A DNA stretch of 64,000 nt from Candidatus Binatia bacterium. Its GTDB lineage: Bacteria; Desulfobacterota; Binatia; Bin18. The position numbers were made by a program, and so were the translations under genes. This document shows positions 1 to 64,000 of the stretch, in pieces. Position 1 is the first letter of the stretch; each line of letters begins with the position of its first letter. Location of the stretch: assembly GCA_963664395.2 (NCBI GenBank), contig OY761159.2, positions 1,280,001 to 1,344,000 on the forward strand, written 5' to 3'. Under the pieces are notes generated by a model. It was not told the DNA's origin. It saw nothing but the letters and a program-made list of their open reading frames with translations, and did no database searches.

Positions 1-875
1 ACATTCATCGTGGCGATCACTCGCCTTTTTCCCAGATAGGTCCAGCCGTGCTCATATACCTTGCCGCCGAAGCCCATGGCGTCTTCCATGGTGTAATCCA
101 TGCCCATGACCTCGCTGGTGCGCTCGGAGGCCAGCGTTCGCCGCGGCTTGCGCTGCGCCGGCACATACATCCAGCCGTCGTCCTCTTTGTAGTGATCCAC
201 ATAGGTTTTGGTCAGCATTTTTGCCCCGGCCAAGTCACGTGGCGAGCGGAATTCCATCAGCTGCTTGGTTTTCACTTCTTCATAGCCCGGCACCAGACAG
301 TGGTCCCCCTGGGCATAACGGGAAGTGACCGCGGTAAACTCAAACTGTCGGTCCAACTGTCCGTTCGGACTCCGCGACCAGGCCACCATAGGCATGATAT
401 AGTCTTCGGCTCCGGGTCGCCACAACATATTCCAGATAACTTTCTGCGCCGCCTGCGGGTCGTCGGCGTCGATATCCGGGAAGGGAAAGCCCCCGCCTTT
501 AAATCCGGTCAGCACGCCCCCCTCATCCAGTTTATACCCGGACGGGACATTCTTGCCCCAATCTACCGGGGGCGGGTAGGTACCGGTTTCTGCAATCTCC
601 ATATCCATGCCGTCAAAGAAGTAGTATTCCCACGCCGGCTGAGGAATGAGCCTCTCAAGGATGGCGCGGTCTTTGAGGGTGAGATGCTGGCCGGGGGTCA
701 GCTCGGTCTCCGGACCGGCGTGCTCAATCCAATTCCGCAGCGTGTCATAGCTCTGGTCCTGGTTGGCAAGCGCCGTCATGGGCGACATCCAGAGGCCGCT
801 GAGCATCAGCGCCAAGACGGTCACCGGGAAATACGATAAAAAACAGACGGGCCCCTGTAGCGCTCGCTTCTCCAT
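1..875 (-). CDS. DUF1329-family secreted/periplasmic protein (3' end outside window)
   Basis: Not in the ORF track. Read manually from ATG at 875 (RBS GAGAGG), open to the window edge. Signal-like N-terminus; motifs FPFPDIDADDPQAAQKVIWN, WMYVPAQRKPRR, WTYLGKR. Confidence 0.75.
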   Translation of the reverse strand, partial: MEKRALQGPVCFLSYFPVTVLALMLSGLWMSPMTALANQDQSYDTLRNWIEHAGPETELTPGQHLTLKDRAILERLIPQPAWEYYFFDGMDMEIAETGTYPPPVDWGKNVPSGYKLDEGGVLTGFKGGGFPFPDIDADDPQAAQKVIWNMLWRPGAEDYIMPMVAWSRSPNGQLDRQFEFTAVTSRYAQGDHCLVPGYEEVKTKQLMEFRSPRDLAGAKMLTKTYVDHYKEDDGWMYVPAQRKPRRTLASERTSEVMGMDYTMEDAMGFGGKVYEHGWTYLGKRRVIATMN

Positions 876-903
876 ATATGCGCCTCTCTTGTCTGAAAGC
901 AAA

Positions 904-981
904 GAGAACTTTACTTTTGTGTAGATTTCTTTACTCGTAGTAAGTATTGTACATATTCCTTTCAGTCAAGGGAAAGTTCTC
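904..981. promoter_or_regulatory. AT-rich divergent promoter region with candidate TetR operators
   Basis: TTAC-N5-GTAA (931-943) plus a similar site at ~911-925. 9-bp inverted repeat GAGAACTTT (904-912) / AAAGTTCTC (973-981). Confidence 0.3.
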
Positions 982-1002
982 ATCTTTATCTAAGAGGTAG
1001 GG

Positions 1003-1713
1003 ATGGCAAAAAGACGACAGCTCATAGAAGAAGAACTCCTCCGCATAGCCACGGCATGCTTTACGCAGCGTGGTTATAACGAAACAACGCTTGATGACAT
1101 AGTCTCTTTGGTCGGAATTTCTCGGGTGACGTTCTACACCTACTTTGAGAGTAAGGCCGCTCTGCTGACAGCGCTCTTTACCCGTTCCCTCAAAAACTAT
1201 CGTGCAACATTGGAAGAACTCCTCGCTCGACCGCTATCACGTCCGGAGAAGATTCGACAGGTGATGGCTCATCAGATCGCCTCTCTCACTACAGACCAGC
1301 CTCTGGTTCGTCTCCTGTTTCGCGAGGAAGCAAACCTCCCTCCGGAAACGGTCCGGGTCGTTGAAAAAATGCAGCAAGAGATCGATCTTCTCCTCGAGAA
1401 TGAAATTCGGAACGGTATCGAGAGAGGCGAAGTCATCAATGAAAATCCCCGGCTGCTGATGCACGCCTTTACTGGCATGTGCAACTGGTTATACCGTTGG
1501 TATCAGCCCGGGGGTGAGATTACTCCTGAGGAAATCGTTCGGGTCTTTAGCCGTCTGCTTGAATCCGGAGGGCTGACACCTGAAACGCGTCCAGACAGTG
1601 GCGCGATTATGCGATCGCTGCAACACGTAGAAGCCCATCTCACTGACGTACAGCAAGAACTGGCAACAGTCTCCCAGCAGCTTCGTCTCAACAACGACCC
1701 CTCACGCGCATAG
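1003..1713 (+). CDS. TetR/AcrR regulator, KstR2-like C-terminal domain
   Basis: HTH GYNETTLDDIVSLVGISRVTFYTYFESK; GMCNWLYRWYQPGG; RBS AGAGG. Confidence 0.9.
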   Translation: MAKRRQLIEEELLRIATACFTQRGYNETTLDDIVSLVGISRVTFYTYFESKAALLTALFTRSLKNYRATLEELLARPLSRPEKIRQVMAHQIASLTTDQPLVRLLFREEANLPPETVRVVEKMQQEIDLLLENEIRNGIERGEVINENPRLLMHAFTGMCNWLYRWYQPGGEITPEEIVRVFSRLLESGGLTPETRPDSGAIMRSLQHVEAHLTDVQQELATVSQQLRLNNDPSRA

Positions 1714-1718
1714 GCAGG

Positions 1719-2975
1719 ATGGGTATCTGGGCAAGCAGCGCCATGCAAAGAAAACGAACCGGCTTCAATGTCTTAGCTGCCGTACAGATCGGGATCGTGT
1801 TGCTCTGGCTCGTGATGACATCTTCATTTGTCCAGGCCGCTTCGCTCCACTTACAAGAAATACGCCTGGCGACTGAGGGGAGGACGCGGAGGGTCCTGTT
1901 TCATTTTTCTCATCCGCCTGACTCCATCCAATCTTTCTCCTTATCCTCGCCCTCACGCATAGTAATTGATGTGCATGGTCCTGTGCGAAAATTGCCGTCT
2001 CGTACCTATCCGGCAGAGGATGCACTACTCATGCAAGTACGCACCGGATCACATCCACAGCGCCTGCGCCTTGTCCTGGACCTGAACGGCCAAACAGCTC
2101 CGGTGCATTCGGTTGAACACCAAGCGACCAAGGTCATCCTCAAACTTGGAGAACAACCTGGAGAACAACCTGGAGAACAACTTGAAGAGCAAGACGGCGG
2201 CTCTCCACCGGTTCGTACCCAGGTACTCTTTTCACTGTCTCATACCACGCTGGCCTCCCAGCGCGGACTCAAGAGTCCGGCTCCAATCCCAGCTTCGCTC
2301 CCCCCTGCGTCTCCGCCTTCCCCTCCGATTGAGGTGAAGCCAGCCCCCTCTCCAAAGCCCATATCCCAACAAGCCCGTTATCACCTTGAACAGGGACAAA
2401 TTCTCTATGATGCCGGCAAGGTTGATAAGGCCATCGTTCAGTGGCGAGAGACCCTGCGCTTGGCTCCGCATACGGCACAGGCACATCACCTGTTAGGCAT
2501 TGCATTTCGAGACCAAAAAGATCACACCCAAGCGGCGACCGCCTTTCAGCAAGCGCTCCAACTTGAGCCGGATAATGCCACTGCGCACGTCCATCTTGCC
2601 CGAGCGTTCGAAGCGCTCGGGAAGGAGCAAGACGCATTTGAGACCTATCAAAAGGCCTTGCAATTGGTCCCCTCCGCACCGTACGTCCACAATCGGCTGG
2701 GATATCTATTAGCCGAGAGAGAGGATTGGCAGGGTGCGGCAAATGAATGGTACCAGACCATACAATTGGCCCCTCGTTATGCCTATGCCTATGCCAACTA
2801 CGGCGAAGCGCTCGAGAAAATGGGCAGGAAGAAAGACGCGTTAGCGACATACAAGAACGCCGTCCCAATCTGCGTGCGCTTTACGCAAGCGTTTGAGGAT
2901 CGGAGAAAAAAAAGCAACGCAGAGACCCTGTGCGCGGAGATACGCAAACGTGTGACGCGCTTACAAGGGACGTAG
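1719..2975 (+). CDS. Secreted AMIN-domain + Pro-rich linker + TPR protein (paralog 1)
   Basis: Signal peptide; AMIN-like FSLSSPSRIVIDV...VRTGSHPQRLRLVLDL; about 5 TPRs (AHHLLG, AHVHLA, VHNRLG, AYANYG). Confidence 0.8.
   Translation: MGIWASSAMQRKRTGFNVLAAVQIGIVLLWLVMTSSFVQAASLHLQEIRLATEGRTRRVLFHFSHPPDSIQSFSLSSPSRIVIDVHGPVRKLPSRTYPAEDALLMQVRTGSHPQRLRLVLDLNGQTAPVHSVEHQATKVILKLGEQPGEQPGEQLEEQDGGSPPVRTQVLFSLSHTTLASQRGLKSPAPIPASLPPASPPSPPIEVKPAPSPKPISQQARYHLEQGQILYDAGKVDKAIVQWRETLRLAPHTAQAHHLLGIAFRDQKDHTQAATAFQQALQLEPDNATAHVHLARAFEALGKEQDAFETYQKALQLVPSAPYVHNRLGYLLAEREDWQGAANEWYQTIQLAPRYAYAYANYGEALEKMGRKKDALATYKNAVPICVRFTQAFEDRRKKSNAETLCAEIRKRVTRLQGT
2148..2183 (+). repeat. 12-bp in-frame tandem repeat (GEQP)x3
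   Basis: GGAGAACAACCT x2 + GGAGAACAACTT. Confidence 0.9.
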
Positions 2976-3002
2976 CTGCAAGCCATCGGAAAGCCATCAG
3001 CG

Positions 3003-4388
3003 ATGAAGAACAATCCAGCTTTCAGCTTACTCATAGTGACTTGGATCGGGATGGGTCTGATAGCCCCCTGGCAGAGTGTTGCCCAATCTCTTGCTCGGCC
3101 CTCGGGATTGTATGTGCAGGAGATACAGCTCGCTCAGGGCAGAAACCAACGGACCCTCAGCCTACACTTTTCCCAGCCGCCGGGCTCTGTCCACGCCTTT
3201 GCCTTACTCTCACCGGCCCGCTTGGTCATTGATGTCAGAGGAGAAGTCGAGCGCTTAGCCTCAGCCACGTATACCGTAGCCGATGCGCTGATTACACGGG
3301 TTCGGGCTGGCTCCCATCCTCACTACACCCGTTTCGTGCTTGACCTCAAAGCGAACCAGATTCCGCCTTTTTCGGTTGAACAACAGGCACATGTGGTGAC
3401 TGCTATCCTGAACAAGCCGGACAAACCGTACGCTTCCAATGACAACGCTGAACAAGCTGATGGTCCTCAACAGGGCAACACGCAGGTGCTCTTTGCCCGC
3501 GCCCCAGAGACCAACTCTCAGCGCGTTCTCCCCAGGCCAGCCCAGGCGCCCGCGTCTCCCGCTCCGACGGTCTTCGCGAAAAAAGTGATAAAAAATCTCC
3601 CTCTGCCCCCACTCCGCCGAGCAACGCCTCCTGTCCCCGCACCCCGTGTGACGCCTGACAGAGAAGTTCCGGCGCAGGCCGCCCCCTTACCGACATCTTC
3701 CCAGGGACTGAGAGCGGCTGTCCCGCTCAAGGACACTCCCCCATCAGTCCCTGAGCTGCCAGCGCCCGCCCCGGTCATCTCGTCTCAGGACACCCCGCAA
3801 CCACCGCCTGTGTCAGCCACCGCCTCGCAGCATCTCAGACAAGGCTATACCCTCTATAATCAAGGAAATTTAGATGAGGCGATTCGCCAATGGCGCGAAG
3901 CCATACACCAGGCTCCCAGCCATGCTGAGGCGCATTATCGGATAGGAGTAGCCCTGCAAGAACGCGGAGAGTTGGCCCAGGCAATTACGGCATTTCGCGA
4001 AGCCGCGCGTCTCAATCCGGATGACGCGACCACCCATATTCATCTTGCCCGGGCATGTGAGGCCGAAGGGAATACCCAAGACGCGCTGGCAGCCTATCGC
4101 AAAGCCTTGCAGTTGATCCCGACTTCAGCCCATGTGCATCATCGCGTTGGGCATTTACTCGCGGCAGAAGGTGATCTGACGGGGGCTATGCACGCGTGGC
4201 GGCAGACGATCCATCTTCAGCCCGATTACGCCTATGCCTATGTGAGCCTTGGGCAGGCCCTGGGGCAAACCGGCCACAAGGACGAGGCATTAGCCGCCTA
4301 TGAGCAGGCTCTTCGATTAGACCCCCGAGCGCCTTTTGTCGCCGAGGTACGTCAGCAGATTGCTCGGCTGCGGGCGGCTGAACTGTAA
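3003..4388 (+). CDS. Secreted AMIN-domain + Pro-rich linker + TPR protein (paralog 2)
   Basis: FALLSPARLVIDV...VRAGSHPHYTRFVLDL; TPRs collinear with paralog 1. Confidence 0.8.
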   Translation: MKNNPAFSLLIVTWIGMGLIAPWQSVAQSLARPSGLYVQEIQLAQGRNQRTLSLHFSQPPGSVHAFALLSPARLVIDVRGEVERLASATYTVADALITRVRAGSHPHYTRFVLDLKANQIPPFSVEQQAHVVTAILNKPDKPYASNDNAEQADGPQQGNTQVLFARAPETNSQRVLPRPAQAPASPAPTVFAKKVIKNLPLPPLRRATPPVPAPRVTPDREVPAQAAPLPTSSQGLRAAVPLKDTPPSVPELPAPAPVISSQDTPQPPPVSATASQHLRQGYTLYNQGNLDEAIRQWREAIHQAPSHAEAHYRIGVALQERGELAQAITAFREAARLNPDDATTHIHLARACEAEGNTQDALAAYRKALQLIPTSAHVHHRVGHLLAAEGDLTGAMHAWRQTIHLQPDYAYAYVSLGQALGQTGHKDEALAAYEQALRLDPRAPFVAEVRQQIARLRAAEL

Positions 4389-5330
4389 TCCGTGCGGTTC
4401 ATGCGCGAGAGCCACATCAGTCCGGGGACGGCGGAGGGCAGCCTGAAAATTCGGGAGAGACAGAATACGACCAACCGTACGACTGAGGGTCAGCGTGAGA
4501 GCATCGTCAGCCGTGCGATAGCGGTGTTGCGCGCTCCCTCGCGGCGGGTCGTGGACAACGTCCCAGACCTGCTCCTGCCATACTACCCGACCGGACGGTA
4601 ACTGATACAGGGAGAGCGTGAGTGACACCGCGGCGCGTGTGGGCCCGCGTACCGGCAATTCGAGCCGGCGTGACCCGACGCGGACCTGTTGGTAGCGGCG
4701 CAGGCTGAACAGAGAAAACTCGTCTATCGTGCAGCCCAGAGCATATGCCGCCCGCTGATTTTCCGCTACCAACGGCTCCGGAAAGGGAAACGGCAGCATT
4801 TCCGTTTCAATGCCAACCTCGCGAAAGTGCAAGGTCAGGGCGTATTGTACGGTCTCGGGAAGCCGGGCGAGGGTAAAGAAGGTCTTGGGGATATCCGGGA
4901 GCTGCGGCATCCCCGCGTCCATGTGGCGCAATGTTCCGAGATCGGGGACGCTGCCAGCTGGAGCGATGGTCACTTGTCCTTCTTCAAAATTCAGACCGGA
5001 GAATCCAATGAGAGCGCCCTTTTCATCAGGCAGCGGGATGTTTTTCTGTCGAGTTTCGTGGATTCGCACAGACGAGCGGCGATCAAGCGGGCGTAGGACG
5101 AGTACATACAGCGGTGGGAGCAGAGGAGGCTTCCGCCGCGTCAATCCAGGAATATATCCAACGCTTACAGAGTGGACTTTCGGGGGGCGCTGTACACGGC
5201 GCAATATTTCCGTCAGCCATACGCCGTCATCAATCACAGGGCCACATCCAACCAGACCCCCAACGAGCAGCAGGCCAAGGAGCAGCCACGAACGGGAGCG
5301 TTGAAAAGGGAGTGTATGACCTCTGCACAT
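4317..5330 (-). CDS. Hypothetical lipoprotein
   Basis: Hydrophobic stretch and lipobox LVGC; 3' end overlaps the convergent gene by 72 bp. Confidence 0.6.
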   Translation of the reverse strand: MCRGHTLPFQRSRSWLLLGLLLVGGLVGCGPVIDDGVWLTEILRRVQRPPKVHSVSVGYIPGLTRRKPPLLPPLYVLVLRPLDRRSSVRIHETRQKNIPLPDEKGALIGFSGLNFEEGQVTIAPAGSVPDLGTLRHMDAGMPQLPDIPKTFFTLARLPETVQYALTLHFREVGIETEMLPFPFPEPLVAENQRAAYALGCTIDEFSLFSLRRYQQVRVGSRRLELPVRGPTRAAVSLTLSLYQLPSGRVVWQEQVWDVVHDPPRGSAQHRYRTADDALTLTLSRTVGRILSLPNFQAALRRPRTDVALAHEPHGLQFSRPQPSNLLTYLGDKRRSGV

Positions 5331-5496
5331 GTTTTGGATTTCGACCCTCCGAGGCTAACAGGAGACCCGTGGGACGCCTGCACGCACTGTACTATGCCAG
5401 TGCATCAGTCGCTAGGGGGATGCACAGGCCAAGCGATACAAAACTTACGTCCGCTAGCGCGTTTCACGATAAGTTGTAGCCGTGCCGTTACGCTCT

Positions 5497-5571
5497 CGTC
5501 ATGCCGGACGTGATCCGGCATCCAGAGGCCGGGGGGTCGGGAGCCTGGAGCCGGCTTGCGCAGGAATGACG
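5497..5571. repeat. REP/MITE-like palindromic element (CGTCAT...ATGACG)
   Basis: CGTCATGCCGGACGTGATCCGGCATCCAG...CTGGAGCCGGCTTGCGCAGGAATGACG; internal hairpin and inverted ends. Confidence 0.7.
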
Positions 5572-5611
5572 GGCGGCTACACAGCATCGTCGGGTGGCTA
5601 CACAGCATCGT
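5570..5611. repeat. 21-bp tandem duplication
   Basis: CGGG(C/T)GGCTACACAGCATCGT x2. Confidence 0.85.
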
Positions 5612-5684
5612 AATGTGCGTTAGCCAGGATGATGAGAGACCCGCGGTGGAGGAGCGCCCCGCAGGACCGGGGTGGGTCGCTCCC

Positions 5685-7021
5685 CTACTCCACATCCGTA
5701 ATCACAAAGTTCTGACTATTCTGTTGCCACTCCAAGGTGACGGTCCGGCCCATGTCCGGGAAGTCCTCGACCATACACTCCCCCTCCACATCCCGCAGAA
5801 ACTCCGCGCCCAGCGTCGTCACCCGCACCGTGGCCCGGCCCAACTCCTGCGCGTCTGCATAGGCCACCACCGCATGCTCGCCCTCGCCCAGCAGATTCCA
5901 GTTGAACAACAACCCAAACCCATTGTCCGTGTCCCCACACACCCCGGCCGTATCCAGGCGCTCGGTGCCATACGCGGCCGCCTGCCGCCCGGCGGCCCCA
6001 ATCTCAAGCTCGACCGCTTCGGCCTCACACACCCAGCCCGAAATCACCCCGATGCCACTCTGGAAGGAGTTGGGTCCCGGATTCTCCAGATACCCCACGC
6101 CCGCCGTCCCGGTCCGAATCGGGCCGCGCGGAACGCTTCCCTCCGCGATCACGAAATTCTGCTTGCTCTGCTGCCACACCAAGGTCACCGTCTCGCCCAT
6201 CTCCGGGAAGTCCGCCCCCTCACACGTCCCCTCCACCTCCTGCACGAACTCCGCGCCCAGCGTGGTCACCGTCACGGTCGCCCGGTCGAGTTCCACACCG
6301 TCCACGAAGGCCACCACCTCATGATCTCCGTCCCCCAGCAGGTTCCAGTTGAAGAGTAAGCCAAAGCCGTTGTCCGTGTCCCCACACACCCCGGCCGTGT
6401 CTGCCCGCGCCGTCCCATACCCCGCAACCTGCCGCACGACCGCCCCCCCCCCTCTCTATCTCTCTGTCTCTATCTCTATCTCGACCTCCTCCCCCTCACA
6501 CACCCAGCCCGAGATGACCCCAATGCCGCTCTGAAACGAGTTCGCGCCCGGGTTCTCCAGAAAGCCCAGCAGTAACGTCACCTGGAGGCGATACGACCCG
6601 GTTTGCTGCCCATTGCCTGCCACCGCAATCACCACCGGCCCCGGCGCGACCCGTGCACTGAGCCGGAAGTTCCGCCCCGCGCCCCCACCGGCGGCCATGG
6701 CCAACGCCTCTCCGTTCTGCCACAGCCGTCGAACGCGACGCTCGCCGCGTTGGAATAATGGTCTCCGGTAAAGATTTCGATGCTGCTCAGTGTGTAGCCG
6801 CCTGAATTGAGCCCCGGCCCCGTGGTGAAACGCTGTGCCCGGTCAATAGAGGCACCGCTGGTGTTCCCTCCCCTGATGTTGCTGACCAGGGTTCTGGCCC
6901 TCTGCGCGTCGGCCTGCTGCGGGGCGGCGAGCAACAGCACGGCGAGCAACAGCAGGAACCCGGTAGCCGCGCGTCGGGAGGTGGGTGGCACATCTGCTCT
7001 CGCCTGGTGTTTGTTCTGCAT
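5685..7021 (-). pseudogene. Decayed large surface protein: signal peptide + choice-of-anchor-R-like start, out-of-frame junction, then a duplicated Cys-containing C-terminal domain
   Basis: N-terminus LLLLAVLLLAAPQQADAQ-TLVSN..AQRFTTG..GYTLSSI. Frame break near 6730. In-frame TAG at 6456-6458. Two copies of LENPG.NSFQSGIGVISGWVCE...YGT.R.DTAGVCGDTDNGFGLLFNWNLLG...WQQ..QNFVI. Confidence 0.8.
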
Positions 7022-7153
7022 CGTGTGCTCTTGTTGGAGCGGTCGCCCGCAGCCCAGGGCTGCGCGGCCGCTCCGTTTCATCTGATAATCTTCGATTCCT
7101 ACTGTACGTCTGTGCATGCGGTTGATATCCTTACCGGACAGACTCGACGCCCG

Positions 7154-7379
7154 GGTAGTGTCTCAGTTTGAATCCTTTGGATTTCGCTCTCGTATGGCGG
7201 ACCTTAACTCCGCCTGCCGCAGTGTTTTGGCCTCACTGATAAATAGGGATACTACGCATAATTTGCCGCCCTTGTCCCTACCAAAATTGGTAGGAAATGA
7301 AAAAAAATGACGAGGGCGTCGAAAAAGATGGGCAGGCAATCAGCGGCGAGGAGAAGCAATTTCAAAGTGAGACACTACC
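7154..7379. mobile_element. MITE (226 bp) with 19-bp TIRs and a target-site duplication
   Basis: GGTAGTGTCTCAGTTTGAA (7154-7172) / TTCAAAGTGAGACACTACC (7361-7379), 1 mismatch. Flanking direct repeat GACGCCCG (7146-7153, 7380-7387). No transposase. Confidence 0.9.
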
Positions 7380-7670
7380 GACGCCCGGAACAGCATAAGG
7401 ACGCCGGGCCGGTGTAAAGACCATACGCAGATGGAGTGAGGCCCTCCCTATTCCCCCCGCCCCGGATCGCGACTCCCAGGGCATAACAGGGATGTTCTAT
7501 TCGGCAGGCAACCCGACAAGTTGTCTGCGTGGCCCTTTACAAGGCCGAACCTTAGCCGGGAAGAGAAAATGAAGTCAAAGGCCGGAACGAGCAAAACCCA
7601 CGCCGTCACGGGGTGCCGCGCGCGCGACCCCGATAGCAGCCCTCCGCCCGCACGGACAGACCGTCCGGGC

Positions 7671-7721
7671 TCACTCGGTCTCGGTAATCACAAAGTTCTG
7701 ACTCGTCTGCTGCCACTCCAC
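7671..7721 (-). pseudogene. 3'-terminal remnant of a second surface-protein paralog
   Basis: Encodes VEWQQTSQNFVITETE*, matching LEWQQNSQNFVITDVE* at 5685. Confidence 0.8.
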
Positions 7722-7849
7722 CGGCATGACGAGCGCGCAATGGCATGGCTACAGCCTAGCGTGAAACGCTCTGGTGATAGGGTCAAGCGATCTCTCGCAC
7801 TGGCATATAGTGTGCAGTGACAGTAAGAAAGGGCCAGAGGATTTCTAAA

Positions 7850-8395
7850 ATGTCACATTCCCCTACGACTGATCCGTTTGCGGATATCTTGAGTACCACG
7901 AACACACACCGTGCCCAGCATGGCTGCGGGGCCTACCCGTATGATAAGGGCACATTACTTGGAGTCCTTGCGGCGGCAGTCAAGGCTACTCGGATTATCG
8001 AGGTGGGGACCGCCCTCGGTTACAGTGCCCTCTGGCTTGCCCACGGCGCTCCAAATGCTCAGGTCGATACTATTGAGAGCGATCCTGAGCACGTTCGTAT
8101 CGCCCGTCAACACTGCATTGACTATCAGATGAGCAACCGCGTCCACGTCCACCATGGTGATGCCCCGGCAGTCCTCGGCGGCCTTGGCTCTAACGTCTAC
8201 GATCTCGCATTCTTCGACGGATTCGCGCCAACACCTCAGTTGGTCGCAAGTCTATATCAACGGCTACGAACCGGCGGTGTTCTGGTATGTGCGAACCTCA
8301 CACTCGGCCCTCACAACGCGGACGATCTCCTCGCTGATCCAGACGCCTGGCTGGTGCATTCATTTGGTGAGACTGCCATTGCGGTGAAGCGTTGA
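7850..8395 (+). CDS. Class I SAM-dependent O-methyltransferase (YrrM/CCoAOMT-like)
   Basis: IIEVGTALGYSALWLA; YDLAFFDG; LRTGGVLVCAN. Confidence 0.85.
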   Translation: MSHSPTTDPFADILSTTNTHRAQHGCGAYPYDKGTLLGVLAAAVKATRIIEVGTALGYSALWLAHGAPNAQVDTIESDPEHVRIARQHCIDYQMSNRVHVHHGDAPAVLGGLGSNVYDLAFFDGFAPTPQLVASLYQRLRTGGVLVCANLTLGPHNADDLLADPDAWLVHSFGETAIAVKR

Positions 8396-8396
8396 T

Positions 8397-9465
8397 TCAG
8401 TAGCCGCGCTCCCAGTCCAAGACATTCAGGAGGGCTTGGCCGCTGACGTAGCGTCGCAGATTCTCGCAGAACAACTCCAGGCCCTTGGCCTGCTGCACAT
8501 CCGTTCCACCCGACGTATGCGGAGTAATGACAACATTCGGTAGTTGCCAGAGTTCCTTCGGTGGCGGCCCGGTGAATTCTCCAGTGTAGACATCCAGACC
8601 AGCCCCGGCGATCCAGCCTGCCTGCAATGCCTGGGTGAGTGCCGATTGGTCAATGATTTCACCCCGGGCCACATTGATGAGATACGCACCCGGTTTCATC
8701 TGGCGTAGTTCAGCTTCACCAATGAGTCCGTCCGTTTCTGGTGTCCACTGTGTACTCACCACAACGAAATCACTCTGCTCAAGCAAAACAGACGAGTTCT
8801 GAGGGCGGCAGTAGTTGGTCGATGCCCTGCGTCTGACTCTGCGAGGTGGTTACTGACCGCCGGGTTGCCACGACACGCATCCCGACTGCTTTGGCGAGAC
8901 GCGCAACAGCACTCCCAATACCACCCAGGCCGATAATGCCGACGGTTTTTCCCTGGACCAGTATGGGCCGATAGGCGCGACGTTCGAACGCCTGCTTGTT
9001 CTGATCATGAAAAGCTTGAGGCCACGACTTCGCAAAGAGAAGGATCGTGGACAACACATATTCTGCAATAGGCAAAGAGTTATTCAGCCCGCGCGACGTG
9101 GTCACAACGACGTTGCTGCCCCAGATGTCGCACATGCGCAGATTCGAGGCACCCGCCGGTGTTTGGTGGAGCCACTTGAGGCGGGGCGTCCGAGCACGTA
9201 GATCGAGCGGGAAAGGGAATCGAATACAGATGACCTCGGCTTCAGCCAGCAGGGCATCCCGCTCGGCGCGGGTCGAGGTGTTTGCCGCGACGAGGGCCTG
9301 TGGGACGTAGCGACGAACAGATTCCGCCGGCCAGGTCTCAGCGTACTCAACCTCGAACTTGCCGCGTGCATCGACAACCCGAATGCGGGCATCAACGGCC
9401 GCTATCTTTTCTATGACGGCGTCTCCCACCGCACCGAGGAGCAGGATGTTGAGAGGCGGGGCCAT
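8397..9465 (-). pseudogene. D-2-hydroxyacid dehydrogenase with a single frameshift near 8795 (or sequencing error)
   Basis: GIIGLGGIG in ORF 8779-9525; INVARG, AGLDV, ITPH in ORF 8397-8786; one extra base joins ...PSEL/SVLLEQSDFVV. Confidence 0.85.
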
Positions 9466-9485
9466 TCGGGTTGCCGGCAGTCTGC

Positions 9486-9896
9486 CTATTCGGCGCCGAG
9501 GGCATCGAGCGCCGCGCGGGCGCATTCGATGTCTTCATCTTCCGTTCCGCCGCTGGCTCCAACGCCGCCGAGAAATTCGCCATTCACCGCGAGCGGCAAA
9601 CCACCGCCGGCCAAGAGCAACGGCCGGCCGATAATCCCGGCCACACTCGTGAACAACTGCGAGCGAGATTCCGCCAGTTCGGCCACCTCGCGCGAGGTGC
9701 GACGAAAAGTCGCTGCGGTAAACGCCTTGCTCTGGGCCACCCCGGTTGTCAGCCAGCGGGCGTTATCCATACGGGCCAGGGCGACCAGATTCCCGGCCGA
9801 GTCTGTGACCGCAAAGCTCATATCCCAGCCTTTTTCCTGGGCCTTTTGTTTGGCGGCGGCGATAAATTGTTCTGCCAGCGCTAATGTGAGTGACAT
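9486..9896 (-). CDS. GlcG/HbpS-family heme-binding protein (cytoplasmic)
   Basis: AVTDSAGNLVALARMD, KAFTA, GGGLP..NGEFLGGVGASGG..ED. Confidence 0.9.
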   Translation of the reverse strand: MSLTLALAEQFIAAAKQKAQEKGWDMSFAVTDSAGNLVALARMDNARWLTTGVAQSKAFTAATFRRTSREVAELAESRSQLFTSVAGIIGRPLLLAGGGLPLAVNGEFLGGVGASGGTEDEDIECARAALDALGAE

Positions 9897-9929
9897 AGTC
9901 TTCCTTTCTTTTTTGCTGAGTGGACTCTT

Positions 9930-10895
9930 TTATGGTGTCAGTACCAGCTTGCCGAAAACTTTACTCGCAAGCAGGTCATTCAGGGCTTGAGCCGCCTCAG
10001 CCAACGGATACGTCTTACTCACCAAGGCTTTGAGTGTTCCAGCGGCAAACAGCGGGGTGAGCGTGGCCGCCATCTCCGGGATGACCTGGTCAGCATTAAT
10101 GAGGCTCATGCCATAGAAGGTGATATCTTTGATGAGGGCCGGCAGCACGCCGAACGTCGCGTCCGGAGCCTTGCCGGTGCCCGTGCCGATTAAGACAATG
10201 CGGCCGGACTTGGCAACGGCCGAGCAGTCGGCAGCCAAGTTATCTGTGGCGACATTCTCAATGATGACATCCACTCCCTTGCCCTGGGTCAGCTTGAGAA
10301 CCTCTGCCGCAAAATCCTGCTGTTTATAATTCAGCGCGACCTCAGCACCCAGTGCGCGTGTCCGGTCTGCTTTTTCCTGTGACCCAACGGTCGTAATCAC
10401 CCGAGCGCCCGCGGCTTTGGCCAGCTGGATAGCCGCGACGCCAACGCCACCGCCACCGGCAGAAATCAGGACCGTTTCTCCCGCCTGCACCCCTGCTTTA
10501 TGATGCAAGGCATAATAGGCCGTATAAAACGGTATCGGGATCGCCGCCCCCTCAGCAAAAGAGAGCGCGGACGGCAGGGGTATTGCCTCGCGGGCGAGCA
10601 GACACGCCTTTTCCGCATAGCCGGCACTGATCGCGCGGCCAAATACACGGTCGCCGACCTGAACCTGCGTAACCCCCGGACTCACGGCTTCGACCTCACC
10701 AGACACGTCCGTACCAGTGATATAGGGAAGTTTCAGCGGGGCAAGCTTGCCGGACAGCCGGACTAAATCGGCGGGGTTGATACCAATCGCCCGGACTCGA
10801 ATGAGGACCTGGGCCTCCCCCAACTCGGGGTCGGGGGCATCCTCATAGCGGAGTTGCTCCGGTCCTCCAGGTTGATGCGCTCGCATTGCCTTCAT
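9930..10895 (-). CDS. NADPH:quinone reductase (zeta-crystallin, MDR family)
   Basis: GINPAD, GTDVSG, AGGGGVG, GKLVL; RBS AGGAG. Confidence 0.9.
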   Translation of the reverse strand: MKAMRAHQPGGPEQLRYEDAPDPELGEAQVLIRVRAIGINPADLVRLSGKLAPLKLPYITGTDVSGEVEAVSPGVTQVQVGDRVFGRAISAGYAEKACLLAREAIPLPSALSFAEGAAIPIPFYTAYYALHHKAGVQAGETVLISAGGGGVGVAAIQLAKAAGARVITTVGSQEKADRTRALGAEVALNYKQQDFAAEVLKLTQGKGVDVIIENVATDNLAADCSAVAKSGRIVLIGTGTGKAPDATFGVLPALIKDITFYGMSLINADQVIPEMAATLTPLFAAGTLKALVSKTYPLAEAAQALNDLLASKVFGKLVLTP

Positions 10896-10911
10896 AGCCC
10901 ACCTTCTCCTG

Positions 10912-11820
10912 TTAGCGCTGATGGTAGAGCGGATGGCCGGTGTAGGGCGTCTTGACGCAACTGAAGTGATCGCCTTCGAGATTGGCGATATACAGCGTCT
11001 GCAAGTCCGGCCCACCAAAGGCACAGTTGGTCGGGAAGTTGAGCTTCTTGCCTTCAGCCGAATCATCGATCAGCATGCTCCAGTTGCCGTTGGTATCAAC
11101 GGCGATGACCTGATGGGCCGGCACCATCTCCCCGCCCGTCACCACCGCCGGCAGCGTGACGTACATATTACCGTCTACGTCAAAAGCCATGCCATCCGGC
11201 AGGGCCGGAAAATCCTTGGAATATATCTCGGGCTTCCCAAACGTGCCATCTTTCTTGATCTGAATGCGCAGACAGTCGTTCCGGGTGCTTTCCAGCAGGT
11301 AGACCGCGTCTTCTTTCGGGTCGATCGCGGTGCCGTTGGCCAGATAAATACCCTCGGCCACGATTTCACTCTTCCCGTTCGGGCGGATGACGACCAGCGC
11401 CCCTTTGGCTGAGGGGGTAGCCAACTCGGCCAGGACATTCTCAATACTCGACGTACTCGAATTCGAGACGTAGAGATTGCCCTCGGCATCATAGCTGGCA
11501 AAATTCGGGAGGGTCAGTTTGAGTGCGCCAACCTGGTCGGCAATCAGCGACACTGCTCCGCTCTGGGTCACGCGCATCATGGCCTGCTTGCCCAGATCGC
11601 AGTAGACCAGATCGCCATTGCGGTCCATGGTCACCCCATTGGGGATAGAACCCTCGGGCAGGGTGACTAATTCACTCACGGTGCCATCGGGTGTGACCTT
11701 ATACATAATGCCGTTCCGGCCACCGCCAAAGACGTTGCCCTCTTTATCAACAACTACGCCCTCGGCCTGCAATACGCCCTTGCCAAAAATATCAACCTGA
11801 TCAACTGAAAATGTTGCCAT
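10912..11820 (-). CDS. SMP-30/gluconolactonase family protein
   Basis: EGVVVD, PNG, PDGMAFDVDGN, PTNCAFGG. Confidence 0.9.
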   Translation of the reverse strand: MATFSVDQVDIFGKGVLQAEGVVVDKEGNVFGGGRNGIMYKVTPDGTVSELVTLPEGSIPNGVTMDRNGDLVYCDLGKQAMMRVTQSGAVSLIADQVGALKLTLPNFASYDAEGNLYVSNSSTSSIENVLAELATPSAKGALVVIRPNGKSEIVAEGIYLANGTAIDPKEDAVYLLESTRNDCLRIQIKKDGTFGKPEIYSKDFPALPDGMAFDVDGNMYVTLPAVVTGGEMVPAHQVIAVDTNGNWSMLIDDSAEGKKLNFPTNCAFGGPDLQTLYIANLEGDHFSCVKTPYTGHPLYHQR

Positions 11821-11849
11821 GGAAGGTCCTCCTTTTTCTCGGTCGAGAC

Positions 11850-12320
11850 CTACGCCTCGACGCTGGCCGCCTCAGCCGTCTCGCTCTGTTTCGTAAACGT
11901 CACCTTGCCAACTTCCGAGCCGCTCAAGACAACCAGAAGATTCGCTTCCTGGTCACCTATATTCCGAAACCCTTCGGATGTTCCGGCCGGAAAGGAAATC
12001 GTATCCCACGGTCCGAGGACGACCTCATTTTCGCCCTTGTCTCCCCAGAAAAAGGCGCAGGTGCCGGACAGCACCACAAACACCTCGGGCTTCGGATGAC
12101 TATGCAACGGGGCTCCTTTTCCCGGACTGACCTTATTGATGGCCATGGTAAAGCCGTGGTCACCCTTGATCGCCGGACTGGTCTTTCCCGCCCGACCAAT
12201 CAACGCATAGCCCTGGGTGCCGTCAGGTTTGTAGTTCTTGATAAAGCTCGCGTAGTCAATCGGTTTGAGGTCTTCAAACCGTGCAACGCTGGTCTGCATA
12301 CCTTCTTTTCCGTATGCCAT
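11850..12320 (-). CDS. Cupin-domain protein
   Basis: GAPLHSHPKPEVFVVLSG; LGPWDTISFPAG; RBS AGGAGG. Confidence 0.85.
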   Translation of the reverse strand: MAYGKEGMQTSVARFEDLKPIDYASFIKNYKPDGTQGYALIGRAGKTSPAIKGDHGFTMAINKVSPGKGAPLHSHPKPEVFVVLSGTCAFFWGDKGENEVVLGPWDTISFPAGTSEGFRNIGDQEANLLVVLSGSEVGKVTFTKQSETAEAASVEA

Positions 12321-12349
12321 AGTCCCTCCTGTGGTAGTTTGCAATGTAT

Positions 12350-13513
12350 CTAAATCACCCCGGCTTCCTTCCACCCTTCTATATCTGCTTCACTATGCCC
12401 CAGCCAGTCTCGATAGACCTCATGGTTATGTTCGCCCGGTTGTGGAATCGGACCAATTTTTCCTGGTGTATCGGAGAACTTGACGGTGAGACCAGGAACA
12501 TACGTGTGCCCTTTTTCTTTATCCTCAATTTCGACCAGCATCTCGCGTTCCCATAAGTGTGGATCTCGGGCCGCTTGCGGCACGGAGTGCACCGGCCCAA
12601 CCGGCACCTCAGCCTGTTCCAGTATCTGCACCACCTCAGCCACCGTCTTATCTTTAATCCAATCAGTCACCAAGGCGTTGACCTCGTCCGCATGAGACGC
12701 CCGGCCTGGAATGCTCGAAAAACGTTCGTCATGTATTAAATCTTCCCGACTTATACCTTTACAGAACCGCCCCCACATATGTTGCGGCACGGCCAGAATA
12801 TACACCCAGCCGTCTTTCGCCTGGTAGGTGTTACACGGGGCAATACCGCCGGGGGTATTGCCCCGTCGCTGCGGTTCCTTGCCAGTAAGAAGGTATTGGG
12901 CAATCGGAATTTCCATCAGCGTGTAGCCGGTGTCGAGCAGACACACGTCAAGGGACTGTCCCTCTCCGGTGACATCTCGACGGTGGAGGGCACCCAACGC
13001 CCCAATAGTGGCATGCAGCGCCGTGATCCGATCAATGATAGGCGAATTGGTCATGATCGGCGGACCATCCGGAAATCCGGTGTGGCCCATGAGACCGGAC
13101 ATGGCTTGGCCAATCGGATCGTAGGCTGGCCGGTCCCGGTACGGCCCCACCTGCCCAAAACCAGACACGTTAATGAGAATAAGCCCAGGGTTGAGCTGTT
13201 TGAGTGTCTCATACCCCAGGCCCATCTTATCCATGACACCAGGCCGAAAGTTCTGGAGCAGCATATCGACTTTGGGCACGAGTGATTTGAGGAGAGAAAT
13301 GCCCTGCCCGCTCCGCAGATTCAGCGTAATACTCTTCTTCCCTCGGTTGTACGCCGACCAGTATACGCTGCCTAAGCCGCGCGACTCATCCCCACCCGGC
13401 GCTTCGACTTTAATAACCTCCGCACCAAGATCGCTGAGAACCATCGCACAGCGTGGACCGGCCTGATAGCGTCCGAGATCAAGGACTTTGATGCCGTCGA
13501 TACAACCAGTCAT
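12350..13513 (-). CDS. CaiB/BaiF class III CoA-transferase
   Basis: DLGAEVIKVE, NRGKKS, NFRPG, SGFGQVGP. Confidence 0.95.
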   Translation of the reverse strand: MTGCIDGIKVLDLGRYQAGPRCAMVLSDLGAEVIKVEAPGGDESRGLGSVYWSAYNRGKKSITLNLRSGQGISLLKSLVPKVDMLLQNFRPGVMDKMGLGYETLKQLNPGLILINVSGFGQVGPYRDRPAYDPIGQAMSGLMGHTGFPDGPPIMTNSPIIDRITALHATIGALGALHRRDVTGEGQSLDVCLLDTGYTLMEIPIAQYLLTGKEPQRRGNTPGGIAPCNTYQAKDGWVYILAVPQHMWGRFCKGISREDLIHDERFSSIPGRASHADEVNALVTDWIKDKTVAEVVQILEQAEVPVGPVHSVPQAARDPHLWEREMLVEIEDKEKGHTYVPGLTVKFSDTPGKIGPIPQPGEHNHEVYRDWLGHSEADIEGWKEAGVI

Positions 13514-13565
13514 ATCCGTCCATCCTTTTAGCCCTCAAGTCCATACAACCGAGCCGCCTGAGAGG

Positions 13566-13607
13566 AAAAAAAACGGGGAACCGGAGAGCGATTCTCCGGT
13601 TCCCCGT
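13566..13607 (-). terminator. Rho-independent terminator
   Basis: Stem CGGGGAACCGGAGA/TCTCCGGTTCCCCG followed by U8 on the minus strand. Confidence 0.9.
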
Positions 13608-13650
13608 CTGGTTGGTTACGATTCGTGGTGGAACGCGCTAAGCGGGTTGC

Positions 13651-15393
13651 CTAGCGGGCCGCACCGTTGCGGAGTAGCGCGCCCGAGATATTCCCAGTGC
13701 ATTCACCATTCCGGAAAGTCTCTTCACCGTTGACCAGGATGTTCTTATAGCCTTCGGCTTTTTGGACCCGCCGCCATTCGTTAGCCGGCAGATCGTGCGC
13801 AATCTCGCCCGGCAGAGCCTTAACGGTATCGGCGTTGTAGACCACGATGTCGGCCGCTTGGCCTACACGTAGCGTCCCTCGATCCGTGATACCCGCCGCC
13901 CAGGCCATAATCCCACTCAGGCGGAAGTGGGCTTCTTCCAGGCTCAGGATGCCCTGCTCCCGCACCAGCCAGGACAGGACTTCGGTCGGGTAGATGGCAG
14001 GCGTAATGAACTTCACGTGCGCGCCGCCATCCGACACGCCGGGCAGCGTGTACGGCGAGCTCATCAGCTCCTTGTAGCCCTCGATGTTGGAATTGGCCAC
14101 CGGACCGGCCCACTCGGTGCGCAGATCATCGGCCACGGACAGGTCGAGCATAGCGTCGATGACATGCTTGCCTTCCTTTTCGGCAATTTGCTCCACCGAC
14201 ATACCTTCGTATTGGAGTTTGAGGTCGGTATTGCGAACCTTGCGCGCGATGAACTTGTGGAACTCACCAAAGATGACATTCATAGTGTCCATGCCGCCAA
14301 TGTCGTAGTCCTCGCGCATTTCCTTGCGCAGCTCAGGCTTCGACAGTTTGGCTTTGCGCTCTTCGACCGTTCCGAGCGTGGCTTCCTTCCAGGCCGGCAT
14401 ACCATCAAACAGGTTCCAGTCTTCCAGGGTCATCCGCACTGGGGCCCGAGCGGTGACGCCCTGTCCGAACACGCGAGCGCCGCGTTCGTTCGCCGCATTG
14501 ACCCAATTCAGCTGGGCCCGGTGGGATTCAGGATGCTTGTCACTGATTAAGAGCGCGTTGTACAGCAGCGGACGGCCGGCTGTCTTGGTCATCTTTTCCA
14601 GGAATTTGAAATCATCCTCAACACCAAAAGAACTTTCACTTGCACCGGACTGGGTAAACTGAATACAGCCCTCACCCACTTCGCTCATGGCTTTGGCCAT
14701 ATCCATATAGAACTCATCCGGCAGGATGTCGGTGATCATCGGCGTGCCATCATAGTCGCGCTGCACAGACACCCGGCTCTCGGGCACCAGACGCTGGGCG
14801 GACCAACCCGCGGCGCCAGCCTTCACGGCTTCCTTGTACAGGCCGGTAATGGTGTCCATCTCTTCTTTATTTGGGAAGCGCTTCTTGGCATCATCAAAGC
14901 CACCCATCACATACGCCACTGCAGGGGCAAGCGGGAAGAGATGAGAAACGTTGACGCCCAAGGGCATACGGGACAGACGATCCATGTATTGGGGGAAGGT
15001 TTCCCAGTCAACCTTCATCGACACCCGCATGGGCTCCAGGGGAATCGCTTCGGTACGGGACAAGGCCAGCATGGCCCGGTCGGCGTCTTGCGGTCGCAGC
15101 GGAGCAAAACCAAACCCGCAGTTTCCAATGGTGACGGTGGTCACACCGTGCCAACTGCCAATCGTGCAGTACGGGTCCCAGTGCAACTGGGCATCGTAGT
15201 GGGTGTGCAGATCAATGAACCCAGGCGCGACGATATGCCCGCTGGCATCAACCTCTTTTTTGGCATCGCTGCTGCTGATTTTCCCGATCTCAGCAACTTT
15301 ACCGTCCTTAATACCAAGGTCGGCTTGGTAGCGTGGTACCTTCGTTCCGTCAACGATCATACCGCCTTTGATAACTGTATCAAACTGTGGCAT
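13651..15393 (-). CDS. N-acyl-D-amino-acid deacylase-like amidohydrolase (paralog 1)
   Basis: PGFIDLHTHYDAQ, GNCGFG, SDGGAH, DRGTL. Confidence 0.9.
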   Translation of the reverse strand: MPQFDTVIKGGMIVDGTKVPRYQADLGIKDGKVAEIGKISSSDAKKEVDASGHIVAPGFIDLHTHYDAQLHWDPYCTIGSWHGVTTVTIGNCGFGFAPLRPQDADRAMLALSRTEAIPLEPMRVSMKVDWETFPQYMDRLSRMPLGVNVSHLFPLAPAVAYVMGGFDDAKKRFPNKEEMDTITGLYKEAVKAGAAGWSAQRLVPESRVSVQRDYDGTPMITDILPDEFYMDMAKAMSEVGEGCIQFTQSGASESSFGVEDDFKFLEKMTKTAGRPLLYNALLISDKHPESHRAQLNWVNAANERGARVFGQGVTARAPVRMTLEDWNLFDGMPAWKEATLGTVEERKAKLSKPELRKEMREDYDIGGMDTMNVIFGEFHKFIARKVRNTDLKLQYEGMSVEQIAEKEGKHVIDAMLDLSVADDLRTEWAGPVANSNIEGYKELMSSPYTLPGVSDGGAHVKFITPAIYPTEVLSWLVREQGILSLEEAHFRLSGIMAWAAGITDRGTLRVGQAADIVVYNADTVKALPGEIAHDLPANEWRRVQKAEGYKNILVNGEETFRNGECTGNISGALLRNGAAR

Positions 15394-15464
15394 ACTCCCC
15401 CCCTTTTATAGTTTTATGGGCATTCTATCGTCGGCATACTCTCGGAGTAATCTGCTGTCAACCT

Positions 15465-15800
15465 TCAGGCAGAAAAAACAATGCTCTTGAATGCTCTTGT
15501 CTGTGGGAAACCTCTCCCGTGCCCATCATAATGATAGCCCAGACGTGCGGCGCGCTCGACCGCTTTCTTGACACGGGCACCGATCCAAATCGGCGGGTGC
15601 GGCTGCTGGACGGGGCGTGGCGTGAGACGGGCCTTTTTGAGATGATAATAGTTGCCCTCAAAAGAAAATGCCTCGTTTGTCCAGAGTCCCTGCAGAACAG
15701 CGAGGTCTTCTTCCAGACGCGCATCGCGCTGCTCACGGGGAAAGCCGAAGGCAGTAAATTCTTTAGTGCGATAGCCTTTGCCCACACCAAGATCGAAGTG
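15465..15800 (-). pseudogene. Internal fragment of an LLM-class flavin-dependent oxidoreductase
   Basis: FDLGVGKGYR..EF..FG...RLEE...PRPVQQPHPPIWIG...AVERAARLG; N- and C-terminal parts missing. Confidence 0.85.
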
Positions 15801-15884
15801 GATAATACTGCTGAAAGAGACTCACCGCATTCTGATCACATTGTCACGCGGGCGATCGGCCCAGCCCGCGCCGAGGAGGCTCCC

Positions 15885-16608
15885 ATCGCCACGATCGAGA
15901 TTATTGGCCCCACGGTGTCACCGTTCGTCGTCAAGATTCTTGCAGCCGCCGACTACAAGCGGCTCTCATACACACACACGGAGCAGGTGAGTATACGGGA
16001 GCTGAAGAAGTACAATCCGGCTACCAGGAAGGTACCGATAGTCCTTTTCGATGGAGAGGCGGTCTACGACTCGACTGTGATCCTGCGGCGCTTCGACCAA
16101 GTGCACCCCACTGCAGCCCTCTTGTCCGAAGATGCACATAGCGCAGCAGCGGATGCTCGAAGACTGGAGCGACGAGTCGCTCTATTGGTATATGATGGCG
16201 CTGCGCTGGCATCCGAAGAACGAGCACCGCACGATTGCGCAGAATTCCCAGTTCGTGCCGGCCCCGGTCCGTCTGTTCGCGAAGCCACTCCTGCGTCGTT
16301 TGGTCGGGAACCTGGCCAAGGCCCAGGGAATGGGCCGCCTGCCCTACGACCTGTTGATCGCGGCGTTGGGGAATCGGCTCGATGATCTGGTGCGACTACT
16401 CGGGAAGCAGCCCTTCTTCTACTCGGATCGACCCAGCGTGGCGGATTTCGCGATCTACGGCCAATTCGCTACCGGCTGTACGGGCGGGGTGACGCCGGAC
16501 TTCGCCGAGCAAGTCTCCCAACGCGCGGCGCTGGTCGATTGGCGCAAGCGCGTGGAGGAAGCAATCGTCCTGAAAGAGCCGATGGAGAAGCCTTTGAAGT
16601 ATTCGTAA
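15885..16608 (+). pseudogene. Glutathione S-transferase family gene with lost start codon (ATC) and frameshift near 16138
   Basis: RBS GAGGAGG followed by ATC. SPFVVK, NP..KVP, YDSTVI in one frame; LEDWSDE, PSVADFAIYGQ in another. Confidence 0.8.
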
Positions 16609-16787
16609 AAGAGTTGCTCTTTATCAAATGTAACGTACGATTTTCCCATATCTGTTTCTCAAGTTCTGAACGAGTTACGTTTTGTATCACCGAGTTGAGG
16701 GGCGCTTGATAATGACCGACCGAAGCGGTGGCGAAGGGAAAGCCAGCGTCAACGCGCCCGTGCCCGTTTCACTTTCTTCCGGGGGCC

Positions 16788-16961
16788 TCACCCGCTGCAC
16801 CGCCTTATCCGAGTGTATTCACCGCAGATGGAAACGTGTTGATCCCCAGCGATTCCCGAAAATCCGCGGTGGGTTTCACGATCAACGACAACGCCTTCCG
16901 GACCTTTGGGTCCAATAGCAGCCGTTTCCACTTGGTCCGGACTGAGCTGTTGGTAGGCCAT
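16788..16961 (-). pseudogene. 5' stub of an SMP-30/gluconolactonase paralog (57 aa ORF)
   Basis: RBS CAGGAGG; MAYQQLSPDQVETAAIGPKGPEGVVVDRE resembles MATFSVDQVDIFGKGVLQAEGVVVDKE of 10912-11820. Confidence 0.65.
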
Positions 16962-16993
16962 GGTGTACCTCCTGAGGGATGTAACAGGGGTTG

Positions 16994-17479
16994 CTATCTC
17001 CCCATTTTGAGCCGGTTCTCTTGCGCCCAGCCCTCTTTGAAAGGAACGGTAAAATACGGGGTGAGCGACATCTTCTTAAACTTCCACTCGCCGTTCTGTC
17101 TGACATACTCGTCGTCATAGCGAGCGGCCACGAAATACGCCTCCCCTTTTGAGATGGTCTTTGCTTCGAGGTAGGCATAGCCCTTGCCCGTATCCCCCTG
17201 CACATCAACCGCGTGGTTATGCATAAACTGTTTCACAAAAGACAGCAGGCTTTCGACTCCTTGAAAAAACTTTGTCAGCTCGGCCCGACCGGTAGCTTTG
17301 CCCAGATAGTCAAAATCGAGGACAGCATCCTCAGTGAACAGATCGGGAATAGCTTCCAATTCCCCCTCGTTGATGCACTCGTGATAACGAAACCGTAGCG
17401 AGCGAATAGCTTCGCGGTCACTCAAATCCTGAATCTTTGCTTCCAGGGCCTGCAAACGGGCTTCCATATCCTGAGACAT
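16994..17479 (-). CDS. NTF2/SnoaL-like protein
   Basis: DREAIRSLRFRY, LFTEDA, HNHAVDV, RYDDEYVRQNGEWKF. Confidence 0.9.
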   Translation of the reverse strand: MSQDMEARLQALEAKIQDLSDREAIRSLRFRYHECINEGELEAIPDLFTEDAVLDFDYLGKATGRAELTKFFQGVESLLSFVKQFMHNHAVDVQGDTGKGYAYLEAKTISKGEAYFVAARYDDEYVRQNGEWKFKKMSLTPYFTVPFKEGWAQENRLKMGR

Positions 17480-17498
17480 TGTTTCCTCCCTTTTAGCT

Positions 17499-18596
17499 TT
17501 ATTCTTTCGGTTCCAAACCTTCAAACCACGGCAGCACCAGGGTTTCATTGATGGTGTAGGTCAAAGCGTGGCTCCAGTCGGGCAGCTCGGTGTACTTCAC
17601 CTTATAGCCGATGTGTTCGAGCAGTTCATTCGATGAGCGAACGGCTTCGACCGGAAAAATGAAGTCATGCACGCCGTGAATCACATGGATCGGCACATTG
17701 AGGCCTTGCTTTTGGCGCAGCATCCCATCCGTGGCGGGGCTCAGTTCGCCCGCAATGGGCGCCAACCCGGCAAAGAGTTCAGCCTGGTCCAGTCCCAGCA
17801 AATACGTGTAGGTCCCACCATCAGACAGACCGGACAGATACACCCGCGACCGATCAACGCGATAGGTCTCACACACGCTGTCAAACATGGCCCGGATTGA
17901 CCGGCTATCAACCGGCGGTTGCAGGACGGACCACGTCGGACCCAAGGACTTTGGCGACAGCAGCAGATAGCCCTTGCTCTTGGCCGGCCGCAGCCACGTC
18001 CAGATGTAGTCATCACCCCGGCCATACCCACCGTGGAGACAGACGATGAGCGGCCAGTCTTTGTCAGGGCTATAGTATTCCGGGACATATAATGAGTACT
18101 CGGCGTGTGCCTGAGTCTGTTGCTGATGGAGCATACCGACCGGTACCGCCACACCGTCAGCCCGCGTCTCCAAGGCGTCGCGCTGGGACACAGCCTCCGG
18201 CAGCAGCCAGTATTGGGAGAGCGTCGGGAGATGCGCGCGTTGGTTGTATAACAGATCCAGTCCTCGACACAGCGAGAAACGGCTATTGACAAACGCGCCA
18301 CCGAAATTTGGTCCGGGCAGCCCTCCAAGAAAAGCTGTGCTGGAATTGTTGAGATGCGTCAGCGCGGCAGAGAATGCAGCCTGAAACCCGGTGAGTTCTT
18401 CGGGCGGTTCGAGTGCAACACATGTGGACAGGGCCGTTTCAAAAAAATCACCAATAGTGTCTCGCAGCCGTCCTTGCGCCTCTGGAATCTTCCCAAAGTG
18501 CAGATTCTCCTGAATGTCTTCAAACGTCCGTAAAAAGAGCAGGATCTTTTCTTCCAGCGGCCGAATAGCCGCCTGATAGTCTGCCTTACTCGTCAT
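17499..18596 (-). CDS. Phospholipase/carboxylesterase (alpha/beta hydrolase) with helical N-terminal domain
   Basis: LIVCLHGG, GLSDGG nucleophile, HGVHDFIFP, C-terminal His. Confidence 0.85.
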   Translation of the reverse strand: MTSKADYQAAIRPLEEKILLFLRTFEDIQENLHFGKIPEAQGRLRDTIGDFFETALSTCVALEPPEELTGFQAAFSAALTHLNNSSTAFLGGLPGPNFGGAFVNSRFSLCRGLDLLYNQRAHLPTLSQYWLLPEAVSQRDALETRADGVAVPVGMLHQQQTQAHAEYSLYVPEYYSPDKDWPLIVCLHGGYGRGDDYIWTWLRPAKSKGYLLLSPKSLGPTWSVLQPPVDSRSIRAMFDSVCETYRVDRSRVYLSGLSDGGTYTYLLGLDQAELFAGLAPIAGELSPATDGMLRQKQGLNVPIHVIHGVHDFIFPVEAVRSSNELLEHIGYKVKYTELPDWSHALTYTINETLVLPWFEGLEPKE

Positions 18597-18727
18597 GCTT
18601 CCCCCGGCTCCGCTTCGACTCTCTCTATCTCTTAATCTCTGGCCTTCTCTCCTCTGTACAATCCTTTGCATCTGCTTGCAAATTGACCTATTCTCCTCAG
18701 GAGTTAGCTGTACACAAGGAGGGGATT

Positions 18728-19354
18728 ATGAGCACAGCAACGGCCCAGAGTGTCCCGCAGAGTACGCATGAGTTAGCCGGGCGCTTTGGCGATCCGGATC
18801 AACTCGCCGTCAAGCATAAGCTGCCCTATATCGATGAGGCTGCCGCGCGGTTTCTTGAGCAATGTCCGTTTGTGATTGTCTCAACCGCAGACACTCAAGG
18901 GCGGTGCGACGCCTCACCCAAGGGCGATCCGCCGGGGTTTATCGTAGTCGCAGACAAACACACCCTCTACCTCCCGGACCGGGCCGGTAACAAAATGTTC
19001 CAGAGTATCAGCAATATTCTGGAGAACCCGCACGTCGGCCTACTCTTTCTCATTCCCGGCGAGGAATGGACCATGCGCATCAACGGCCGCGCCCGGATTG
19101 CCGACGAACCTCAGCTCTTGGAAAAACTCAGCGCCCGAGGACGTCCGGCTCAGCTTGCCATCGAAGTCAGCGTCGAAGAATGCTACTTCCACTGCCCCAA
19201 GTCGTTCAAACGCGCCGAGTTGTGGAATGCGGATAAATTTCACAGCTACCAAGGCGACTCGTGGGGCGCCATCCTGGCGCAACGGACAGAGATGGAAAAA
19301 AGAAAAGCCGCGGAATTGGATACTCTGATTGAAGAGTCGGTCAAGAATTTGTAG
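18728..19354 (+). CDS. Pyridoxamine 5'-phosphate oxidase-like FMN-binding protein (MSMEG_1061-like)
   Basis: CDASPKGDPPGF, PDRAGN, NPHVGLLFLIPG, YFHCPKS. Confidence 0.9.
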   Translation: MSTATAQSVPQSTHELAGRFGDPDQLAVKHKLPYIDEAAARFLEQCPFVIVSTADTQGRCDASPKGDPPGFIVVADKHTLYLPDRAGNKMFQSISNILENPHVGLLFLIPGEEWTMRINGRARIADEPQLLEKLSARGRPAQLAIEVSVEECYFHCPKSFKRAELWNADKFHSYQGDSWGAILAQRTEMEKRKAAELDTLIEESVKNL

Positions 19355-19393
19355 CGGCAATCGACCCGATTGCCCTGCTCTGGTGAGGAAAGC

Positions 19394-20197
19394 ATGCCCA
19401 CGCTGCGCATCGATGAGTCCCTCGATCTGCACTACGAACTCGACGATTTTACCGACCCCTGGACCGCCTCGGAAACCATTCTGCTCGTACACGGCGTTGC
19501 CGATACGAGCCTAGCCTGGTTCGCCTGGGTGCCTCGTCTGGCACGCCAATTCCGGGTGCTGCGGCCAGACCTGAGGGGTTTTGGGCATTCTTCCGTTCCG
19601 CCCGCAGACTATGACTGGTCTCTGCCTGGCTTTGCCCAAGACCTCCGGGCTCTGCTCGATCAACTGGAGATTGCGACCGTTCACGTGGTAGGGCAGCGTG
19701 TAGGTGGAAGCGTCGCCATGCAATTTGCGCATGACTATCCCGGCTGTGTCACAAGCCTGACCGTCATTGGTGGGCCGGCGACGCTCTCCAAAAGCTCCCT
19801 CAACCCGGACGCCTGGCTCACCCAGGTCCAACAGGACGGGGTCGAAGCCTGGGCGCGTAGCACAATGGATCGTCGTTTGGGCAACGTGAGCCCAGCGATG
19901 AAGGAATGGTGGATTACCGCCATGGGCAAGGCATCACCCCAGGTGATGGCCGGCATCTTTCGCTATGTCAGGAATATGGACATCACCGCATTGCTCCCCC
20001 AGATTCAGGCTCCAACCCTGGTGATCACCAGCGACCGGAGTGCGCTGGCTTCGGTCGAAACCGTGCGTGACTGGCAGACGCGTATTCCGAACTCTCAGCT
20101 TTTGGTTTTACCCAGTGCGGCCTATCATCTGGCGGCGGCTCTGCCGGAAGAATGTGCCGAGGCAACACTCAAATTTATTGCGGGTCTGGCTGATTGA
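19394..20197 (+). CDS. Alpha/beta-fold hydrolase with atypical nucleophile elbow
   Basis: LVHG, PDLRGFG, GQRVGG, PTLVI, AYHL. Confidence 0.85.
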   Translation: MPTLRIDESLDLHYELDDFTDPWTASETILLVHGVADTSLAWFAWVPRLARQFRVLRPDLRGFGHSSVPPADYDWSLPGFAQDLRALLDQLEIATVHVVGQRVGGSVAMQFAHDYPGCVTSLTVIGGPATLSKSSLNPDAWLTQVQQDGVEAWARSTMDRRLGNVSPAMKEWWITAMGKASPQVMAGIFRYVRNMDITALLPQIQAPTLVITSDRSALASVETVRDWQTRIPNSQLLVLPSAAYHLAAALPEECAEATLKFIAGLAD

Positions 20198-20295
20198 ACG
20201 CTTTTCCCCACCTGTGCTGACAGGCAACCGTCTGCGACATATTCTCCAGCGATACAGGCAGGGCGGCCAGGGCAACGCCCTGGCCTCTCTCAGTG

Positions 20296-20604
20296 CTACT
20301 GCAGGGGCGAGAAGCTGGCCGGGGTCAGGATTTTGTTGTACTGGCTGACAATCATGCCTTGGGCCTTAGGACGAAACACCTGCATCTGAGGGTCTTCCGC
20401 CTGGGCTGCACGGGCTTGCGCCCGGTGATTCATATCCTCATAGGCCCAAATGTGGACGACCTCGTTTAACGGACCGACCTCGGTTGACCACCAGCCGACC
20501 AGTTTGGAGTATTTGCTGATGACTGGCAGTCCTTCTTCTATGAGCGCCTGAAACTCCGGCACCTTACCCGGTTGTAGCGTATATACACGCATCTCATACA
20601 CCAT
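20296..20604 (-). CDS. NIPSNAP family protein
   Basis: YEMRVYTLQPG, EVGPLNEVVHIWAY, FSPLQ. Confidence 0.9.
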   Translation of the reverse strand: MVYEMRVYTLQPGKVPEFQALIEEGLPVISKYSKLVGWWSTEVGPLNEVVHIWAYEDMNHRAQARAAQAEDPQMQVFRPKAQGMIVSQYNKILTPASFSPLQ

Positions 20605-20723
20605 AGTGTGATCCTCCCTGTTTTTAAGATTTTCAACTCCCAACACAGGTCTTTAGTGCCTTTCGGATAGTAGTGTCAAAGTCCGCATTCATTGAAGTGG
20701 GAACGCAGAGACCTGAAAGGGTC

Positions 20724-21653
20724 TTACCCAAACTCCGGCGCGACCTTGGTAGCAAACAGCTCGATGTCTTCGAGGAGTTGGTCTTGTGGTTCGAGACCGT
20801 TGTAAGCGACCAGGGAGAAATACTCGAACGGAATCTCCTCATAGACCTCGGCCACCTGGCGTTTGACGTCATCGACTGTGCCCGCCACGATCAGCCCCGT
20901 GTTGAGCACCCGCTCAAGCATGGACCCACTGCCTTCGCTGAGTAAAACCGGGAAGAAGTGCGAGGCAAACTCCGAGAAAAACGGCACGATACATTTTTCC
21001 ACTTCTTCGTAGGCTGCTTCTCGCGTCTTACTGACATACAAGAAGCGCAACAATCCCTGCCCCTGTCCTGGGCTGAGGGTGCGACCTAGCTGGGCCGCGC
21101 CTTCCCGGTAGGCGACATCCTGGATACGTGCCCCGGCCATGGGCGCAAAATAACAACAGGTGAATCCTTGCTCACCCGACCAGCGCGCCGAGTCCGCACT
21201 GCCCGATGAACTGATAAAGACGGGTGGATGCGGCCGTTGGTAGGGCGCCGGCACCACGCTGATCTGGCGTACCCGATTCTGCTCGTCTATTTCTCCGGGC
21301 GCGCCATACTCCTGAGCACACGGATAGGCCGGATAGTCTTCGATGCCTTCGTGCGGGAACGGCACTTTGAAGAAATCGCCGTTATACGAAAAGCTCGGTT
21401 CGGTCCAGGCTTTTTTGACAATGGTGACCATCTCACGAAAGATCTCCTGGTTCACATCATCCGCGGTGGCTTGTTGCGCAGACTCGCGGTTCGACAAGGT
21501 TGGTAAGGTTTTGTACTGCTGCCCCAGCGTTCTGACCCAACGCGCCTGATAGCCGCGGGCAAAGCCGACAAAGAACCGACCCTTGAGAATATGATCCAGC
21601 ACCGCGGTCTCTTCCGCCACGCGCAACGGATTTTGCGTGCCCATTTGAATCAT
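20724..21653 (-). pseudogene. LLM-class oxidoreductase, apparently 5'-truncated
   Basis: Begins at NPLRVAEETAVLDH..GR..GFARGYQ, which is normally internal; no N-terminal EHHF segment; PAPYQRPHPP. Confidence 0.7.
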
Positions 21654-21789
21654 TGTTTTCGTTACTAAGCTCTTCTGATTGGCTCTCCTGCCTTATCCGC
21701 CGGTGTCCTCTCTCGTCAAGCGTCCGAGCGTCGCACGACTTGCACTCTCACCCAGGCTTCGACTACGCTCCGAGCCGGAGGGCCAAGGT

Positions 21790-22926
21790 ATGGGGCTTCA
21801 GGAACTGTGTGACACCGTCTGCATTGTTGGTGTGGGTGATACCAAACAAGGCGCAGTCCCGGACAAGACTGGCGACGAGTTAGCCATAGAAGCGGCTCGG
21901 GCCGCGTTAGAGGATTGCGGTCTGAAAAAAGACGATATTGACGGCTTATTTGTTCAGCCCAGCTACGGCAGGCAGGGCGATTATCTCAAAGTTGGGCTGA
22001 TGCTCGGCTTGAATCCAAAGGTCGGCGGCGCGGTCGAGGCATCAGGGGCAACCGGCTGTTATATGATTCAGCATGCCGCCCTGCTGCTCAACGCCGGCAT
22101 GGCTCAGTACATCCTGCTGGTGTACGGCACGAACCAGAAGACGAATCGGAATAGATTCGGTGGGGCCCTGCTCGAAGAACACGCTCCCTACGGCGCCTTT
22201 AATCCATCCGGACCGTTTGCGTTTGCCTTTCGGCGTCACATGCATTTGTACGGGACAACCGAAGAGCAGCTGGCCACGATTGCGATTAATCAGCGCACGC
22301 ATGCCAGGCTGAATCCCAAAGCCGTCCAGCAAACACCGCTCACGCTCGACGATTATATGAGTGCCCGTTACATTGTGGAGCCCCTCAGATTATTTGACTA
22401 TTGCTATATCACCGACGGCGGGCACGCCTTTATCCTGACAACGGCGGACCGCGCTGCAGATCTGAAAAAGCCACCAGTCTATATCCGGGGGATGGGTCGC
22501 CAGGAGGCTTTTCGCGCGTATGAAACGCCCGACCTGGTGATGCAGAGTTTTCAGCAGGAAGCGGTCGCCAAGATGGTCTTTGATATGGCTGGCTGCACGC
22601 CACAGGACATGCAAGCATTATATGTCCAGGATGCGTACAGCCCGGCCGTGATCGCAGCCTTGGAAAATTACGGCTTTTGTCCGCGGGGTGAATCCGGCCG
22701 CTGGATTCAAGACGGGCGGATCGCTCTGGGCGGCGAACTGCCGCTGAACGTCAACGGTGGGCAATTGTCTGAAACCTATATGGTCGGCTGGCAAAACACC
22801 TGTGATGCCGTTCGGCAGTTGCGAGGCGCATGTGGCGAGCGACAGATCAAGGATGTGGAACGCCTCATGTGTACGTACACCGGCGGCTTGCGCGAGCATG
22901 CCGGCGCATTGATTTTGCGGAACTAA
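21790..22926 (+). CDS. Thiolase-like protein (Ltp2/SCP-x type)
   Basis: IVGVG, HARLNPKA, PLRLFDYC..TDGG, NVNGGQLSE. Confidence 0.85.
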   Translation: MGLQELCDTVCIVGVGDTKQGAVPDKTGDELAIEAARAALEDCGLKKDDIDGLFVQPSYGRQGDYLKVGLMLGLNPKVGGAVEASGATGCYMIQHAALLLNAGMAQYILLVYGTNQKTNRNRFGGALLEEHAPYGAFNPSGPFAFAFRRHMHLYGTTEEQLATIAINQRTHARLNPKAVQQTPLTLDDYMSARYIVEPLRLFDYCYITDGGHAFILTTADRAADLKKPPVYIRGMGRQEAFRAYETPDLVMQSFQQEAVAKMVFDMAGCTPQDMQALYVQDAYSPAVIAALENYGFCPRGESGRWIQDGRIALGGELPLNVNGGQLSETYMVGWQNTCDAVRQLRGACGERQIKDVERLMCTYTGGLREHAGALILRN

Positions 22927-22941
22927 ACCGGAGAAAGACCC

Positions 22942-23364
22942 ATGCCCGACTACAACAAACCCCTGCCCGTGATCGAAAAATGGAACGAACCGTATTGGCA
23001 AGCCGCCAAACGTCATGAATTTCTTGCCCAACACTGCACAGCCTGCGGCTATATCCACCTGCCACCCGGACCGGCCTGCACGAACTGCCTCAGCCCGGAC
23101 CAGGACTGGGTTCAACTCAGCGGCAAGGGCACAATTTATTCGTATGGCATTTACCACCAGCAATGGCACCCCGGCTTTGCCGACGCCATCCCCTACAACG
23201 TCGCGCTTATCGATCTGGATGAGGGGCTCCAGATTATGAGCCAGGTCGTTGAGTGTGAGAATGATGCCCTTGGCTGTGGTCTGCCGGTTGAAGTCACCTT
23301 TGATGATGTGACTCCAGAAATTACGTTACCAAAATTCCGTCTCGTAGGGACGAAGCAAGCCTAG
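22942..23364 (+). CDS. DUF35 Zn-ribbon/OB-fold protein (ChsH2-like)
   Basis: CTACG..PP.PACTNC; GKGTIYS; PYNVALIDLDEG. Confidence 0.9.
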   Translation: MPDYNKPLPVIEKWNEPYWQAAKRHEFLAQHCTACGYIHLPPGPACTNCLSPDQDWVQLSGKGTIYSYGIYHQQWHPGFADAIPYNVALIDLDEGLQIMSQVVECENDALGCGLPVEVTFDDVTPEITLPKFRLVGTKQA

Positions 23365-23388
23365 GCGTTTGCCAAAAGGAGGAATCAG

Positions 23389-24285
23389 ATGCGCATAGGA
23401 TTTATTGGACTCGGCAATATGGGCGGCCCGATGGCCTCGCATATCATCGCGGCCGGACACGAGGTGACCGTCCACGACCTGCGTCAAGAAGCGGCGCAGT
23501 CCCAGCTTGAACACGGCGCCACGTGGGCCGACAGTCCCCAGGCCGTTGCGGCGGCGAGTGAGATGACCTTCACCTCGCTGCCCGGCCCAACCGAGGTTGA
23601 AGCGGTCGCTTTAGGTGAAGCAGGAATCCTGCGCGGGTCGTACCCCAACTCCGTCTATATCGATCTCTCGACCAGCTCGCCGACACTCATTCGAGAGATT
23701 CACGCCACCTGCCAAGAGCAAAACGTCCATGTCCTTGATGCCCCTGTCAGTGGCGGACCGGTCGGAGCCCAAGCCGCCACGCTGGCGGTCATGGTCGGCG
23801 GTGACCAAGCCATCTATGAGCGAGTCAAACCGGTCCTCGACGCGATTGGCAACAAGGTTTCCTACGTCGGCGGGATTGGCTGTGGTCTGATTGCCAAGAT
23901 TGTCCATAATATGGTCAGCAACGGGTTTCGCGCCCTCCTGGCGGAGGGACTGACCGTCGGCGTGAAGGCCGGGGTTGAACCCGAGGCTCTCCGCCGCGCC
24001 ATTGCAGACGGCGCTATGGGCCAGGGACTCACCCTGAACCACACCCTGCCGCAACGCATATTCAAAGGCGATTTCGATACCGTCCGCTTCGCTTTACGTC
24101 TCGCCCGCAAGGATGTCGGGCTGGCAACAAGCTTGGGGCGGGAGTTTGACGTGCCAATGAAAATGGCCAACCTGTTGGAGCAGGAATTCATCGAGGCCCT
24201 GGCCCGCGGCTGGGGCGAGCGCGACTCGACCTCAGTGTTTCTATTGCAAGAGGAGCGGGCCGGCGTGAAAGTCCGCTCTTCATAA
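23389..24285 (+). CDS. 3-hydroxyisobutyrate dehydrogenase-family NAD(P) oxidoreductase
   Basis: FIGLGNMG, DAPVSGG, KIVHN, KDVGLA. Confidence 0.9.
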   Translation: MRIGFIGLGNMGGPMASHIIAAGHEVTVHDLRQEAAQSQLEHGATWADSPQAVAAASEMTFTSLPGPTEVEAVALGEAGILRGSYPNSVYIDLSTSSPTLIREIHATCQEQNVHVLDAPVSGGPVGAQAATLAVMVGGDQAIYERVKPVLDAIGNKVSYVGGIGCGLIAKIVHNMVSNGFRALLAEGLTVGVKAGVEPEALRRAIADGAMGQGLTLNHTLPQRIFKGDFDTVRFALRLARKDVGLATSLGREFDVPMKMANLLEQEFIEALARGWGERDSTSVFLLQEERAGVKVRSS

Positions 24286-24999
24286 CACTGGCTCCGCCCC
24301 TATGGCGTCCAGACCAGCTTGGGCGCAGTCGATGTCCTCAGCCTCAGTGCCGCCACTCGCCCCAACACCGCCGAGCAACCTGCCCTCAACAATAATCGGC
24401 AGTCCTCCGCCGGCGAGGAGCATGGGTTCATCAATCAACTGGGTCAGACTCTGAAATAAGTCCGGGCGTTGCTCGGCCAGCTCTTCCACCGCTGCCGAAG
24501 GGCGCCGGAACGTTGCCGCAGTAAAGGCTTTTGCCTGGGCGACCCGGGTCGTCATCCAGCGGGCCCCGTCCATACGGATCAGCGCTACCTGGCGCCCGGT
24601 CGCATCGACGACGGCAAAGCTCATGGCCCAGCCTTGTTTTATCGCTTCTGCCTTGGCCGCTTCAAGAAACTGCTCGGCCAAGGCTAACGTCAAGGTTGTC
24701 GGTCGTTCTGCGTGTCCGGCGGGTTTCGCCGTTTGTTCAGATGATTCCACCGCCTCCACCGCCTCCACCGCCTCCACCGCCTCCACCGCCTCCACCGCCT
24801 CCACCGCCTCCACCGCCTCCACCGCCTCCACCGCCTCTTGGCCAGACGGCTGCGCTGGGCGCGGCTCCGGCTTGGCATCTTCAGCCGCCTCTGGTACGAC
24901 TCCTTGTCCTTGCTCCTGTGCCTGCACCCAAAGGGACGTCAGACCCATGCTCAAGACCAGACCCAGGACAACACCAACACCTCGTATTTCTTTACCCAT
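24280..24999 (-). CDS. Exported GlcG/HbpS-family protein with acidic (EAV)10 linker
   Basis: Signal peptide ending VQA; C-terminal domain closely similar to 9486-9896. Confidence 0.85.
   Translation of the reverse strand: MGKEIRGVGVVLGLVLSMGLTSLWVQAQEQGQGVVPEAAEDAKPEPRPAQPSGQEAVEAVEAVEAVEAVEAVEAVEAVEAVEAVESSEQTAKPAGHAERPTTLTLALAEQFLEAAKAEAIKQGWAMSFAVVDATGRQVALIRMDGARWMTTRVAQAKAFTAATFRRPSAAVEELAEQRPDLFQSLTQLIDEPMLLAGGGLPIIVEGRLLGGVGASGGTEAEDIDCAQAGLDAIGAEPVL
24748..24837. repeat. Perfect 9-bp VNTR x10 (CACCGCCTC; encodes EAV on minus strand)
   Basis: 90 bp, counted directly. Confidence 0.95.
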
Positions 25000-25151
25000 C
25001 TCCCTCTCCCTTCCACATGGCGTCGTAGCATCGGACAGATCTATGATAGCAAATAGAATCGGCAAACAGAAGCTCACAGGAGCATTTCTTGTCACCGAGC
25101 GTAAGGCTTGCTATGGCAAATGCTCCAGAAATCTTTTCGGAGGAATACACT

Positions 25152-25562
25152 ATGACACCAGATGAGTTGACTCGTGAAAAAGCAGCTATTGCCGAGCTTA
25201 TTGCACGCTACAACTTTGCCATCGACCACAATGACTTTCAGGGCTGGGCCGACTGCTTTACCCCGGATGGTATTTTTAACGGTGTGATTGGTCGGTTTGC
25301 CGCCCACCGCGACCTCGACCGATTTATCGCTGAGGTCAAACGCCTGACGGCCGACACGCCCAACCTCCGCCATCACATCTCCAACATCCTCACCGAGGTT
25401 GACGGAGAGACCGCCCACTCCCGTTGCTTCCTCATGATGACATCGACAACGCAAGAGCACGGAACGAAAATCGCGATTGCAGGAGAATACGAAGACCGTC
25501 TGGTCAAACACGAGGGGCAGTGGCGATTTGCCGAGAGAACAGTCTCCGCGGACGGCGCCTGA
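25152..25562 (+). CDS. NTF2/SnoaL-like protein
   Basis: AIAELIARY, CFTPDG, RHHISN, GEYEDRLVKHEGQWRF. Confidence 0.9.
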   Translation: MTPDELTREKAAIAELIARYNFAIDHNDFQGWADCFTPDGIFNGVIGRFAAHRDLDRFIAEVKRLTADTPNLRHHISNILTEVDGETAHSRCFLMMTSTTQEHGTKIAIAGEYEDRLVKHEGQWRFAERTVSADGA

Positions 25563-25668
25563 TGCCTCATTCGACCGTTTGACTTTCGTAATCGGACAGT
25601 TCCATGTTCTCAAAATTCACAGCGGAGTGGGCAGGTCCGCTTTTGATACCATCCTCGCGTTTCTTTTA

Positions 25669-25761
25669 AAGGAATATATCGCCGAACACTTCGCCCCAGC
25701 GCCGGAAGATGTGATAGCAAAAGTCGGCGGCGGGAATGCGGCCGAACTGTACGGTATTCAA
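25669..25761 (+). pseudogene. C-terminal remnant of an amidohydrolase_2-type gene
   Basis: EYIAEHFAPAPEDVIAKVGGGNAAELYGI, typical of the GGNA..LY terminus. Confidence 0.5.
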
Positions 25762-25798
25762 GCGGTATTCAATAGGAAAAAGAATAGGCAACGCCGTG

Positions 25799-25855
25799 TT
25801 GACATCAATAGTCGGCCTATGGCATGGTTCGGTACACAGACTGAGTGAACGTTCA
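25799..25855 (+). promoter_or_regulatory. Candidate sigma70 promoter with downstream palindrome
   Basis: TTGACA (25799), TG-n-CATGGT at 18-bp spacing, palindrome TGAACGTTCA (25846-25855). Confidence 0.35.
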
Positions 25856-25884
25856 ATTTTTTCGATCAATTAGGGAGGGCACAT

Positions 25885-27609
25885 ATGGCTGAATATGACG
25901 TACTTATCCAAGGTGGTACCGTCGTCGATGGTTCCCGCACCCCACGCTTTATGGGTGACGTTGGGATCAAAGATGGCAAGATTGCGAAGATCGAACCGAA
26001 TGGCAAGCTCAATCCGAGCGATGCCAAAAAAACGCTGGACGCGAACGGGTTGGTCGTCGCGCCGGGCTTTATCGATCTACACACCCACTACGATGCCCAG
26101 ATTAACTGGGACCCCTACGTCACGCTGTCTGGCTGGCACGGGGTAACCTCGATTGTGCTCGGCAACTGTGGGTTTGGTTTCGCTCCGATGAAACCCGAGA
26201 TGCGCGAGCGAGCCATGCTGACCATGTCACGTGTCGAAGCTATTCCGTACGAGTCCATGAAAGCCGGCATAAAGTGGGACTGGGTCACGTTCCCAGAGTG
26301 GATGGACTTCCTTGACCAAACTCCCAAAGGGGTAAACGTCCTGAGCTTTGTTCCCATTGCACCGATTATGATCTGGACCATGGGGCTCGAAGCGGCCAAG
26401 AGTCGTCCGGCTACAGACAAAGAAAAACAAACCATGTGCCAGATTCTGAGTGAATCCCTGGACGCCGGTGGTTGTGGATTCTCGGCTCAGCGTCTGGGTG
26501 ATGGCTTTGTGTCTGTCCAGCGCGACTACGACGGCACCCCGATGGTGACGGACACCATGGCGGACGAAGACATGCTCGCCTTTGGGCGGGTGTTGAAGGA
26601 ACGGGGAGAAGGTTTCATCCAGCTCACCCAATCCAGCCCCGATTTTGAAGCTGATATGAGATTCTACGACCGTCTGGCCGATGACTGCGGTCGACCGATT
26701 CTGTTTAATGCCACGGCCACGCGTGACGACCGACCGAGTATCCATCGCCGTATCCTGCGTTGGATGGAAAAGACCAACAAAGCCGGGCGCAAGATCTACA
26801 ACCAGACTGCGGTCATGCGCCAGGGGTTGTACTTCAGTTTTGCCGATATGTCAGGATTGTTCGACGGGAATGATGTCCTGCGTGAAGTGACCATGGGCAC
26901 GCCAGCCGAACGGCTTGAAAAGCTCAAAAACCCCGCCATTCGCCAGGCTTTGGTCGCAGAATATGATACCGGACATACGCCGGTCGTGACCGGATCGCTC
27001 AAAGACTTCACGGTTGAAACCGTGAAGAGCGAGAAGTTCGAAAAGTTCATTGGCAAGACGGTCGAAGAAGTCGCCAAGATGGAGAACAAGCATGTCATAG
27101 ACGCGATGTTCGATATTGCGGTTGAGGAGAATCTGGAAACCGAATTCTATACCCCCGCTCGCAACGTCCGTGAGGACTATGTGTCCGAGCTGATGTCTTC
27201 CCCGTACAGTATGGCTGGGGTGTCAGACGGTGGTGCGCATACCAAGTTCATTACCCTTGGTGCCTACCCGACTGATATGTTGAGCTGGATGGTGCGCGAC
27301 GCTGGCTTTATGAGCCTCGAAGAAGCCCACTATCGCCTGAGCGCTATGCCGGCCCAGTGCGCCGGCTTCCAAGATCGTGGCGTCCTGAGCGAAGGTGCAC
27401 GGGCAGATGTGGTCGTCTACGATCTTGAGAACTTGAAGCTCACCCCGGAGAAGCCAAAGGTCGTTCACGACTTTCCAGGGGGCGAGTGGCGGCGCGTCCA
27501 GTACGCCGAAGGCTATCGCTGGATTATGGTGAATGGCGACGTCACCTTTGAGGACGGCAACTGCACCGGCGCGACCCCGGGCCACCTGCTGCGCCACGGC
27601 AGAGACTAA
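25885..27609 (+). CDS. N-acyl-D-amino-acid deacylase-like amidohydrolase (paralog 2)
   Basis: PGFIDLHTHYDAQ, GNCGFG, SVQRDYDGTPM shared with paralog 1. Confidence 0.9.
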   Translation: MAEYDVLIQGGTVVDGSRTPRFMGDVGIKDGKIAKIEPNGKLNPSDAKKTLDANGLVVAPGFIDLHTHYDAQINWDPYVTLSGWHGVTSIVLGNCGFGFAPMKPEMRERAMLTMSRVEAIPYESMKAGIKWDWVTFPEWMDFLDQTPKGVNVLSFVPIAPIMIWTMGLEAAKSRPATDKEKQTMCQILSESLDAGGCGFSAQRLGDGFVSVQRDYDGTPMVTDTMADEDMLAFGRVLKERGEGFIQLTQSSPDFEADMRFYDRLADDCGRPILFNATATRDDRPSIHRRILRWMEKTNKAGRKIYNQTAVMRQGLYFSFADMSGLFDGNDVLREVTMGTPAERLEKLKNPAIRQALVAEYDTGHTPVVTGSLKDFTVETVKSEKFEKFIGKTVEEVAKMENKHVIDAMFDIAVEENLETEFYTPARNVREDYVSELMSSPYSMAGVSDGGAHTKFITLGAYPTDMLSWMVRDAGFMSLEEAHYRLSAMPAQCAGFQDRGVLSEGARADVVVYDLENLKLTPEKPKVVHDFPGGEWRRVQYAEGYRWIMVNGDVTFEDGNCTGATPGHLLRHGRD

Positions 27610-27636
27610 GCCTCACCTACCAATAACGCACTAACC

Positions 27637-27670
27637 AAAAAGGGGCAGGATTTTTCCTGCCCCTTTTTTT
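27637..27670. terminator. Bidirectional Rho-independent terminator
   Basis: AAAAAGGGGCAGGA-TTTT-TCCTGCCCCTTTTTTT between convergent genes. Confidence 0.9.
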
Positions 27671-27692
27671 ATTTCGACTTTCCAAAACCCTA

Positions 27693-28829
27693 CTAATCCT
27701 GCGCTTGAGAAGGCCGTGGAAACCCCTGAATAGCAACAACCGTCCTATCCGCGTCCTGCCAACGCGGATGAGCAAAACCCAGATTCGCCACATAGAGTAT
27801 GCCCGCGCGGATCACCAGGCTGGCATTGCCGTCCAGCGGTGCGGAGTGCTTATTCGCGACGACCACCCGCCGACTGCCGTCAGGCGACAGGCCAATAATT
27901 TCGTTCCGAAAAATCTCTGAAATGTAAATATTGCCCTCCTCATCCAGGGCAATACCGTCGAGAAGGCTATGTCCACGGGATACGACAACCGGCTCTCCAG
28001 CACTGCCATCCGGCTGAATGGGAATCCGGAGGACGAGCGGGTCGCCACTTGTGGCCGCGTAAACATTCCGCTGCCCTGCGTCAAGGACAAGGACATTCAC
28101 CCCAAGCGGGAAGCCGGAATACGGCGCTGCCGACCAGTGGAGAAGCGGATGTTCCGACCACAATGTGACCGTACCGTCCAGCCTAATTTTCCAAATCCCG
28201 GCATACGTCAAATCAGCCAGGTAGATGTTCCCCACGTCATCAATGTCAACATCATCGGGAAAGCAAAATGGCCAACCGTCTCCGCGGGTGGCCACGGGCG
28301 TGACTTCGCGCGTCTCGGCATCAATCCGATAGACCCCACTCGTCACATCGGTCGCATCCCGGCAGGCAGGGTGGCGCGGGTCGCCGACACGGTCGTACTT
28401 GGAGCGAGCTTTGTACGCCACGTATAAGTTGTCATCTTTGTCTGAGGCAATACCGAGGACGTGCCCCTTCCCACTGTCCGCTTCAGCGGGAACCCAGGCA
28501 ATGTGGACGTATTGCCCGTCCTCTTTGAGTTGCACGATCTCACCGGTATGGAACAGCGAGGCATAGAGATTCCCTTGGGTATCCACCCCGATTCCCTCCG
28601 GGGTATCGGGCAACTGCGTATACACCCTGGCATTAAAGGCTTCAGTAGACGCTTCCGCCACGGCTTGCGGCACGCCGTCCTCTACCGCTTGGATTTCCTG
28701 GATTTCCTGGATTTCCTGGATTTCTTGCGCCCCTAAGTCTACCGCTTGGATTTCTTGCGCCCGCACGTCGTGAGCTACAATCCCAACTCCCAGCAGCAGT
28801 ATGCTCAGCATGTCCAGTGTTTTTTGCAT
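27693..28829 (-). CDS. Secreted SMP-30/gluconolactonase-like beta-propeller protein
   Basis: Signal peptide; PEGIGVD, FPDDVDID, LDGIALDEEGN. Confidence 0.85.
   Translation of the reverse strand: MQKTLDMLSILLLGVGIVAHDVRAQEIQAVDLGAQEIQEIQEIQEIQAVEDGVPQAVAEASTEAFNARVYTQLPDTPEGIGVDTQGNLYASLFHTGEIVQLKEDGQYVHIAWVPAEADSGKGHVLGIASDKDDNLYVAYKARSKYDRVGDPRHPACRDATDVTSGVYRIDAETREVTPVATRGDGWPFCFPDDVDIDDVGNIYLADLTYAGIWKIRLDGTVTLWSEHPLLHWSAAPYSGFPLGVNVLVLDAGQRNVYAATSGDPLVLRIPIQPDGSAGEPVVVSRGHSLLDGIALDEEGNIYISEIFRNEIIGLSPDGSRRVVVANKHSAPLDGNASLVIRAGILYVANLGFAHPRWQDADRTVVAIQGFPRPSQAQD
28681..28762. repeat. (QEI)x4 9-bp repeat within a duplicated AQEIQAV unit
   Basis: GGATTTCCT repeats; TCTACCGCTTGGATTTC occurs twice. 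Confidence 0.85.
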
Positions 28830-28852
28830 TGTGGTGCGTCGCCTCTCAATCG

Positions 28853-31597
28853 TTATACCAACTCGGCAAGAAGGGCTTGGGCGGCTTGAAAGTCCCGCAT
28901 CGTACGCCCTTCAGTAAACCAATCGGCGGTCTCTGTCAGCACCCGCCGCGCACTCTCTCGTTTGCCCTGTTTGGACCACTGCTGAGCCAAGCTCGTCGCC
29001 GCCCGCAACTCCCACGACTTGGCGCCTTGTTGACGAGCAACAAAAAGGGCCTTCTGAAAGCAACTTTCTGCCTCACTGTTTGATCTGGGAGTGCTCGTCT
29101 GGGCCGAGGGCCTGTTTGCGTCCCGCACCAGCAGCAGCTCCCCCCGCAATCGATATAATTCCGCTTCCGAGAAACGCTCTGCACTGGTGTTGACAACCGC
29201 CAGCGCCTCATCCAGGAGGGCTAAGCCCTTTTCAGTCCGTCCGAGCTTTCCGTACTGCTCGGCCAGAAGCCCGAGGAAGTAGGGGCGGAGGAGTTCCGCT
29301 CCGGTGGCACACCAGGCGGCAATCACCTTTTGCAGTTGCTCAACCGGCGCTTCGTCGTGCGATTGGGCGGCCGTAGCCCAATCTCGGAAGATCGTCCCGA
29401 TCATCTCCCAATCGGGGAAGCCGCACTGTTGGGCGAGTGCAATCCCGGCTGCGGCACGCTCATATGTCACCTCTGCTTCGCGCCGGAGCTGATGGAGAAA
29501 GCCCGTCCAGTTCAAGGCCACCGCCAGACTGAGACTCTGCTGGTGGGCTTCCTCTTCTGCCCGTGCCAGCGCCTCTCGGCTCTTCTGCAGGGCCTGTTCC
29601 GGATAGCCCAGGACCCATAAGGCCAGCGTCTCATATAACAAGCAGATGGTTCGTGGGTCTGTGCCGTATTGAAACGCCAGGGCTTTGTGGTGTTCTGGAT
29701 TATGCAGGGCAACGGCTTTTTGTAAGTGCTCTCGCGCATGGGGGAGCACTCCTTTTTGGAAGATCAGCTCGGCCTCCACGAGTTGAGCCAGACCCCGTGC
29801 GAGCCGCTGTTCATCAGACGGCCAGACCGCCCGGATCAGTGCATACGAAAAGGCCCGACCAAGCACGGCGCCGACTTGGGCAACATCCCGGGCGGTGTTG
29901 CTGAGTTGGTCAAGCCGGGCCATTAATGAATCCTGAAGCGTGCTAGGAATAGCGCCGGTGGGCGAAGGAGCCCCTCTCCCACCGTTTTCGGACAGGCCGG
30001 CCTCGATAATGGTTTTGGTCAGCTCTTCAACAAAGAGCGGGACGCCATCAGTCTGAGCTGCGATATGTTCCACCATGGGCTGGGGAAGTCGCTGGTCGTG
30101 GGCGACGTAGGCAATGAGGTCCTCAACTGGCCGACGCTCCAGACGGTTCAGCGTCAGCAAGTACAGAGAGGGCCGAGGGGGCCACGGAGAAATAAATTCC
30201 GATGAACGAAAGACCAGGAGTACGAAGAGATGGAGCGCGGCGGCCCGCTCGATGAGCATCTGCACAAGATCAAGCGTCGAAGGATCAGTCCAATGCAGGT
30301 CTTCCCACACAATGAGGAGAGGCCGCTCCTCCGATTCTTCAGCCAGCCACGTAACCAAGGCTTCCTGCGTCTTTTGTCGCTGTTGCTCCGGACTCGGCTT
30401 GAGCGGAGCGTAGCGTTCGGGCAGCGCCAAGGCCAATAAAGACGCAAACAGGGCCACACTCTCCTGCGGCAGACGGCGATAGCCTTCCAGGGCGGTCTCT
30501 AAACGGCGAAACTTTTCTTCTTCGGGTTCATCTCCTTGGAACTGCAACCAGCGTTGGAGATGGTCGATCACCGAATAAAAGGCCGTGTTGCGCGCATAGG
30601 ACGAACAGCGGAATTCTCTGCGCGCCTCGCCCGCTTTGGCGACCTGCTCTTTGAGTTCTTGGACCAGGCGAGATTTACCAATGCCCGGCTCTCCACTCAG
30701 CAGCACGACTTGTCCCTCTCGGACCTTGGCCTGCTCCCAACGTTGCTGAAGGAATTCGAGTTCTTCCGCGCGGCCAACCAGGGGAGTCAATCCCGCTGCA
30801 AGAGCCACTTCAAACCGGCTTTGCGCGCCTTCTTCTCCAATGACTTGGTAGACCGAGATGGGAGTCGCCTTGCCTTTGAGCGCATGCGGCCCGAGCGTGT
30901 GGCACTCAAAAAAGCCTTCCACGAGTCGATAGGTTGCCGCACTCATCACGGCGGTATTTGCTTTGGCAATCGATTGGAGGCGCGCAGCAATATTCGGAGT
31001 CTCACCGAGCGCGAGGTGTTCGTGCCGCTCGCCGGCACCCATGTCGCCCACCACGACCTGTCCGGTGTGAATACCAATCCGCAGCCGAATCCGCGGCGCG
31101 CCTTTTCCATTCTTACGGAGAGACGGCAAGCGCCCTGTTTGCCGGAGCTGGCTATTCATATGATTCAGCTGCGCAAGAATGCCCAAGCCTGCTTTCACCG
31201 CACGTACAGCAGCATCTTCGTGGGCAATCGGATAGCCAAAATAGACCAGAAGCCCGTCGCCAAGATATTGGGCGATATAGCCGTCGAAACGTTGAATAAC
31301 TCCAGCGCAGGTATCTTGATAGGTCTGAACAATGTCTCGCCACTCCTCGGGGTCAAGTTGGCCGGCGAGTGCCATTGATCCCACAATGTCGCAGAACATG
31401 ACCGTCAGCTGTCGCCGGCCGGCATGCGGGTCAGGCGCGGGTGGTCGATTTTGCTGAGGTGGCTCTGGCGTTGACTGCGCTGACGACAAGGCGGCCGTTT
31501 CACCAACCGGACGGACCGGCAGAGGAATTCCACATTCGTCACAAAACTTTGCTCCCGTACGGTTGGCTTGCCCACAATTCGGGCACTGCATAGACAT
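28853..31597 (-). CDS. Class III adenylate/guanylate cyclase with Zn-ribbon, AAA-ATPase and TPR domains (probable internal in-frame deletion)
   Basis: CPNCG..FCDECG; FCDIVGS, YLGDG, RIGIHTG, NIAARLQ; GEPGIGKS; EDLHW. Confidence 0.9.
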   Translation of the reverse strand: MSMQCPNCGQANRTGAKFCDECGIPLPVRPVGETAALSSAQSTPEPPQQNRPPAPDPHAGRRQLTVMFCDIVGSMALAGQLDPEEWRDIVQTYQDTCAGVIQRFDGYIAQYLGDGLLVYFGYPIAHEDAAVRAVKAGLGILAQLNHMNSQLRQTGRLPSLRKNGKGAPRIRLRIGIHTGQVVVGDMGAGERHEHLALGETPNIAARLQSIAKANTAVMSAATYRLVEGFFECHTLGPHALKGKATPISVYQVIGEEGAQSRFEVALAAGLTPLVGRAEELEFLQQRWEQAKVREGQVVLLSGEPGIGKSRLVQELKEQVAKAGEARREFRCSSYARNTAFYSVIDHLQRWLQFQGDEPEEEKFRRLETALEGYRRLPQESVALFASLLALALPERYAPLKPSPEQQRQKTQEALVTWLAEESEERPLLIVWEDLHWTDPSTLDLVQMLIERAAALHLFVLLVFRSSEFISPWPPRPSLYLLTLNRLERRPVEDLIAYVAHDQRLPQPMVEHIAAQTDGVPLFVEELTKTIIEAGLSENGGRGAPSPTGAIPSTLQDSLMARLDQLSNTARDVAQVGAVLGRAFSYALIRAVWPSDEQRLARGLAQLVEAELIFQKGVLPHAREHLQKAVALHNPEHHKALAFQYGTDPRTICLLYETLALWVLGYPEQALQKSREALARAEEEAHQQSLSLAVALNWTGFLHQLRREAEVTYERAAAGIALAQQCGFPDWEMIGTIFRDWATAAQSHDEAPVEQLQKVIAAWCATGAELLRPYFLGLLAEQYGKLGRTEKGLALLDEALAVVNTSAERFSEAELYRLRGELLLVRDANRPSAQTSTPRSNSEAESCFQKALFVARQQGAKSWELRAATSLAQQWSKQGKRESARRVLTETADWFTEGRTMRDFQAAQALLAELV

Positions 31598-31658
31598 GCT
31601 CCCCTGTCCCTGGCTTTTGCTGATGTATCCCGAGAGGTTGACGAAGCCGAGTTCCCCC

Positions 31659-32942
31659 TTACCACTCAATAGTCGCTGGACCTCCCTTGTATAAGGTCCG
31701 GACATAGGCGATTACTTTCCAGGCTTCCTCTTCGGTGATCACCCCGCCGTAACTGGGCATTTTATTGCGCCCGGTCATGACCTGCGACATCACCCGGATA
31801 TCACTGCCCGTGCCCTCTTTCCACGCCTCATCCGTTAAGTCAGGTCCCATCCCTCCCCCGCCCCGTAAGCCGTGGCAGCTATAGCAATTCAGCTCCTTGT
31901 AGAGTTCTTCGCCCTCGATGATTGCCTCTGGATTACCCGTATACGGATTGAGCTTTGCCAGTCCGCTGGCCACTGCTTGCCCAGCCTCACCCCGGGCCTC
32001 AGTCGGCTGCTCGTCGGAAGCTTGGGACGCTTGTGGGTCGGACGCTCCCGTGTCCTGTTGAGGATCGGGAGACCCGGTCGGTTGGGGGGCAACGCCGGGG
32101 ACACTGTAGTCGACCAAGATCTGCTGGATTTCTGCTGCGTGCTGCGTCAACAGGCCGTTGAGCGTATTTTTCAGCGCTGTGTCGCTCTTCCGAACGCCGA
32201 GCGCAATGTCATAGACAAAGAGGAGGGACTCCGATTCCGCCTCAGACGACACGGGCACCACTCGCAGTGCGACGGCTTGCTTTTGAGCGAAATAGCCAGC
32301 AATCGGTCCCCACACAATGGCCGTATCGATCTCTTTGTTGGCGACGGCTTCAATAATTTTTCCCGGTGGACTGTCGTCGGCGTAATTTCCAAAGACGCTG
32401 TAGCCAACCACATTGTCCACTAGCCCGCGTCTACTCAGTACATGGGCCGGCGGGCTGTTGGTGTAGTCATCGCCGATCAGGTGAACGCCGATTTTCAGTT
32501 CTTTGAGGACGGGGTCGTCAAAGGAGGACAGGTCGTAGGGCGCGTCTTCGGGATAGACAAAAGCGTAGACCGAACGGTAATATGGCTGCGTCGTCAAGAC
32601 CGTATCAATAGCGGCCGGCAGGCCCATGACCACATCACACTTGTCGGCGTTGAGCGTGCCGCGCAGGAAGCCACGCCGCTGGGGCCACCACGTATAGGCG
32701 ACTGATTGTCCCAACCCACGGGCCAGGATTTCAGCGATTTTATTCTCGAATCCCTCTTGCTGCCGATTAGAAAACGGCAGGTTATTGGGATCTGCACAGA
32801 CACGAAACAGCTTGGCCGCTTCTGAAGTCTCCGCTGCCCAGGCAGCATCCGGGAGGAGAGGGGTAGGCAGGAACAGGAGGAGAGCAAGGCAGGCGGAAGA
32901 AAGGGATACTACTCGTCGTACCCCCTCAGTTTGATTGAGCAT
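31659..32942 (-). CDS. xoxJ: XoxJ/MoxJ periplasmic binding domain fused to a C-terminal cytochrome c (XoxG-like)
   Basis: RVCADPNNLPFSN..EGFENKIA, TTQPYYRS, WGPIAGYF; then NPY..GEELY..CYSCHG..GGMGPDL..MP. Confidence 0.9.
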   Translation of the reverse strand: MLNQTEGVRRVVSLSSACLALLLFLPTPLLPDAAWAAETSEAAKLFRVCADPNNLPFSNRQQEGFENKIAEILARGLGQSVAYTWWPQRRGFLRGTLNADKCDVVMGLPAAIDTVLTTQPYYRSVYAFVYPEDAPYDLSSFDDPVLKELKIGVHLIGDDYTNSPPAHVLSRRGLVDNVVGYSVFGNYADDSPPGKIIEAVANKEIDTAIVWGPIAGYFAQKQAVALRVVPVSSEAESESLLFVYDIALGVRKSDTALKNTLNGLLTQHAAEIQQILVDYSVPGVAPQPTGSPDPQQDTGASDPQASQASDEQPTEARGEAGQAVASGLAKLNPYTGNPEAIIEGEELYKELNCYSCHGLRGGGGMGPDLTDEAWKEGTGSDIRVMSQVMTGRNKMPSYGGVITEEEAWKVIAYVRTLYKGGPATIEW

Positions 32943-32983
32943 ACCTAGATGAAGAGACCTTACACCGGGTCAAGAGAATCCAT

Positions 32984-34801
32984 TTACTCAAGCGCGAAGA
33001 CGTATAACATCCCGCCTTTATTCGTATCTTTTCCGAGATCGGCAAAAGCGCCTACCGCGCCAAGGGCCGCGGTGGGATCGTCCGTTGACAGGTCGGCGGC
33101 GACGACCAGGCCGGACCAACCGCCGATCCCGGACATGATCGCCACGTACTGCTTGCCGTCCGGTCCGAGATAGGTCATGGGCGCGCCAATAATTCCGGAG
33201 CCGGTTTTGAACTTCCACAGTTCTTCGCCAGTCGAGGCGTGTACGGCCTTGAACCAGCCGGCCATGGTCCCGTAGAACACCACATCCCCGCCGGTCGAAA
33301 GCGCACCGCTCCAGGCCGACCATTTCTCTTTGATGCCCCATTTTTTCTCACCGGCAACCGGATCCCAGGCAATGAATTCACCTCGGTGGCCGCCAGGACC
33401 GGGGAACATTTTTACAATCGCTCCAACGTAGGGCACGCCGGCGATATAGCGGACTTTCATACCCTCGTAATTCATGCACAGATGGTTTGTTGGCACGTAA
33501 AAGAGTTTGGTCCGGGGCGAATATGAGACAGGCTGTTGGTCCTTGGTTCCCATTGCACCAGGACAGATGCCTTCCACATTCGTTCCCTCTTTCGTCCGTT
33601 TTTCGGCATTCTCAACCGGGCGGCCAGTCTCAAGGTTAATCTCTTTGGCCCAGTTCACGTGACCGAATTTATCCGCGGCCAACACCTTGCCCGAAGTCCG
33701 GTCAACTTTGTAGGCGAATCCGTTGCGGTCAAAGTGAACCAGGACCTTGTGGGCTTTTCCGTCTCCATTGGCCGGCAGGTCAATCAAGACGCTTTCGTTG
33801 ACGCCGTCATAATCCCAGGCATCATGCGGGGTCATCTGATACGCCCACTTGGCCTGGCCCGTATCCGGGTTGCGGGCAAACAGCGTCATGGACCACTTAT
33901 TATCCCCCGGCCGCTGGTCCGGATTCCAGGCGCCTGGATTCCCCGTGCCATAGTAGAACAGGTCGAGTTCGGGGTCGTAGCTATACCAGCCCCAGGTTGT
34001 GCCGCCGCCGCGCTTCCATTCCTCACCTTTCCAGGTGGACACGCCAAGGTCTTTGCCTTGGTGCGACTCGTACGGAGACGAAAAGTCGTCCCCGATCAAG
34101 ACTTCGGAGTCCGGGCCGGTGCTATACGCCCGCCAGATCTGCTCGCCGGTATCGACATGATTTGCCGTGACAAATCCGCGCACGCCAAATTCACCCCCGC
34201 TCACGCCGGTAATAACTTTGTCACGCACGACCAAAGGCGCCATGGTAATGGTCTGGCCTTGTTTAATGTCACCCTGCTTGACCTTCCACAGCTCTTTGCC
34301 GGTCTTGGCATCCAGGGCAACGGTGTGCGCGTCGAGCTGATTAAAAAAGATCTTGCCGGCAGCATAGGCCGCGCCCCGATTCACCACATCACAGCAGGCA
34401 ATCGGAATAGCATCCTCGTTTTGTATAGGCGCATATTTCCATTTCATGGCGTGGCCCGGATCCGATAGATCAATGGCATACACAATATTGGGGAAGGGCG
34501 TCACAATATACATGGTGTCGCCGATAACCAGCGGCGTGCCTTCGTGCCCGCGCAGGACGCCGGTCGAAAACGTCCAGACGACTTTCAGGCCCTTCACATT
34601 CTGCGTGGAGACCTGGTCCAGGCTGCTGTAGCGAGTGAGGGCATAGTCTCGGCCTGAGGTCGCCCACTGGCCGGGGGTTTTCTGCATGTCGAGCAGTTCC
34701 TGCGAAGCCTGTCCGAGTTCAGAAAAAAGAGGCAAGAGCAACAGTCCGGCAACGAGCAGAACCGTCTGTCCCCCACCCCTTCTTACGAATCGTGTATTCA
34801 T
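32984..34801 (-). CDS. xoxF: PQQ/lanthanide-dependent methanol dehydrogenase
   Basis: ACCDVVNRG, GGEFGVRG, GNPGAWN, WDYDGVNE (extra lanthanide-binding Asp); no mxaI nearby. Confidence 0.93.
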   Translation of the reverse strand: MNTRFVRRGGGQTVLLVAGLLLLPLFSELGQASQELLDMQKTPGQWATSGRDYALTRYSSLDQVSTQNVKGLKVVWTFSTGVLRGHEGTPLVIGDTMYIVTPFPNIVYAIDLSDPGHAMKWKYAPIQNEDAIPIACCDVVNRGAAYAAGKIFFNQLDAHTVALDAKTGKELWKVKQGDIKQGQTITMAPLVVRDKVITGVSGGEFGVRGFVTANHVDTGEQIWRAYSTGPDSEVLIGDDFSSPYESHQGKDLGVSTWKGEEWKRGGGTTWGWYSYDPELDLFYYGTGNPGAWNPDQRPGDNKWSMTLFARNPDTGQAKWAYQMTPHDAWDYDGVNESVLIDLPANGDGKAHKVLVHFDRNGFAYKVDRTSGKVLAADKFGHVNWAKEINLETGRPVENAEKRTKEGTNVEGICPGAMGTKDQQPVSYSPRTKLFYVPTNHLCMNYEGMKVRYIAGVPYVGAIVKMFPGPGGHRGEFIAWDPVAGEKKWGIKEKWSAWSGALSTGGDVVFYGTMAGWFKAVHASTGEELWKFKTGSGIIGAPMTYLGPDGKQYVAIMSGIGGWSGLVVAADLSTDDPTAALGAVGAFADLGKDTNKGGMLYVFALE

Positions 34802-34940
34802 AACACCCCCCTTTGCTTACTCTTCAGGAATCTGGAGAGCATACTCAATCTCTGGGGCACCCCTATCGCTCTCACACAGAGCGAGATTGTGAGCCACTCC
34901 CAGCAGGAGGAAGCTACTCTGGAAGGGCTGGCTTTGTCAA

Positions 34941-35705
34941 TCATGATCTTGAACCAGCCGTATGAGGGTGAGTTCCTCCCCTGGCGCAATCATCCTGCTG
35001 TATCAGGAAGAGACAGGTGTATGCCGCTCCAAGTAGAGCGGCTTCCGCAAAAATTTTTAAGCCTTCCTCAACGCCACCGAGCCATTTCCCCAAGAAATCG
35101 CTTCCCCCTTGGCTCATACCCATGAGGAAAAGAACATCGTTGCGATTCACTATGGCATCAAGCACCCCCATAAGGACGAACAGGACAAATCCACACATCA
35201 CAAGTGGGAGAGCCGCTCGATACTGGACAAGTTCGCAGCGGTAGACATACAGGACTGATGCACCGATGAACCCATACCCCAGCACAATAGCGTCATCGAG
35301 CCGGTCGGTCAGACCGGTCTCTTGGAGCTGTGCAACCCGGTGCACAAAACGATCCAGGGATTCATGAATCCTGGCGACTTCGTCTAGCGCCAGGAAAAAA
35401 AACCCAAGGGTAATCAGCAACCAGACAAAAGCAGGATTGCGCCACACCTCTCGTAGCCTACCGCCCGTCCGACAATAGAATACCCCTCCAGCAAGGCCGC
35501 CGATCGCGAGAAGATGAACAAACGACAGCCACGTAATCGGGTCGCCTTCGCCGGTATAGGCGGTGGGGTTCTGGTGCCAGGCAAAGCCAAGACCGAGGGC
35601 AAGCAAGACAGCAAGAAGGTCAAGGGAGACGAGGGAGAGCAGGAGTGTCGTAGGAGAGCAGGGGAAGGGAGTCCGATTCACGTCGTCACAGTCCTCTCCG
35701 GGCAA
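34941..35705 (-). CDS. Hypothetical multi-pass membrane protein
   Basis: About 6 hydrophobic segments; ALDE...IHE and VEEGLK motifs. Confidence 0.7.
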   Translation of the reverse strand: MPGEDCDDVNRTPFPCSPTTLLLSLVSLDLLAVLLALGLGFAWHQNPTAYTGEGDPITWLSFVHLLAIGGLAGGVFYCRTGGRLREVWRNPAFVWLLITLGFFFLALDEVARIHESLDRFVHRVAQLQETGLTDRLDDAIVLGYGFIGASVLYVYRCELVQYRAALPLVMCGFVLFVLMGVLDAIVNRNDVLFLMGMSQGGSDFLGKWLGGVEEGLKIFAEAALLGAAYTCLFLIQQDDCARGGTHPHTAGSRS

Positions 35706-35721
35706 CCGCGCCGGGCGGCTT

Positions 35722-36684
35722 TTATTTTATCGCATACGCATTCGCCGGTGAGCCAACCCCGCCGGGTAGATTGAGCGGAATGGAAACCAGCATAAACTCA
35801 TAGCTCCCGTCGTGCACACATGCCTGAGCCAACCCCTCAACATCCCACATCTCTCCAATGGGCATGCCTTGCAGGGCAATGAGCCGACGATGCTGAAAGC
35901 CAACTGCTGGGTCTACTGGCAAGGCTTCGACCGCAATATTGTCCGCGGCAATAGCAGCAATCTGTCGATCCCAGAGCCAAGCGGCGGTTTCTTGCGAGGC
36001 GGCCAGACCCGGACAGGCATGCGGCGCTTCGCCGGCTCCCAGAGTGTCTCGCAACGCCTCCCGTCCTCTTTCATCCAAGCTTTTATACCACTCCAGCCAA
36101 CCGGTTCGCAGAATCAGGATATCGCCCGGTTCGAGTTGCACCTTTTGCTCACGCGCGACTTGTTCGAGAAAGGCCCCATCCATCTCGAACTTTTTCGTCA
36201 TGTCGAGCGGCGTCTGCTGCTGTTCCATATAGCGTGCGCCGTCCAGTACAACACCGCGTCCGACTATGCCGTGCTGAGCCCAGTGCTCAATACCGAGTTC
36301 ACCTTTTTCGTCCAGATCGACATCCTGCCGGCCGCCGTAATAGCCATACTCACGAAAGCGAATGTGGCGCAGGCTGTCCCACTGGCTTGAGCCCTGCATC
36401 GCAAAATTATCAACATAGTCGTCACGCCCGCCTCGACCGACTTCGATATGGTGTCGATAGCCTTTGCTCCGAAATCCATCGTAGAGTGTAATTGGGAAAT
36501 CCAGCGGAAGGCTGAGGTTGAACACCTGGCCAGTACGAATCAGTCGTGCGGCGCGCTTGACTTTTTCCGGCGTCAGTAGATTCACTGATCCCATCTGGTC
36601 TTCCAGCCCAAAGACCTCCCAGGCATGGCGCTCTTGTGTCTCTCCAACGTACGGCAGCTCCTCAAACTTCGGAATACTCGACAT
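35722..36684 (-). CDS. Cyclase family protein (kynurenine formamidase-like metal hydrolase)
   Basis: GSVNLLT, SQWDSLRH, GIVGRGVVLD, GDILILRTGW, GVGSPANA. Confidence 0.85.
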   Translation of the reverse strand: MSSIPKFEELPYVGETQERHAWEVFGLEDQMGSVNLLTPEKVKRAARLIRTGQVFNLSLPLDFPITLYDGFRSKGYRHHIEVGRGGRDDYVDNFAMQGSSQWDSLRHIRFREYGYYGGRQDVDLDEKGELGIEHWAQHGIVGRGVVLDGARYMEQQQTPLDMTKKFEMDGAFLEQVAREQKVQLEPGDILILRTGWLEWYKSLDERGREALRDTLGAGEAPHACPGLAASQETAAWLWDRQIAAIAADNIAVEALPVDPAVGFQHRRLIALQGMPIGEMWDVEGLAQACVHDGSYEFMLVSIPLNLPGGVGSPANAYAIK

Positions 36685-36970
36685 CGTTCCCCTCCCGTGT
36701 GCTTGAAACAAAATCCTCTCCTAGCAGAGACATCTGGTGAGGACAAATATCGGGATTCTCAGAATCAGGAAAAGTGACCCTGAGAGCGGCCTTCAATAAA
36801 GAGGCTATTGCCAGGCAGGGAGCTATACAGTCAGGACTTTATCAAATAGAGTGCACGCACGGATTTCACACCGCATCCCCAAAGAGTCTTTTGTCTGCCC
36901 GAGGTGAAGAGAGACGAAGAGAGACGAAGAGCTGAGGTGGGAGCGGGAAATGCAGGAAAGGTAGCACACA

Positions 36971-37570
36971 TTGACACTTGAACTGATGCTCTGGGGACTC
37001 GTAAAGGGCACGACCGGATTTATTGGAATCATTCTGTATTCCAGCTTTTTTGAATGGGCGCTGCACAAGTATCTGATGCACACCCTGCTCCTACCCTATT
37101 CATTCCGAGCCCACGCACTCGTCCACCATGGGCTCTTCCGGGCTGACTCAACCTACCATATCCAGCCTGGAGTTGATCCAAAAAAGGTCACGTTTGCGTG
37201 GTGGAACGCTCCGCTGCTCATCGGACTGCATATGCCCCTCTTGCTCAGCCTAGGCTGGTTGTTTGGTTGGTCCGTGTGTGTTGGCGGGATCCTTGCCCTG
37301 GCAGCCGATTATGTCCTGTACGAATACGTTCACTATTGTATGCACGTCCCGCAGGACCGCTGGATTGAACGCACGCACGCCTTTCAATTCGTGCGCACCC
37401 ATCATTATATCCATCATCGTTACCCCTACCAGAACCTCAACGTGGTAAACGTACTGGCAGACTGGGTCATTGGCACCATGCGGACGGCCAAGGATATTGA
37501 TCTGAGCGCCGACCCAATCGTGCATCCACAGGCTGAGCAGGAGCTGGCAACACCCATTGCCGCGCTCTAG
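36971..37570 (+). CDS. Fatty acid hydroxylase/sterol desaturase superfamily protein
   Basis: His boxes HKYLMH, HALVHH, HYCMH, HHYIHH; transmembrane segments. Confidence 0.85.
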   Translation: MTLELMLWGLVKGTTGFIGIILYSSFFEWALHKYLMHTLLLPYSFRAHALVHHGLFRADSTYHIQPGVDPKKVTFAWWNAPLLIGLHMPLLLSLGWLFGWSVCVGGILALAADYVLYEYVHYCMHVPQDRWIERTHAFQFVRTHHYIHHRYPYQNLNVVNVLADWVIGTMRTAKDIDLSADPIVHPQAEQELATPIAAL

Positions 37571-37613
37571 TCTGGTCTGTTCAGTTCCGAAGTGTTCTCC
37601 GGCAGTGTGAGAC

Positions 37614-38207
37614 CTACCGCGCTTCCTTCTCTCGATAGGACCCCAGCGCGCTACCCGCCCCTTTCCTGATCGTCCGGTGTTCAGGCGGAGTGGGTCGGAG
37701 AACGGCCGGCCACTTGTCGGATTGTGGTTCCGTTCCCTCTTGGGCTGTTGCGGCGGGCGCTGTGTCGCCAAAGACCGGCGTTCGGCGTATGTCGATACCT
37801 GGGACATTATAGCTGAACTCAACCGGAATCCCATTCGGATCAAACGCATAGATCGAATGGATAAAGCCATGATCTATCGGACCTGAGACCTCATAGTCTG
37901 CGGCAACAAGTTTGTCTTTGAGTTCCCATAGCTCATCAGCGGACTCGACTCCAAACGCGACATGGTCAAAGGCAATCGGACCACGGAACGCGACTCCATG
38001 CCGTTTTTCCGGTACTGGCTCTGCTCCGTCCCATTCAAAAAAGGCAACCGTGTCAGTCTCGGACAGCTCAAAGAAATAATGCCGAAAGCCTTGCTCGCCA
38101 AGCGTGGCCACCAGGCGCATGCCAAGCAGATCGCGCCAGAAACGGATCGTCTTATCCATGTCGCCAGTGACAAACGCCAGGTGATTCACACCCGTAAATC
38201 GGACCAT
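37614..38207 (-). CDS. VOC/glyoxalase family protein
   Basis: GVNHLAFV, DHVAFGV, SIYAFDPNGIPVEF. Confidence 0.9.
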   Translation of the reverse strand: MVRFTGVNHLAFVTGDMDKTIRFWRDLLGMRLVATLGEQGFRHYFFELSETDTVAFFEWDGAEPVPEKRHGVAFRGPIAFDHVAFGVESADELWELKDKLVAADYEVSGPIDHGFIHSIYAFDPNGIPVEFSYNVPGIDIRRTPVFGDTAPAATAQEGTEPQSDKWPAVLRPTPPEHRTIRKGAGSALGSYREKEAR

Positions 38208-38305
38208 CGCAGCCTCCTTATTGTTAGCGATTCCTACAAACGCGTACGAAGCATACCATTATCCCCGAATCGGAGGATTGTGTCAGCCATAGTACTCAGA
38301 TTCAA

Positions 38306-38566
38306 TTATGAAGGGGAACGCTCTTGCTCCATATAGGTCCTGGCAGAGGAATAGGACGAGACACTATACGGGACAAGGAACGTCAGGACGATCTTGAACA
38401 ACAACCGAGGAGAGAATTCGAGATGAAAGAGCACATCGTACTGATTGATCACGGTGAGGAGTGGCCCCACGATGCCAGCCACCTTCAGCGCACGCCTGAC
38501 AGTCTCACGCCGAAACCAATAATAGAGGAAACGCCTTCCTCCACCGGACTGATTGCCTGGGGCCAT
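38306..38566 (-). CDS. NrtS-like small membrane protein
   Basis: RRALKVAGIVG.LL..INQ...LTFLVPYSVS. Confidence 0.7.
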   Translation of the reverse strand: MAPGNQSGGGRRFLYYWFRRETVRRALKVAGIVGPLLTVINQYDVLFHLEFSPRLLFKIVLTFLVPYSVSSYSSARTYMEQERSPS

Positions 38567-38686
38567 CGGATATATCTCTCCCCATCCTTCGCCGTATGAA
38601 GTGCACTCTCCGGGCGAGTGCAACATCCTGCAAGCGAGCTTTATATCATACCCTGCCACGGATGTACTGACTCATTGAGAAGGAGG

Positions 38687-38806
38687 GTGGATATTGTGCT
38701 CATCACCGGCCTGTTCAATTCTATGAATCGACTCGCAGACAGGTTGGGCGTCGAGCTTGACCCACAGATGCCGCATCTGCTGGACGCCAACGCGGATAAG
38801 AGGTAA
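38687..38806 (+). pseudogene. C-terminal remnant of an AhpD/carboxymuconolactone decarboxylase-like gene
   Basis: DIVLITGLFNSMNRLADRLGVELD. Confidence 0.5.
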
Positions 38807-38844
38807 ATCGACGGGCGGCCGGATGTATGCTCGGGCCCTCGCCC

Positions 38845-39972
38845 CTACAACGTTTTCTCGAATACCCGGTAGGTCTTGTATATCCGGGCGCCCATGCGTT
38901 CGAGACCACGCTGCATGCTCCAGTTATCTTCAAGAATCCACGAACATTCCACGAGACGATAGCCATACGCGAGTACGTGCTGCCAGAGTTTGAGATACAG
39001 CATAGCGTCAAGACCACGCACCCGCACATCCGGATTGGTCCCCAGCAAAAGCACCCGGAGCGCGTCGATTCTGCGTTTGTACCAGAGCAATTTCAGCGCC
39101 CCCAACGGGAATAGCCGGCCATTCATGCGCCGGAGTACCTGATTGTAATCCGGCAGGGCAAGAGCAAAACCGACGGGCCGATTATCCAATTCCGCGATAA
39201 GGCACAGCTTGGGGTCAGCGACGAGGCGAAGCGTGTGCGCAAGCAGATCCACCTCAGCTTCAGTCATCGGTACGAAGCCCCAGTTGTGTTCCCAAGCCCT
39301 ATGGTAAATACCGTGCAACAGGCGGACTTCTTCTTCGAATCGCCGTACATCGATTGACCTGATAGTGATGGCCTGTTTCCTCTGTAGCCGCTGTACCCCA
39401 TGCACGAGCCGCTCGGGGATAGTCGCGTCTTCACGCAGGTCAATGAGATACGCCAACAGATCCTTGGCCTTGGCATAGCCCGCGGTTCGGATCAGCCGGG
39501 CATAGTAGGGACGATGGTGGGACATCATCACCATGGGGGCCGTATTGAAACCATTGACCAACAATCCACATTCCTCGTTGGTCGAGAAGCTCATCGGCCC
39601 CCGAACGCTCCGCACCCCGCGCTGACCGACCCACTGTTCCGCAGCGGCCAATAACGCCTGGGCAACATCCTGGTCGTCGATACTCTCAAAAAATCCGAAG
39701 AAGCCAACCGACTCGTTGTGAAATTGGATATGCCGATGGTTGACAATGGCCGCAATCCGTCCCACGACCTGCCCATTCAGGCGGGCAAGAAAATATTGGA
39801 CATCAGCGTGTTTGTGGAAGGGATGCTTTTTTGGAGAGAGGAGTTTTTTCAGATCAAAAAGCAGCGGCGGGACCCAAGCCGGGTCATCGCTATACAGCTG
39901 CCACGGCAGTTGCGTGAACTGGTGAAGATCCTGCCGGTTACGGACCGGAGCTATCCGTACATCTCTGGACAT
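38845..39972 (-). CDS. bcerS: Double-GNAT acyltransferase, bacterial ceramide synthase (bCerS)-like
   Basis: WVPPL, GRIAA, FGFFE, GLLVNGF, NWGFVP, LPDYN, SWILEDN; immediately downstream of spt. Confidence 0.8.
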   Translation of the reverse strand: MSRDVRIAPVRNRQDLHQFTQLPWQLYSDDPAWVPPLLFDLKKLLSPKKHPFHKHADVQYFLARLNGQVVGRIAAIVNHRHIQFHNESVGFFGFFESIDDQDVAQALLAAAEQWVGQRGVRSVRGPMSFSTNEECGLLVNGFNTAPMVMMSHHRPYYARLIRTAGYAKAKDLLAYLIDLREDATIPERLVHGVQRLQRKQAITIRSIDVRRFEEEVRLLHGIYHRAWEHNWGFVPMTEAEVDLLAHTLRLVADPKLCLIAELDNRPVGFALALPDYNQVLRRMNGRLFPLGALKLLWYKRRIDALRVLLLGTNPDVRVRGLDAMLYLKLWQHVLAYGYRLVECSWILEDNWSMQRGLERMGARIYKTYRVFEKTL

Positions 39973-40044
39973 CTATAGCGTGGCACAGCGTCGTGGGTCT
40001 GCTCGGCACTCGCTGAAACATTGCACAGCACAGAGGAAACGCTC

Positions 40045-41238
40045 CTACACGGCAACCTTCTCTACCTGGATGTGAGGCCGAGTACGGGCAAAGGCGTCTA
40101 AGACAAAGTCAATCTGTTCATCGGTGTGTGTTGCCATCATGGAAATCCGAATCCGACACGAATTCTCAGGCACGGCCGGTGGAATAACCGGATTGGTAAA
40201 GATACCGGAATCAAATAATTCCTTCCAGATCATGCCCATCAACCACATATCTCCGACAATGATAGGAATCACCGGCGTATCACTCGTCCCGATATTATAG
40301 CCCAGACTCTTGAGCCCGGCCTGCATGCGGCGGGTATTGCGCCACAAGGCGACACGCCGTTCGGGTTCTTCTTCAATAACCTGAAGGGCAGTTAACACGG
40401 TGGCCAGCGACGGCGGTGGCATACTGGCGCTGAAAATCAAAGAACGGGCATGGTGTTTGATATAGTGAATAACCGGCTCCGGCCCGGCCACCACACCGCC
40501 AATCGCGGCTAAAGACTTTGAGAATGAAGACATAATGAGGCCGACCCGGTCCTCTACATCGAAATGCTGCGCCGTACCACCACCGTTCTTGCCTAACACT
40601 CCAAAGGCGTGGGCATCATCAACCATAATCTCGGTCTGGTACTGCTCGGCGAGGGCAACCAGACTCGGCAGGTCTGCGATATCGCCTTCCATAGAAAAGA
40701 TGCCGTCGGTGACAATAAGCTTCCCGGCCTTGGGCGGTGTCTTCCGAAGCTGCTGTTCTAGTGTTTCAAGGTCCCCATGCGGATAGCGGAGCACGGTCCC
40801 GTGGGAGAGCTGAGAACCGTCTACCGCGCTGGCATGATCGAGCTTATCAAGGTAGAGATAGTCGCCTTTTCCGATCAAGGTCGACAGGATACCTAAATTT
40901 GTCTGGTACCCCGTGCTAAAAACGAGCGAGGCTTCTTTGTTGAGAAAACGGGCCAAGCGCGCTTCGAGTTCATCGTGCAAATCCAGCGTCCCATTTAAGA
41001 AGCGGCTGCCGGTACACCCACTGCCATAGCGTCTGAGAGCTGCCTCGGCTGCCTCCAACACCTTGGGATGGTGGGTGAGGCCGAGATAGTTATTGGAGCC
41101 CATCATCACCTTGGGCTCACCTCGCACGACGACTTCGGTTCCTTCAGACGATTCTATGGGTGTAAAAAACGGATAATACCCGGTCGCTTGAGCCTCTCGA
41201 GCACGAGTAAAGCGAGCACATTTCTCGAAAAGGTTCAT
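40045..41238 (-). CDS. spt: Serine palmitoyltransferase (alpha-oxoamine synthase family)
   Basis: GSNNYLGL, GCTGSRFLNGT, DHAS, DGIFSMEGD, DDAH, FSKS, ARSLIFSAS; flanked by cerR-like and bcerS-like genes. Confidence 0.82.
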   Translation of the reverse strand: MNLFEKCARFTRAREAQATGYYPFFTPIESSEGTEVVVRGEPKVMMGSNNYLGLTHHPKVLEAAEAALRRYGSGCTGSRFLNGTLDLHDELEARLARFLNKEASLVFSTGYQTNLGILSTLIGKGDYLYLDKLDHASAVDGSQLSHGTVLRYPHGDLETLEQQLRKTPPKAGKLIVTDGIFSMEGDIADLPSLVALAEQYQTEIMVDDAHAFGVLGKNGGGTAQHFDVEDRVGLIMSSFSKSLAAIGGVVAGPEPVIHYIKHHARSLIFSASMPPPSLATVLTALQVIEEEPERRVALWRNTRRMQAGLKSLGYNIGTSDTPVIPIIVGDMWLMGMIWKELFDSGIFTNPVIPPAVPENSCRIRISMMATHTDEQIDFVLDAFARTRPHIQVEKVAV

Positions 41239-41337
41239 CCCGTCCCCCTCTCTCCATGACATCCCCGATTGTCAGTTTGCATGACATGTTGCGGTTCCGG
41301 TTTCACCCCAATCTCCCAACCCTACCAACGGTGTTCG

Positions 41338-42396
41338 CTATAACCATGTCTGTTGTTTGTACCATGCTGCTGTTTCAGCAAATCCAGTTGCCATCGGAAT
41401 CTGCGCCTCAAATCCTAACTCCCGCTTGGCCAGCGCAGTTTCGCACAGCCAAGCAGGGGCGAAGAGTTCCTTGACTTTTTCGCGATTGAATATCGTTGCT
41501 CGCCCTCTGACCGCCGCTCCGCCTTCGCTCACAGTTGCCGCCATCTGCACCAGAAACCATGGGATACGAACCATACGGACTGAGCGCCCAACGGCCTGAC
41601 TTATACACGTGGCAATTTCGCTCCAGGCATAGGATCGTGATTCCGCCACGTGATAGATCCCACGCGCGCGTGGCATTATGGCCGCGCGTAGCAGCGCCTG
41701 GACTAAATCTGCAACGTGGACGAGCTGCACAATTCTCTCCGGGCCGGCCGGCATCAGCAAAACACCACGGGCGGCGAGACGGAAGAGCAAAAAGAAATCT
41801 TTCTCCCGTGGGCCATATACCACCGGCGCACGCAAGCTGACGACCTCGAAAGCGTCGGACGCAGCCAAGCAGGCTTGTTCTCCAACGAGCTTACTCCGCC
41901 CGTAGGCAGTAATAGGGTGTGGCTCGTCGTGCGGTTCAACAGGCTGTCCCTCTCGTGCCGGGCCCGCTGCCGCGAGTGAACTGAGATACACCAGTCGTTG
42001 CGGACGCGGTTGCGCAGCCCGCATAGCCTGAACGAGCAGCTGCGTCCCCTCGGCATTCGAGCGCAGATACTCCTCCTCTGAGCGGGCTTTTGTGACGGCC
42101 GCAATATGGAAAACCGTATCAACTTGAGAGACAGCTCGCATAAGGCTGTCTCGATCTTCTAGCGAGCCTTGGATCAATTCGACCTTTTCGACCTTGTCAG
42201 CCTTATCACAGGCAAGTCGAGAAATATCACTCGTAGGGCGCACGAGAACGCGCGGCCAGACGCCTTGTTTAATCAGTGCATCAACAAGGTGCGAGCCAAT
42301 AAAGCCAGTCCCCCCCGTCACAAGGACACGGGTGCCTGCCTTCACCAGCGGAGTGCGTGGTGTTATCCCTCGGGTACTCACAGTAGCTCGAATCAC
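41338..42396 (-). CDS. cerR: NAD-dependent epimerase/dehydratase, ceramide reductase (CerR)-like
   Basis: TGGTGFIG, SSLAAAGP, YGRSK, VYGPR; upstream of spt. Confidence 0.7.
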   Translation of the reverse strand: MIRATVSTRGITPRTPLVKAGTRVLVTGGTGFIGSHLVDALIKQGVWPRVLVRPTSDISRLACDKADKVEKVELIQGSLEDRDSLMRAVSQVDTVFHIAAVTKARSEEEYLRSNAEGTQLLVQAMRAAQPRPQRLVYLSSLAAAGPAREGQPVEPHDEPHPITAYGRSKLVGEQACLAASDAFEVVSLRAPVVYGPREKDFFLLFRLAARGVLLMPAGPERIVQLVHVADLVQALLRAAIMPRARGIYHVAESRSYAWSEIATCISQAVGRSVRMVRIPWFLVQMAATVSEGGAAVRGRATIFNREKVKELFAPAWLCETALAKRELGFEAQIPMATGFAETAAWYKQQTWL

Positions 42397-42586
42397 GTGA
42401 AGTCGGACGCTAGATAACAGATTTCCCCAATTTAACCAAGGGGCAACATAAATACCATAGGAGTTTTATCAGAAATAACGTCGTTTTTGAGTGTGCAGTT
42501 CTCTCTCATTCCTCAACGCTCTCTTGACAACACTATTCTGAGCGCTCTTTATAGAGACCTCTCATCCACGTTGGAAAAGTCTCTTT

Positions 42587-43735
42587 ATGCCGACCGGCCG
42601 GAACAAATGGGGTGGCGCAGTGCAACCGAGCGATTCGTCTGTCACGTCTCTTCGTGACCTTTCTGAGGAGATATCAGACGAGCAGCTCGTCGCGCAATTA
42701 CGCAAGCGCTTTGCCGCCACGTTCCAACTCAACGCGAGCCTCTATTGGCTTGACCTCTTGCTGTCTTCTCTTTTGGGGTGGATTGCCTTTTGGTTGAGTG
42801 TGCAACAATCATTCGGCTCTCTTGCCTATCTCGCAACTACGAGTATCGCCCTCATAGCTCTCCTCCGCGCAGCCTTATTTATTCATGAAATTGCCCACTG
42901 TAAGCGGGGCAGCCTGCCTGGTTTTGAATGCGGCTGGCATGCCTTGGTCGGCCTGCCTTTCATGCTTCCCAGTCTCATGTATGTGGGCTCCCATGGGGAT
43001 CATCACCGGCCTCACACCTTCGGTACAACGAGCGACCCCGAGTATGCGCCGCTCGTTCACGGCAATATCCTCGGTCTGACGTGGTTTGTTCTCGGTGTCC
43101 TCATCATTCCCGTCTTATTGCCCCTACGATGGGGCCTCATCGGTCCTTTTTCGTATGTTGTCCCCCCGCTGCGAAAAATCGTTATTCAGCGTGCTTCAAC
43201 CCTTGTGATCAATCCTGCCTATCGCCGCCCTCTGCCTGGAAAACGGCAGAGGTTGCGTTGGCTCGTACAAGAATGGGCAGCCGCGCTGGTAGCTTGGCTG
43301 GTGTGCGCAAGCTGGCTTGCCGGGCAGTTTCCGACCGCCTGGCTCATGCAGTGGTATATCGTTACGGCTGGCATGTTGATAGTGAACCAAGTCCGGACTC
43401 TAGCGGCCCATCGCTATGACAATACCGGGCGGCGGTTGAGTGTGGCCGAGCAACTGCTCGATTCTGTCAATTTGTGTGGCTGGCCAGTTTTGACCGTTCT
43501 CGCCGCCCCCGTAGGTCTCCGCTATCACGCCCTGCACCATCTCGTACCGAACGTCCCCTACCACAGTCTCGGTCGGCTCAATCGTCAGTTACAAGAGGTC
43601 TTGCCTCCCGCTTGTGTCTATCAGCAGACAATGGAACGCGGTATTCTCTCGGCTATCCACAGTCTGGTACGACGGATGGGCCGGAGTCGCAGCTCTTCAA
43701 CGCTTAGCGAAGAGCACGTTGGCGAAGAAGCTTAA
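42587..43735 (+). CDS. Membrane fatty acid/sphingolipid desaturase
   Basis: His boxes HEIAH, HGDHH, HALHH; transmembrane segments. Confidence 0.85.
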   Translation: MPTGRNKWGGAVQPSDSSVTSLRDLSEEISDEQLVAQLRKRFAATFQLNASLYWLDLLLSSLLGWIAFWLSVQQSFGSLAYLATTSIALIALLRAALFIHEIAHCKRGSLPGFECGWHALVGLPFMLPSLMYVGSHGDHHRPHTFGTTSDPEYAPLVHGNILGLTWFVLGVLIIPVLLPLRWGLIGPFSYVVPPLRKIVIQRASTLVINPAYRRPLPGKRQRLRWLVQEWAAALVAWLVCASWLAGQFPTAWLMQWYIVTAGMLIVNQVRTLAAHRYDNTGRRLSVAEQLLDSVNLCGWPVLTVLAAPVGLRYHALHHLVPNVPYHSLGRLNRQLQEVLPPACVYQQTMERGILSAIHSLVRRMGRSRSSSTLSEEHVGEEA

Positions 43736-44738
43736 ACAACACCGGCCAGCCTAAGAGCAGTGGATAGCGCCGTTGTCGCTCTGAGAGCTCAACCCACACC
43801 CCGGTATGCCGCCCCAGCTTCCATAAGACATAGGGCAGCCAGTCATCAAATGTCAGCGCGGTTTTGAAGAGTCGCACGGCATACAGGCATTTTGCCCCTG
43901 TCGCCCGGACAGCCCAACTCAATCTCCCTGTCCAGCGTGTGAGCCGTGGCATAGAGACCAACCACTGTCCATCTTTTTCTCGGCAGGCACACCTCCCCTG
44001 CTGCTCCAGTAGTTGGAGCCCTAAGCGTGCGACTTGGTCATAGCGCTCGGGGGATGCTTCGTATACTGCCCGGATGGTTTCCGGTCGTTCGGTCCGAAAC
44101 TCAGTCCGATACGTCTCTCGAAACCCTCTCTGCCAGAGGTCGGCGGGGTGAAAGGACCGGGTCAGATTATTCCGTGCGAAAAATGGAAGAACGCGAGAGA
44201 GAAACGTCAGCGTGGCTTGCGTGGCTGCGTGTATCACCCTGTCCTGCACCACCTCACTGCGTACAAACACGAGAAGCGCCGGCTGACAGAATCGGGCCCA
44301 GATAATAGCTGGGACAACGGCTGGAGTGGTGGCGCACTCAAAATCCGCAGTCGAGATAACCGCATACTTCGCCCGCAGAGTCTGCGCTCCCTGCCCGACC
44401 TCAATATAGAACACATTCGGCGGCAGCAGAGCGTTCAGTATGCGGAGCGCGGCCATCTTGGCCGCGCATAGTCGCGGGCTGGAAGTCCGCGCTCCGTCTA
44501 GGGGCCTTTGATAGAAAGACCGGTACGAGCGGACAAGAACGTAAAAGTCGAGAACAGCATCAGCCATCTGCTGTGTTCGGAGGCAAGAGCCATAAAACAA
44601 TACGGCGTCCACCGCCTCACCATGGCGCTGCTGGATTTCCGTAGCAATAATCCGCGCTGCTTCAGGCACCGGCCGGGTCCACTCTCGGGCCAAGAGAGAC
44701 GTGAGGGCAGGAAGAGGCGGTTGCAAATAGTCGCGCAT
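43704..44738 (-). CDS. Tam41-like nucleotidyltransferase-fold protein (Caulobacter CpgC-like)
   Basis: LFYGSCLR...LDFYVLV, LPPNVFY, KYAV, WARFCQP, TYRTEFRTE, YVLWKL.RH. Confidence 0.7.
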   Translation of the reverse strand: MRDYLQPPLPALTSLLAREWTRPVPEAARIIATEIQQRHGEAVDAVLFYGSCLRTQQMADAVLDFYVLVRSYRSFYQRPLDGARTSSPRLCAAKMAALRILNALLPPNVFYIEVGQGAQTLRAKYAVISTADFECATTPAVVPAIIWARFCQPALLVFVRSEVVQDRVIHAATQATLTFLSRVLPFFARNNLTRSFHPADLWQRGFRETYRTEFRTERPETIRAVYEASPERYDQVARLGLQLLEQQGRCACREKDGQWLVSMPRLTRWTGRLSWAVRATGAKCLYAVRLFKTALTFDDWLPYVLWKLGRHTGVWVELSERQRRYPLLLGWPVLFKLLRQRALR

Positions 44739-44740
44739 AC

Positions 44741-45766
44741 TTACGCTCGAATAAAACGGAGTCGATGGTCTGTAGAAAGATGCAGTGTCCGGTCCGGCTC
44801 CGGCTCAAAGAGTTCCCCATCAATGGTAAAACCGCAGTCCATCTGCATAGTCAGACGCTCAACATTATGACTGCAATAGCCCGAGTCCAGCGCAAACGGA
44901 GGAGGGGGAAACCCGCGTAAAACCTTCCATACAGCAACAGGGCTACGCACGGCATTGGCCGCAATAGCGGTAAAACGGAGCGGGGCAGGCTCTTGTCCCC
45001 AAAACGGACAAATACGGAGTAAGAGCCGTTTCAGTGTGGTCGCCATCATGAGTTGAAGCGGCTTTTTTTCAAGCCGGTCTACTGGCGTCTCCTTTTCCAG
45101 TGGCTTTCGGTAGGGGTGGGTTTGAAACCCGCCCGTACAGAGACCAATTTCATCCGGAGCAAACACGCCGCGGTGTGAACCGCTCGCTACCTGCAGGAGG
45201 GCTCCACCTAAAAAGAGTCCGGCGCCGAATAAACCCTGTAAACGCCGCTTGGGATAGAGCTGATGCTTAAAGGTCAGCGCCCGCTGGATCACACCGGCAC
45301 CGAAAAACATGCCATATTGAGCGCGCGTGCCTGGTCCGGAGTCGATTCGCAACACCGGCCGCTTCACTACGCGCTGCTCAAGCGTATTGGCCTGCATAGC
45401 GCGGATCAAGGCGACGAGGCCGGCGGCCGGCGTACCGGTACTGCCAATATCCGTCGCGTTCATATTTGTTCGTCCGCCAGACAAGGGAGCAATAGCCGGC
45501 AGCGACTCAAAGATCGTGCGTTCCAAGACCTCAGTCAACACACGTTGCAGCGTGCCATCTCCGCCATCGACAGCGAGGAGGGTCACACCGTGGTGCGCGA
45601 GGCGGGCAAGCGCGTCAGGCACTTCTGCACTCGATCCGGTCGTCACATGCACGACCTCAGGCGCGTTCTTGAGTACCTGCCTGAGCGCAGTCAGGGAGGA
45701 GGAGCGGGTTTCAAACCCGCTCCTCCTGTGACCGGCCTGGCAATTACTGAAGAGACCCAGTCGCAC
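44741..45766 (-). CDS. Diacylglycerol/ceramide kinase family protein (CpgB-like)
   Basis: GGDGT, GGRTNMNA, GMFFGAG, IDGE. Confidence 0.85.
   Translation of the reverse strand: MRLGLFSNCQAGHRRSGFETRSSSLTALRQVLKNAPEVVHVTTGSSAEVPDALARLAHHGVTLLAVDGGDGTLQRVLTEVLERTIFESLPAIAPLSGGRTNMNATDIGSTGTPAAGLVALIRAMQANTLEQRVVKRPVLRIDSGPGTRAQYGMFFGAGVIQRALTFKHQLYPKRRLQGLFGAGLFLGGALLQVASGSHRGVFAPDEIGLCTGGFQTHPYRKPLEKETPVDRLEKKPLQLMMATTLKRLLLRICPFWGQEPAPLRFTAIAANAVRSPVAVWKVLRGFPPPPFALDSGYCSHNVERLTMQMDCGFTIDGELFEPEPDRTLHLSTDHRLRFIRA
45110..45138. repeat. GTAG-type REP palindrome inside the kinase CDS
   Basis: GTAGGGGTGGGTTTGAAACCCGCCCGTAC. Confidence 0.8.
45697..45727. repeat. Second REP-like perfect palindrome inside the kinase CDS
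   Basis: AGGAGGAGCGGGTTT-C-AAACCCGCTCCTCCT; 15-bp arms with the same GGGTTTnAAACCC core. Confidence 0.8.
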
Positions 45767-46958
45767 GGAAGTCCCGTAATCCTGGGAAGAGCGAGACTGT
45801 AACCTCCGGTCGGGGTAAGGGATTCAGGAAGGAGACTTTTGTCACCCCAGTACCGGTGAGATGCATGGGCTCGCTCGTCTGGTCGGATTGGAAAGTGATA
45901 TGAAAAGGGGAGAGTAACCACACCCGGCGTGGTTTCAGCTTGAGCGCCATCAGGAACCGGAAGGGCTGCGGGATGTCATCCAATGGATCATGGCGGAGGA
46001 GTAGCTGGTTGAGCTGGATGGAGCCTTTGAACCGCTCACTCTCGAAATGAAGCTGTTGTGGGACATGGTAATTCCCAACGTTCTGCACCTCCCCATCGAA
46101 GGTCACATCAAAATTATGTGCCTGGTGGACCACCTGGTGTCCGTTTTTAGCAACCAGCCAACGGCTCTGCGTCCCCTGGGGTGTTGTCAGGTCTGCCAGA
46201 TAGAACGACATCTCCGGTATCGTATTGTCCGCACTGGGCAGTGAGAAGAACTCCAAGCGCCGCAGGACAAGATCGGACTCGGCTGCATTTGTCCAGCTAT
46301 GCGTGACAGCAACAGAGCCCTGGATTGGGGCTGGCTCAGCCATCCCTTTGACCCAGACATCTCCTTCTGCCCGCGCAGCGGGATCAAGCAGATCAATGGC
46401 ATAACCGGACGGGGGGAAGTCGGTGGACCAGAGAGCTGATCCGCTTGGATAGAAATCCAGCGCAACATGCGTACGCTTCTTTTTGACCTGCAGCGCATTT
46501 TTGGGACCATGCTGGTCGAGCCAACTGGAACCCACTTCCATCCGGAGTCGGTCCGGAGAGAGTTCCCAGCGGCTTTCGCGCCGACCAGTGCGAAAGCGCC
46601 GACTCTGGCCATTGGGTTGAATAACATGCCCAATCACAGCCGCGTTCCGATCTCCAAATCCTAAATTGGTGATCAAAAATTCCGTAAAAAAGAAATGGCC
46701 GGAGTCGAAGCGCGCCGTCAGCTCCCACCGTTCGTACGCGAACTCCCCCGGAAGGAGACGAGCCGCGGGGTTGCCCCGTTCGGGCACAGCAAAGACCGGA
46801 GCAGCAAAGACCGGAGCAGCAAAGAGGGGAACAGCAAAGAGGGACGAAGCCACACCATGCCAGCTCATCCCGCCCACGAGCAACAAGCAGCCAGCGATAA
46901 TGATCCCTGGCCAACCAGGCCAGCGCTGGGACATAGGTGCCGATACGCCTTTCTTCAT
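45744..46958 (-). CDS. Secreted beta-rich hypothetical protein (possible AttH/Svf1-like lipocalin fold)
   Basis: ATGA overlap with the upstream gene; signal/TM segment; ERWELTARFDSG, ITNLG, HSWTN; fold call is inference. Confidence 0.6.
   Translation of the reverse strand: MKKGVSAPMSQRWPGWPGIIIAGCLLLVGGMSWHGVASSLFAVPLFAAPVFAAPVFAVPERGNPAARLLPGEFAYERWELTARFDSGHFFFTEFLITNLGFGDRNAAVIGHVIQPNGQSRRFRTGRRESRWELSPDRLRMEVGSSWLDQHGPKNALQVKKKRTHVALDFYPSGSALWSTDFPPSGYAIDLLDPAARAEGDVWVKGMAEPAPIQGSVAVTHSWTNAAESDLVLRRLEFFSLPSADNTIPEMSFYLADLTTPQGTQSRWLVAKNGHQVVHQAHNFDVTFDGEVQNVGNYHVPQQLHFESERFKGSIQLNQLLLRHDPLDDIPQPFRFLMALKLKPRRVWLLSPFHITFQSDQTSEPMHLTGTGVTKVSFLNPLPRPEVTVSLFPGLRDFRATGSLQ
46787..46846. repeat. 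15-bp repeat x4 encoding (L/V)FA(A/V)P
   Basis: CAGCAAAGA(CC/GG)GG.. x4. Confidence 0.85.
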
Positions 46959-48238
46959 GCTGGCGTCCCTACTTCCTGCCATGTTTGAACAGGCCGACCG
47001 CGCCAGCGTTGGATACAGGCTTGGCCCAGGCGTAGGGTATGAAACACAAGAGAACAGATGGTCCAGACCGCAACTGACCAAAAGCCCAGGTCAGGACGAC
47101 CAGCAAGTGTCCCCAGCGTTAACAAAATAAGATTCGGATTCCGGCGCGCGGTAATGGTACGAAAAAACGAATCAATGGGTCGCCACGAATGGATTTCCAT
47201 ATGAAAAGCCAGCAGAAAGAGCCCTTCGAGTAATCGTCCGAGAATATACCCTCCAATGATAATCGCTGGGACGGGATCATGCCAGATCAAGGCAAGAGAA
47301 AAACTGCTCGTCAGGCCCATCGCCCAAGCCCAATACCAGAAGGGAGGGTGGGCAAGGTCAAGGCCGTGATCCAATACATGACCGATTCGACTTGAGGTAC
47401 AGGTGACGCGGGCCAGCTTGCCATCCACTGTATCCAGAAAAGTCATAAACCAGGCTCCCGCTAATCCAAGGCCAAATTGCCCTTGGACAAAGAGCCAAGT
47501 CGCCGCGCCCACCAACAACCAGCTGAGCCCGGTCACCATGTTGGGGGACACATGGGATTGAGCCAGCAGGCGCGTGACGGCGCGGGCTGGTAGGGGCCAG
47601 ACCCACTTCGTGACCAGGTCAGTAATGCCCTTATACGACGCGCGAAATATACGATTTTCAACCTGAGTCAGCGAGTCCGCACCCACCTGGAGAAGATAGG
47701 GTGGGTCGTGTTTGCGCAACGCCGAGGAATAGGCTGAAACGAGGTCGTCAGGAACACAGCACAGCAGGCGTTTCCGTTGCGCGTCACTCAGAGACGTTGT
47801 ACCAGCGAGGAAGGGGAGCACGGCATCTCTTTGGCTTCCTTGCTGGCTCCCTTGCTGGCTCCCTTGCTGACTCCCTTGTGTTACTGTCGCGACAATTGTT
47901 GAGGGTGTAGCCGGATCAACGAGGGCCATGCTCTGGACGACACTGCACTCAAGACTCCTCTCAAGCATTGCACCGATTAAGCGCTCGTCAAAAACATAAT
48001 CCACTCGGAAAACAAGGAGTGGGCTATCAGACGGAGCAGGCGGAGTTGTTCCAGTCGCAATCTGCTCATCAGACACACCCGCGGCGCGGAGGGTCCGACA
48101 CAGACGTTCTGCTGGCGAGAGGCCCCACACTTCAACCAAGTCCGTAGAGGCGGGTTCGAAATCCGCCCCTACGGCTGCAAAGTCGGATTGTTCAGCAAGC
48201 CAAACCTGAACGCGCTCGGCTCCTGCCACCGGCTTCAT
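46955..48238 (-). CDS. CDP-alcohol phosphatidyltransferase with N-terminal extension (CpgA-like, copy 1)
   Basis: YKGITDLVTKWVWP, PNMVT, LDTVDGKLAR..SRIG..LDHGLD, ARRNPN. Confidence 0.85.
   Translation of the reverse strand: MKPVAGAERVQVWLAEQSDFAAVGADFEPASTDLVEVWGLSPAERLCRTLRAAGVSDEQIATGTTPPAPSDSPLLVFRVDYVFDERLIGAMLERSLECSVVQSMALVDPATPSTIVATVTQGSQQGSQQGSQQGSQRDAVLPFLAGTTSLSDAQRKRLLCCVPDDLVSAYSSALRKHDPPYLLQVGADSLTQVENRIFRASYKGITDLVTKWVWPLPARAVTRLLAQSHVSPNMVTGLSWLLVGAATWLFVQGQFGLGLAGAWFMTFLDTVDGKLARVTCTSSRIGHVLDHGLDLAHPPFWYWAWAMGLTSSFSLALIWHDPVPAIIIGGYILGRLLEGLFLLAFHMEIHSWRPIDSFFRTITARRNPNLILLTLGTLAGRPDLGFWSVAVWTICSLVFHTLRLGQACIQRWRGRPVQTWQEVGTPA
47831..47878. repeat. 12-bp repeat x4 (QGSQ)
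   Basis: (T/C)TGGCTCCCTTG-type units; protein reads QGSQQGSQQGSQQGSQ. Confidence 0.85.
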
Positions 48239-48365
48239 ACCGCTCCTCCTCTGTCACGCGATAGCTCGACCAAGGCCATGCCTGGGCCACAGCGTTCGAG
48301 TGAGCGGTCTTATCATACGCCAGGGAAGTGGTATAGGCTGGCTACAGTTGCGTATATTGAGAATT

Positions 48366-49313
48366 ATGTCAGTCTTTACGCTTGCCCATTTATCAGATCT
48401 GCACGTCACACCGATCCGTGTCCGGCGGCCTGTGGACTTTCTGAATAAGCGCCTCTTAGGTGCCTTGTCGTGGTCCCTGCGGCGACGAAAGGAATATCGG
48501 CCCGAAGTCCTGGCCGCGCTGGTCAAGGATTTACACACTCAGGGACCCGACCATGTGGTCATTACCGGCGACCTCACCAATGTGGCGCTGCAAGACGAGT
48601 TCTCGGCCTCACTCCCGTGGTTGCAAAAACTTGGCGGCCCACAGCACGTTTCCGTTATCCCAGGGAACCATGACACCTACACGCGCCAGAGCGAATCTTC
48701 CCCATGGACGTATTGGGGCGAATACATGCGCTCTCGTACCCCAGCGGATACGGGGTCAGACACGCCGGGGCTTCCTTCAGGGTTTCCGGCAACCGAGTTT
48801 CCGACCCTCCGCACCTGTGGACCAATCGCCATCGTCGGGGTCTCAACAGCGCGGGCAACCGCACCATTTCACGCCTCAGGAACGATAGGAGAGACCCAAC
48901 TGGGCCGACTTGAACAGCTCCTCAGGGCGTTGGCAAAAACTCCCTTGGGTCGGGTCGTGCTCATTCACCATCCTCCGCAAAACATCGCCCTGTCTGCCCG
49001 CCGTCGGCTCACTGACGCAGCTGCCTTTCGGGCCGTGCTCGCCACAGCCGGCGCAGAGCTTATTCTGCACGGCCATATTCACAGAACGGTCACAGCGAGT
49101 ATCCCCGGACCCTACGGGCCGATTCCCGTTGTTGGGGTCCGCGCCTCATCAGCGATTGGCCGGCGGCCGCATCGACGTTCGCGCTATCATCTGTATCGAA
49201 TCGAGCCACAAGGCGCGGTGAATGGACGAAGGCGTTTTCAGATCACCTTGACCTCTCGGGCCTATAACCCGAAGGATACCAGCTTCCAACACTATGACGA
49301 ACAGAGTCTCTAG
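48366..49313 (+). CDS. Calcineurin-like metallophosphoesterase
   Basis: HLSDLH, TGDLT, PGNHD, HHPP, HGHIH. Confidence 0.9.
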   Translation: MSVFTLAHLSDLHVTPIRVRRPVDFLNKRLLGALSWSLRRRKEYRPEVLAALVKDLHTQGPDHVVITGDLTNVALQDEFSASLPWLQKLGGPQHVSVIPGNHDTYTRQSESSPWTYWGEYMRSRTPADTGSDTPGLPSGFPATEFPTLRTCGPIAIVGVSTARATAPFHASGTIGETQLGRLEQLLRALAKTPLGRVVLIHHPPQNIALSARRRLTDAAAFRAVLATAGAELILHGHIHRTVTASIPGPYGPIPVVGVRASSAIGRRPHRRSRYHLYRIEPQGAVNGRRRFQITLTSRAYNPKDTSFQHYDEQSL

Positions 49314-49388
49314 CAACACTTTACGCTTGACTCATCCACCAGCCAGGAGCTAGAAGCAGAGCAGCATCTGATAACAGAGTGTGTGATT

Positions 49389-50423
49389 ATGAAGAAACGC
49401 CAATCCTTGTTTCTCCTGTTCTTTCTTGGTCTCTTGAGCCCAGTGTTCAGCCCTCAGCTTGCCCATACGGTGCCAGTCGCCGAGGAGGTGCTCTCGGCCA
49501 TGGTGACGGTCCATGCGGAGGTACCGGCCAGTGCGCGTACCGCCCAATTTCTCGGTGAGCAACGGATCGGGAGTGGTGTGATCATCGATACGGAGGGCCA
49601 CATTCTCACCATCGGCTATTTAGTCATGGAAGCACACAGGGTTGAGGTCACTGGTCTGGATGGCAAACGCGTCCGGGCCACTGTTGTCGCTCATGACACG
49701 CAAACCGGCTTTGGCCTCTTGCGCGCGAACGAGCCGCTCAATGCCACCCCCATGCCGTTCGGCACGTCAGCTGACCTGACTGAACGAACAGAAGTCATCA
49801 TTGCCAGCGACAGCACTGCGGCGTCGGTGCGCCCGACTCTGGTGACCTCACGGCGGGAATTTGCCGGCTATTGGGAATACCTACTCGAAGACGCCATTTT
49901 CACCGCGCCGCCGCATCCCCGCTATGCCGGCGCCGCGCTGATTGGACCGGACGGCAAGCTGCTGGGCATCGGCTCGCTCTTGGTCAATGATGCCCTCCCG
50001 GGCAGAGGGTCTTTAACCGGGAATATGTTTGTTCCTATTGACCATCTCAAACCCATTCTTACAGACCTGATTCGCACCGGCCGCACCAGGGCAGCGCCTC
50101 GGCCCTGGCTCGGACTCTTTACCGAGGAATTCCGCGACAAGCTTGTTATCATGTTTGTGGCACCAGACGGACCAGCGGAGCAAGCAGGGGTGCGGGAAAA
50201 CGATTTGATCCTCAAGGTTGCCGGCCAGCCGGTCACCGATCAGGCTGACTTCTATCGAAAGGTGTGGGCGGTTGGGGAGGCGGGTGCCGATATCACCCTC
50301 ACTCTCCTCCAGGGGACAGTGATCACAGACATTACGGTGCGCTCTTCGGACAGGGGACAGTATTTTCGTACAGTTCCTGACCCGAAAAAGCCGGACACCG
50401 CAGAAGCGCTCCAGGCGACCTAG
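49389..50423 (+). CDS. S1C/HtrA-like protein with PDZ domain, catalytic residues altered
   Basis: GSGVII, LTIGYLV, YAGAALI, RPWLG, GPAEQAGV. Confidence 0.85.
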   Translation: MKKRQSLFLLFFLGLLSPVFSPQLAHTVPVAEEVLSAMVTVHAEVPASARTAQFLGEQRIGSGVIIDTEGHILTIGYLVMEAHRVEVTGLDGKRVRATVVAHDTQTGFGLLRANEPLNATPMPFGTSADLTERTEVIIASDSTAASVRPTLVTSRREFAGYWEYLLEDAIFTAPPHPRYAGAALIGPDGKLLGIGSLLVNDALPGRGSLTGNMFVPIDHLKPILTDLIRTGRTRAAPRPWLGLFTEEFRDKLVIMFVAPDGPAEQAGVRENDLILKVAGQPVTDQADFYRKVWAVGEAGADITLTLLQGTVITDITVRSSDRGQYFRTVPDPKKPDTAEALQAT

Positions 50424-50542
50424 AGACCTAGCCCGCGCCCCTTCTCCCCTCTCTATTACGAGCACGGCTCTGGAGGAGAGTGATCCCTTCGCTTGTTATC
50501 GATTAGTGGTGAGCCTTGGGTTTCCCTCTATGGCTTGAGGTA

Positions 50543-51238
50543 CTACTGGAAGTGTCGTTCGAGTTCGGCTCTGTCGGCAAGGGCCGTGTCCACGATCTCC
50601 TGGCTGTGGGAGCCGGGGGTAAGCGGGGCGTCGAAACGGAACCGGAGCCGGCCTTTGAAGAGGGGCGGCAGGAAACCAGTCTGCATCAGTTCCGCGCGTT
50701 CGAGGCGCAGGCCGGTTGCGGTCTGGCGGACTCGGATGCGCCTCAGGGAATACTCTTTCTCTTTCACATGAATATAGGTGACGAACCCTGGCGGGTGCCG
50801 CAAGGCGTCAATGTCCTGATAGCTGCCAGTTGGAAGCTGCTCGGGCAGCACGAAAAAGTGCTGGGCAGTACAGTACAGGCAGGGAGCGGCGCCTGCCTGC
50901 CGCCGGGCCATCGTCGTCGCACCTGAACGCTCGGCGGTGACCAGGACCTCCGCCAGAGTACCCTCCCGCCATTGCGGCGGCACCGACACGTGAGGCGGCG
51001 GTGGCGGTATTTGCCGAACGATCGCATACACAGCCAGGGTATCTTGGCCCTGAGCCGGATAGACACCCCACAGAGCGTCAGAGGCGGCCAGCGCAGACAC
51101 CACGAACACCGTCAGCGCCACCATCGTCGCCAAAGCCGCTCGCCGCAGCCGACGCCAGTACCGCCCATTTAGTCCCGGGCCTGACGGCATTCGACCATGG
51201 TGGTGATGAATCCGTCGCACGGTTCGGCTCAAGCGCAC
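50543..51238 (-). CDS. Hypothetical exported protein
   Basis: Arg-rich then hydrophobic signal ending ALA; follows the upstream gene by 9 bp. Confidence 0.55.
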   Translation of the reverse strand: MRLSRTVRRIHHHHGRMPSGPGLNGRYWRRLRRAALATMVALTVFVVSALAASDALWGVYPAQGQDTLAVYAIVRQIPPPPPHVSVPPQWREGTLAEVLVTAERSGATTMARRQAGAAPCLYCTAQHFFVLPEQLPTGSYQDIDALRHPPGFVTYIHVKEKEYSLRRIRVRQTATGLRLERAELMQTGFLPPLFKGRLRFRFDAPLTPGSHSQEIVDTALADRAELERHFQ

Positions 51239-51247
51239 AGCACCCCC

Positions 51248-51964
51248 CTAATCATTCTGGAAGGCGGCCATCACCGCTGCCGTGTCATACGCCTCACGAT
51301 AATGTGTGACCACCCCATGCAGCAGGGTCCAGGCGGCCATGACGGCCACCTCGTAGCTTTTTCCGGTTGCCTTCACCCGGCTGCGTTCCTCACACATCAC
51401 GATTACCCGGTTGCCCTGCGCGATGAATTCTTTGGGAATAAGTTGTTCGACCTCTATCGCTTTTCCGCGCGTGGCAAACCACTGTGCGACCTGCCCACGC
51501 CCGCGGACTGTTCCGGCCCAGGGAATCGCCTCAGGTCCGGGCGACTGCCATTCTACATCTTCAGAGAGAGAGGGCAGAATAGGTGTCAAATCGCCTTTTT
51601 CTCCAGGCATCAGGAGATGAGTATAAATCTGGCGGACGATCCGGACATTGTCCGGCTTAGGTTCCTTGCGGGGTTTTATCTTGTCCTTTGAGATCGCCCA
51701 GGCGGCGGTAAAGGTATCGAGGACAGGGCCGTAAAACACATTTTCCGTTTTTCGGCGTAACACTTCCGGGTCATTCTCTACAGCGTGGCTCTTGTCAGGC
51801 TGGGTGTCCGGAGTGGACTGTGTTCCAGCCTGGTCCATCGTTTCTGCTGCTTTCTTTTTACGCTGCGAGACCGCCCAAGCCGCGGTAAAGGTATCAAACG
51901 CCGGGGAGCTGAACGGCTGCCCTGTCTGCTCCAGCATTTCTTCAAGGTCTTTCTTCTCTGCCAT
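51248..51964 (-). CDS. NTF2/SnoaL-like protein with duplicated N-terminal motif
   Basis: LSEDVEW, PWAGTVRGR, FIAQGNRV, YDTA; P..DTFTAAWA.S occurs twice. Confidence 0.8.
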   Translation of the reverse strand: MAEKKDLEEMLEQTGQPFSSPAFDTFTAAWAVSQRKKKAAETMDQAGTQSTPDTQPDKSHAVENDPEVLRRKTENVFYGPVLDTFTAAWAISKDKIKPRKEPKPDNVRIVRQIYTHLLMPGEKGDLTPILPSLSEDVEWQSPGPEAIPWAGTVRGRGQVAQWFATRGKAIEVEQLIPKEFIAQGNRVIVMCEERSRVKATGKSYEVAVMAAWTLLHGVVTHYREAYDTAAVMAAFQND

Positions 51965-52784
51965 ATGCTGTATCCTTTACCCGTTTTGCCAGAATCCGTT
52001 CAACCGTCACCAGGTCAGCGGGGGTGTCCACATCAATAGCAGCTTCTGCAAATGGCAGCTCGACAATGCCGACCTGTGCCCCCAGTACACGAGAAGCCTG
52101 GGCAATAGCAGTGGGACGATCGAGCCGACGCAAGAGGAAACGCAGCAGGTTCCCCAGCCCAAACTCACGCACGAGCCGCCAGGGCCGCTTCCGAAACTGC
52201 CCAGCCCGCACCCAAAACCGGACCGCACTGGCCGCCTGTGGGGTACGCAGTAGAAAGAGATTCGTTCCACCCAGGCTCTCATCTGCCAGGGGCAGAAACG
52301 TGCGCCGTGACTCGGGATAATGCGCGCGAAAGAGTGAAGCAGAGACCACCCCAACAACGACATCGGCATCGATTCGTTGGGCCGCCGTACAGAAATACTC
52401 AACCATGACGGGAGAGAGCAGCGCATGATCAGCCGTTGTCACCAGCACAGGACCATCAGCCCGCTGCGCTTCAAAGTAATCCAGCACGCTCGCTGCCGGA
52501 GAGTGTTGACTCGCGTGAAACGCGATATCCCCTGCTTCAGCACAGTCAGCCAATACTGAAGCATCGTCAATACTGACCACAATGCTCTGCACCAGCGGGG
52601 CAGCACGGAGGCTGTTGAGCACCCGCGCAATCATCGGAACTCCAGCAACAGCGATACAGGCTTTGTGACTCTGACCCGCAGCGTGGGCCAAGATATCCTT
52701 CGGCCCGCGTCGTCCGGCGAGAATCAATGCCGTGACAGGAAGAAGGATGCTCTCCTCTGTCCTCTGAGCTGCTGCGCTGGTCAC
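51942..52784 (-). CDS. MobA-like NTP-transferase
   Basis: ALILAGRR, HKACI..AGVPMI, TTADHALL, AAIDVD..DL. Confidence 0.85.
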   Translation of the reverse strand: MTSAAAQRTEESILLPVTALILAGRRGPKDILAHAAGQSHKACIAVAGVPMIARVLNSLRAAPLVQSIVVSIDDASVLADCAEAGDIAFHASQHSPAASVLDYFEAQRADGPVLVTTADHALLSPVMVEYFCTAAQRIDADVVVGVVSASLFRAHYPESRRTFLPLADESLGGTNLFLLRTPQAASAVRFWVRAGQFRKRPWRLVREFGLGNLLRFLLRRLDRPTAIAQASRVLGAQVGIVELPFAEAAIDVDTPADLVTVERILAKRVKDTAYGREERP

Positions 52785-52936
52785 GTCGGCATTGTAGACG
52801 GCGGAGAGAACGATGCAATTCCTGTTTTGTAGAGAGAGTGTCTGGGACCCAGCCGACCAGTAGACGACGCGTCACCCCCCTTTTCCCCTTATCGCCACCC
52901 GGCTAGACTACCCAGCACTCAGAGGAGGGATATTTT

Positions 52937-54193
52937 TTGCGTATCTGGATTGACGCGACGAGTCCGAGCAGCCGATTACGGATCTTCGGCATGACGCTAC
53001 TCGAACGACAGCTGCACACGCTTCTTGAGGCCGGCCTGGAACCGGCAGAGGTATATGTCCAGCTCGCCTCTGAGACGACCGATTTGCCTGCACTTCTCCC
53101 CGCGTCTCTTGTCCGGAAACTTCCGATCCAGTGGGGTCATGTCTATCGAACAATAGTGGAATATCGGACCAGTCTGCCTAATGACACGCGCGACGACCCT
53201 TTGCTCGTCCTGGAGGCCAGTGCAGTTATTGACAGTCGGCTCCTCCGCCATCTTACGGCACTGCCTGGTTCCTGGGTGGCACGTGGGGAAGTGGGCGCAG
53301 AGCAGACCGCAGCCTTGCGCCTGGAAGGAGACGTTCTGCTTCCAAATTCAATAGGTGCAACCGGTTTCTCCCTGCCGGATCTTGCGCAAAAAAGCCTACA
53401 ACAAGGAAGCGTACAAGAGTTAGTCCTGACTGACGTTCCATCCTACATTCGAAAGCTGCGGCGCGACCTCCCCGTCTATCTGTTTCGTATTGTGGACCCA
53501 GCCAGCCGGGACCGGGCGGAACGCTTTCTGTTTTGGTCCAACTACAAGGGCTCAACCGACTTCTTTACCAAATATATCTACCCACCCTTAGTCTGGCGAG
53601 CCGTCCATCCACTGGCGCGCTGGCGCGTCCAGCCCAATAGCATCTCGCTGTTTAATGTCTGCATTACCTTCCTGGCCGTGCCCCTCTTTGCGCAGGGCTA
53701 TTGGGCGACAGCCTTTACACTCGCGTATACGATGAGTGTGCTGGATTCCGTTGACGGCAAGTTAGCCCGCCTGACCTTCAGCGCATCCAAGCTGGGCAAT
53801 ATTCTGGATCACGGCTTGGACATCGTCCATCCGCCGTTGTGGTATTTTGCCTGGGCGTGGGCCTTGCGTGCGGAAGTTACAGCCGCCCCGGTGATGCAGC
53901 TTGCAGTCTGGATGGCCGTCTTTTATGTTGCGGACCGTATTGTCGCCGGTCTGTTCAGGGCGCGGGTCGGTCAGTCCATTCATGGTTGTACGCCGTTTGA
54001 TGAGCGTATGCGGACTTTCATTTCGCGGCGCAACATCAATGTGCCCGTCTTTATGCTCGGTCTCCTGCTGGGCATCCCTATTCCGACTTTTGTCGCGATC
54101 GTGGTGTGGCAGGTCATCTCTCTCCTCTTTCACTCGCTACGCTTGGTGCAGTTCTGGAACGGGAAGCCTGAACTCGGAACAGTGGAACCGTAA
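52937..54193 (+). CDS. CDP-alcohol phosphatidyltransferase (CpgA-like, copy 2)
   Basis: YKGSTDFFTKYIYP, LDSVDGKLAR..SKLG..LDHGLD, SRRNIN. Confidence 0.85.
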   Translation: MRIWIDATSPSSRLRIFGMTLLERQLHTLLEAGLEPAEVYVQLASETTDLPALLPASLVRKLPIQWGHVYRTIVEYRTSLPNDTRDDPLLVLEASAVIDSRLLRHLTALPGSWVARGEVGAEQTAALRLEGDVLLPNSIGATGFSLPDLAQKSLQQGSVQELVLTDVPSYIRKLRRDLPVYLFRIVDPASRDRAERFLFWSNYKGSTDFFTKYIYPPLVWRAVHPLARWRVQPNSISLFNVCITFLAVPLFAQGYWATAFTLAYTMSVLDSVDGKLARLTFSASKLGNILDHGLDIVHPPLWYFAWAWALRAEVTAAPVMQLAVWMAVFYVADRIVAGLFRARVGQSIHGCTPFDERMRTFISRRNINVPVFMLGLLLGIPIPTFVAIVVWQVISLLFHSLRLVQFWNGKPELGTVEP

Positions 54194-54219
54194 TGCCCCA
54201 GTAGGGAGTTTCCCGACTC

Positions 54220-55962
54220 ATGCGTCTGCTCCTTGCCTTTGCCCGCGCCCATCCCGGCCGTAGTGCCCTCACGCTCGCCTGTCTGATTTTTGCGACCCTT
54301 GCCGAAGGGATCAGCTTCTCCGGCCTCCTTCCCCTCTTCGGTCTCGCCACACAGTCCCGGAGTACCACGCCGGCACCGGATACGCCCCCCACGGGCTTGG
54401 AGCAAGCCATCAGCACTACGCTCGCAACCTTCGGCCTCCAGCCGAATATCGGCCTGCTCTGCCTTATCATTGTCGGCGGCATGGTCCTCAAAGCCGCGTT
54501 TGTCCTGCTCGCGCAAAAGCAGGTGGGCTATACCGTCGCCCACGTGGCGACCGACCTGCGGCTTTCTCTGCTGCGCTCTCTCCTGGCCGCACGCTGGGAA
54601 TACTATGTCCGTCAGCCGGTGGGCGGCTTTGCCAATGCGTTTGCGACCGAAGCCAGTCGGGCCTCTGAGGCATACCTCCACGCGGTAACGATTATTGCCT
54701 TCAGTATCCAGGCCATCTTGTATATCGGCCTCGCCTTGGCCGTCTCCTGGCAGGCCACCCTGGCGGCCGCACTTTTTGGTCTGTTGATCGTCTTCGGATT
54801 ACATCGTCTCGTGCGTATGGCGCGGCGGGCCGGAGCCCGTCAAACCGCTCTGTTAAAGAGCATTCTCGGACAACTGACCGATGTGCTGTATGCGGTCAAG
54901 CCACTCAAGGCCATGGCCCGCGAGACGCAGATCGGTCCACTCCTCGAACATGGCACACGGCGCTTGCACCGCGCCCTCCAACGTGAGGTCTTGAGTAAAG
55001 AAGCGCTACGGGCCTTGCAGGACCCGCTGCTGATCGCCTGTCTGGTCGGTGGGCTGTACATCGCGTTGACGCGCTGGGCGTTGTCCCTCGACGCGGTGAT
55101 TATGCTCATCATCCTTTTTGGCCGGACCTTGAGCAGCCTGAACAAAGCGCAACGTCAGTACCAACGTATGGCGTCCCGGGATAGTGCCTATTGGTCCCTA
55201 CAGGACACTCTCCAGCAGTCAGATGTCGCCCGAGAAATCAACACCGGTACCCGCCAACCGTATCTCACCCAAGCCATTACGCTTCAAGACGTTAGCTTTG
55301 CGTATGCAGAGAAATCCATCCTTGACCGGGCATCGTGCACCCTTCCAGCGGGAGAAGTGACCCTTCTTCTCGGCCCCTCGGGAACAGGCAAAACGTCTAC
55401 GGTTGACCTGATTGCCGGCCTGCTGCGGCCCCACAGTGGCGCAGTACTCATTGACGGGGTCCCGCTTGATACGATTGATCTCAAAGCCTGGCGAAACACC
55501 ATCGGCTATGTGCCGCAAGAAATGCTGCTGCTCCACGAAAGTGTTTTTACCAATGTCACGCTAGGCGATACGGCGCTGACAGAGGCGGATGTGGAAGTGG
55601 CCTTGCGGGCGGCTGAGGCATGGGAGTTTGTGCAAAGCCTGCCGGACGGGATATTGACCGGGGTTGGCGAGCGCGGCGCCCGTTTGTCCGGTGGGCAGCG
55701 ACAACGTATTGCTATCGCGCGTGCCCTCGTCCACTCTCCTCAACTCCTCATTCTGGACGAAGCCACCACCGCGCTGGACCCGGACAGCGAGGCTGCCATT
55801 TGTCAGACCGTTCGGCGACTGCGCGGAACAATGACTATCCTGGCGATCTCCCACCAGCCTGCCTTATTGGACATTGCCGACCATGTCTATCGATTAGAGA
55901 ATGGCCATCTCAGACCAGTTGACTCAGCCGCTTCGCCTCACTCCGTACAGAAAATTGCGTAA
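54220..55962 (+). CDS. Fused ABC exporter (MsbA-like permease + ATPase)
   Basis: About 6 TMs; GPSGTGKT, LSGGQRQR, ILDEATTALD, SH. Confidence 0.92.
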   Translation: MRLLLAFARAHPGRSALTLACLIFATLAEGISFSGLLPLFGLATQSRSTTPAPDTPPTGLEQAISTTLATFGLQPNIGLLCLIIVGGMVLKAAFVLLAQKQVGYTVAHVATDLRLSLLRSLLAARWEYYVRQPVGGFANAFATEASRASEAYLHAVTIIAFSIQAILYIGLALAVSWQATLAAALFGLLIVFGLHRLVRMARRAGARQTALLKSILGQLTDVLYAVKPLKAMARETQIGPLLEHGTRRLHRALQREVLSKEALRALQDPLLIACLVGGLYIALTRWALSLDAVIMLIILFGRTLSSLNKAQRQYQRMASRDSAYWSLQDTLQQSDVAREINTGTRQPYLTQAITLQDVSFAYAEKSILDRASCTLPAGEVTLLLGPSGTGKTSTVDLIAGLLRPHSGAVLIDGVPLDTIDLKAWRNTIGYVPQEMLLLHESVFTNVTLGDTALTEADVEVALRAAEAWEFVQSLPDGILTGVGERGARLSGGQRQRIAIARALVHSPQLLILDEATTALDPDSEAAICQTVRRLRGTMTILAISHQPALLDIADHVYRLENGHLRPVDSAASPHSVQKIA

Positions 55963-55969
55963 AAGGCAT

Positions 55970-57208
55970 ATGGGTCAATCTATGGGCTCTTCGGGTTTTT
56001 CAACAACACTCCGCAAGAGAGTGGCTTCAATGCTGCGGACAGAACCGTACGCCATGCCGGGCACACCTGGGAATCTCGGCCACCAACCCGTGGTATGGGT
56101 CCTGACCTCACACAAGCCAGGACATACCACCCAAGTCCTTGGTTTGGCCAATGCGCTGGGGTGGCCGTTTATAGTGAAAACTGTACGCTTTCGTGGACAG
56201 ACGAATCTGCATAAGCGTCTAGCCGGAATACACCGCGCCACACGCTTTGGTATGGATACAACCCGCTCAGACCCGCTCAACCCACCCTGGCCCGACCTTA
56301 TTCTGACCGCCGGGTGGCGACCGGCACGGGTCGCACGCTGGATTCAGCAGCAGAGCGGAGGGCGGACCCGACTCGTGGTGCTCGGTCGCAAAGGGAGTCG
56401 TCCGCTCCAGCCAACAGACGTGAGTGTCGCTTGCGCCCACTTTCGCTTGCCCCCGCATCCCCGCCGGATCGAGACCCTCGCGCCGCTGGCCCATGTCAGT
56501 CCGGAACAGCTTCGTCAGGGAGCAGCGCAATGGCGACATCTGGCCCAAGACGCCCCACACCCTTGGATTATGCTCCTAGTCGGCGGCGCAACCGCTCGCT
56601 ATCAGCTTGATCCACAGATTGCACGAAAAATGGGAGAAGACGTCCACGCGTTTGCCGCAACCGTCAATGGCAAAGTCTTTGCGACCACCAGTCGCCGGAC
56701 AGGCACAGCCGTAACCGAAGCATTAATTACGGGACTCGGATCATCACACTTTGTGTACACCTGGCAGCCCCATCAGCGGGACAACCCTTATATGGGCTAT
56801 CTCGCGCTGGCCGATGTCTTAATCGTCACCGGTGAGAGTGAATCCATGCTGGCTGAGGCGGCGACCACTGACACACCGCTCTATATTTATCCCTTGCCGG
56901 AACGACCCAACGATATGGTGGGGCGCTGCAAGGAATGGGTACTCAAGCAGGCGCGGGCGGAACGGCGCAGCCCACGTGGCAGCGTCCGACCTCAGCGGGG
57001 CGTGTCTTATTTCTGTGCCCGCTTGATCGAACGCGGCGTTATCCAACCACGCCGGGATCTGCACGCATTGCACGAGGCGTTAGTGCAGCGGGATATCGCC
57101 CGTTTTTTTGGTGCCCCGGTCGACCTCTCCCCGCGTCCCACCCTGCGCGAGTTTGCAACCGTTGCCCAACAGGTTCGCCGCTTACTTGGATTTCACGTAC
57201 AGCCATGA
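55970..57208 (+). CDS. ELM1/GtrOC1-family putative glycosyltransferase
   Basis: KPGH..Q..GLA.ALG, PPWPDL, LLVGG, TTSRRT, NPYMGYLA.AD..VTGES.SMLAEA. Confidence 0.85.
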   Translation: MGQSMGSSGFSTTLRKRVASMLRTEPYAMPGTPGNLGHQPVVWVLTSHKPGHTTQVLGLANALGWPFIVKTVRFRGQTNLHKRLAGIHRATRFGMDTTRSDPLNPPWPDLILTAGWRPARVARWIQQQSGGRTRLVVLGRKGSRPLQPTDVSVACAHFRLPPHPRRIETLAPLAHVSPEQLRQGAAQWRHLAQDAPHPWIMLLVGGATARYQLDPQIARKMGEDVHAFAATVNGKVFATTSRRTGTAVTEALITGLGSSHFVYTWQPHQRDNPYMGYLALADVLIVTGESESMLAEAATTDTPLYIYPLPERPNDMVGRCKEWVLKQARAERRSPRGSVRPQRGVSYFCARLIERGVIQPRRDLHALHEALVQRDIARFFGAPVDLSPRPTLREFATVAQQVRRLLGFHVQP

Positions 57209-57984
57209 CCCCACTCGTTTTCCTGCGTCACGGCCAGAGCGTATGGAATCAGGCCCGTCGTTTCACCGGCTGGGCCGACGTTCCGCTCAGCCCAGATGGA
57301 CAACAGCAGGCCAGACGGGCCGCCCAACTCATCCGGGCTGGTGGATTTTCCTTTGATGTATGTTTTACCTCATGTTTACAGCGTGCGACAGACACGCTGC
57401 AGATTATCCTCACAGTCCTCAACCCTGAGCTCTCGCCACCCGCAGTCCATACGAGCTGGCGGTTAAATGAGCGGCATTACGGCGCGCTGCAAGGGCTCAA
57501 CCGACAAGACGTCGCTCAGCAGTACGGACACGAACAGGTTGTGGTCTGGCAGCAGCATTTTGATATTGCTCCGCCGGCCTTGGACCCGACCGACCCACGC
57601 TTCCCCGGACATGACCCTCGCTATGCCGACCTCACAGACCTTGAGCTGCCACGCACGGAAACGCTGAAAGATGTGCGAGCCCGGGTGCTGCCCTACTGGC
57701 ACGACGTCATTGTCCCGAAGATCAAGAACGGTCAGCGGATTTTCGTTGTGGCGCATGGCAACAGCCTGCGCGCCCTGACCACCTATCTGGATGGCGTGGC
57801 CGCAGAAGATATCCCACGGGTGAAACGTCCCCTGACGGGCGAACCCTTTGTATACGAGTTTGACCAGAACGCCGTCCCACGCCGGCACTATTCCCTCCGC
57901 CGGGCTCCAAAACTGCAACGCTGGCTGAAGACGAAGCTCGGACAGCGGCATTCCCGGTCAAAGGATCGTCCGGGGGTGGGATAG
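57205..57984 (+). CDS. gpmA: 2,3-bisphosphoglycerate-dependent phosphoglycerate mutase
   Basis: LRHGQSVWN..RFTGW.DV, WRLNERHYGALQGLN, AHGNSLRAL; ATGA overlap with the ELM1 gene. Confidence 0.9.
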   Translation: MTPLVFLRHGQSVWNQARRFTGWADVPLSPDGQQQARRAAQLIRAGGFSFDVCFTSCLQRATDTLQIILTVLNPELSPPAVHTSWRLNERHYGALQGLNRQDVAQQYGHEQVVVWQQHFDIAPPALDPTDPRFPGHDPRYADLTDLELPRTETLKDVRARVLPYWHDVIVPKIKNGQRIFVVAHGNSLRALTTYLDGVAAEDIPRVKRPLTGEPFVYEFDQNAVPRRHYSLRRAPKLQRWLKTKLGQRHSRSKDRPGVG

Positions 57985-58047
57985 GCACTCCGGCCCTGAT
58001 GGAATATCAAGCTTGGCAGCGGCAGTGGATGGAGTAGGATACATTGC

Positions 58048-58761
58048 ATGCACTATCTTGATCTCAACCGGGTCAATACTATTGACCCGGCAGCTTTTCA
58101 AGCACAGAAGCCCTATCCCTGGATCAACCCGCAGGGATTACTCACCCCAGAAGGCTATCACAGACTTTTGGCGCATCTGCCCGCGCAAGAACAGTTCACA
58201 CCCAGCTTTGGCAGACAGCGCGCCCACGGCCAGCGCAGTCATGACCGTTTTATGTTGGCCTATCACGACGCCCTCCCGGTGGCCCAGGAATGGAAAGATT
58301 TTATTGCCGAGCTGCGTGGCTCGACCTATCAGGATTTTCTCGGTCGTTTACTCGGCACGCGCGCTTTCGAACTACGCTTTCACTGGCACTACACCCCGCG
58401 CGGCTGTTCCATCTCGCCCCATTGCGACGCCAAGCATAAGCTTGGATCATATATTTTTTATTTCAACACCGAACAGGATTGGGACCCAAGCTGGGGGGGT
58501 CAGACCTTGCTCCTCGACGACGGAGGTCGCTTCCCACGCACCTCCGCGCCAGAGATAAAGGAGTTTGATAGCGTCTCACCCTCACACGCCATGGGCAATT
58601 CCAGCCTGCTCTTCGCCCGCAACGGCAGCTCCTGGCACGCCATGCGGCCGCTGCAGTGCCCGGAAGACCGGCTGCGCAAGGTCTTTATCGTTGTGATAAA
58701 TCACTTTGGACCGGTCGAACGTTTGAAACGATTTTTTGGCTGGAAAGCGAAAGGGTATTAA
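58048..58761 (+). CDS. 2OG-Fe(II) oxygenase
   Basis: PYPW, SPHCD, WGGQTL, SWHA..P..R.VF. Confidence 0.85.
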   Translation: MHYLDLNRVNTIDPAAFQAQKPYPWINPQGLLTPEGYHRLLAHLPAQEQFTPSFGRQRAHGQRSHDRFMLAYHDALPVAQEWKDFIAELRGSTYQDFLGRLLGTRAFELRFHWHYTPRGCSISPHCDAKHKLGSYIFYFNTEQDWDPSWGGQTLLLDDGGRFPRTSAPEIKEFDSVSPSHAMGNSSLLFARNGSSWHAMRPLQCPEDRLRKVFIVVINHFGPVERLKRFFGWKAKGY

Positions 58762-59181
58762 GCGGAGGCGAGAGAAAAAATTTTCTTCAATGGGTTAAGA
58801 CAAGCTGCATTCCCGACTGAAGCTTATCAAGATACGGCTGAGTTGCCGTATAATACCTGTTGTGGGCGGAACGGTCGCCAATAGTCTTTGCCTCTGTAAG
58901 CGCATTTTTTAGAGCCTTTTTCGATTCACGGCCTAAAGGGAGCCCAGATGGTTCCACAGCGCGGTTAATAATATCTTTAAGTATAAAATAATTATTGTCT
59001 TGTCGAATTTCTGCCCCTAGCCATAGAAGCCCTCCTGACAGACGTATTCCTCGCCTGTCGGTAATGAAAACTGTTCGTCAAACGCTAGAGACGTTTGACA
59101 GAAATTCGGCGCAACCTTGCGCCGAGAGAACCTTCCAGAAATAATACCCTTTCACTTTTCCGCCCTGAAGAGGAATTCTCT

Positions 59182-59886
59182 ATGACTACCAGCCCACACT
59201 GTTTAGTTATCGGTGTTGGACCCGGTTTGGGCATGGGCTGCGTGCGGCGCTTTGCTGCCGGTGGCTACCGGGTGTCGATGATCGCCCGGCATGCCGGGCG
59301 GCTGGAGTCGTGGGCTGCCGAAATTGACGGCAGCGCCGGATTTCCCGTGGATGTCGCCGCTGAGGGCGCATTCCGCCGGACGCTCAGCCACATTGTCGCC
59401 GAGCACGGACTGCCGGAAGTCGTGGTGTATAATGCCGCGCGGGCGACGTTGGGGCATTATAGCGACATCAGCATGGAGGACTTTGCACTCAATTTTCGCA
59501 CGAATACCGCCGGCCTCCTGATCCTTGCCCAAGAGTTGGCTCCGGCCATGGTAGAACGCGGTTCCGGTTCGCTCATGGTCACCGGCAATACCGGTTCGCT
59601 ACGGGGCACGCCGAATTTTGTGGGTTGGTCCCCAACCAAGGCCGGACAACGTATCCTGGCCGAATGCCTGGCCCGCGAGCTTGGACCAAACGGGATTCAT
59701 GTAGCCTATATTGTCGTTGATGCCCTGATCGATATGCCCTTTGCCCGTCGCGGCTTCCCCGACAAGCCCAAAGATTTCTTTTCCCAGCCAGCAGATTTGG
59801 CAGAAACGGTTTTTCAGACCGCCCATCAGCCCAAGTCCGCCTGGTCGTTTCTGGTTGAGTTACGACCGTTCGGGGAAAAATGGTAG
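59182..59886 (+). CDS. Short-chain dehydrogenase/reductase
   Basis: GVGPGLG, YNAA, TGNT, ARELGPNGIHV, ELRPFGEKW. Confidence 0.9.
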   Translation: MTTSPHCLVIGVGPGLGMGCVRRFAAGGYRVSMIARHAGRLESWAAEIDGSAGFPVDVAAEGAFRRTLSHIVAEHGLPEVVVYNAARATLGHYSDISMEDFALNFRTNTAGLLILAQELAPAMVERGSGSLMVTGNTGSLRGTPNFVGWSPTKAGQRILAECLARELGPNGIHVAYIVVDALIDMPFARRGFPDKPKDFFSQPADLAETVFQTAHQPKSAWSFLVELRPFGEKW

Positions 59887-59951
59887 CCATTTCCCACCCG
59901 TTTGCAGAGCGTTGATAGGTTCAGCCGGCTTTATCGAGAACGAGGACAGCA

Positions 59952-61109
59952 ATGGATCATGAGTTGAGCGCCGAAGAAACGCAATTGGTCGAGACTGCGA
60001 AAACATTTGCCGCAGAAAAAATTGCCCCTTTTGCCGCAGAGTGGGAACTCAACCGGACAGTGCCTCTCTCTCCCTTCCGGGAGGCAGCAGCCGTGGGCCT
60101 CACCGGAGTGCTGGTACCCAAAGCAGTCGGTGGACAAGGTGCCAGCCATATGGCGGCTGCCAGAGTACTGGAGGAGCTGGCCGGGGCGTGCTTTGCCTTT
60201 ACCTTTAGCCTCTGGGTCCACAACAACATGCTCAACACTATTGCCCGCAATGGCACGCCGGACCAAATCGAGCGCTACGTTCCACCGATGCTGGCAGGAG
60301 AAAGAATCGGGGCGTTTTGCTTGACGGAGCCCGGTGCCGGCAGTGATGCCGCAGCGATTACAACACTAGCCGAGAAATCGACTGACGGCTGGCGGCTGAG
60401 TGGAGAGAAAGCCTGGGTCACAAATGGCGTCAGTGCAGATGTGTTTGGAGTCTATGCTCAGACCGCCCACGCCCAGGGCTGGCGGGGTATTGCCAGCTTT
60501 CTGATGGCTGGAGATACCCCAGGTCTTGAACGCACACCACAGTACACCATGCTTGGTGGCCATGCGTTGGGAGCCGCTGGTCTCGCGCTGACACACTGTC
60601 CGGTTCCCGAGGCAGATATGCTGTTTGGCCCAGGAGACGGATTTAAGGCGGCCATGCGGGGCATCAATATGGCGCGGACGTTTGTTGGTGCGGGCTGCTG
60701 TGGCATGCTGCATGCCAGCCTCAAAACCGCATTGGCGTATGGAGCAAAGCGGCACGCATTTGGCAAACCGATTCTGAGCTTTCAGGGCCTGCAATGGGAA
60801 CTTGCCGACGTGGCAACTGATCTTGAGGCGGCGCGGTTACTGACGTATCGCGCCGCTGCGACCCTGGACCGGGGGGAGAGCGCCGTTGCTGAGGCCGCAC
60901 ACGCCAAGAAATTCGCCAGCCGAGTGGCGCTCACAGGCGTCTCACAGTGTATGCAGGTCATGGGCGCAGAAGGATTACGCACCAACAGCCCACTTGGTCG
61001 GCACTTGGCCATGGCCAAGATGACTCAATACATGGACGGAGCGACGGAAATTCAGAATATTGTGATCAGCCGCACGCTGCTCAAAGAATACGGCCTTGAC
61101 GTTGGGTGA
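59952..61109 (+). CDS. Acyl-CoA dehydrogenase family protein
   Basis: FCLTEPGAGSDA, GEKAWVTNG, R.AFGKP, DGATEIQ. Confidence 0.92.
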   Translation: MDHELSAEETQLVETAKTFAAEKIAPFAAEWELNRTVPLSPFREAAAVGLTGVLVPKAVGGQGASHMAAARVLEELAGACFAFTFSLWVHNNMLNTIARNGTPDQIERYVPPMLAGERIGAFCLTEPGAGSDAAAITTLAEKSTDGWRLSGEKAWVTNGVSADVFGVYAQTAHAQGWRGIASFLMAGDTPGLERTPQYTMLGGHALGAAGLALTHCPVPEADMLFGPGDGFKAAMRGINMARTFVGAGCCGMLHASLKTALAYGAKRHAFGKPILSFQGLQWELADVATDLEAARLLTYRAAATLDRGESAVAEAAHAKKFASRVALTGVSQCMQVMGAEGLRTNSPLGRHLAMAKMTQYMDGATEIQNIVISRTLLKEYGLDVG

Positions 61110-61182
61110 GAGATTTTCCCGGACGCTGCTTTACCTCTCTCCAACGGCGTCGTCGTTCAGGAGCGGGAAGCCGGCGAGAAGG

Positions 61183-62004
61183 TCAACGCGTCTCGCAAAA
61201 CCGCTCAAACAACCCTGGGTCGATCCTCTTCTTTTTTCTCTCAAAGAAATACATCTTGGTCCAGGCAGCGAAATAACAGAGTTCTATGAAGGGCAGATAA
61301 GGACGAAAGTCAGGCACACCGTCTCGAAAGAGATGCTGGAAAAAGGGGGTTTGAAACGGACCGAGCCAACGGGCCAAAGCGCTTGTCACACCCGTTCCAA
61401 TCAATTGATCCTTACGCAAACTGTCTGCATCAACGCCGCATACCATGCCATCTCTGTGGGTTACGATGAAATTTTTGCGGACGGCGTCCACATAATCAAA
61501 TCCTATCCAGACGGACTCCGGGGCCAGTTTCTCCGCAGCGGTACCGAGACTACGGTATACAGACTCTGAAAGAATGCCGACCTGATTGAGGATGGAAAGG
61601 TCACGCTGGAGCCGATACAAGACGGTCGTCTCCGCTATACTCACGGCCTGAGCACTGTGGCGATACGTCGCTGCGTAGAAATTCGCTATCTTTTCGACTA
61701 GGGCGGCATCGACAGTGGTAATCGGGCTGCCCTCAACATATTCGAGCCACAGTTCATGCTCATACCGGATGGCAACGGCCGGGAAATAGGGACTGCCTTT
61801 GAATGCCTCTAAATTTCGCTCGAATTCCGCCGCAAGCGCAGTGTCGCGCAGAATGAGCCGTTTGAAACGTTTCCCATTGCGTGTTGTAAACAGAGTCTGT
61901 TGCGAGTTTTGGAGACGGTTGCCAACCGCACGGGAGCACAGATACCGTAACCGCCGCGCAAGACGGAAGGTCTTTGCCTCAGCCGAGAAGCGTCCTCTCA
62001 ACAT
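61183..62004 (-). CDS. Hypothetical protein, possible APH/protein-kinase-like fold
   Basis: KRFKR, LEYVEG, DYVDAVRKNF, GVDADSL resemble kinase catalytic and DFG-like loops. Confidence 0.55.
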   Translation of the reverse strand: MLRGRFSAEAKTFRLARRLRYLCSRAVGNRLQNSQQTLFTTRNGKRFKRLILRDTALAAEFERNLEAFKGSPYFPAVAIRYEHELWLEYVEGSPITTVDAALVEKIANFYAATYRHSAQAVSIAETTVLYRLQRDLSILNQVGILSESVYRSLGTAAEKLAPESVWIGFDYVDAVRKNFIVTHRDGMVCGVDADSLRKDQLIGTGVTSALARWLGPFQTPFFQHLFRDGVPDFRPYLPFIELCYFAAWTKMYFFERKKKRIDPGLFERFCETR

Positions 62005-62007
62005 AGA

Positions 62008-63252
62008 ATGCTCATGAATATATCAACAACCAGTAATGGAGGAAATCCCCTTGGCCATACAGATGGCAGACATATTGGGATTTTTGTCCGCTCGTTTGGC
62101 GGCGGCGGCGGCGCGGAGCGCGTTATGCTCAACCTTGCCGCAGCATTAGCCGATCGCGACTATCGTATTGATCTCGTTATGGGCCGTAAAAAAGGGCATT
62201 TCCTGGAGGAAATTCCAGACACTGTCAATATCGTTGATCTCAGTCCCCCTTCAGCACATCGGCTGTTACCCACGCTGATGAATATGCGGCATATCAGTAG
62301 GCTACTCGGTTCAGACGTATTCAACCGCAAAGCCGCCTGGATTTTCGGGATTGTCCCCGCCTTGGCAGCATACCTGAACAGTCGGCAGCCCACGGTTCTA
62401 TTGTCCGCGCTCGACTACACCAATATTGCCGCACTGTTAGCGCAGCGTTTGAGCGCGAGTTCGACACGTCTGGCAATCAGCATACATAATCACCTGTCTA
62501 CGGCCGCAGCACGAGCGAGCAAACCGCACGAACGGAAAATCCCCCAACTGGCCCGCCGTTTCTACCCCGAGGCGGACCGGATTGTTGCGGTGTCGGATGG
62601 CGTCGCTGCCGATCTGGCTCAGGTGATAGACGTACCGCGCTCGCGCATTGCAACGATTTATAATCCTATTTTTCGTCCGGAGATCCTCATTCAGGCTCAA
62701 GCGCGACTCGATCATGCCTGGTTTACTCCAGGCGCTCCCCCTGTGATCCTCGCTATTGGCAAACTCAAGCCTCAGAAAGATTTTGCCTGTCTGATTCGAG
62801 CATTTGCTCGCGTTCGAGCTATACGTCCGGCTCGGCTACTCATTCTCGGCGAAGGGCCACAGCGAGAAGCGCTACTCTCTCTGGCGCGCAAACTCAATGT
62901 CGAAAATGATGTGGCTCTGCCTGGTTTTGTCGCCAATCCTTTTGCGTATATTGGCCGGGCCGCCGTCTTTGTCCTGTCTTCTGCCTGGGAGGGACTGTCG
63001 AACGTCATTATCGAAGCGCTCGCCTGCGGCTGTCCAGTGGTGAGCACAGATTGTCCGAGCGGCCCGGCGGAAATCCTGGACGGAGGAACGTATGGCAGGC
63101 TCGTGCCTGTGGGAGATGACGCGGCCTTAGCCAATGCCATCTTGGCAACGCTGGACAATCCTCCCCCTCGGGACCGCTTACGCGACCGGGCACAGTTCTT
63201 CTCCGTTGACTGCGCGGTCGAGCGCTACCTCGACGTTCTGCTGGGAGATTGA
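62008..63252 (+). CDS. GT4 glycosyltransferase (WabH-like)
   Basis: GGAERVMLNLA, IYNP, KDF..LI.AF, SSAWEGLSNVIIEALACG, DCPSGPAEIL. Confidence 0.92.
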   Translation: MLMNISTTSNGGNPLGHTDGRHIGIFVRSFGGGGGAERVMLNLAAALADRDYRIDLVMGRKKGHFLEEIPDTVNIVDLSPPSAHRLLPTLMNMRHISRLLGSDVFNRKAAWIFGIVPALAAYLNSRQPTVLLSALDYTNIAALLAQRLSASSTRLAISIHNHLSTAAARASKPHERKIPQLARRFYPEADRIVAVSDGVAADLAQVIDVPRSRIATIYNPIFRPEILIQAQARLDHAWFTPGAPPVILAIGKLKPQKDFACLIRAFARVRAIRPARLLILGEGPQREALLSLARKLNVENDVALPGFVANPFAYIGRAAVFVLSSAWEGLSNVIIEALACGCPVVSTDCPSGPAEILDGGTYGRLVPVGDDAALANAILATLDNPPPRDRLRDRAQFFSVDCAVERYLDVLLGD

Positions 63253-63280
63253 ATGAGACTCGTGAAGGTTGGCGTGGGCA

Positions 63281-64000
63281 TTACAGCTCGACGCTCGGCA
63301 GGGACGCTGGCAGCGCAGCTAGCGAAGCCGATAGACGGGAGAAGTGGGTGCGGACTTGGGCCAAATCTTCCGGCGTATCAGTCTCGGCCCACCACAGGCC
63401 CTCGATTGAGGCGACTTCGACTGAGTTGGATGAGTCGGCCATGGAATCGATGACTGACAAATACCAGCGCTGGAGCGAGGTTGGATCGCGCATGGCTTTC
63501 TCCACAGTAGCCTGAAATGCGTTCACGCCAGTGGCGCGAAACGTCATGAGCCCGATAGATTCGCCATGCACAACAGCCGGTGGCAATGTTTTCCCAACCG
63601 CCGCAAGGCTGCGCTCGTGTCGAATCGAGACCTTCATGTCATCGTCGTCATAGCTTGGCTTCCGATCTATAGCCAGGGTTACAGGGGCAAGCGGAGCGCG
63701 CAGGAGACGCTCTAACACAGCGGGTTCAAACAAGGTATCGCCGTTCAGCAGGACAAAATCCTCAGTCATCTCCGGGATGGCTGTCCAGCACGTGGCGAGA
63801 TTATTCGATACTGCAAAAAAAGGATTAAAGCGGGTGGTCACTGCGATCTCTGGCAGCAGGCTGCGGGTGAGAAAGTCTGCTATGAAATCTTCTACTTGGT
63901 CTGCCCCAAACCCGACCATCACCGTCACGTGTTGAATACCGCACGCGGCGAGAGCCCGGAGTTGGATTTCCAGAGCGGGCCGACTCCCGTCAACTGCTAA
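63281..64000 (-). CDS. Phosphocholine cytidylyltransferase (LicC)-family NTP-transferase, CpgD-like (5' end outside window)
   Basis: Frame open to the window edge; FNPFF..NNL.TCW, LNGDTLF, YDDDDMKV, GESIG, WAETD..DL. Confidence 0.82.
   Translation of the reverse strand, partial: LAVDGSRPALEIQLRALAACGIQHVTVMVGFGADQVEDFIADFLTRSLLPEIAVTTRFNPFFAVSNNLATCWTAIPEMTEDFVLLNGDTLFEPAVLERLLRAPLAPVTLAIDRKPSYDDDDMKVSIRHERSLAAVGKTLPPAVVHGESIGLMTFRATGVNAFQATVEKAMRDPTSLQRWYLSVIDSMADSSNSVEVASIEGLWWAETDTPEDLAQVRTHFSRLSASLAALPASLPSVEL

Follow-up and report, generated by a model that had tools for sequence, protein, structure and literature searches.

Caulobacter has a described system for placing an acidic phosphate head group on ceramide, with six head-group genes (PMC11324152, PMC9393093). 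CpgD yields CDP-glycerate, with D-2-phosphoglycerate as the preferred substrate, although it is structurally nearest to an inositol-phosphate cytidylyltransferase, and the same work raises the possibility of an enzyme dedicated to phosphoglycerate production (PMC12275187). A CTP-dependent activation step was suggested for CC_1161 by Olea-Ozuna et al. The window analysed here, a stretch of 64,000 nucleotides from a Candidatus Binatia bacterium, shows ceramide genes and head-group genes in one block (38845-64000), as identified by Pfam, NCBIfam and motif checks. Beside a core of the Spt/bCerS/CerR type, the block contains counterparts of all six of these Caulobacter genes: a CpgA-type CDP-alcohol transferase, a CpgB-type kinase, a CpgC-type protein with likeness to CDP-DAG synthases, CpgD-type and CC_1153-type nucleotidyltransferases, and a CC_1158-type phosphoesterase. 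Beyond what the Caulobacter CPG system has, the window carries a second CDP-alcohol transferase, a protein of AttH fold, an ABC exporter and a gpmA gene within an operon. From these sequence likenesses, the locus probably encodes chromosomal biosynthesis of an anionic phosphosphingolipid in Binatia, akin to Caulobacter CPG/CPG2 with a different accessory set.

Orthology to CpgA-D was assigned through published domain descriptions, synteny and a Roseomonas cluster known from annotation. Ten window genes are reciprocal best matches (32-49% identity) of this cluster, located on a Roseomonas mucosa replicon. The cluster shows, in this order, a phosphoesterase (minus strand), a CDP-OH transferase, a kinase and a hypothetical protein (all three on the plus strand), a GT39 gene, Spt and ACP; by annotation this is the CC_1158-CC_1163 order given in PMC11324152 and PMC9393093, save for the intervening GT39 gene. 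Conservation was scored by counting homologues in the 10-kb flanks of 80 Tam41-like genes, all in other genomes, and these counts are lower bounds because many contigs are short. The kinase is present in 69/80 loci, the phosphoesterase in 59, the NTP-transferase in 51 and the CDP-OH transferase in 41, followed by the AttH-like protein (32), the desaturase (29), bCerS (27), the CpgD-type enzyme (21), CerR (18), Spt (16), the ABC exporter (16) and ELM1 (11). Gene order in the module is conserved among these loci and its clustering is not due to chance.

The first-pass annotation had placed cerR-like, spt and bcerS-like genes in one run, and Pfam and NCBIfam recover all three on the minus strand, with the cerR-like gene first. 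This gene (41338-42396) encodes an NAD-dependent epimerase/SDR (PF01370, E 4.6e-37), a candidate ceramide reductase and the reciprocal best match (33%) of the Roseomonas cluster SDR; NCBIfam holds no CerR-specific model, and the best match there is HpnA, under its cutoff. The product of spt (40045-41262) scores in NCBIfam and the PDB as an alpha-oxoamine synthase of the serine palmitoyltransferase (SPT) type: it reaches 521 bits with NF047600 (SPT-CFB), under the curated cutoff of 640 bits, against 387 with bioF and 370 with Kbl. Among PDB structures, Sphingobacterium SPT (3a2b/8guh) gives 422.6 bits, Sphingomonas SPT about 297, and KBL/BioF-type chains at most 271. Grouping with BioF/Kbl had been named beforehand as an adverse outcome; by score, SPT comes ahead in both databases. 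The window Spt is closest to the Bacteroidota type and is the reciprocal best match (41%) of a PLP enzyme in the Roseomonas cluster. The bCerS-like gene (38845-39972) encodes a GNAT acyltransferase (PF00583, E 2.1e-8), a candidate bacterial ceramide synthase whose reciprocal best match (40%) is a Roseomonas hypothetical protein of 385 aa adjoining an NTP-transferase; the protein is 99% identical in the Binatia MAG locus L001. NCBIfam has no model that would give a name to the bCerS-, CerR- or kinase-like proteins.

The same set of enzymes could be imagined making no sphingolipids, the oxoamine synthase supplying another aminolipid precursor (BioF-, Kbl- or cysteate acyltransferase-like) and the CDP-alcohol, kinase and Tam41 enzymes acting on glycerolipids. 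Tam41 and PgsA-type enzymes usually work on phosphatidate and CDP-DAG, the Spt score is under its curated NCBIfam cutoff, and cysteate-C-fatty acyltransferase and KBL structures are strong PDB matches (about 255-271 bits). However, SPT structures are ahead of all other oxoamine synthases by at least 150 bits, and spt has the bCerS-like gene on one side and the CerR-like gene on the other within a single run. The three core genes also share an alphaproteobacterial cluster with the head-group module, in an arrangement resembling that defined by experiment in Caulobacter, and bCerS, Spt and CerR recur at module loci with the counts given above, all of which makes a locus without sphingolipid synthesis very improbable. 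Between the core and the head-group genes is a membrane fatty-acid desaturase/hydroxylase (42587-43735, plus strand; PF00487, FA_desaturase, E 1.3e-25), rightly annotated before as a desaturase and showing three His boxes (HEIAH, HGDHH and HALHH). Its gene diverges from cerR and converges with the Tam41-like gene, which its homologues adjoin in the 29 loci counted.

The first head-group operon, on the minus strand, contains all four genes previously proposed for it: a CDP-alcohol phosphotransferase, an unknown, a lipid kinase and a Tam41-like gene. CDP-alcohol phosphotransferase 1 (46955-48238; PF01066, CDP-OH_P_transf), the CpgA-type orthologue, shows the motif D-x2-DG-x2-AR-x8-G-x3-D-x3-D intact at residue 269 and a soluble N-terminal extension of about 220 aa with a QQGS repeat. 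The Roseomonas CDP-alcohol transferase is 44% identical to it (reciprocal best match) and 34% identical to the second paralogue of the window, and in a quick tree both phosphotransferase 1 and the Roseomonas protein fall in a 42-row clade. An ATGA overlap couples its stop to the start of the next gene (45744-46958), whose product had been called a secreted unknown; it is present in the operon, but an N-terminal hydrophobic anchor makes it membrane-anchored. This protein shows no Pfam match. Its AF2 model (pLDDT 84) is all-beta with an AttH/CrtC-like double-barrel fold, and Foldseek gives AttH NE1406 (2ich) as top match (E 1e-11), followed by kievitone hydratase, the CghA/Phm7/Fsa2 cyclases and 25-phosphosteroid lyase. 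It occupies the same position in the 32 loci that contain it. The DAGK/LCB5-type lipid kinase (44741-45766; PF00781, DAGK_cat, E 3.5e-9), a CpgB-type ceramide kinase candidate with GGDGT at residue 68, is the reciprocal best match (32%) of a Roseomonas diacylglycerol kinase family protein. Its gene is present in 21 of the 25 gene orders listed, in each case immediately upstream of the Tam41-like gene.

The CpgC-type, Tam41-fold nucleotidyltransferase (43704-44738) was recognised by fold and by family profile. Alone, it shows no Pfam match even at E 5; 16 of 60 relatives match PF09139 (best E 1.4e-7), and the family profile matches Tam41 6ig2 (E 4.1e-5). With its AF2 model (pLDDT 93), Foldseek puts Tam41 structures in each of the first five places (E 4e-8 to 4.5e-7, TM 0.54-0.65). 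It is the reciprocal best match (35%) of the Roseomonas hypothetical protein in the CpgC position, and we propose it as a putative CTP:ceramide-1-phosphate cytidylyltransferase. The gene at 48300-49313 (plus strand) encodes a calcineurin-like metallophosphoesterase of the CC_1158 type (PF00149, Metallophos, E 7.6e-14), as its earlier annotation as a phosphoesterase had it. It is divergent from the CDP-OH/kinase/Tam41 operon, keeps this divergent position in the 59 loci where it was found, and is 42% identical to the Roseomonas metallophosphoesterase (reciprocal best match).

Two NTP-transferases had been listed for the interval from the phosphoesterase to the second operon. Both exist, but only one is there, at 51942-52784 (minus strand), and its neighbours are an ORF that is not conserved (50543-51238) and the SnoaL_2 protein (51248-51964); the other is at 63281-64000 (minus strand). 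The first, a MobA/CofC/KdsB-like enzyme of the CC_1153 type (PF12804, NTP_transf_3, E 1.7e-13), matches KdsB (9.1e-8) slightly ahead of CofC (1.1e-5) in NCBIfam, both weakly, and TTHA0179 in the PDB (1e-16); its reciprocal best match (44%) is a Roseomonas NTP-transferase abutting the bCerS-like gene. The second, IPCT/LicC-like and of the CpgD type, has its N-terminus past the window edge; that the edge cuts this gene supports the earlier expectation of a locus extending beyond the window. It matches the N-terminal part of NF041135 (E 2.8e-7) and PF12804 (E 0.0014), shows no PDB match by sequence, and is the reciprocal best match (49%) of a Roseomonas "phosphocholine cytidylyltransferase family protein". 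The CpgD-type homologues counted in the 80 loci are 41-56% identical to it.

The second operon, on the plus strand, contains the CDP-alcohol phosphotransferase, ABC exporter, ELM1 and gpmA genes originally assigned to it; membership of the 2OG oxygenase gene, also assigned to it, is unsupported, with no near-module homologue found in the 80 loci (10-kb flanks). Its first gene (52937-54193) encodes CDP-alcohol phosphotransferase 2 (PF01066), a divergent paralogue with the catalytic motif intact at residue 270, 34% identical to paralogue 1 over 369 aa. In the quick tree it is in a separate clade of 11 rows, the window and 10 loci, on a long branch (1.79, SH-aLRT 100). The half-size ABC exporter (54220-55962) shows a transmembrane domain and an ATPase (PF00664, PF00005); its best NCBIfam matches are HepA (272 bits) and MsbA (222 bits), both under cutoff, and it is a candidate lipid flippase of the HepA/MsbA/PglK kind. 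Its homologue adjoins paralogue 2 in L001, L005, L009 and L071. The ELM1/GtrOC1-family protein (55901-57208; PF06258, Mito_fiss_Elm1, E 3e-56), a putative GT-B-type transferase, has no sequence match in the PDB and is the reciprocal best match (32-33%) of a Roseomonas "ELM1/GtrOC1 family putative glycosyltransferase". The fourth gene, gpmA (57205-57984), encodes a canonical 2,3-bisphosphoglycerate-dependent phosphoglycerate mutase (dPGM; TIGR01258, 284 bits against a cutoff of 81.7) with the RHG motif and 256.6 bits to E. coli GpmA (1e58). Its start overlaps the ELM1 stop as ATGA, and it is translationally coupled to ELM1. A gpmA homologue adjoins the CpgD-type NTP-transferase gene in one of the 80 other loci, L055, the 10-kb flanks ending short of gpmA in the closest Binatia loci; gpmA may be merely a housekeeping gene.

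The operonic gpmA and the orthology to the Cpg proteins lead us to infer a phosphoglycerate head group. The same enzyme logic could place another head group on ceramide, namely phosphoinositol, phosphoglycerol or a sugar acid (Kdo-like). Inositol-phosphate models (archaetidylinositol-phosphate synthase, AIPS; PIP synthase, PIPS; and IPCT/DIPPS, whose IPCT half is the best match of the edge enzyme) give the highest scores for the CDP-OH transferases and for the CpgD-type enzyme, the other NTP-transferase scores best with KdsB, and in the PDB transferase 1 matches PIP synthases and AF2299. KdsA-like genes are present in 8/80 loci; in L047, for example, one separates the CpgD-type gene from ELM1. 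Some relatives may therefore carry a sugar-acid head group. Nevertheless, all the inositol and KdsB matches in NCBIfam are far under their cutoffs, no inositol-1-phosphate synthase domain was found in the 55 ORFs scanned in the window, and Pfam shows no KdsA-like gene in the window locus. CpgD itself makes CDP-glycerate despite its likeness to inositol-phosphate cytidylyltransferases, gpmA is within the operon, and the reciprocal best matches are to a cluster of Caulobacter-type order. A different head group is thus rather unlikely, and phosphoglycerate is the reading followed below.

In the proposed pathway, Spt would condense serine with an acyl thioester. Acyl-CoA is the probable donor, as no ACP or acyl-ACP synthetase gene is present at the locus and Spt is nearest to the Bacteroidota type. 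The bCerS-like GNAT would N-acylate the product and the CerR-like reductase would reduce the keto group, giving ceramide, while the His-box enzyme may desaturate or hydroxylate an acyl chain. The DAGK-type kinase would form ceramide-1-phosphate, and the Tam41-fold enzyme with CTP would yield CDP-activated ceramide. The two nucleotidyltransferases may produce CDP-activated donors of three-carbon acids, the operonic gpmA providing the 2-phosphoglycerate that CpgD prefers, and the two paralogous CDP-alcohol phosphotransferases would carry out the phosphodiester transfers. The metallophosphoesterase would remove a terminal phosphate or nucleotide, the membrane-anchored AttH-fold barrel may bind or process lipid, the ABC exporter would move the product across the inner membrane, and the ELM1/GtrOC1-type and GT4 transferases may add further decoration. 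The GT4 gene (62008-63252, plus strand) was annotated as such from the beginning, and PF13692, PF00534 and PF13439 agree. Its homologue (46%) adjoins bCerS in the Syntrophus-labelled locus L080; the GT4 of the Roseomonas cluster hardly resembles it (E 2.4e-4 over 52 aa).

The first-pass annotation had proposed a larger variant pathway. The near-complete Caulobacter counterpart, the extra genes and the ten reciprocal best matches support this in part, but membership of the 2OG oxygenase, SDR, acyl-CoA dehydrogenase (ACAD) and kinase-like genes is unsupported. The 2OG-Fe(II) oxygenase (58048-58761, plus strand; PF13640, 2OG-FeII_Oxy_3, E 7.2e-6) scores 27.3 bits against a gathering cutoff of 27, with HCD at residue 125. 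The SDR (59095-59886, plus strand; PF00106) shows only weak matches (25-28%) in 8/80 loci, and the ACAD (59952-61109, plus strand; three ACAD domains) only weak matches (23-32%) in 5/80. The gene at 61183-62004 (minus strand), earlier "kinase-like", has no Pfam or NCBIfam match and a homologue in 1/80 loci; its lone support is a language-model lead, an Atlas feature search in which 19 of 30 matches, beginning at rank 3 (score 0.97), have PF01636 APH as their family set, and it possibly encodes an APH/choline-kinase-like phosphotransferase. The HtrA-like serine protease with a PDZ domain (49383-50423, plus strand; PF13365, PF13180) has homologues in 10/80 loci, nine titled Binatia and L008, which is titled Enterobacteriaceae and syntenic with them. 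It is a lineage-specific neighbour, and a role in the pathway is unsupported. The SnoaL_2-domain protein (minus strand; PF12680, E 1.8e-8), with a repeated N-terminal segment, has homologues in 8/80 loci, seven titled Binatia and L008. The 231-aa ORF (minus strand) has no family match and no homologue in the 80 loci, is missing even in the close relative L001, where the gap is about 340 bp, and may not be a real gene. The HtrA-like, SDR and ACAD genes were missing from the earlier gene list.

The sphingolipid unit could therefore comprise only about 38845-57984, the GT4 gene and the edge NTP-transferase gene, with the other genes unrelated and "extended tailoring" over-read. The counts just given point this way, HtrA and SnoaL being restricted to Binatia-titled loci or L008, and none of the seven doubtful genes has a counterpart in the Roseomonas cluster. 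On the other hand, doubtful genes sit with short gaps among supported members, with gpmA before them and GT4 and the CpgD-type gene after them. HtrA and SnoaL keep their location in L001-L008, the nearest loci of Binatia type. In the closest Binatia loci the 10-kb flanks end before 58048-62004, the counts for that region covering other loci. The smaller unit is a serious contender, to which we give slightly less than even weight. Promoter and terminator scans at the locus agreed with what shuffling predicts (8 against 7.3 for promoters, 19 against 18.2 for terminators).

The lineage had been called unexpected. Candidatus Binatia is indeed outside the lineages named in the cpg papers, but the surprise is only moderate, Spt-like genes being already reported in about 40 phyla (PMC11334938). 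The hosts of the head-group module include Binatia, Myxococcota, Desulfobacterales, Nitrospiraceae, Gammaproteobacteria and others, which suggests that acidic phosphate head-group chemistry on ceramide reaches well beyond Proteobacteria. The nearest loci are on Candidatus Binatia MAG chromosomes, with Tam41-like proteins 75-89% identical to that of the window.

The locus (38845-64000) contains 23 ORFs, mapped from the ORF listing together with Pfam and NCBIfam scans. Its left part shows a three-gene run on the minus strand: a gene encoding an NAD-dependent epimerase/SDR (cerR-like, 41338-42396), the alpha-oxoamine synthase gene spt (40045-41262) and a gene encoding a GNAT acyltransferase (bcerS-like, 38845-39972). 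Divergent from this run is a gene encoding a membrane desaturase/hydroxylase with three His boxes (42587-43735), on which a four-gene minus-strand operon (43704-48238) converges. This operon is led by a gene encoding a CDP-alcohol phosphotransferase (transferase 1, 46955-48238), whose stop is overlapped as ATGA by the ATG of a gene encoding a protein of AttH fold without family match (45744-46958); then come a DAGK_cat kinase gene (44741-45766; PF00781, GGDGT motif) and, starting 2 nt past the kinase stop, a gene encoding a Tam41-like protein without family match (43704-44738). Genes encoding a metallophosphoesterase (48300-49313; PF00149), an HtrA-like protease (49383-50423), a 231-aa ORF (50543-51238), a SnoaL_2 protein (51248-51964) and an NTP_transf_3 nucleotidyltransferase (51942-52784; PF12804) precede a second operon, on the plus strand, which contains a second CDP-alcohol phosphotransferase gene (transferase 2, 52937-54193), an ABC exporter gene (54220-55962), a gene encoding an ELM1-family protein (55901-57208) and gpmA (57205-57984), which is joined to ELM1 by an ATGA start/stop overlap. 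The right end shows genes encoding a 2OG oxygenase (58048-58761), an SDR (59095-59886), an acyl-CoA dehydrogenase (ACAD, 59952-61109), a 273-aa protein without family match (61183-62004), a GT4 glycosyltransferase (62008-63252) and, on the minus strand, a nucleotidyltransferase (63281-64000) whose N-terminus lies beyond the window edge. The gene list of the first-pass annotation was mostly right; where it placed two NTP-transferases there is one, the second being the gene at the edge, and the HtrA-like, SDR and ACAD genes were missing from it. Promoter and terminator scans of 44001-64000 gave no excess over the shuffled expectation (8 against 7.3 and 19 against 18.2, respectively) and are thus uninformative on the operon limits. 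The tRNA scan of the window found none and so gave nothing to suggest an island boundary, and the GC content across the locus (0.55-0.60) is that of the remainder of the window, so composition gives no hint of recent transfer.

The oxoamine synthase gives its best NCBIfam score, 521 bits, to the Bacteroidota-type SPT model NF047600 (below its curated cutoff of 640), followed by the betaproteobacterial SPT model (391 bits), bioF (387 bits) and Kbl (370 bits). In the PDB search, the Sphingobacterium SPT leads with 422.6 bits, ahead of the Sphingomonas SPTs at about 297 bits and the KBL/BioF-type chains at no more than 271 bits. In both searches, SPT models or structures lead the other oxoamine synthases by 130-150 bits. 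The protein therefore stands apart from BioF and Kbl, the grouping that the first-pass annotation had regarded as evidence against its proposal, and, judged by these scores, it is predicted to be an SPT and not an enzyme of BioF, Kbl or HemA type. The spt gene is flanked on the same strand by the PF00583 (GNAT) and PF01370 (reductase) genes. Pfam finds neither an ACP nor an AMP-binding domain, as in AcpR and AasR of the 'Rhodobacteria' type, among the 23 ORFs of the locus, and the AMP-binding genes present in 13 of the best 80 of 582 related loci are all outside Binatia. Together with the Bacteroidota-like Spt, the lack of ACP and acyl-ACP synthetase genes suggests that the substrate may be an acyl-CoA. 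Immediately downstream of bcerS, a putative 117-aa ORF (38306-38659, minus strand) has no family match and is not an ACP by Pfam.

A tblastn search of a plasmid collection with the Tam41-like protein gave 17 records, 13 of which are Roseomonas replicons. The Roseomonas mucosa replicon NZ_CP147881.1 shows in region 269071-293922 a cluster, known from its annotation, that begins with genes encoding an NTP transferase, a 385-aa hypothetical protein, a sterol desaturase family protein and two LptF/LptG permeases. These are followed by genes encoding a HIT protein, a DUF2141 protein, a metallophosphoesterase on the minus strand and, on the plus strand, a CDP-alcohol phosphatidyltransferase, a diacylglycerol kinase family protein and a hypothetical protein; next are GT39, a PLP aminotransferase, an ACP, a flippase, a GT4 and an ELM1/GtrOC1 family putative glycosyltransferase, and the cluster ends with two hypothetical proteins, an SDR, a fatty acyl-AMP ligase and a phosphocholine cytidylyltransferase family protein. 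Except for the intervening GT39, its core has the order published for Caulobacter: CC_1158 (phosphoesterase), CC_1159 (CpgA), CC_1160 (CpgB), CC_1161 (CpgC), CC_1162 (Spt) and CC_1163 (ACP) (PMC9393093, PMC11324152). BLASTP in both directions between the window and the Roseomonas cluster shows ten mutual best hits of 32-49% identity: the bCerS-like protein (40%), Spt (41%), the CerR-like protein (33%), the Tam41-like protein (35%, its partner lying in the same position), the kinase (32%; CpgB-type, putative ceramide kinase), transferase 1 (44%, against just 34% for transferase 2), the phosphoesterase (42%), the NTP_transf_3 enzyme (44%), ELM1 (32-33%) and the edge nucleotidyltransferase (49%). 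These hits, together with the Caulobacter-like order of the Roseomonas core, are strong indirect evidence from sequence comparison that the window may well encode counterparts of CpgA, CpgB, CpgC, CpgD, CC_1153 and CC_1158.

The gene content of the two clusters differs in both directions. The Roseomonas cluster shows genes that the window lacks (ACP, fatty acyl-AMP ligase, two LptF/LptG permeases, oligosaccharide flippase, GT39, a sterol-desaturase-family gene, HIT and DUF2141), whereas the AttH-fold gene, the second CDP-alcohol transferase, the ABC exporter and gpmA are present only in the window, and the GT4 proteins of the two clusters are not orthologous. The likeness to the Caulobacter region CC_1152-CC_1168 (ccna_01210-01223) is set by the published descriptions, the gene order and the Roseomonas bridge. 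Caulobacter and the window show genes of the same kinds for the ceramide part (Spt, GNAT ceramide synthase and SDR reductase) and for the head-group part: a CpgB-type DAGK/LCB5 kinase, a CpgC-type protein resembling CDP-DAG synthases, a CpgA-type CDP-alcohol phosphotransferase, a CC_1158-type phosphoesterase, a CC_1153-type nucleotidyltransferase and a second nucleotidyltransferase, for which the edge protein of the window is the candidate counterpart of CpgD. Both show the core order phosphoesterase, CDP-alcohol transferase, kinase and CpgC-type gene. However, the window belongs to Binatia and not to Proteobacteria, its AttH-fold gene is located between the CDP-alcohol transferase and the kinase, it shows a second, divergent CDP-alcohol transferase, and its Spt is nearest to the Bacteroidota type. 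It also has gpmA, ELM1 and GT4 genes within the locus, a MsbA/HepA-like ABC exporter in place of LptC/F/G paralogues, and neither an ACP nor an acyl-ACP synthetase gene.

Relatives were collected by a one-genome-per-species scan with a 16-sequence alignment of the Tam41-like protein, which gave 582 confirmed loci, and the best 80 were analysed under their taxon labels as deposited. Candidatus Binatia MAG chromosomes head the ranking, their Tam41-like proteins showing 89, 82, 80, 79 and 75% identity, and in locus L001 the bCerS-like protein and Spt are 99% and 95% identical to those of the window, which assigns the window to a Binatia bacterium. Binatia, whose phylum name is given as Candidatus Binatota, is named in 11 titles among these best 80 of 582; others name Myxococcota/Myxococcales, 'Deltaproteobacteria', Desulfobacterales, Geobacter, Syntrophus, Nitrospiraceae, several Gammaproteobacteria, Calditrichota, Spirochaetales and one Patescibacteria. 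Loci L008 (CAZXFE010000004.1) and L011 (CAZCWX010000514.1), both titled 'uncultured Enterobacteriaceae bacterium', show Binatia-type gene content and order; the CDP-alcohol transferases of L008 are placed within Binatia clades in the tree described below, in which L011 has no row, and both labels are probably wrong. Locus L081, on the 270-kb plasmid NZ_CP098495.1 of Qipengyuania citrea (Sphingomonadales), shows at 10925-13343 just the kinase, the Tam41-like gene and a DUF2141 gene together, the kinase/Tam41-like pair being away from other sphingolipid genes; this layout fits the scattered arrangement described for Sphingomonadales in PMC11324152.

The 23 window proteins were compared by tblastn with the best 80 of the 582 loci (E <=1e-5, query coverage >=40%), and the resulting counts are lower bounds, as many contigs are of just 3-12 kb and flanks reach 10 kb at most. 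Homologues of the kinase are found in 69 of these 80 loci, of the phosphoesterase in 59, of the NTP_transf_3 enzyme in 51, of the CDP-alcohol transferase in 41, of the AttH-fold protein in 32, of the desaturase in 29, of the bCerS-like protein in 27, of the edge-type nucleotidyltransferase in 21, of the CerR-like protein in 18, of Spt and of the ABC exporter in 16 each, of ELM1 in 11, of HtrA in 10 and of SnoaL in eight. In the closest Binatia loci the flanks extend no further than the ABC exporter; for the genes of the right end, the same best 80 of 582 give weak matches to the SDR in eight loci and to the ACAD in five, one locus each for gpmA, GT4 and the 273-aa gene, and none for the 2OG oxygenase. 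The 2OG oxygenase and the 273-aa gene, listed as kinase-like, had been counted as pathway members by the first-pass annotation, a view for which these comparisons (0 and 1 of the best 80 of 582) give no support, and comparative support for pathway membership is likewise lacking for the SDR and the ACAD. The only lead for the 273-aa gene is a language-model likeness to APH/choline-kinase families. The GT4 has a single supporting neighbourhood, in locus L080, where it adjoins bCerS, and the 231-aa ORF, found in none of the best 80 of 582 loci, is missing even in the closest relative.

One order recurs in loci ranging from Binatia through Myxococcota to a MAG labelled Spirochaetales: phosphoesterase on the minus strand and then, on the plus strand, CDP-alcohol transferase, AttH-like gene, kinase and Tam41-like gene. 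Loci labelled Desulfobacterales, Geobacter, Syntrophus and Gammaproteobacteria show identical order without the AttH-like gene, whose presence inside the core operon is common to the window and the Myxococcota-type loci and not to the Roseomonas cluster. LptF/LptG permeases are encoded in 25 of the best 80 of 582 loci, none of them Binatia, and MFS transporters, KdsA-like synthases and lipid A acyltransferases in eight each. The BLAST survey in PMC9393093 reports CpgC homologues in Caulobacterales and Sphingomonadales only, and PMC11324152 describes the CPG pathway as conserved in 'some other proteobacteria'; the window and its relatives contradict both the limit to two orders and the proteobacterial range, as these are worded there.

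The Tam41-like protein (344 aa) belongs to a family of 1160 representative clusters at E <=0.001, or 724 at E <=1e-10. The protein itself has no Pfam match even at E 5, so it is not filed in PF09139; that relaxed scan (E <=5) covered the proteins without assigned function, and its sole match was a weak one of the edge gene to NTP_transf_3. PF09139 (Tam41_Mmp37) is matched, however, by 16 of 60 aligned relatives (best E 1.4e-7), the family profile matches the Tam41 structure 6ig2 with an E of 4.1e-5, and the five top Foldseek matches of the AlphaFold model (mean pLDDT 93) are all Tam41 CDP-DAG synthases (E 4e-8 to 4.5e-7), which together uphold at the level of fold the label 'Tam41-like' first given from sequence. 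With the Tam41/Mmp37 CDP-diacylglycerol synthases (6ig2, 6ig4, 7ecd) the protein shares the fold and that profile-level similarity, but the identity is just 13-16% and the TM score 0.44-0.65, and its context is that of ceramide and not of phosphatidate; the proposed substrate would be ceramide-1-phosphate. The predicted fold agrees with the InterPro CDP-DAG-synthase domain noted for CC_1161 (CpgC) by Olea-Ozuna et al. (PMC11324152), where it is suggested that CpgC might make an NDP-activated ceramide.

The AttH-fold protein (404 aa) shows an N-terminal hydrophobic anchor, and its model is an all-beta double barrel (pLDDT 84), whose best structural match is the AttH protein NE1406 (E 1e-11); other top matches are kievitone hydratase, the CghA/Phm7/Fsa2 cyclases and 25-phosphosteroid lyase. 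According to the model, the protein would belong to a fold family whose members bind hydrophobic molecules or convert them. The alignment of AttH-like proteins contains 31 of 32 candidate rows, that of locus L023 being left out for a stop codon. Past the membrane anchor, an in-frame tandem repeat (46781-46844; 15-nt unit, about four copies) encodes PLFAA/PVFAA repeats, and in the linker of transferase 1 another (47832-47878; 12-nt unit, 3.9 copies) encodes QQGS repeats; both may vary in length between strains.

The CDP-alcohol phosphotransferase catalytic motif is intact in both transferases, which show 34% identity to each other. In a quick maximum-likelihood tree, transferase 2 is located in its own clade of 11 rows (SH-aLRT 100, branch length 1.79), made up of the window sequence and those of nine Binatia-type loci and of L071; the Roseomonas CDP-alcohol transferase, with which transferase 1 clusters, is among the remaining 42 rows. 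That transferase 2 is a mere recent tandem copy is rejected by the low identity and the long separate branch. In L009 and L071, where the flank reaches, transferase 2 is followed by the ABC exporter and then by ELM1. In both transferases, about 200 N-terminal residues form a soluble extension without family match, which is retained in the Roseomonas orthologue, whose alignment begins at window residue 35; from a reading of the sequence, we suspect a degenerate nucleotidyltransferase-like domain. The ABC exporter resembles MsbA/HepA/PglK and stands in a locus in which Pfam finds no LptF_LptG domain, as in the LptC2/F2/G2 paralogues. The PDB sequence search gave no match for ELM1, and a phosphotransferase role for this protein is speculation.

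The edge gene encodes an IPCT/LicC-like protein with a weak NTP_transf_3 match, 49% identity to the cytidylyltransferase of the Roseomonas cluster and no match in the PDB sequence search; of the CpgD residues R16, K26 and D112, the N-terminal region for R16 and K26 falls outside the window. The gpmA product is a canonical dPGM, which scores 256.6 bits to E. coli GpmA and passes the TIGR01258 cutoff, and in the gammaproteobacterial locus L055 a gpmA gene adjoins the CpgD-type gene. CpgD is reported to prefer D-2-phosphoglycerate, and its authors consider a dedicated phosphoglycerate-producing enzyme possible (PMC12275187). The operonic mutase fits this preference and is the best single argument for a phosphoglycerate head group here too, a circumstantial one because gpmA could be a housekeeping copy. 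The main rival is a ceramide bearing another head group, of inositol or sugar-acid type, since the pair formed by the nucleotidyltransferase and the CDP-alcohol phosphotransferase best fits, although weakly, IPCT/DIPPS and PIP/AIP synthases in NCBIfam and PDB; such pairing is likewise found in these enzymes and in CDP-inositol lipid/solute synthesis. However, every 'inositol' and 'Kdo' family match in NCBIfam is weak and under cutoff, those to IPCT/DIPPS and PIP/AIP synthases far below, the N-terminal 190 residues or so of both window transferases do not match the IPCT half, and no myo-inositol-1-phosphate synthase is found among the 55 ORFs of the window or the 29 extra neighbour ORFs of related loci.

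For a sugar acid, the comparative evidence comes from KdsA-like (DAHP_synth_1) genes in eight related loci (L022, L023, L025, L031, L035, L041, L044 and L047), which make such a variant possible for those lineages: seven titles are Myxococcota/Myxococcales or 'Deltaproteobacteria', and L025 is Gammaproteobacteria. In L047 the KdsA-like gene (1732-2805) is located between the CpgD-type nucleotidyltransferase gene and ELM1. In those lineages, these neighbours may point to a step involving a sugar acid or to a link with LPS genes. Among the recurrent or ELM1-adjacent neighbours of the related loci, searched for glycerate, phosphoglycerate and inositol enzymes, none but the gpmA of L055 was found; they encode instead LptF/G, AMP-binding, MFS, KdsA-like, lipid A acyltransferase, SDR and other proteins. 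For the phosphoglycerate head group, the authors of CpgD draw an analogy to TagD/TagF of teichoic acid synthesis (PMC12275187), in which the donor, likewise CDP-linked and made by a cytidylyltransferase, is added as a phosphodiester by a transferase associated with the membrane; the window also shows a GT-B-type protein (ELM1), but the locus gave no TagD/TagF family match and the acceptor here would be a sphingolipid.

In the proposed pathway, which is the most economical model, ceramide would be phosphorylated and then CDP-activated by the Tam41-fold enzyme, the two nucleotidyltransferases would make CDP-linked donors, the two CDP-alcohol transferases would add phosphodiester-linked three-carbon acid units, the phosphoesterase would trim the product and the ABC transporter would export it. 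We propose only tentatively, as a joint reading, that complex bacterial sphingolipids might be made by a CDP-lipid route mirroring phospholipid synthesis, in which the Tam41-fold enzyme would, by analogy, turn ceramide-1-phosphate into CDP-ceramide and a CDP-alcohol phosphotransferase would couple CDP-ceramide to a three-carbon acid. The same tentative reading holds that this module, with its previously unnoticed membrane-anchored AttH-fold partner, could be ancient and occur in at least seven phylum-level groups, beyond a few Proteobacteria, and that in Binatia transferase 2, a dedicated gpmA and the MsbA-like exporter might serve to make and export oligo-phosphoglycerate ceramides. If this were true, such ceramides could serve as LPS-like outer-leaflet lipids. 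The locus itself predicts that the cell envelope of the uncultured phylum Binatia contains an anionic sphingolipid.

CPG-type logic is known; the phylum and the accessory parts are new. A full-text literature search found no paper on CDP-ceramide and none joining Binatota and sphingolipids, a looser search giving only eukaryotic ceramide papers, none naming Binatia, among the matches listed, and no literature was found on the lipids of Binatia, a lineage uncultured and known from MAGs. Spt-like genes have been reported in 38 phyla of Black Sea MAGs, which raised the potential producer phyla from 9 to 40 (PMC11334938), a paper whose main text does not contain 'Binat'. The comparative data set shows the head-group module to be widespread and kept far outside the Caulobacterales and Sphingomonadales named in PMC9393093 and the Proteobacteria named in PMC11324152. 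How Caulobacter turns ceramide-1-phosphate into CPG and CPG2 has yet to be defined, and the locus and its relatives (the best 80 of 582) bear on this question: the protein in the CpgC position has a confidently predicted Tam41 (CDP-DAG synthase) fold, the AttH-fold protein, the second CDP-alcohol transferase and the operonic phosphoglycerate mutase are new candidate parts, and testable enzymes are supplied from many lineages.

Elsewhere in the window, a minus-strand stretch (31659-34801) encodes a PQQ-dependent dehydrogenase of the methanol/ethanol family (TIGR03075; 712 bits, cutoff 480), followed by one ORF in which a periplasmic binding protein like MoxJ (TIGR03871, 308 bits) is fused to a C-terminal cytochrome c; this fits a methylotrophic or alcohol-oxidising lifestyle. 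A minus-strand gene (28853-31705) encodes a 950-aa protein with a zinc ribbon, an adenylate/guanylate cyclase domain and an AAA_16 ATPase.
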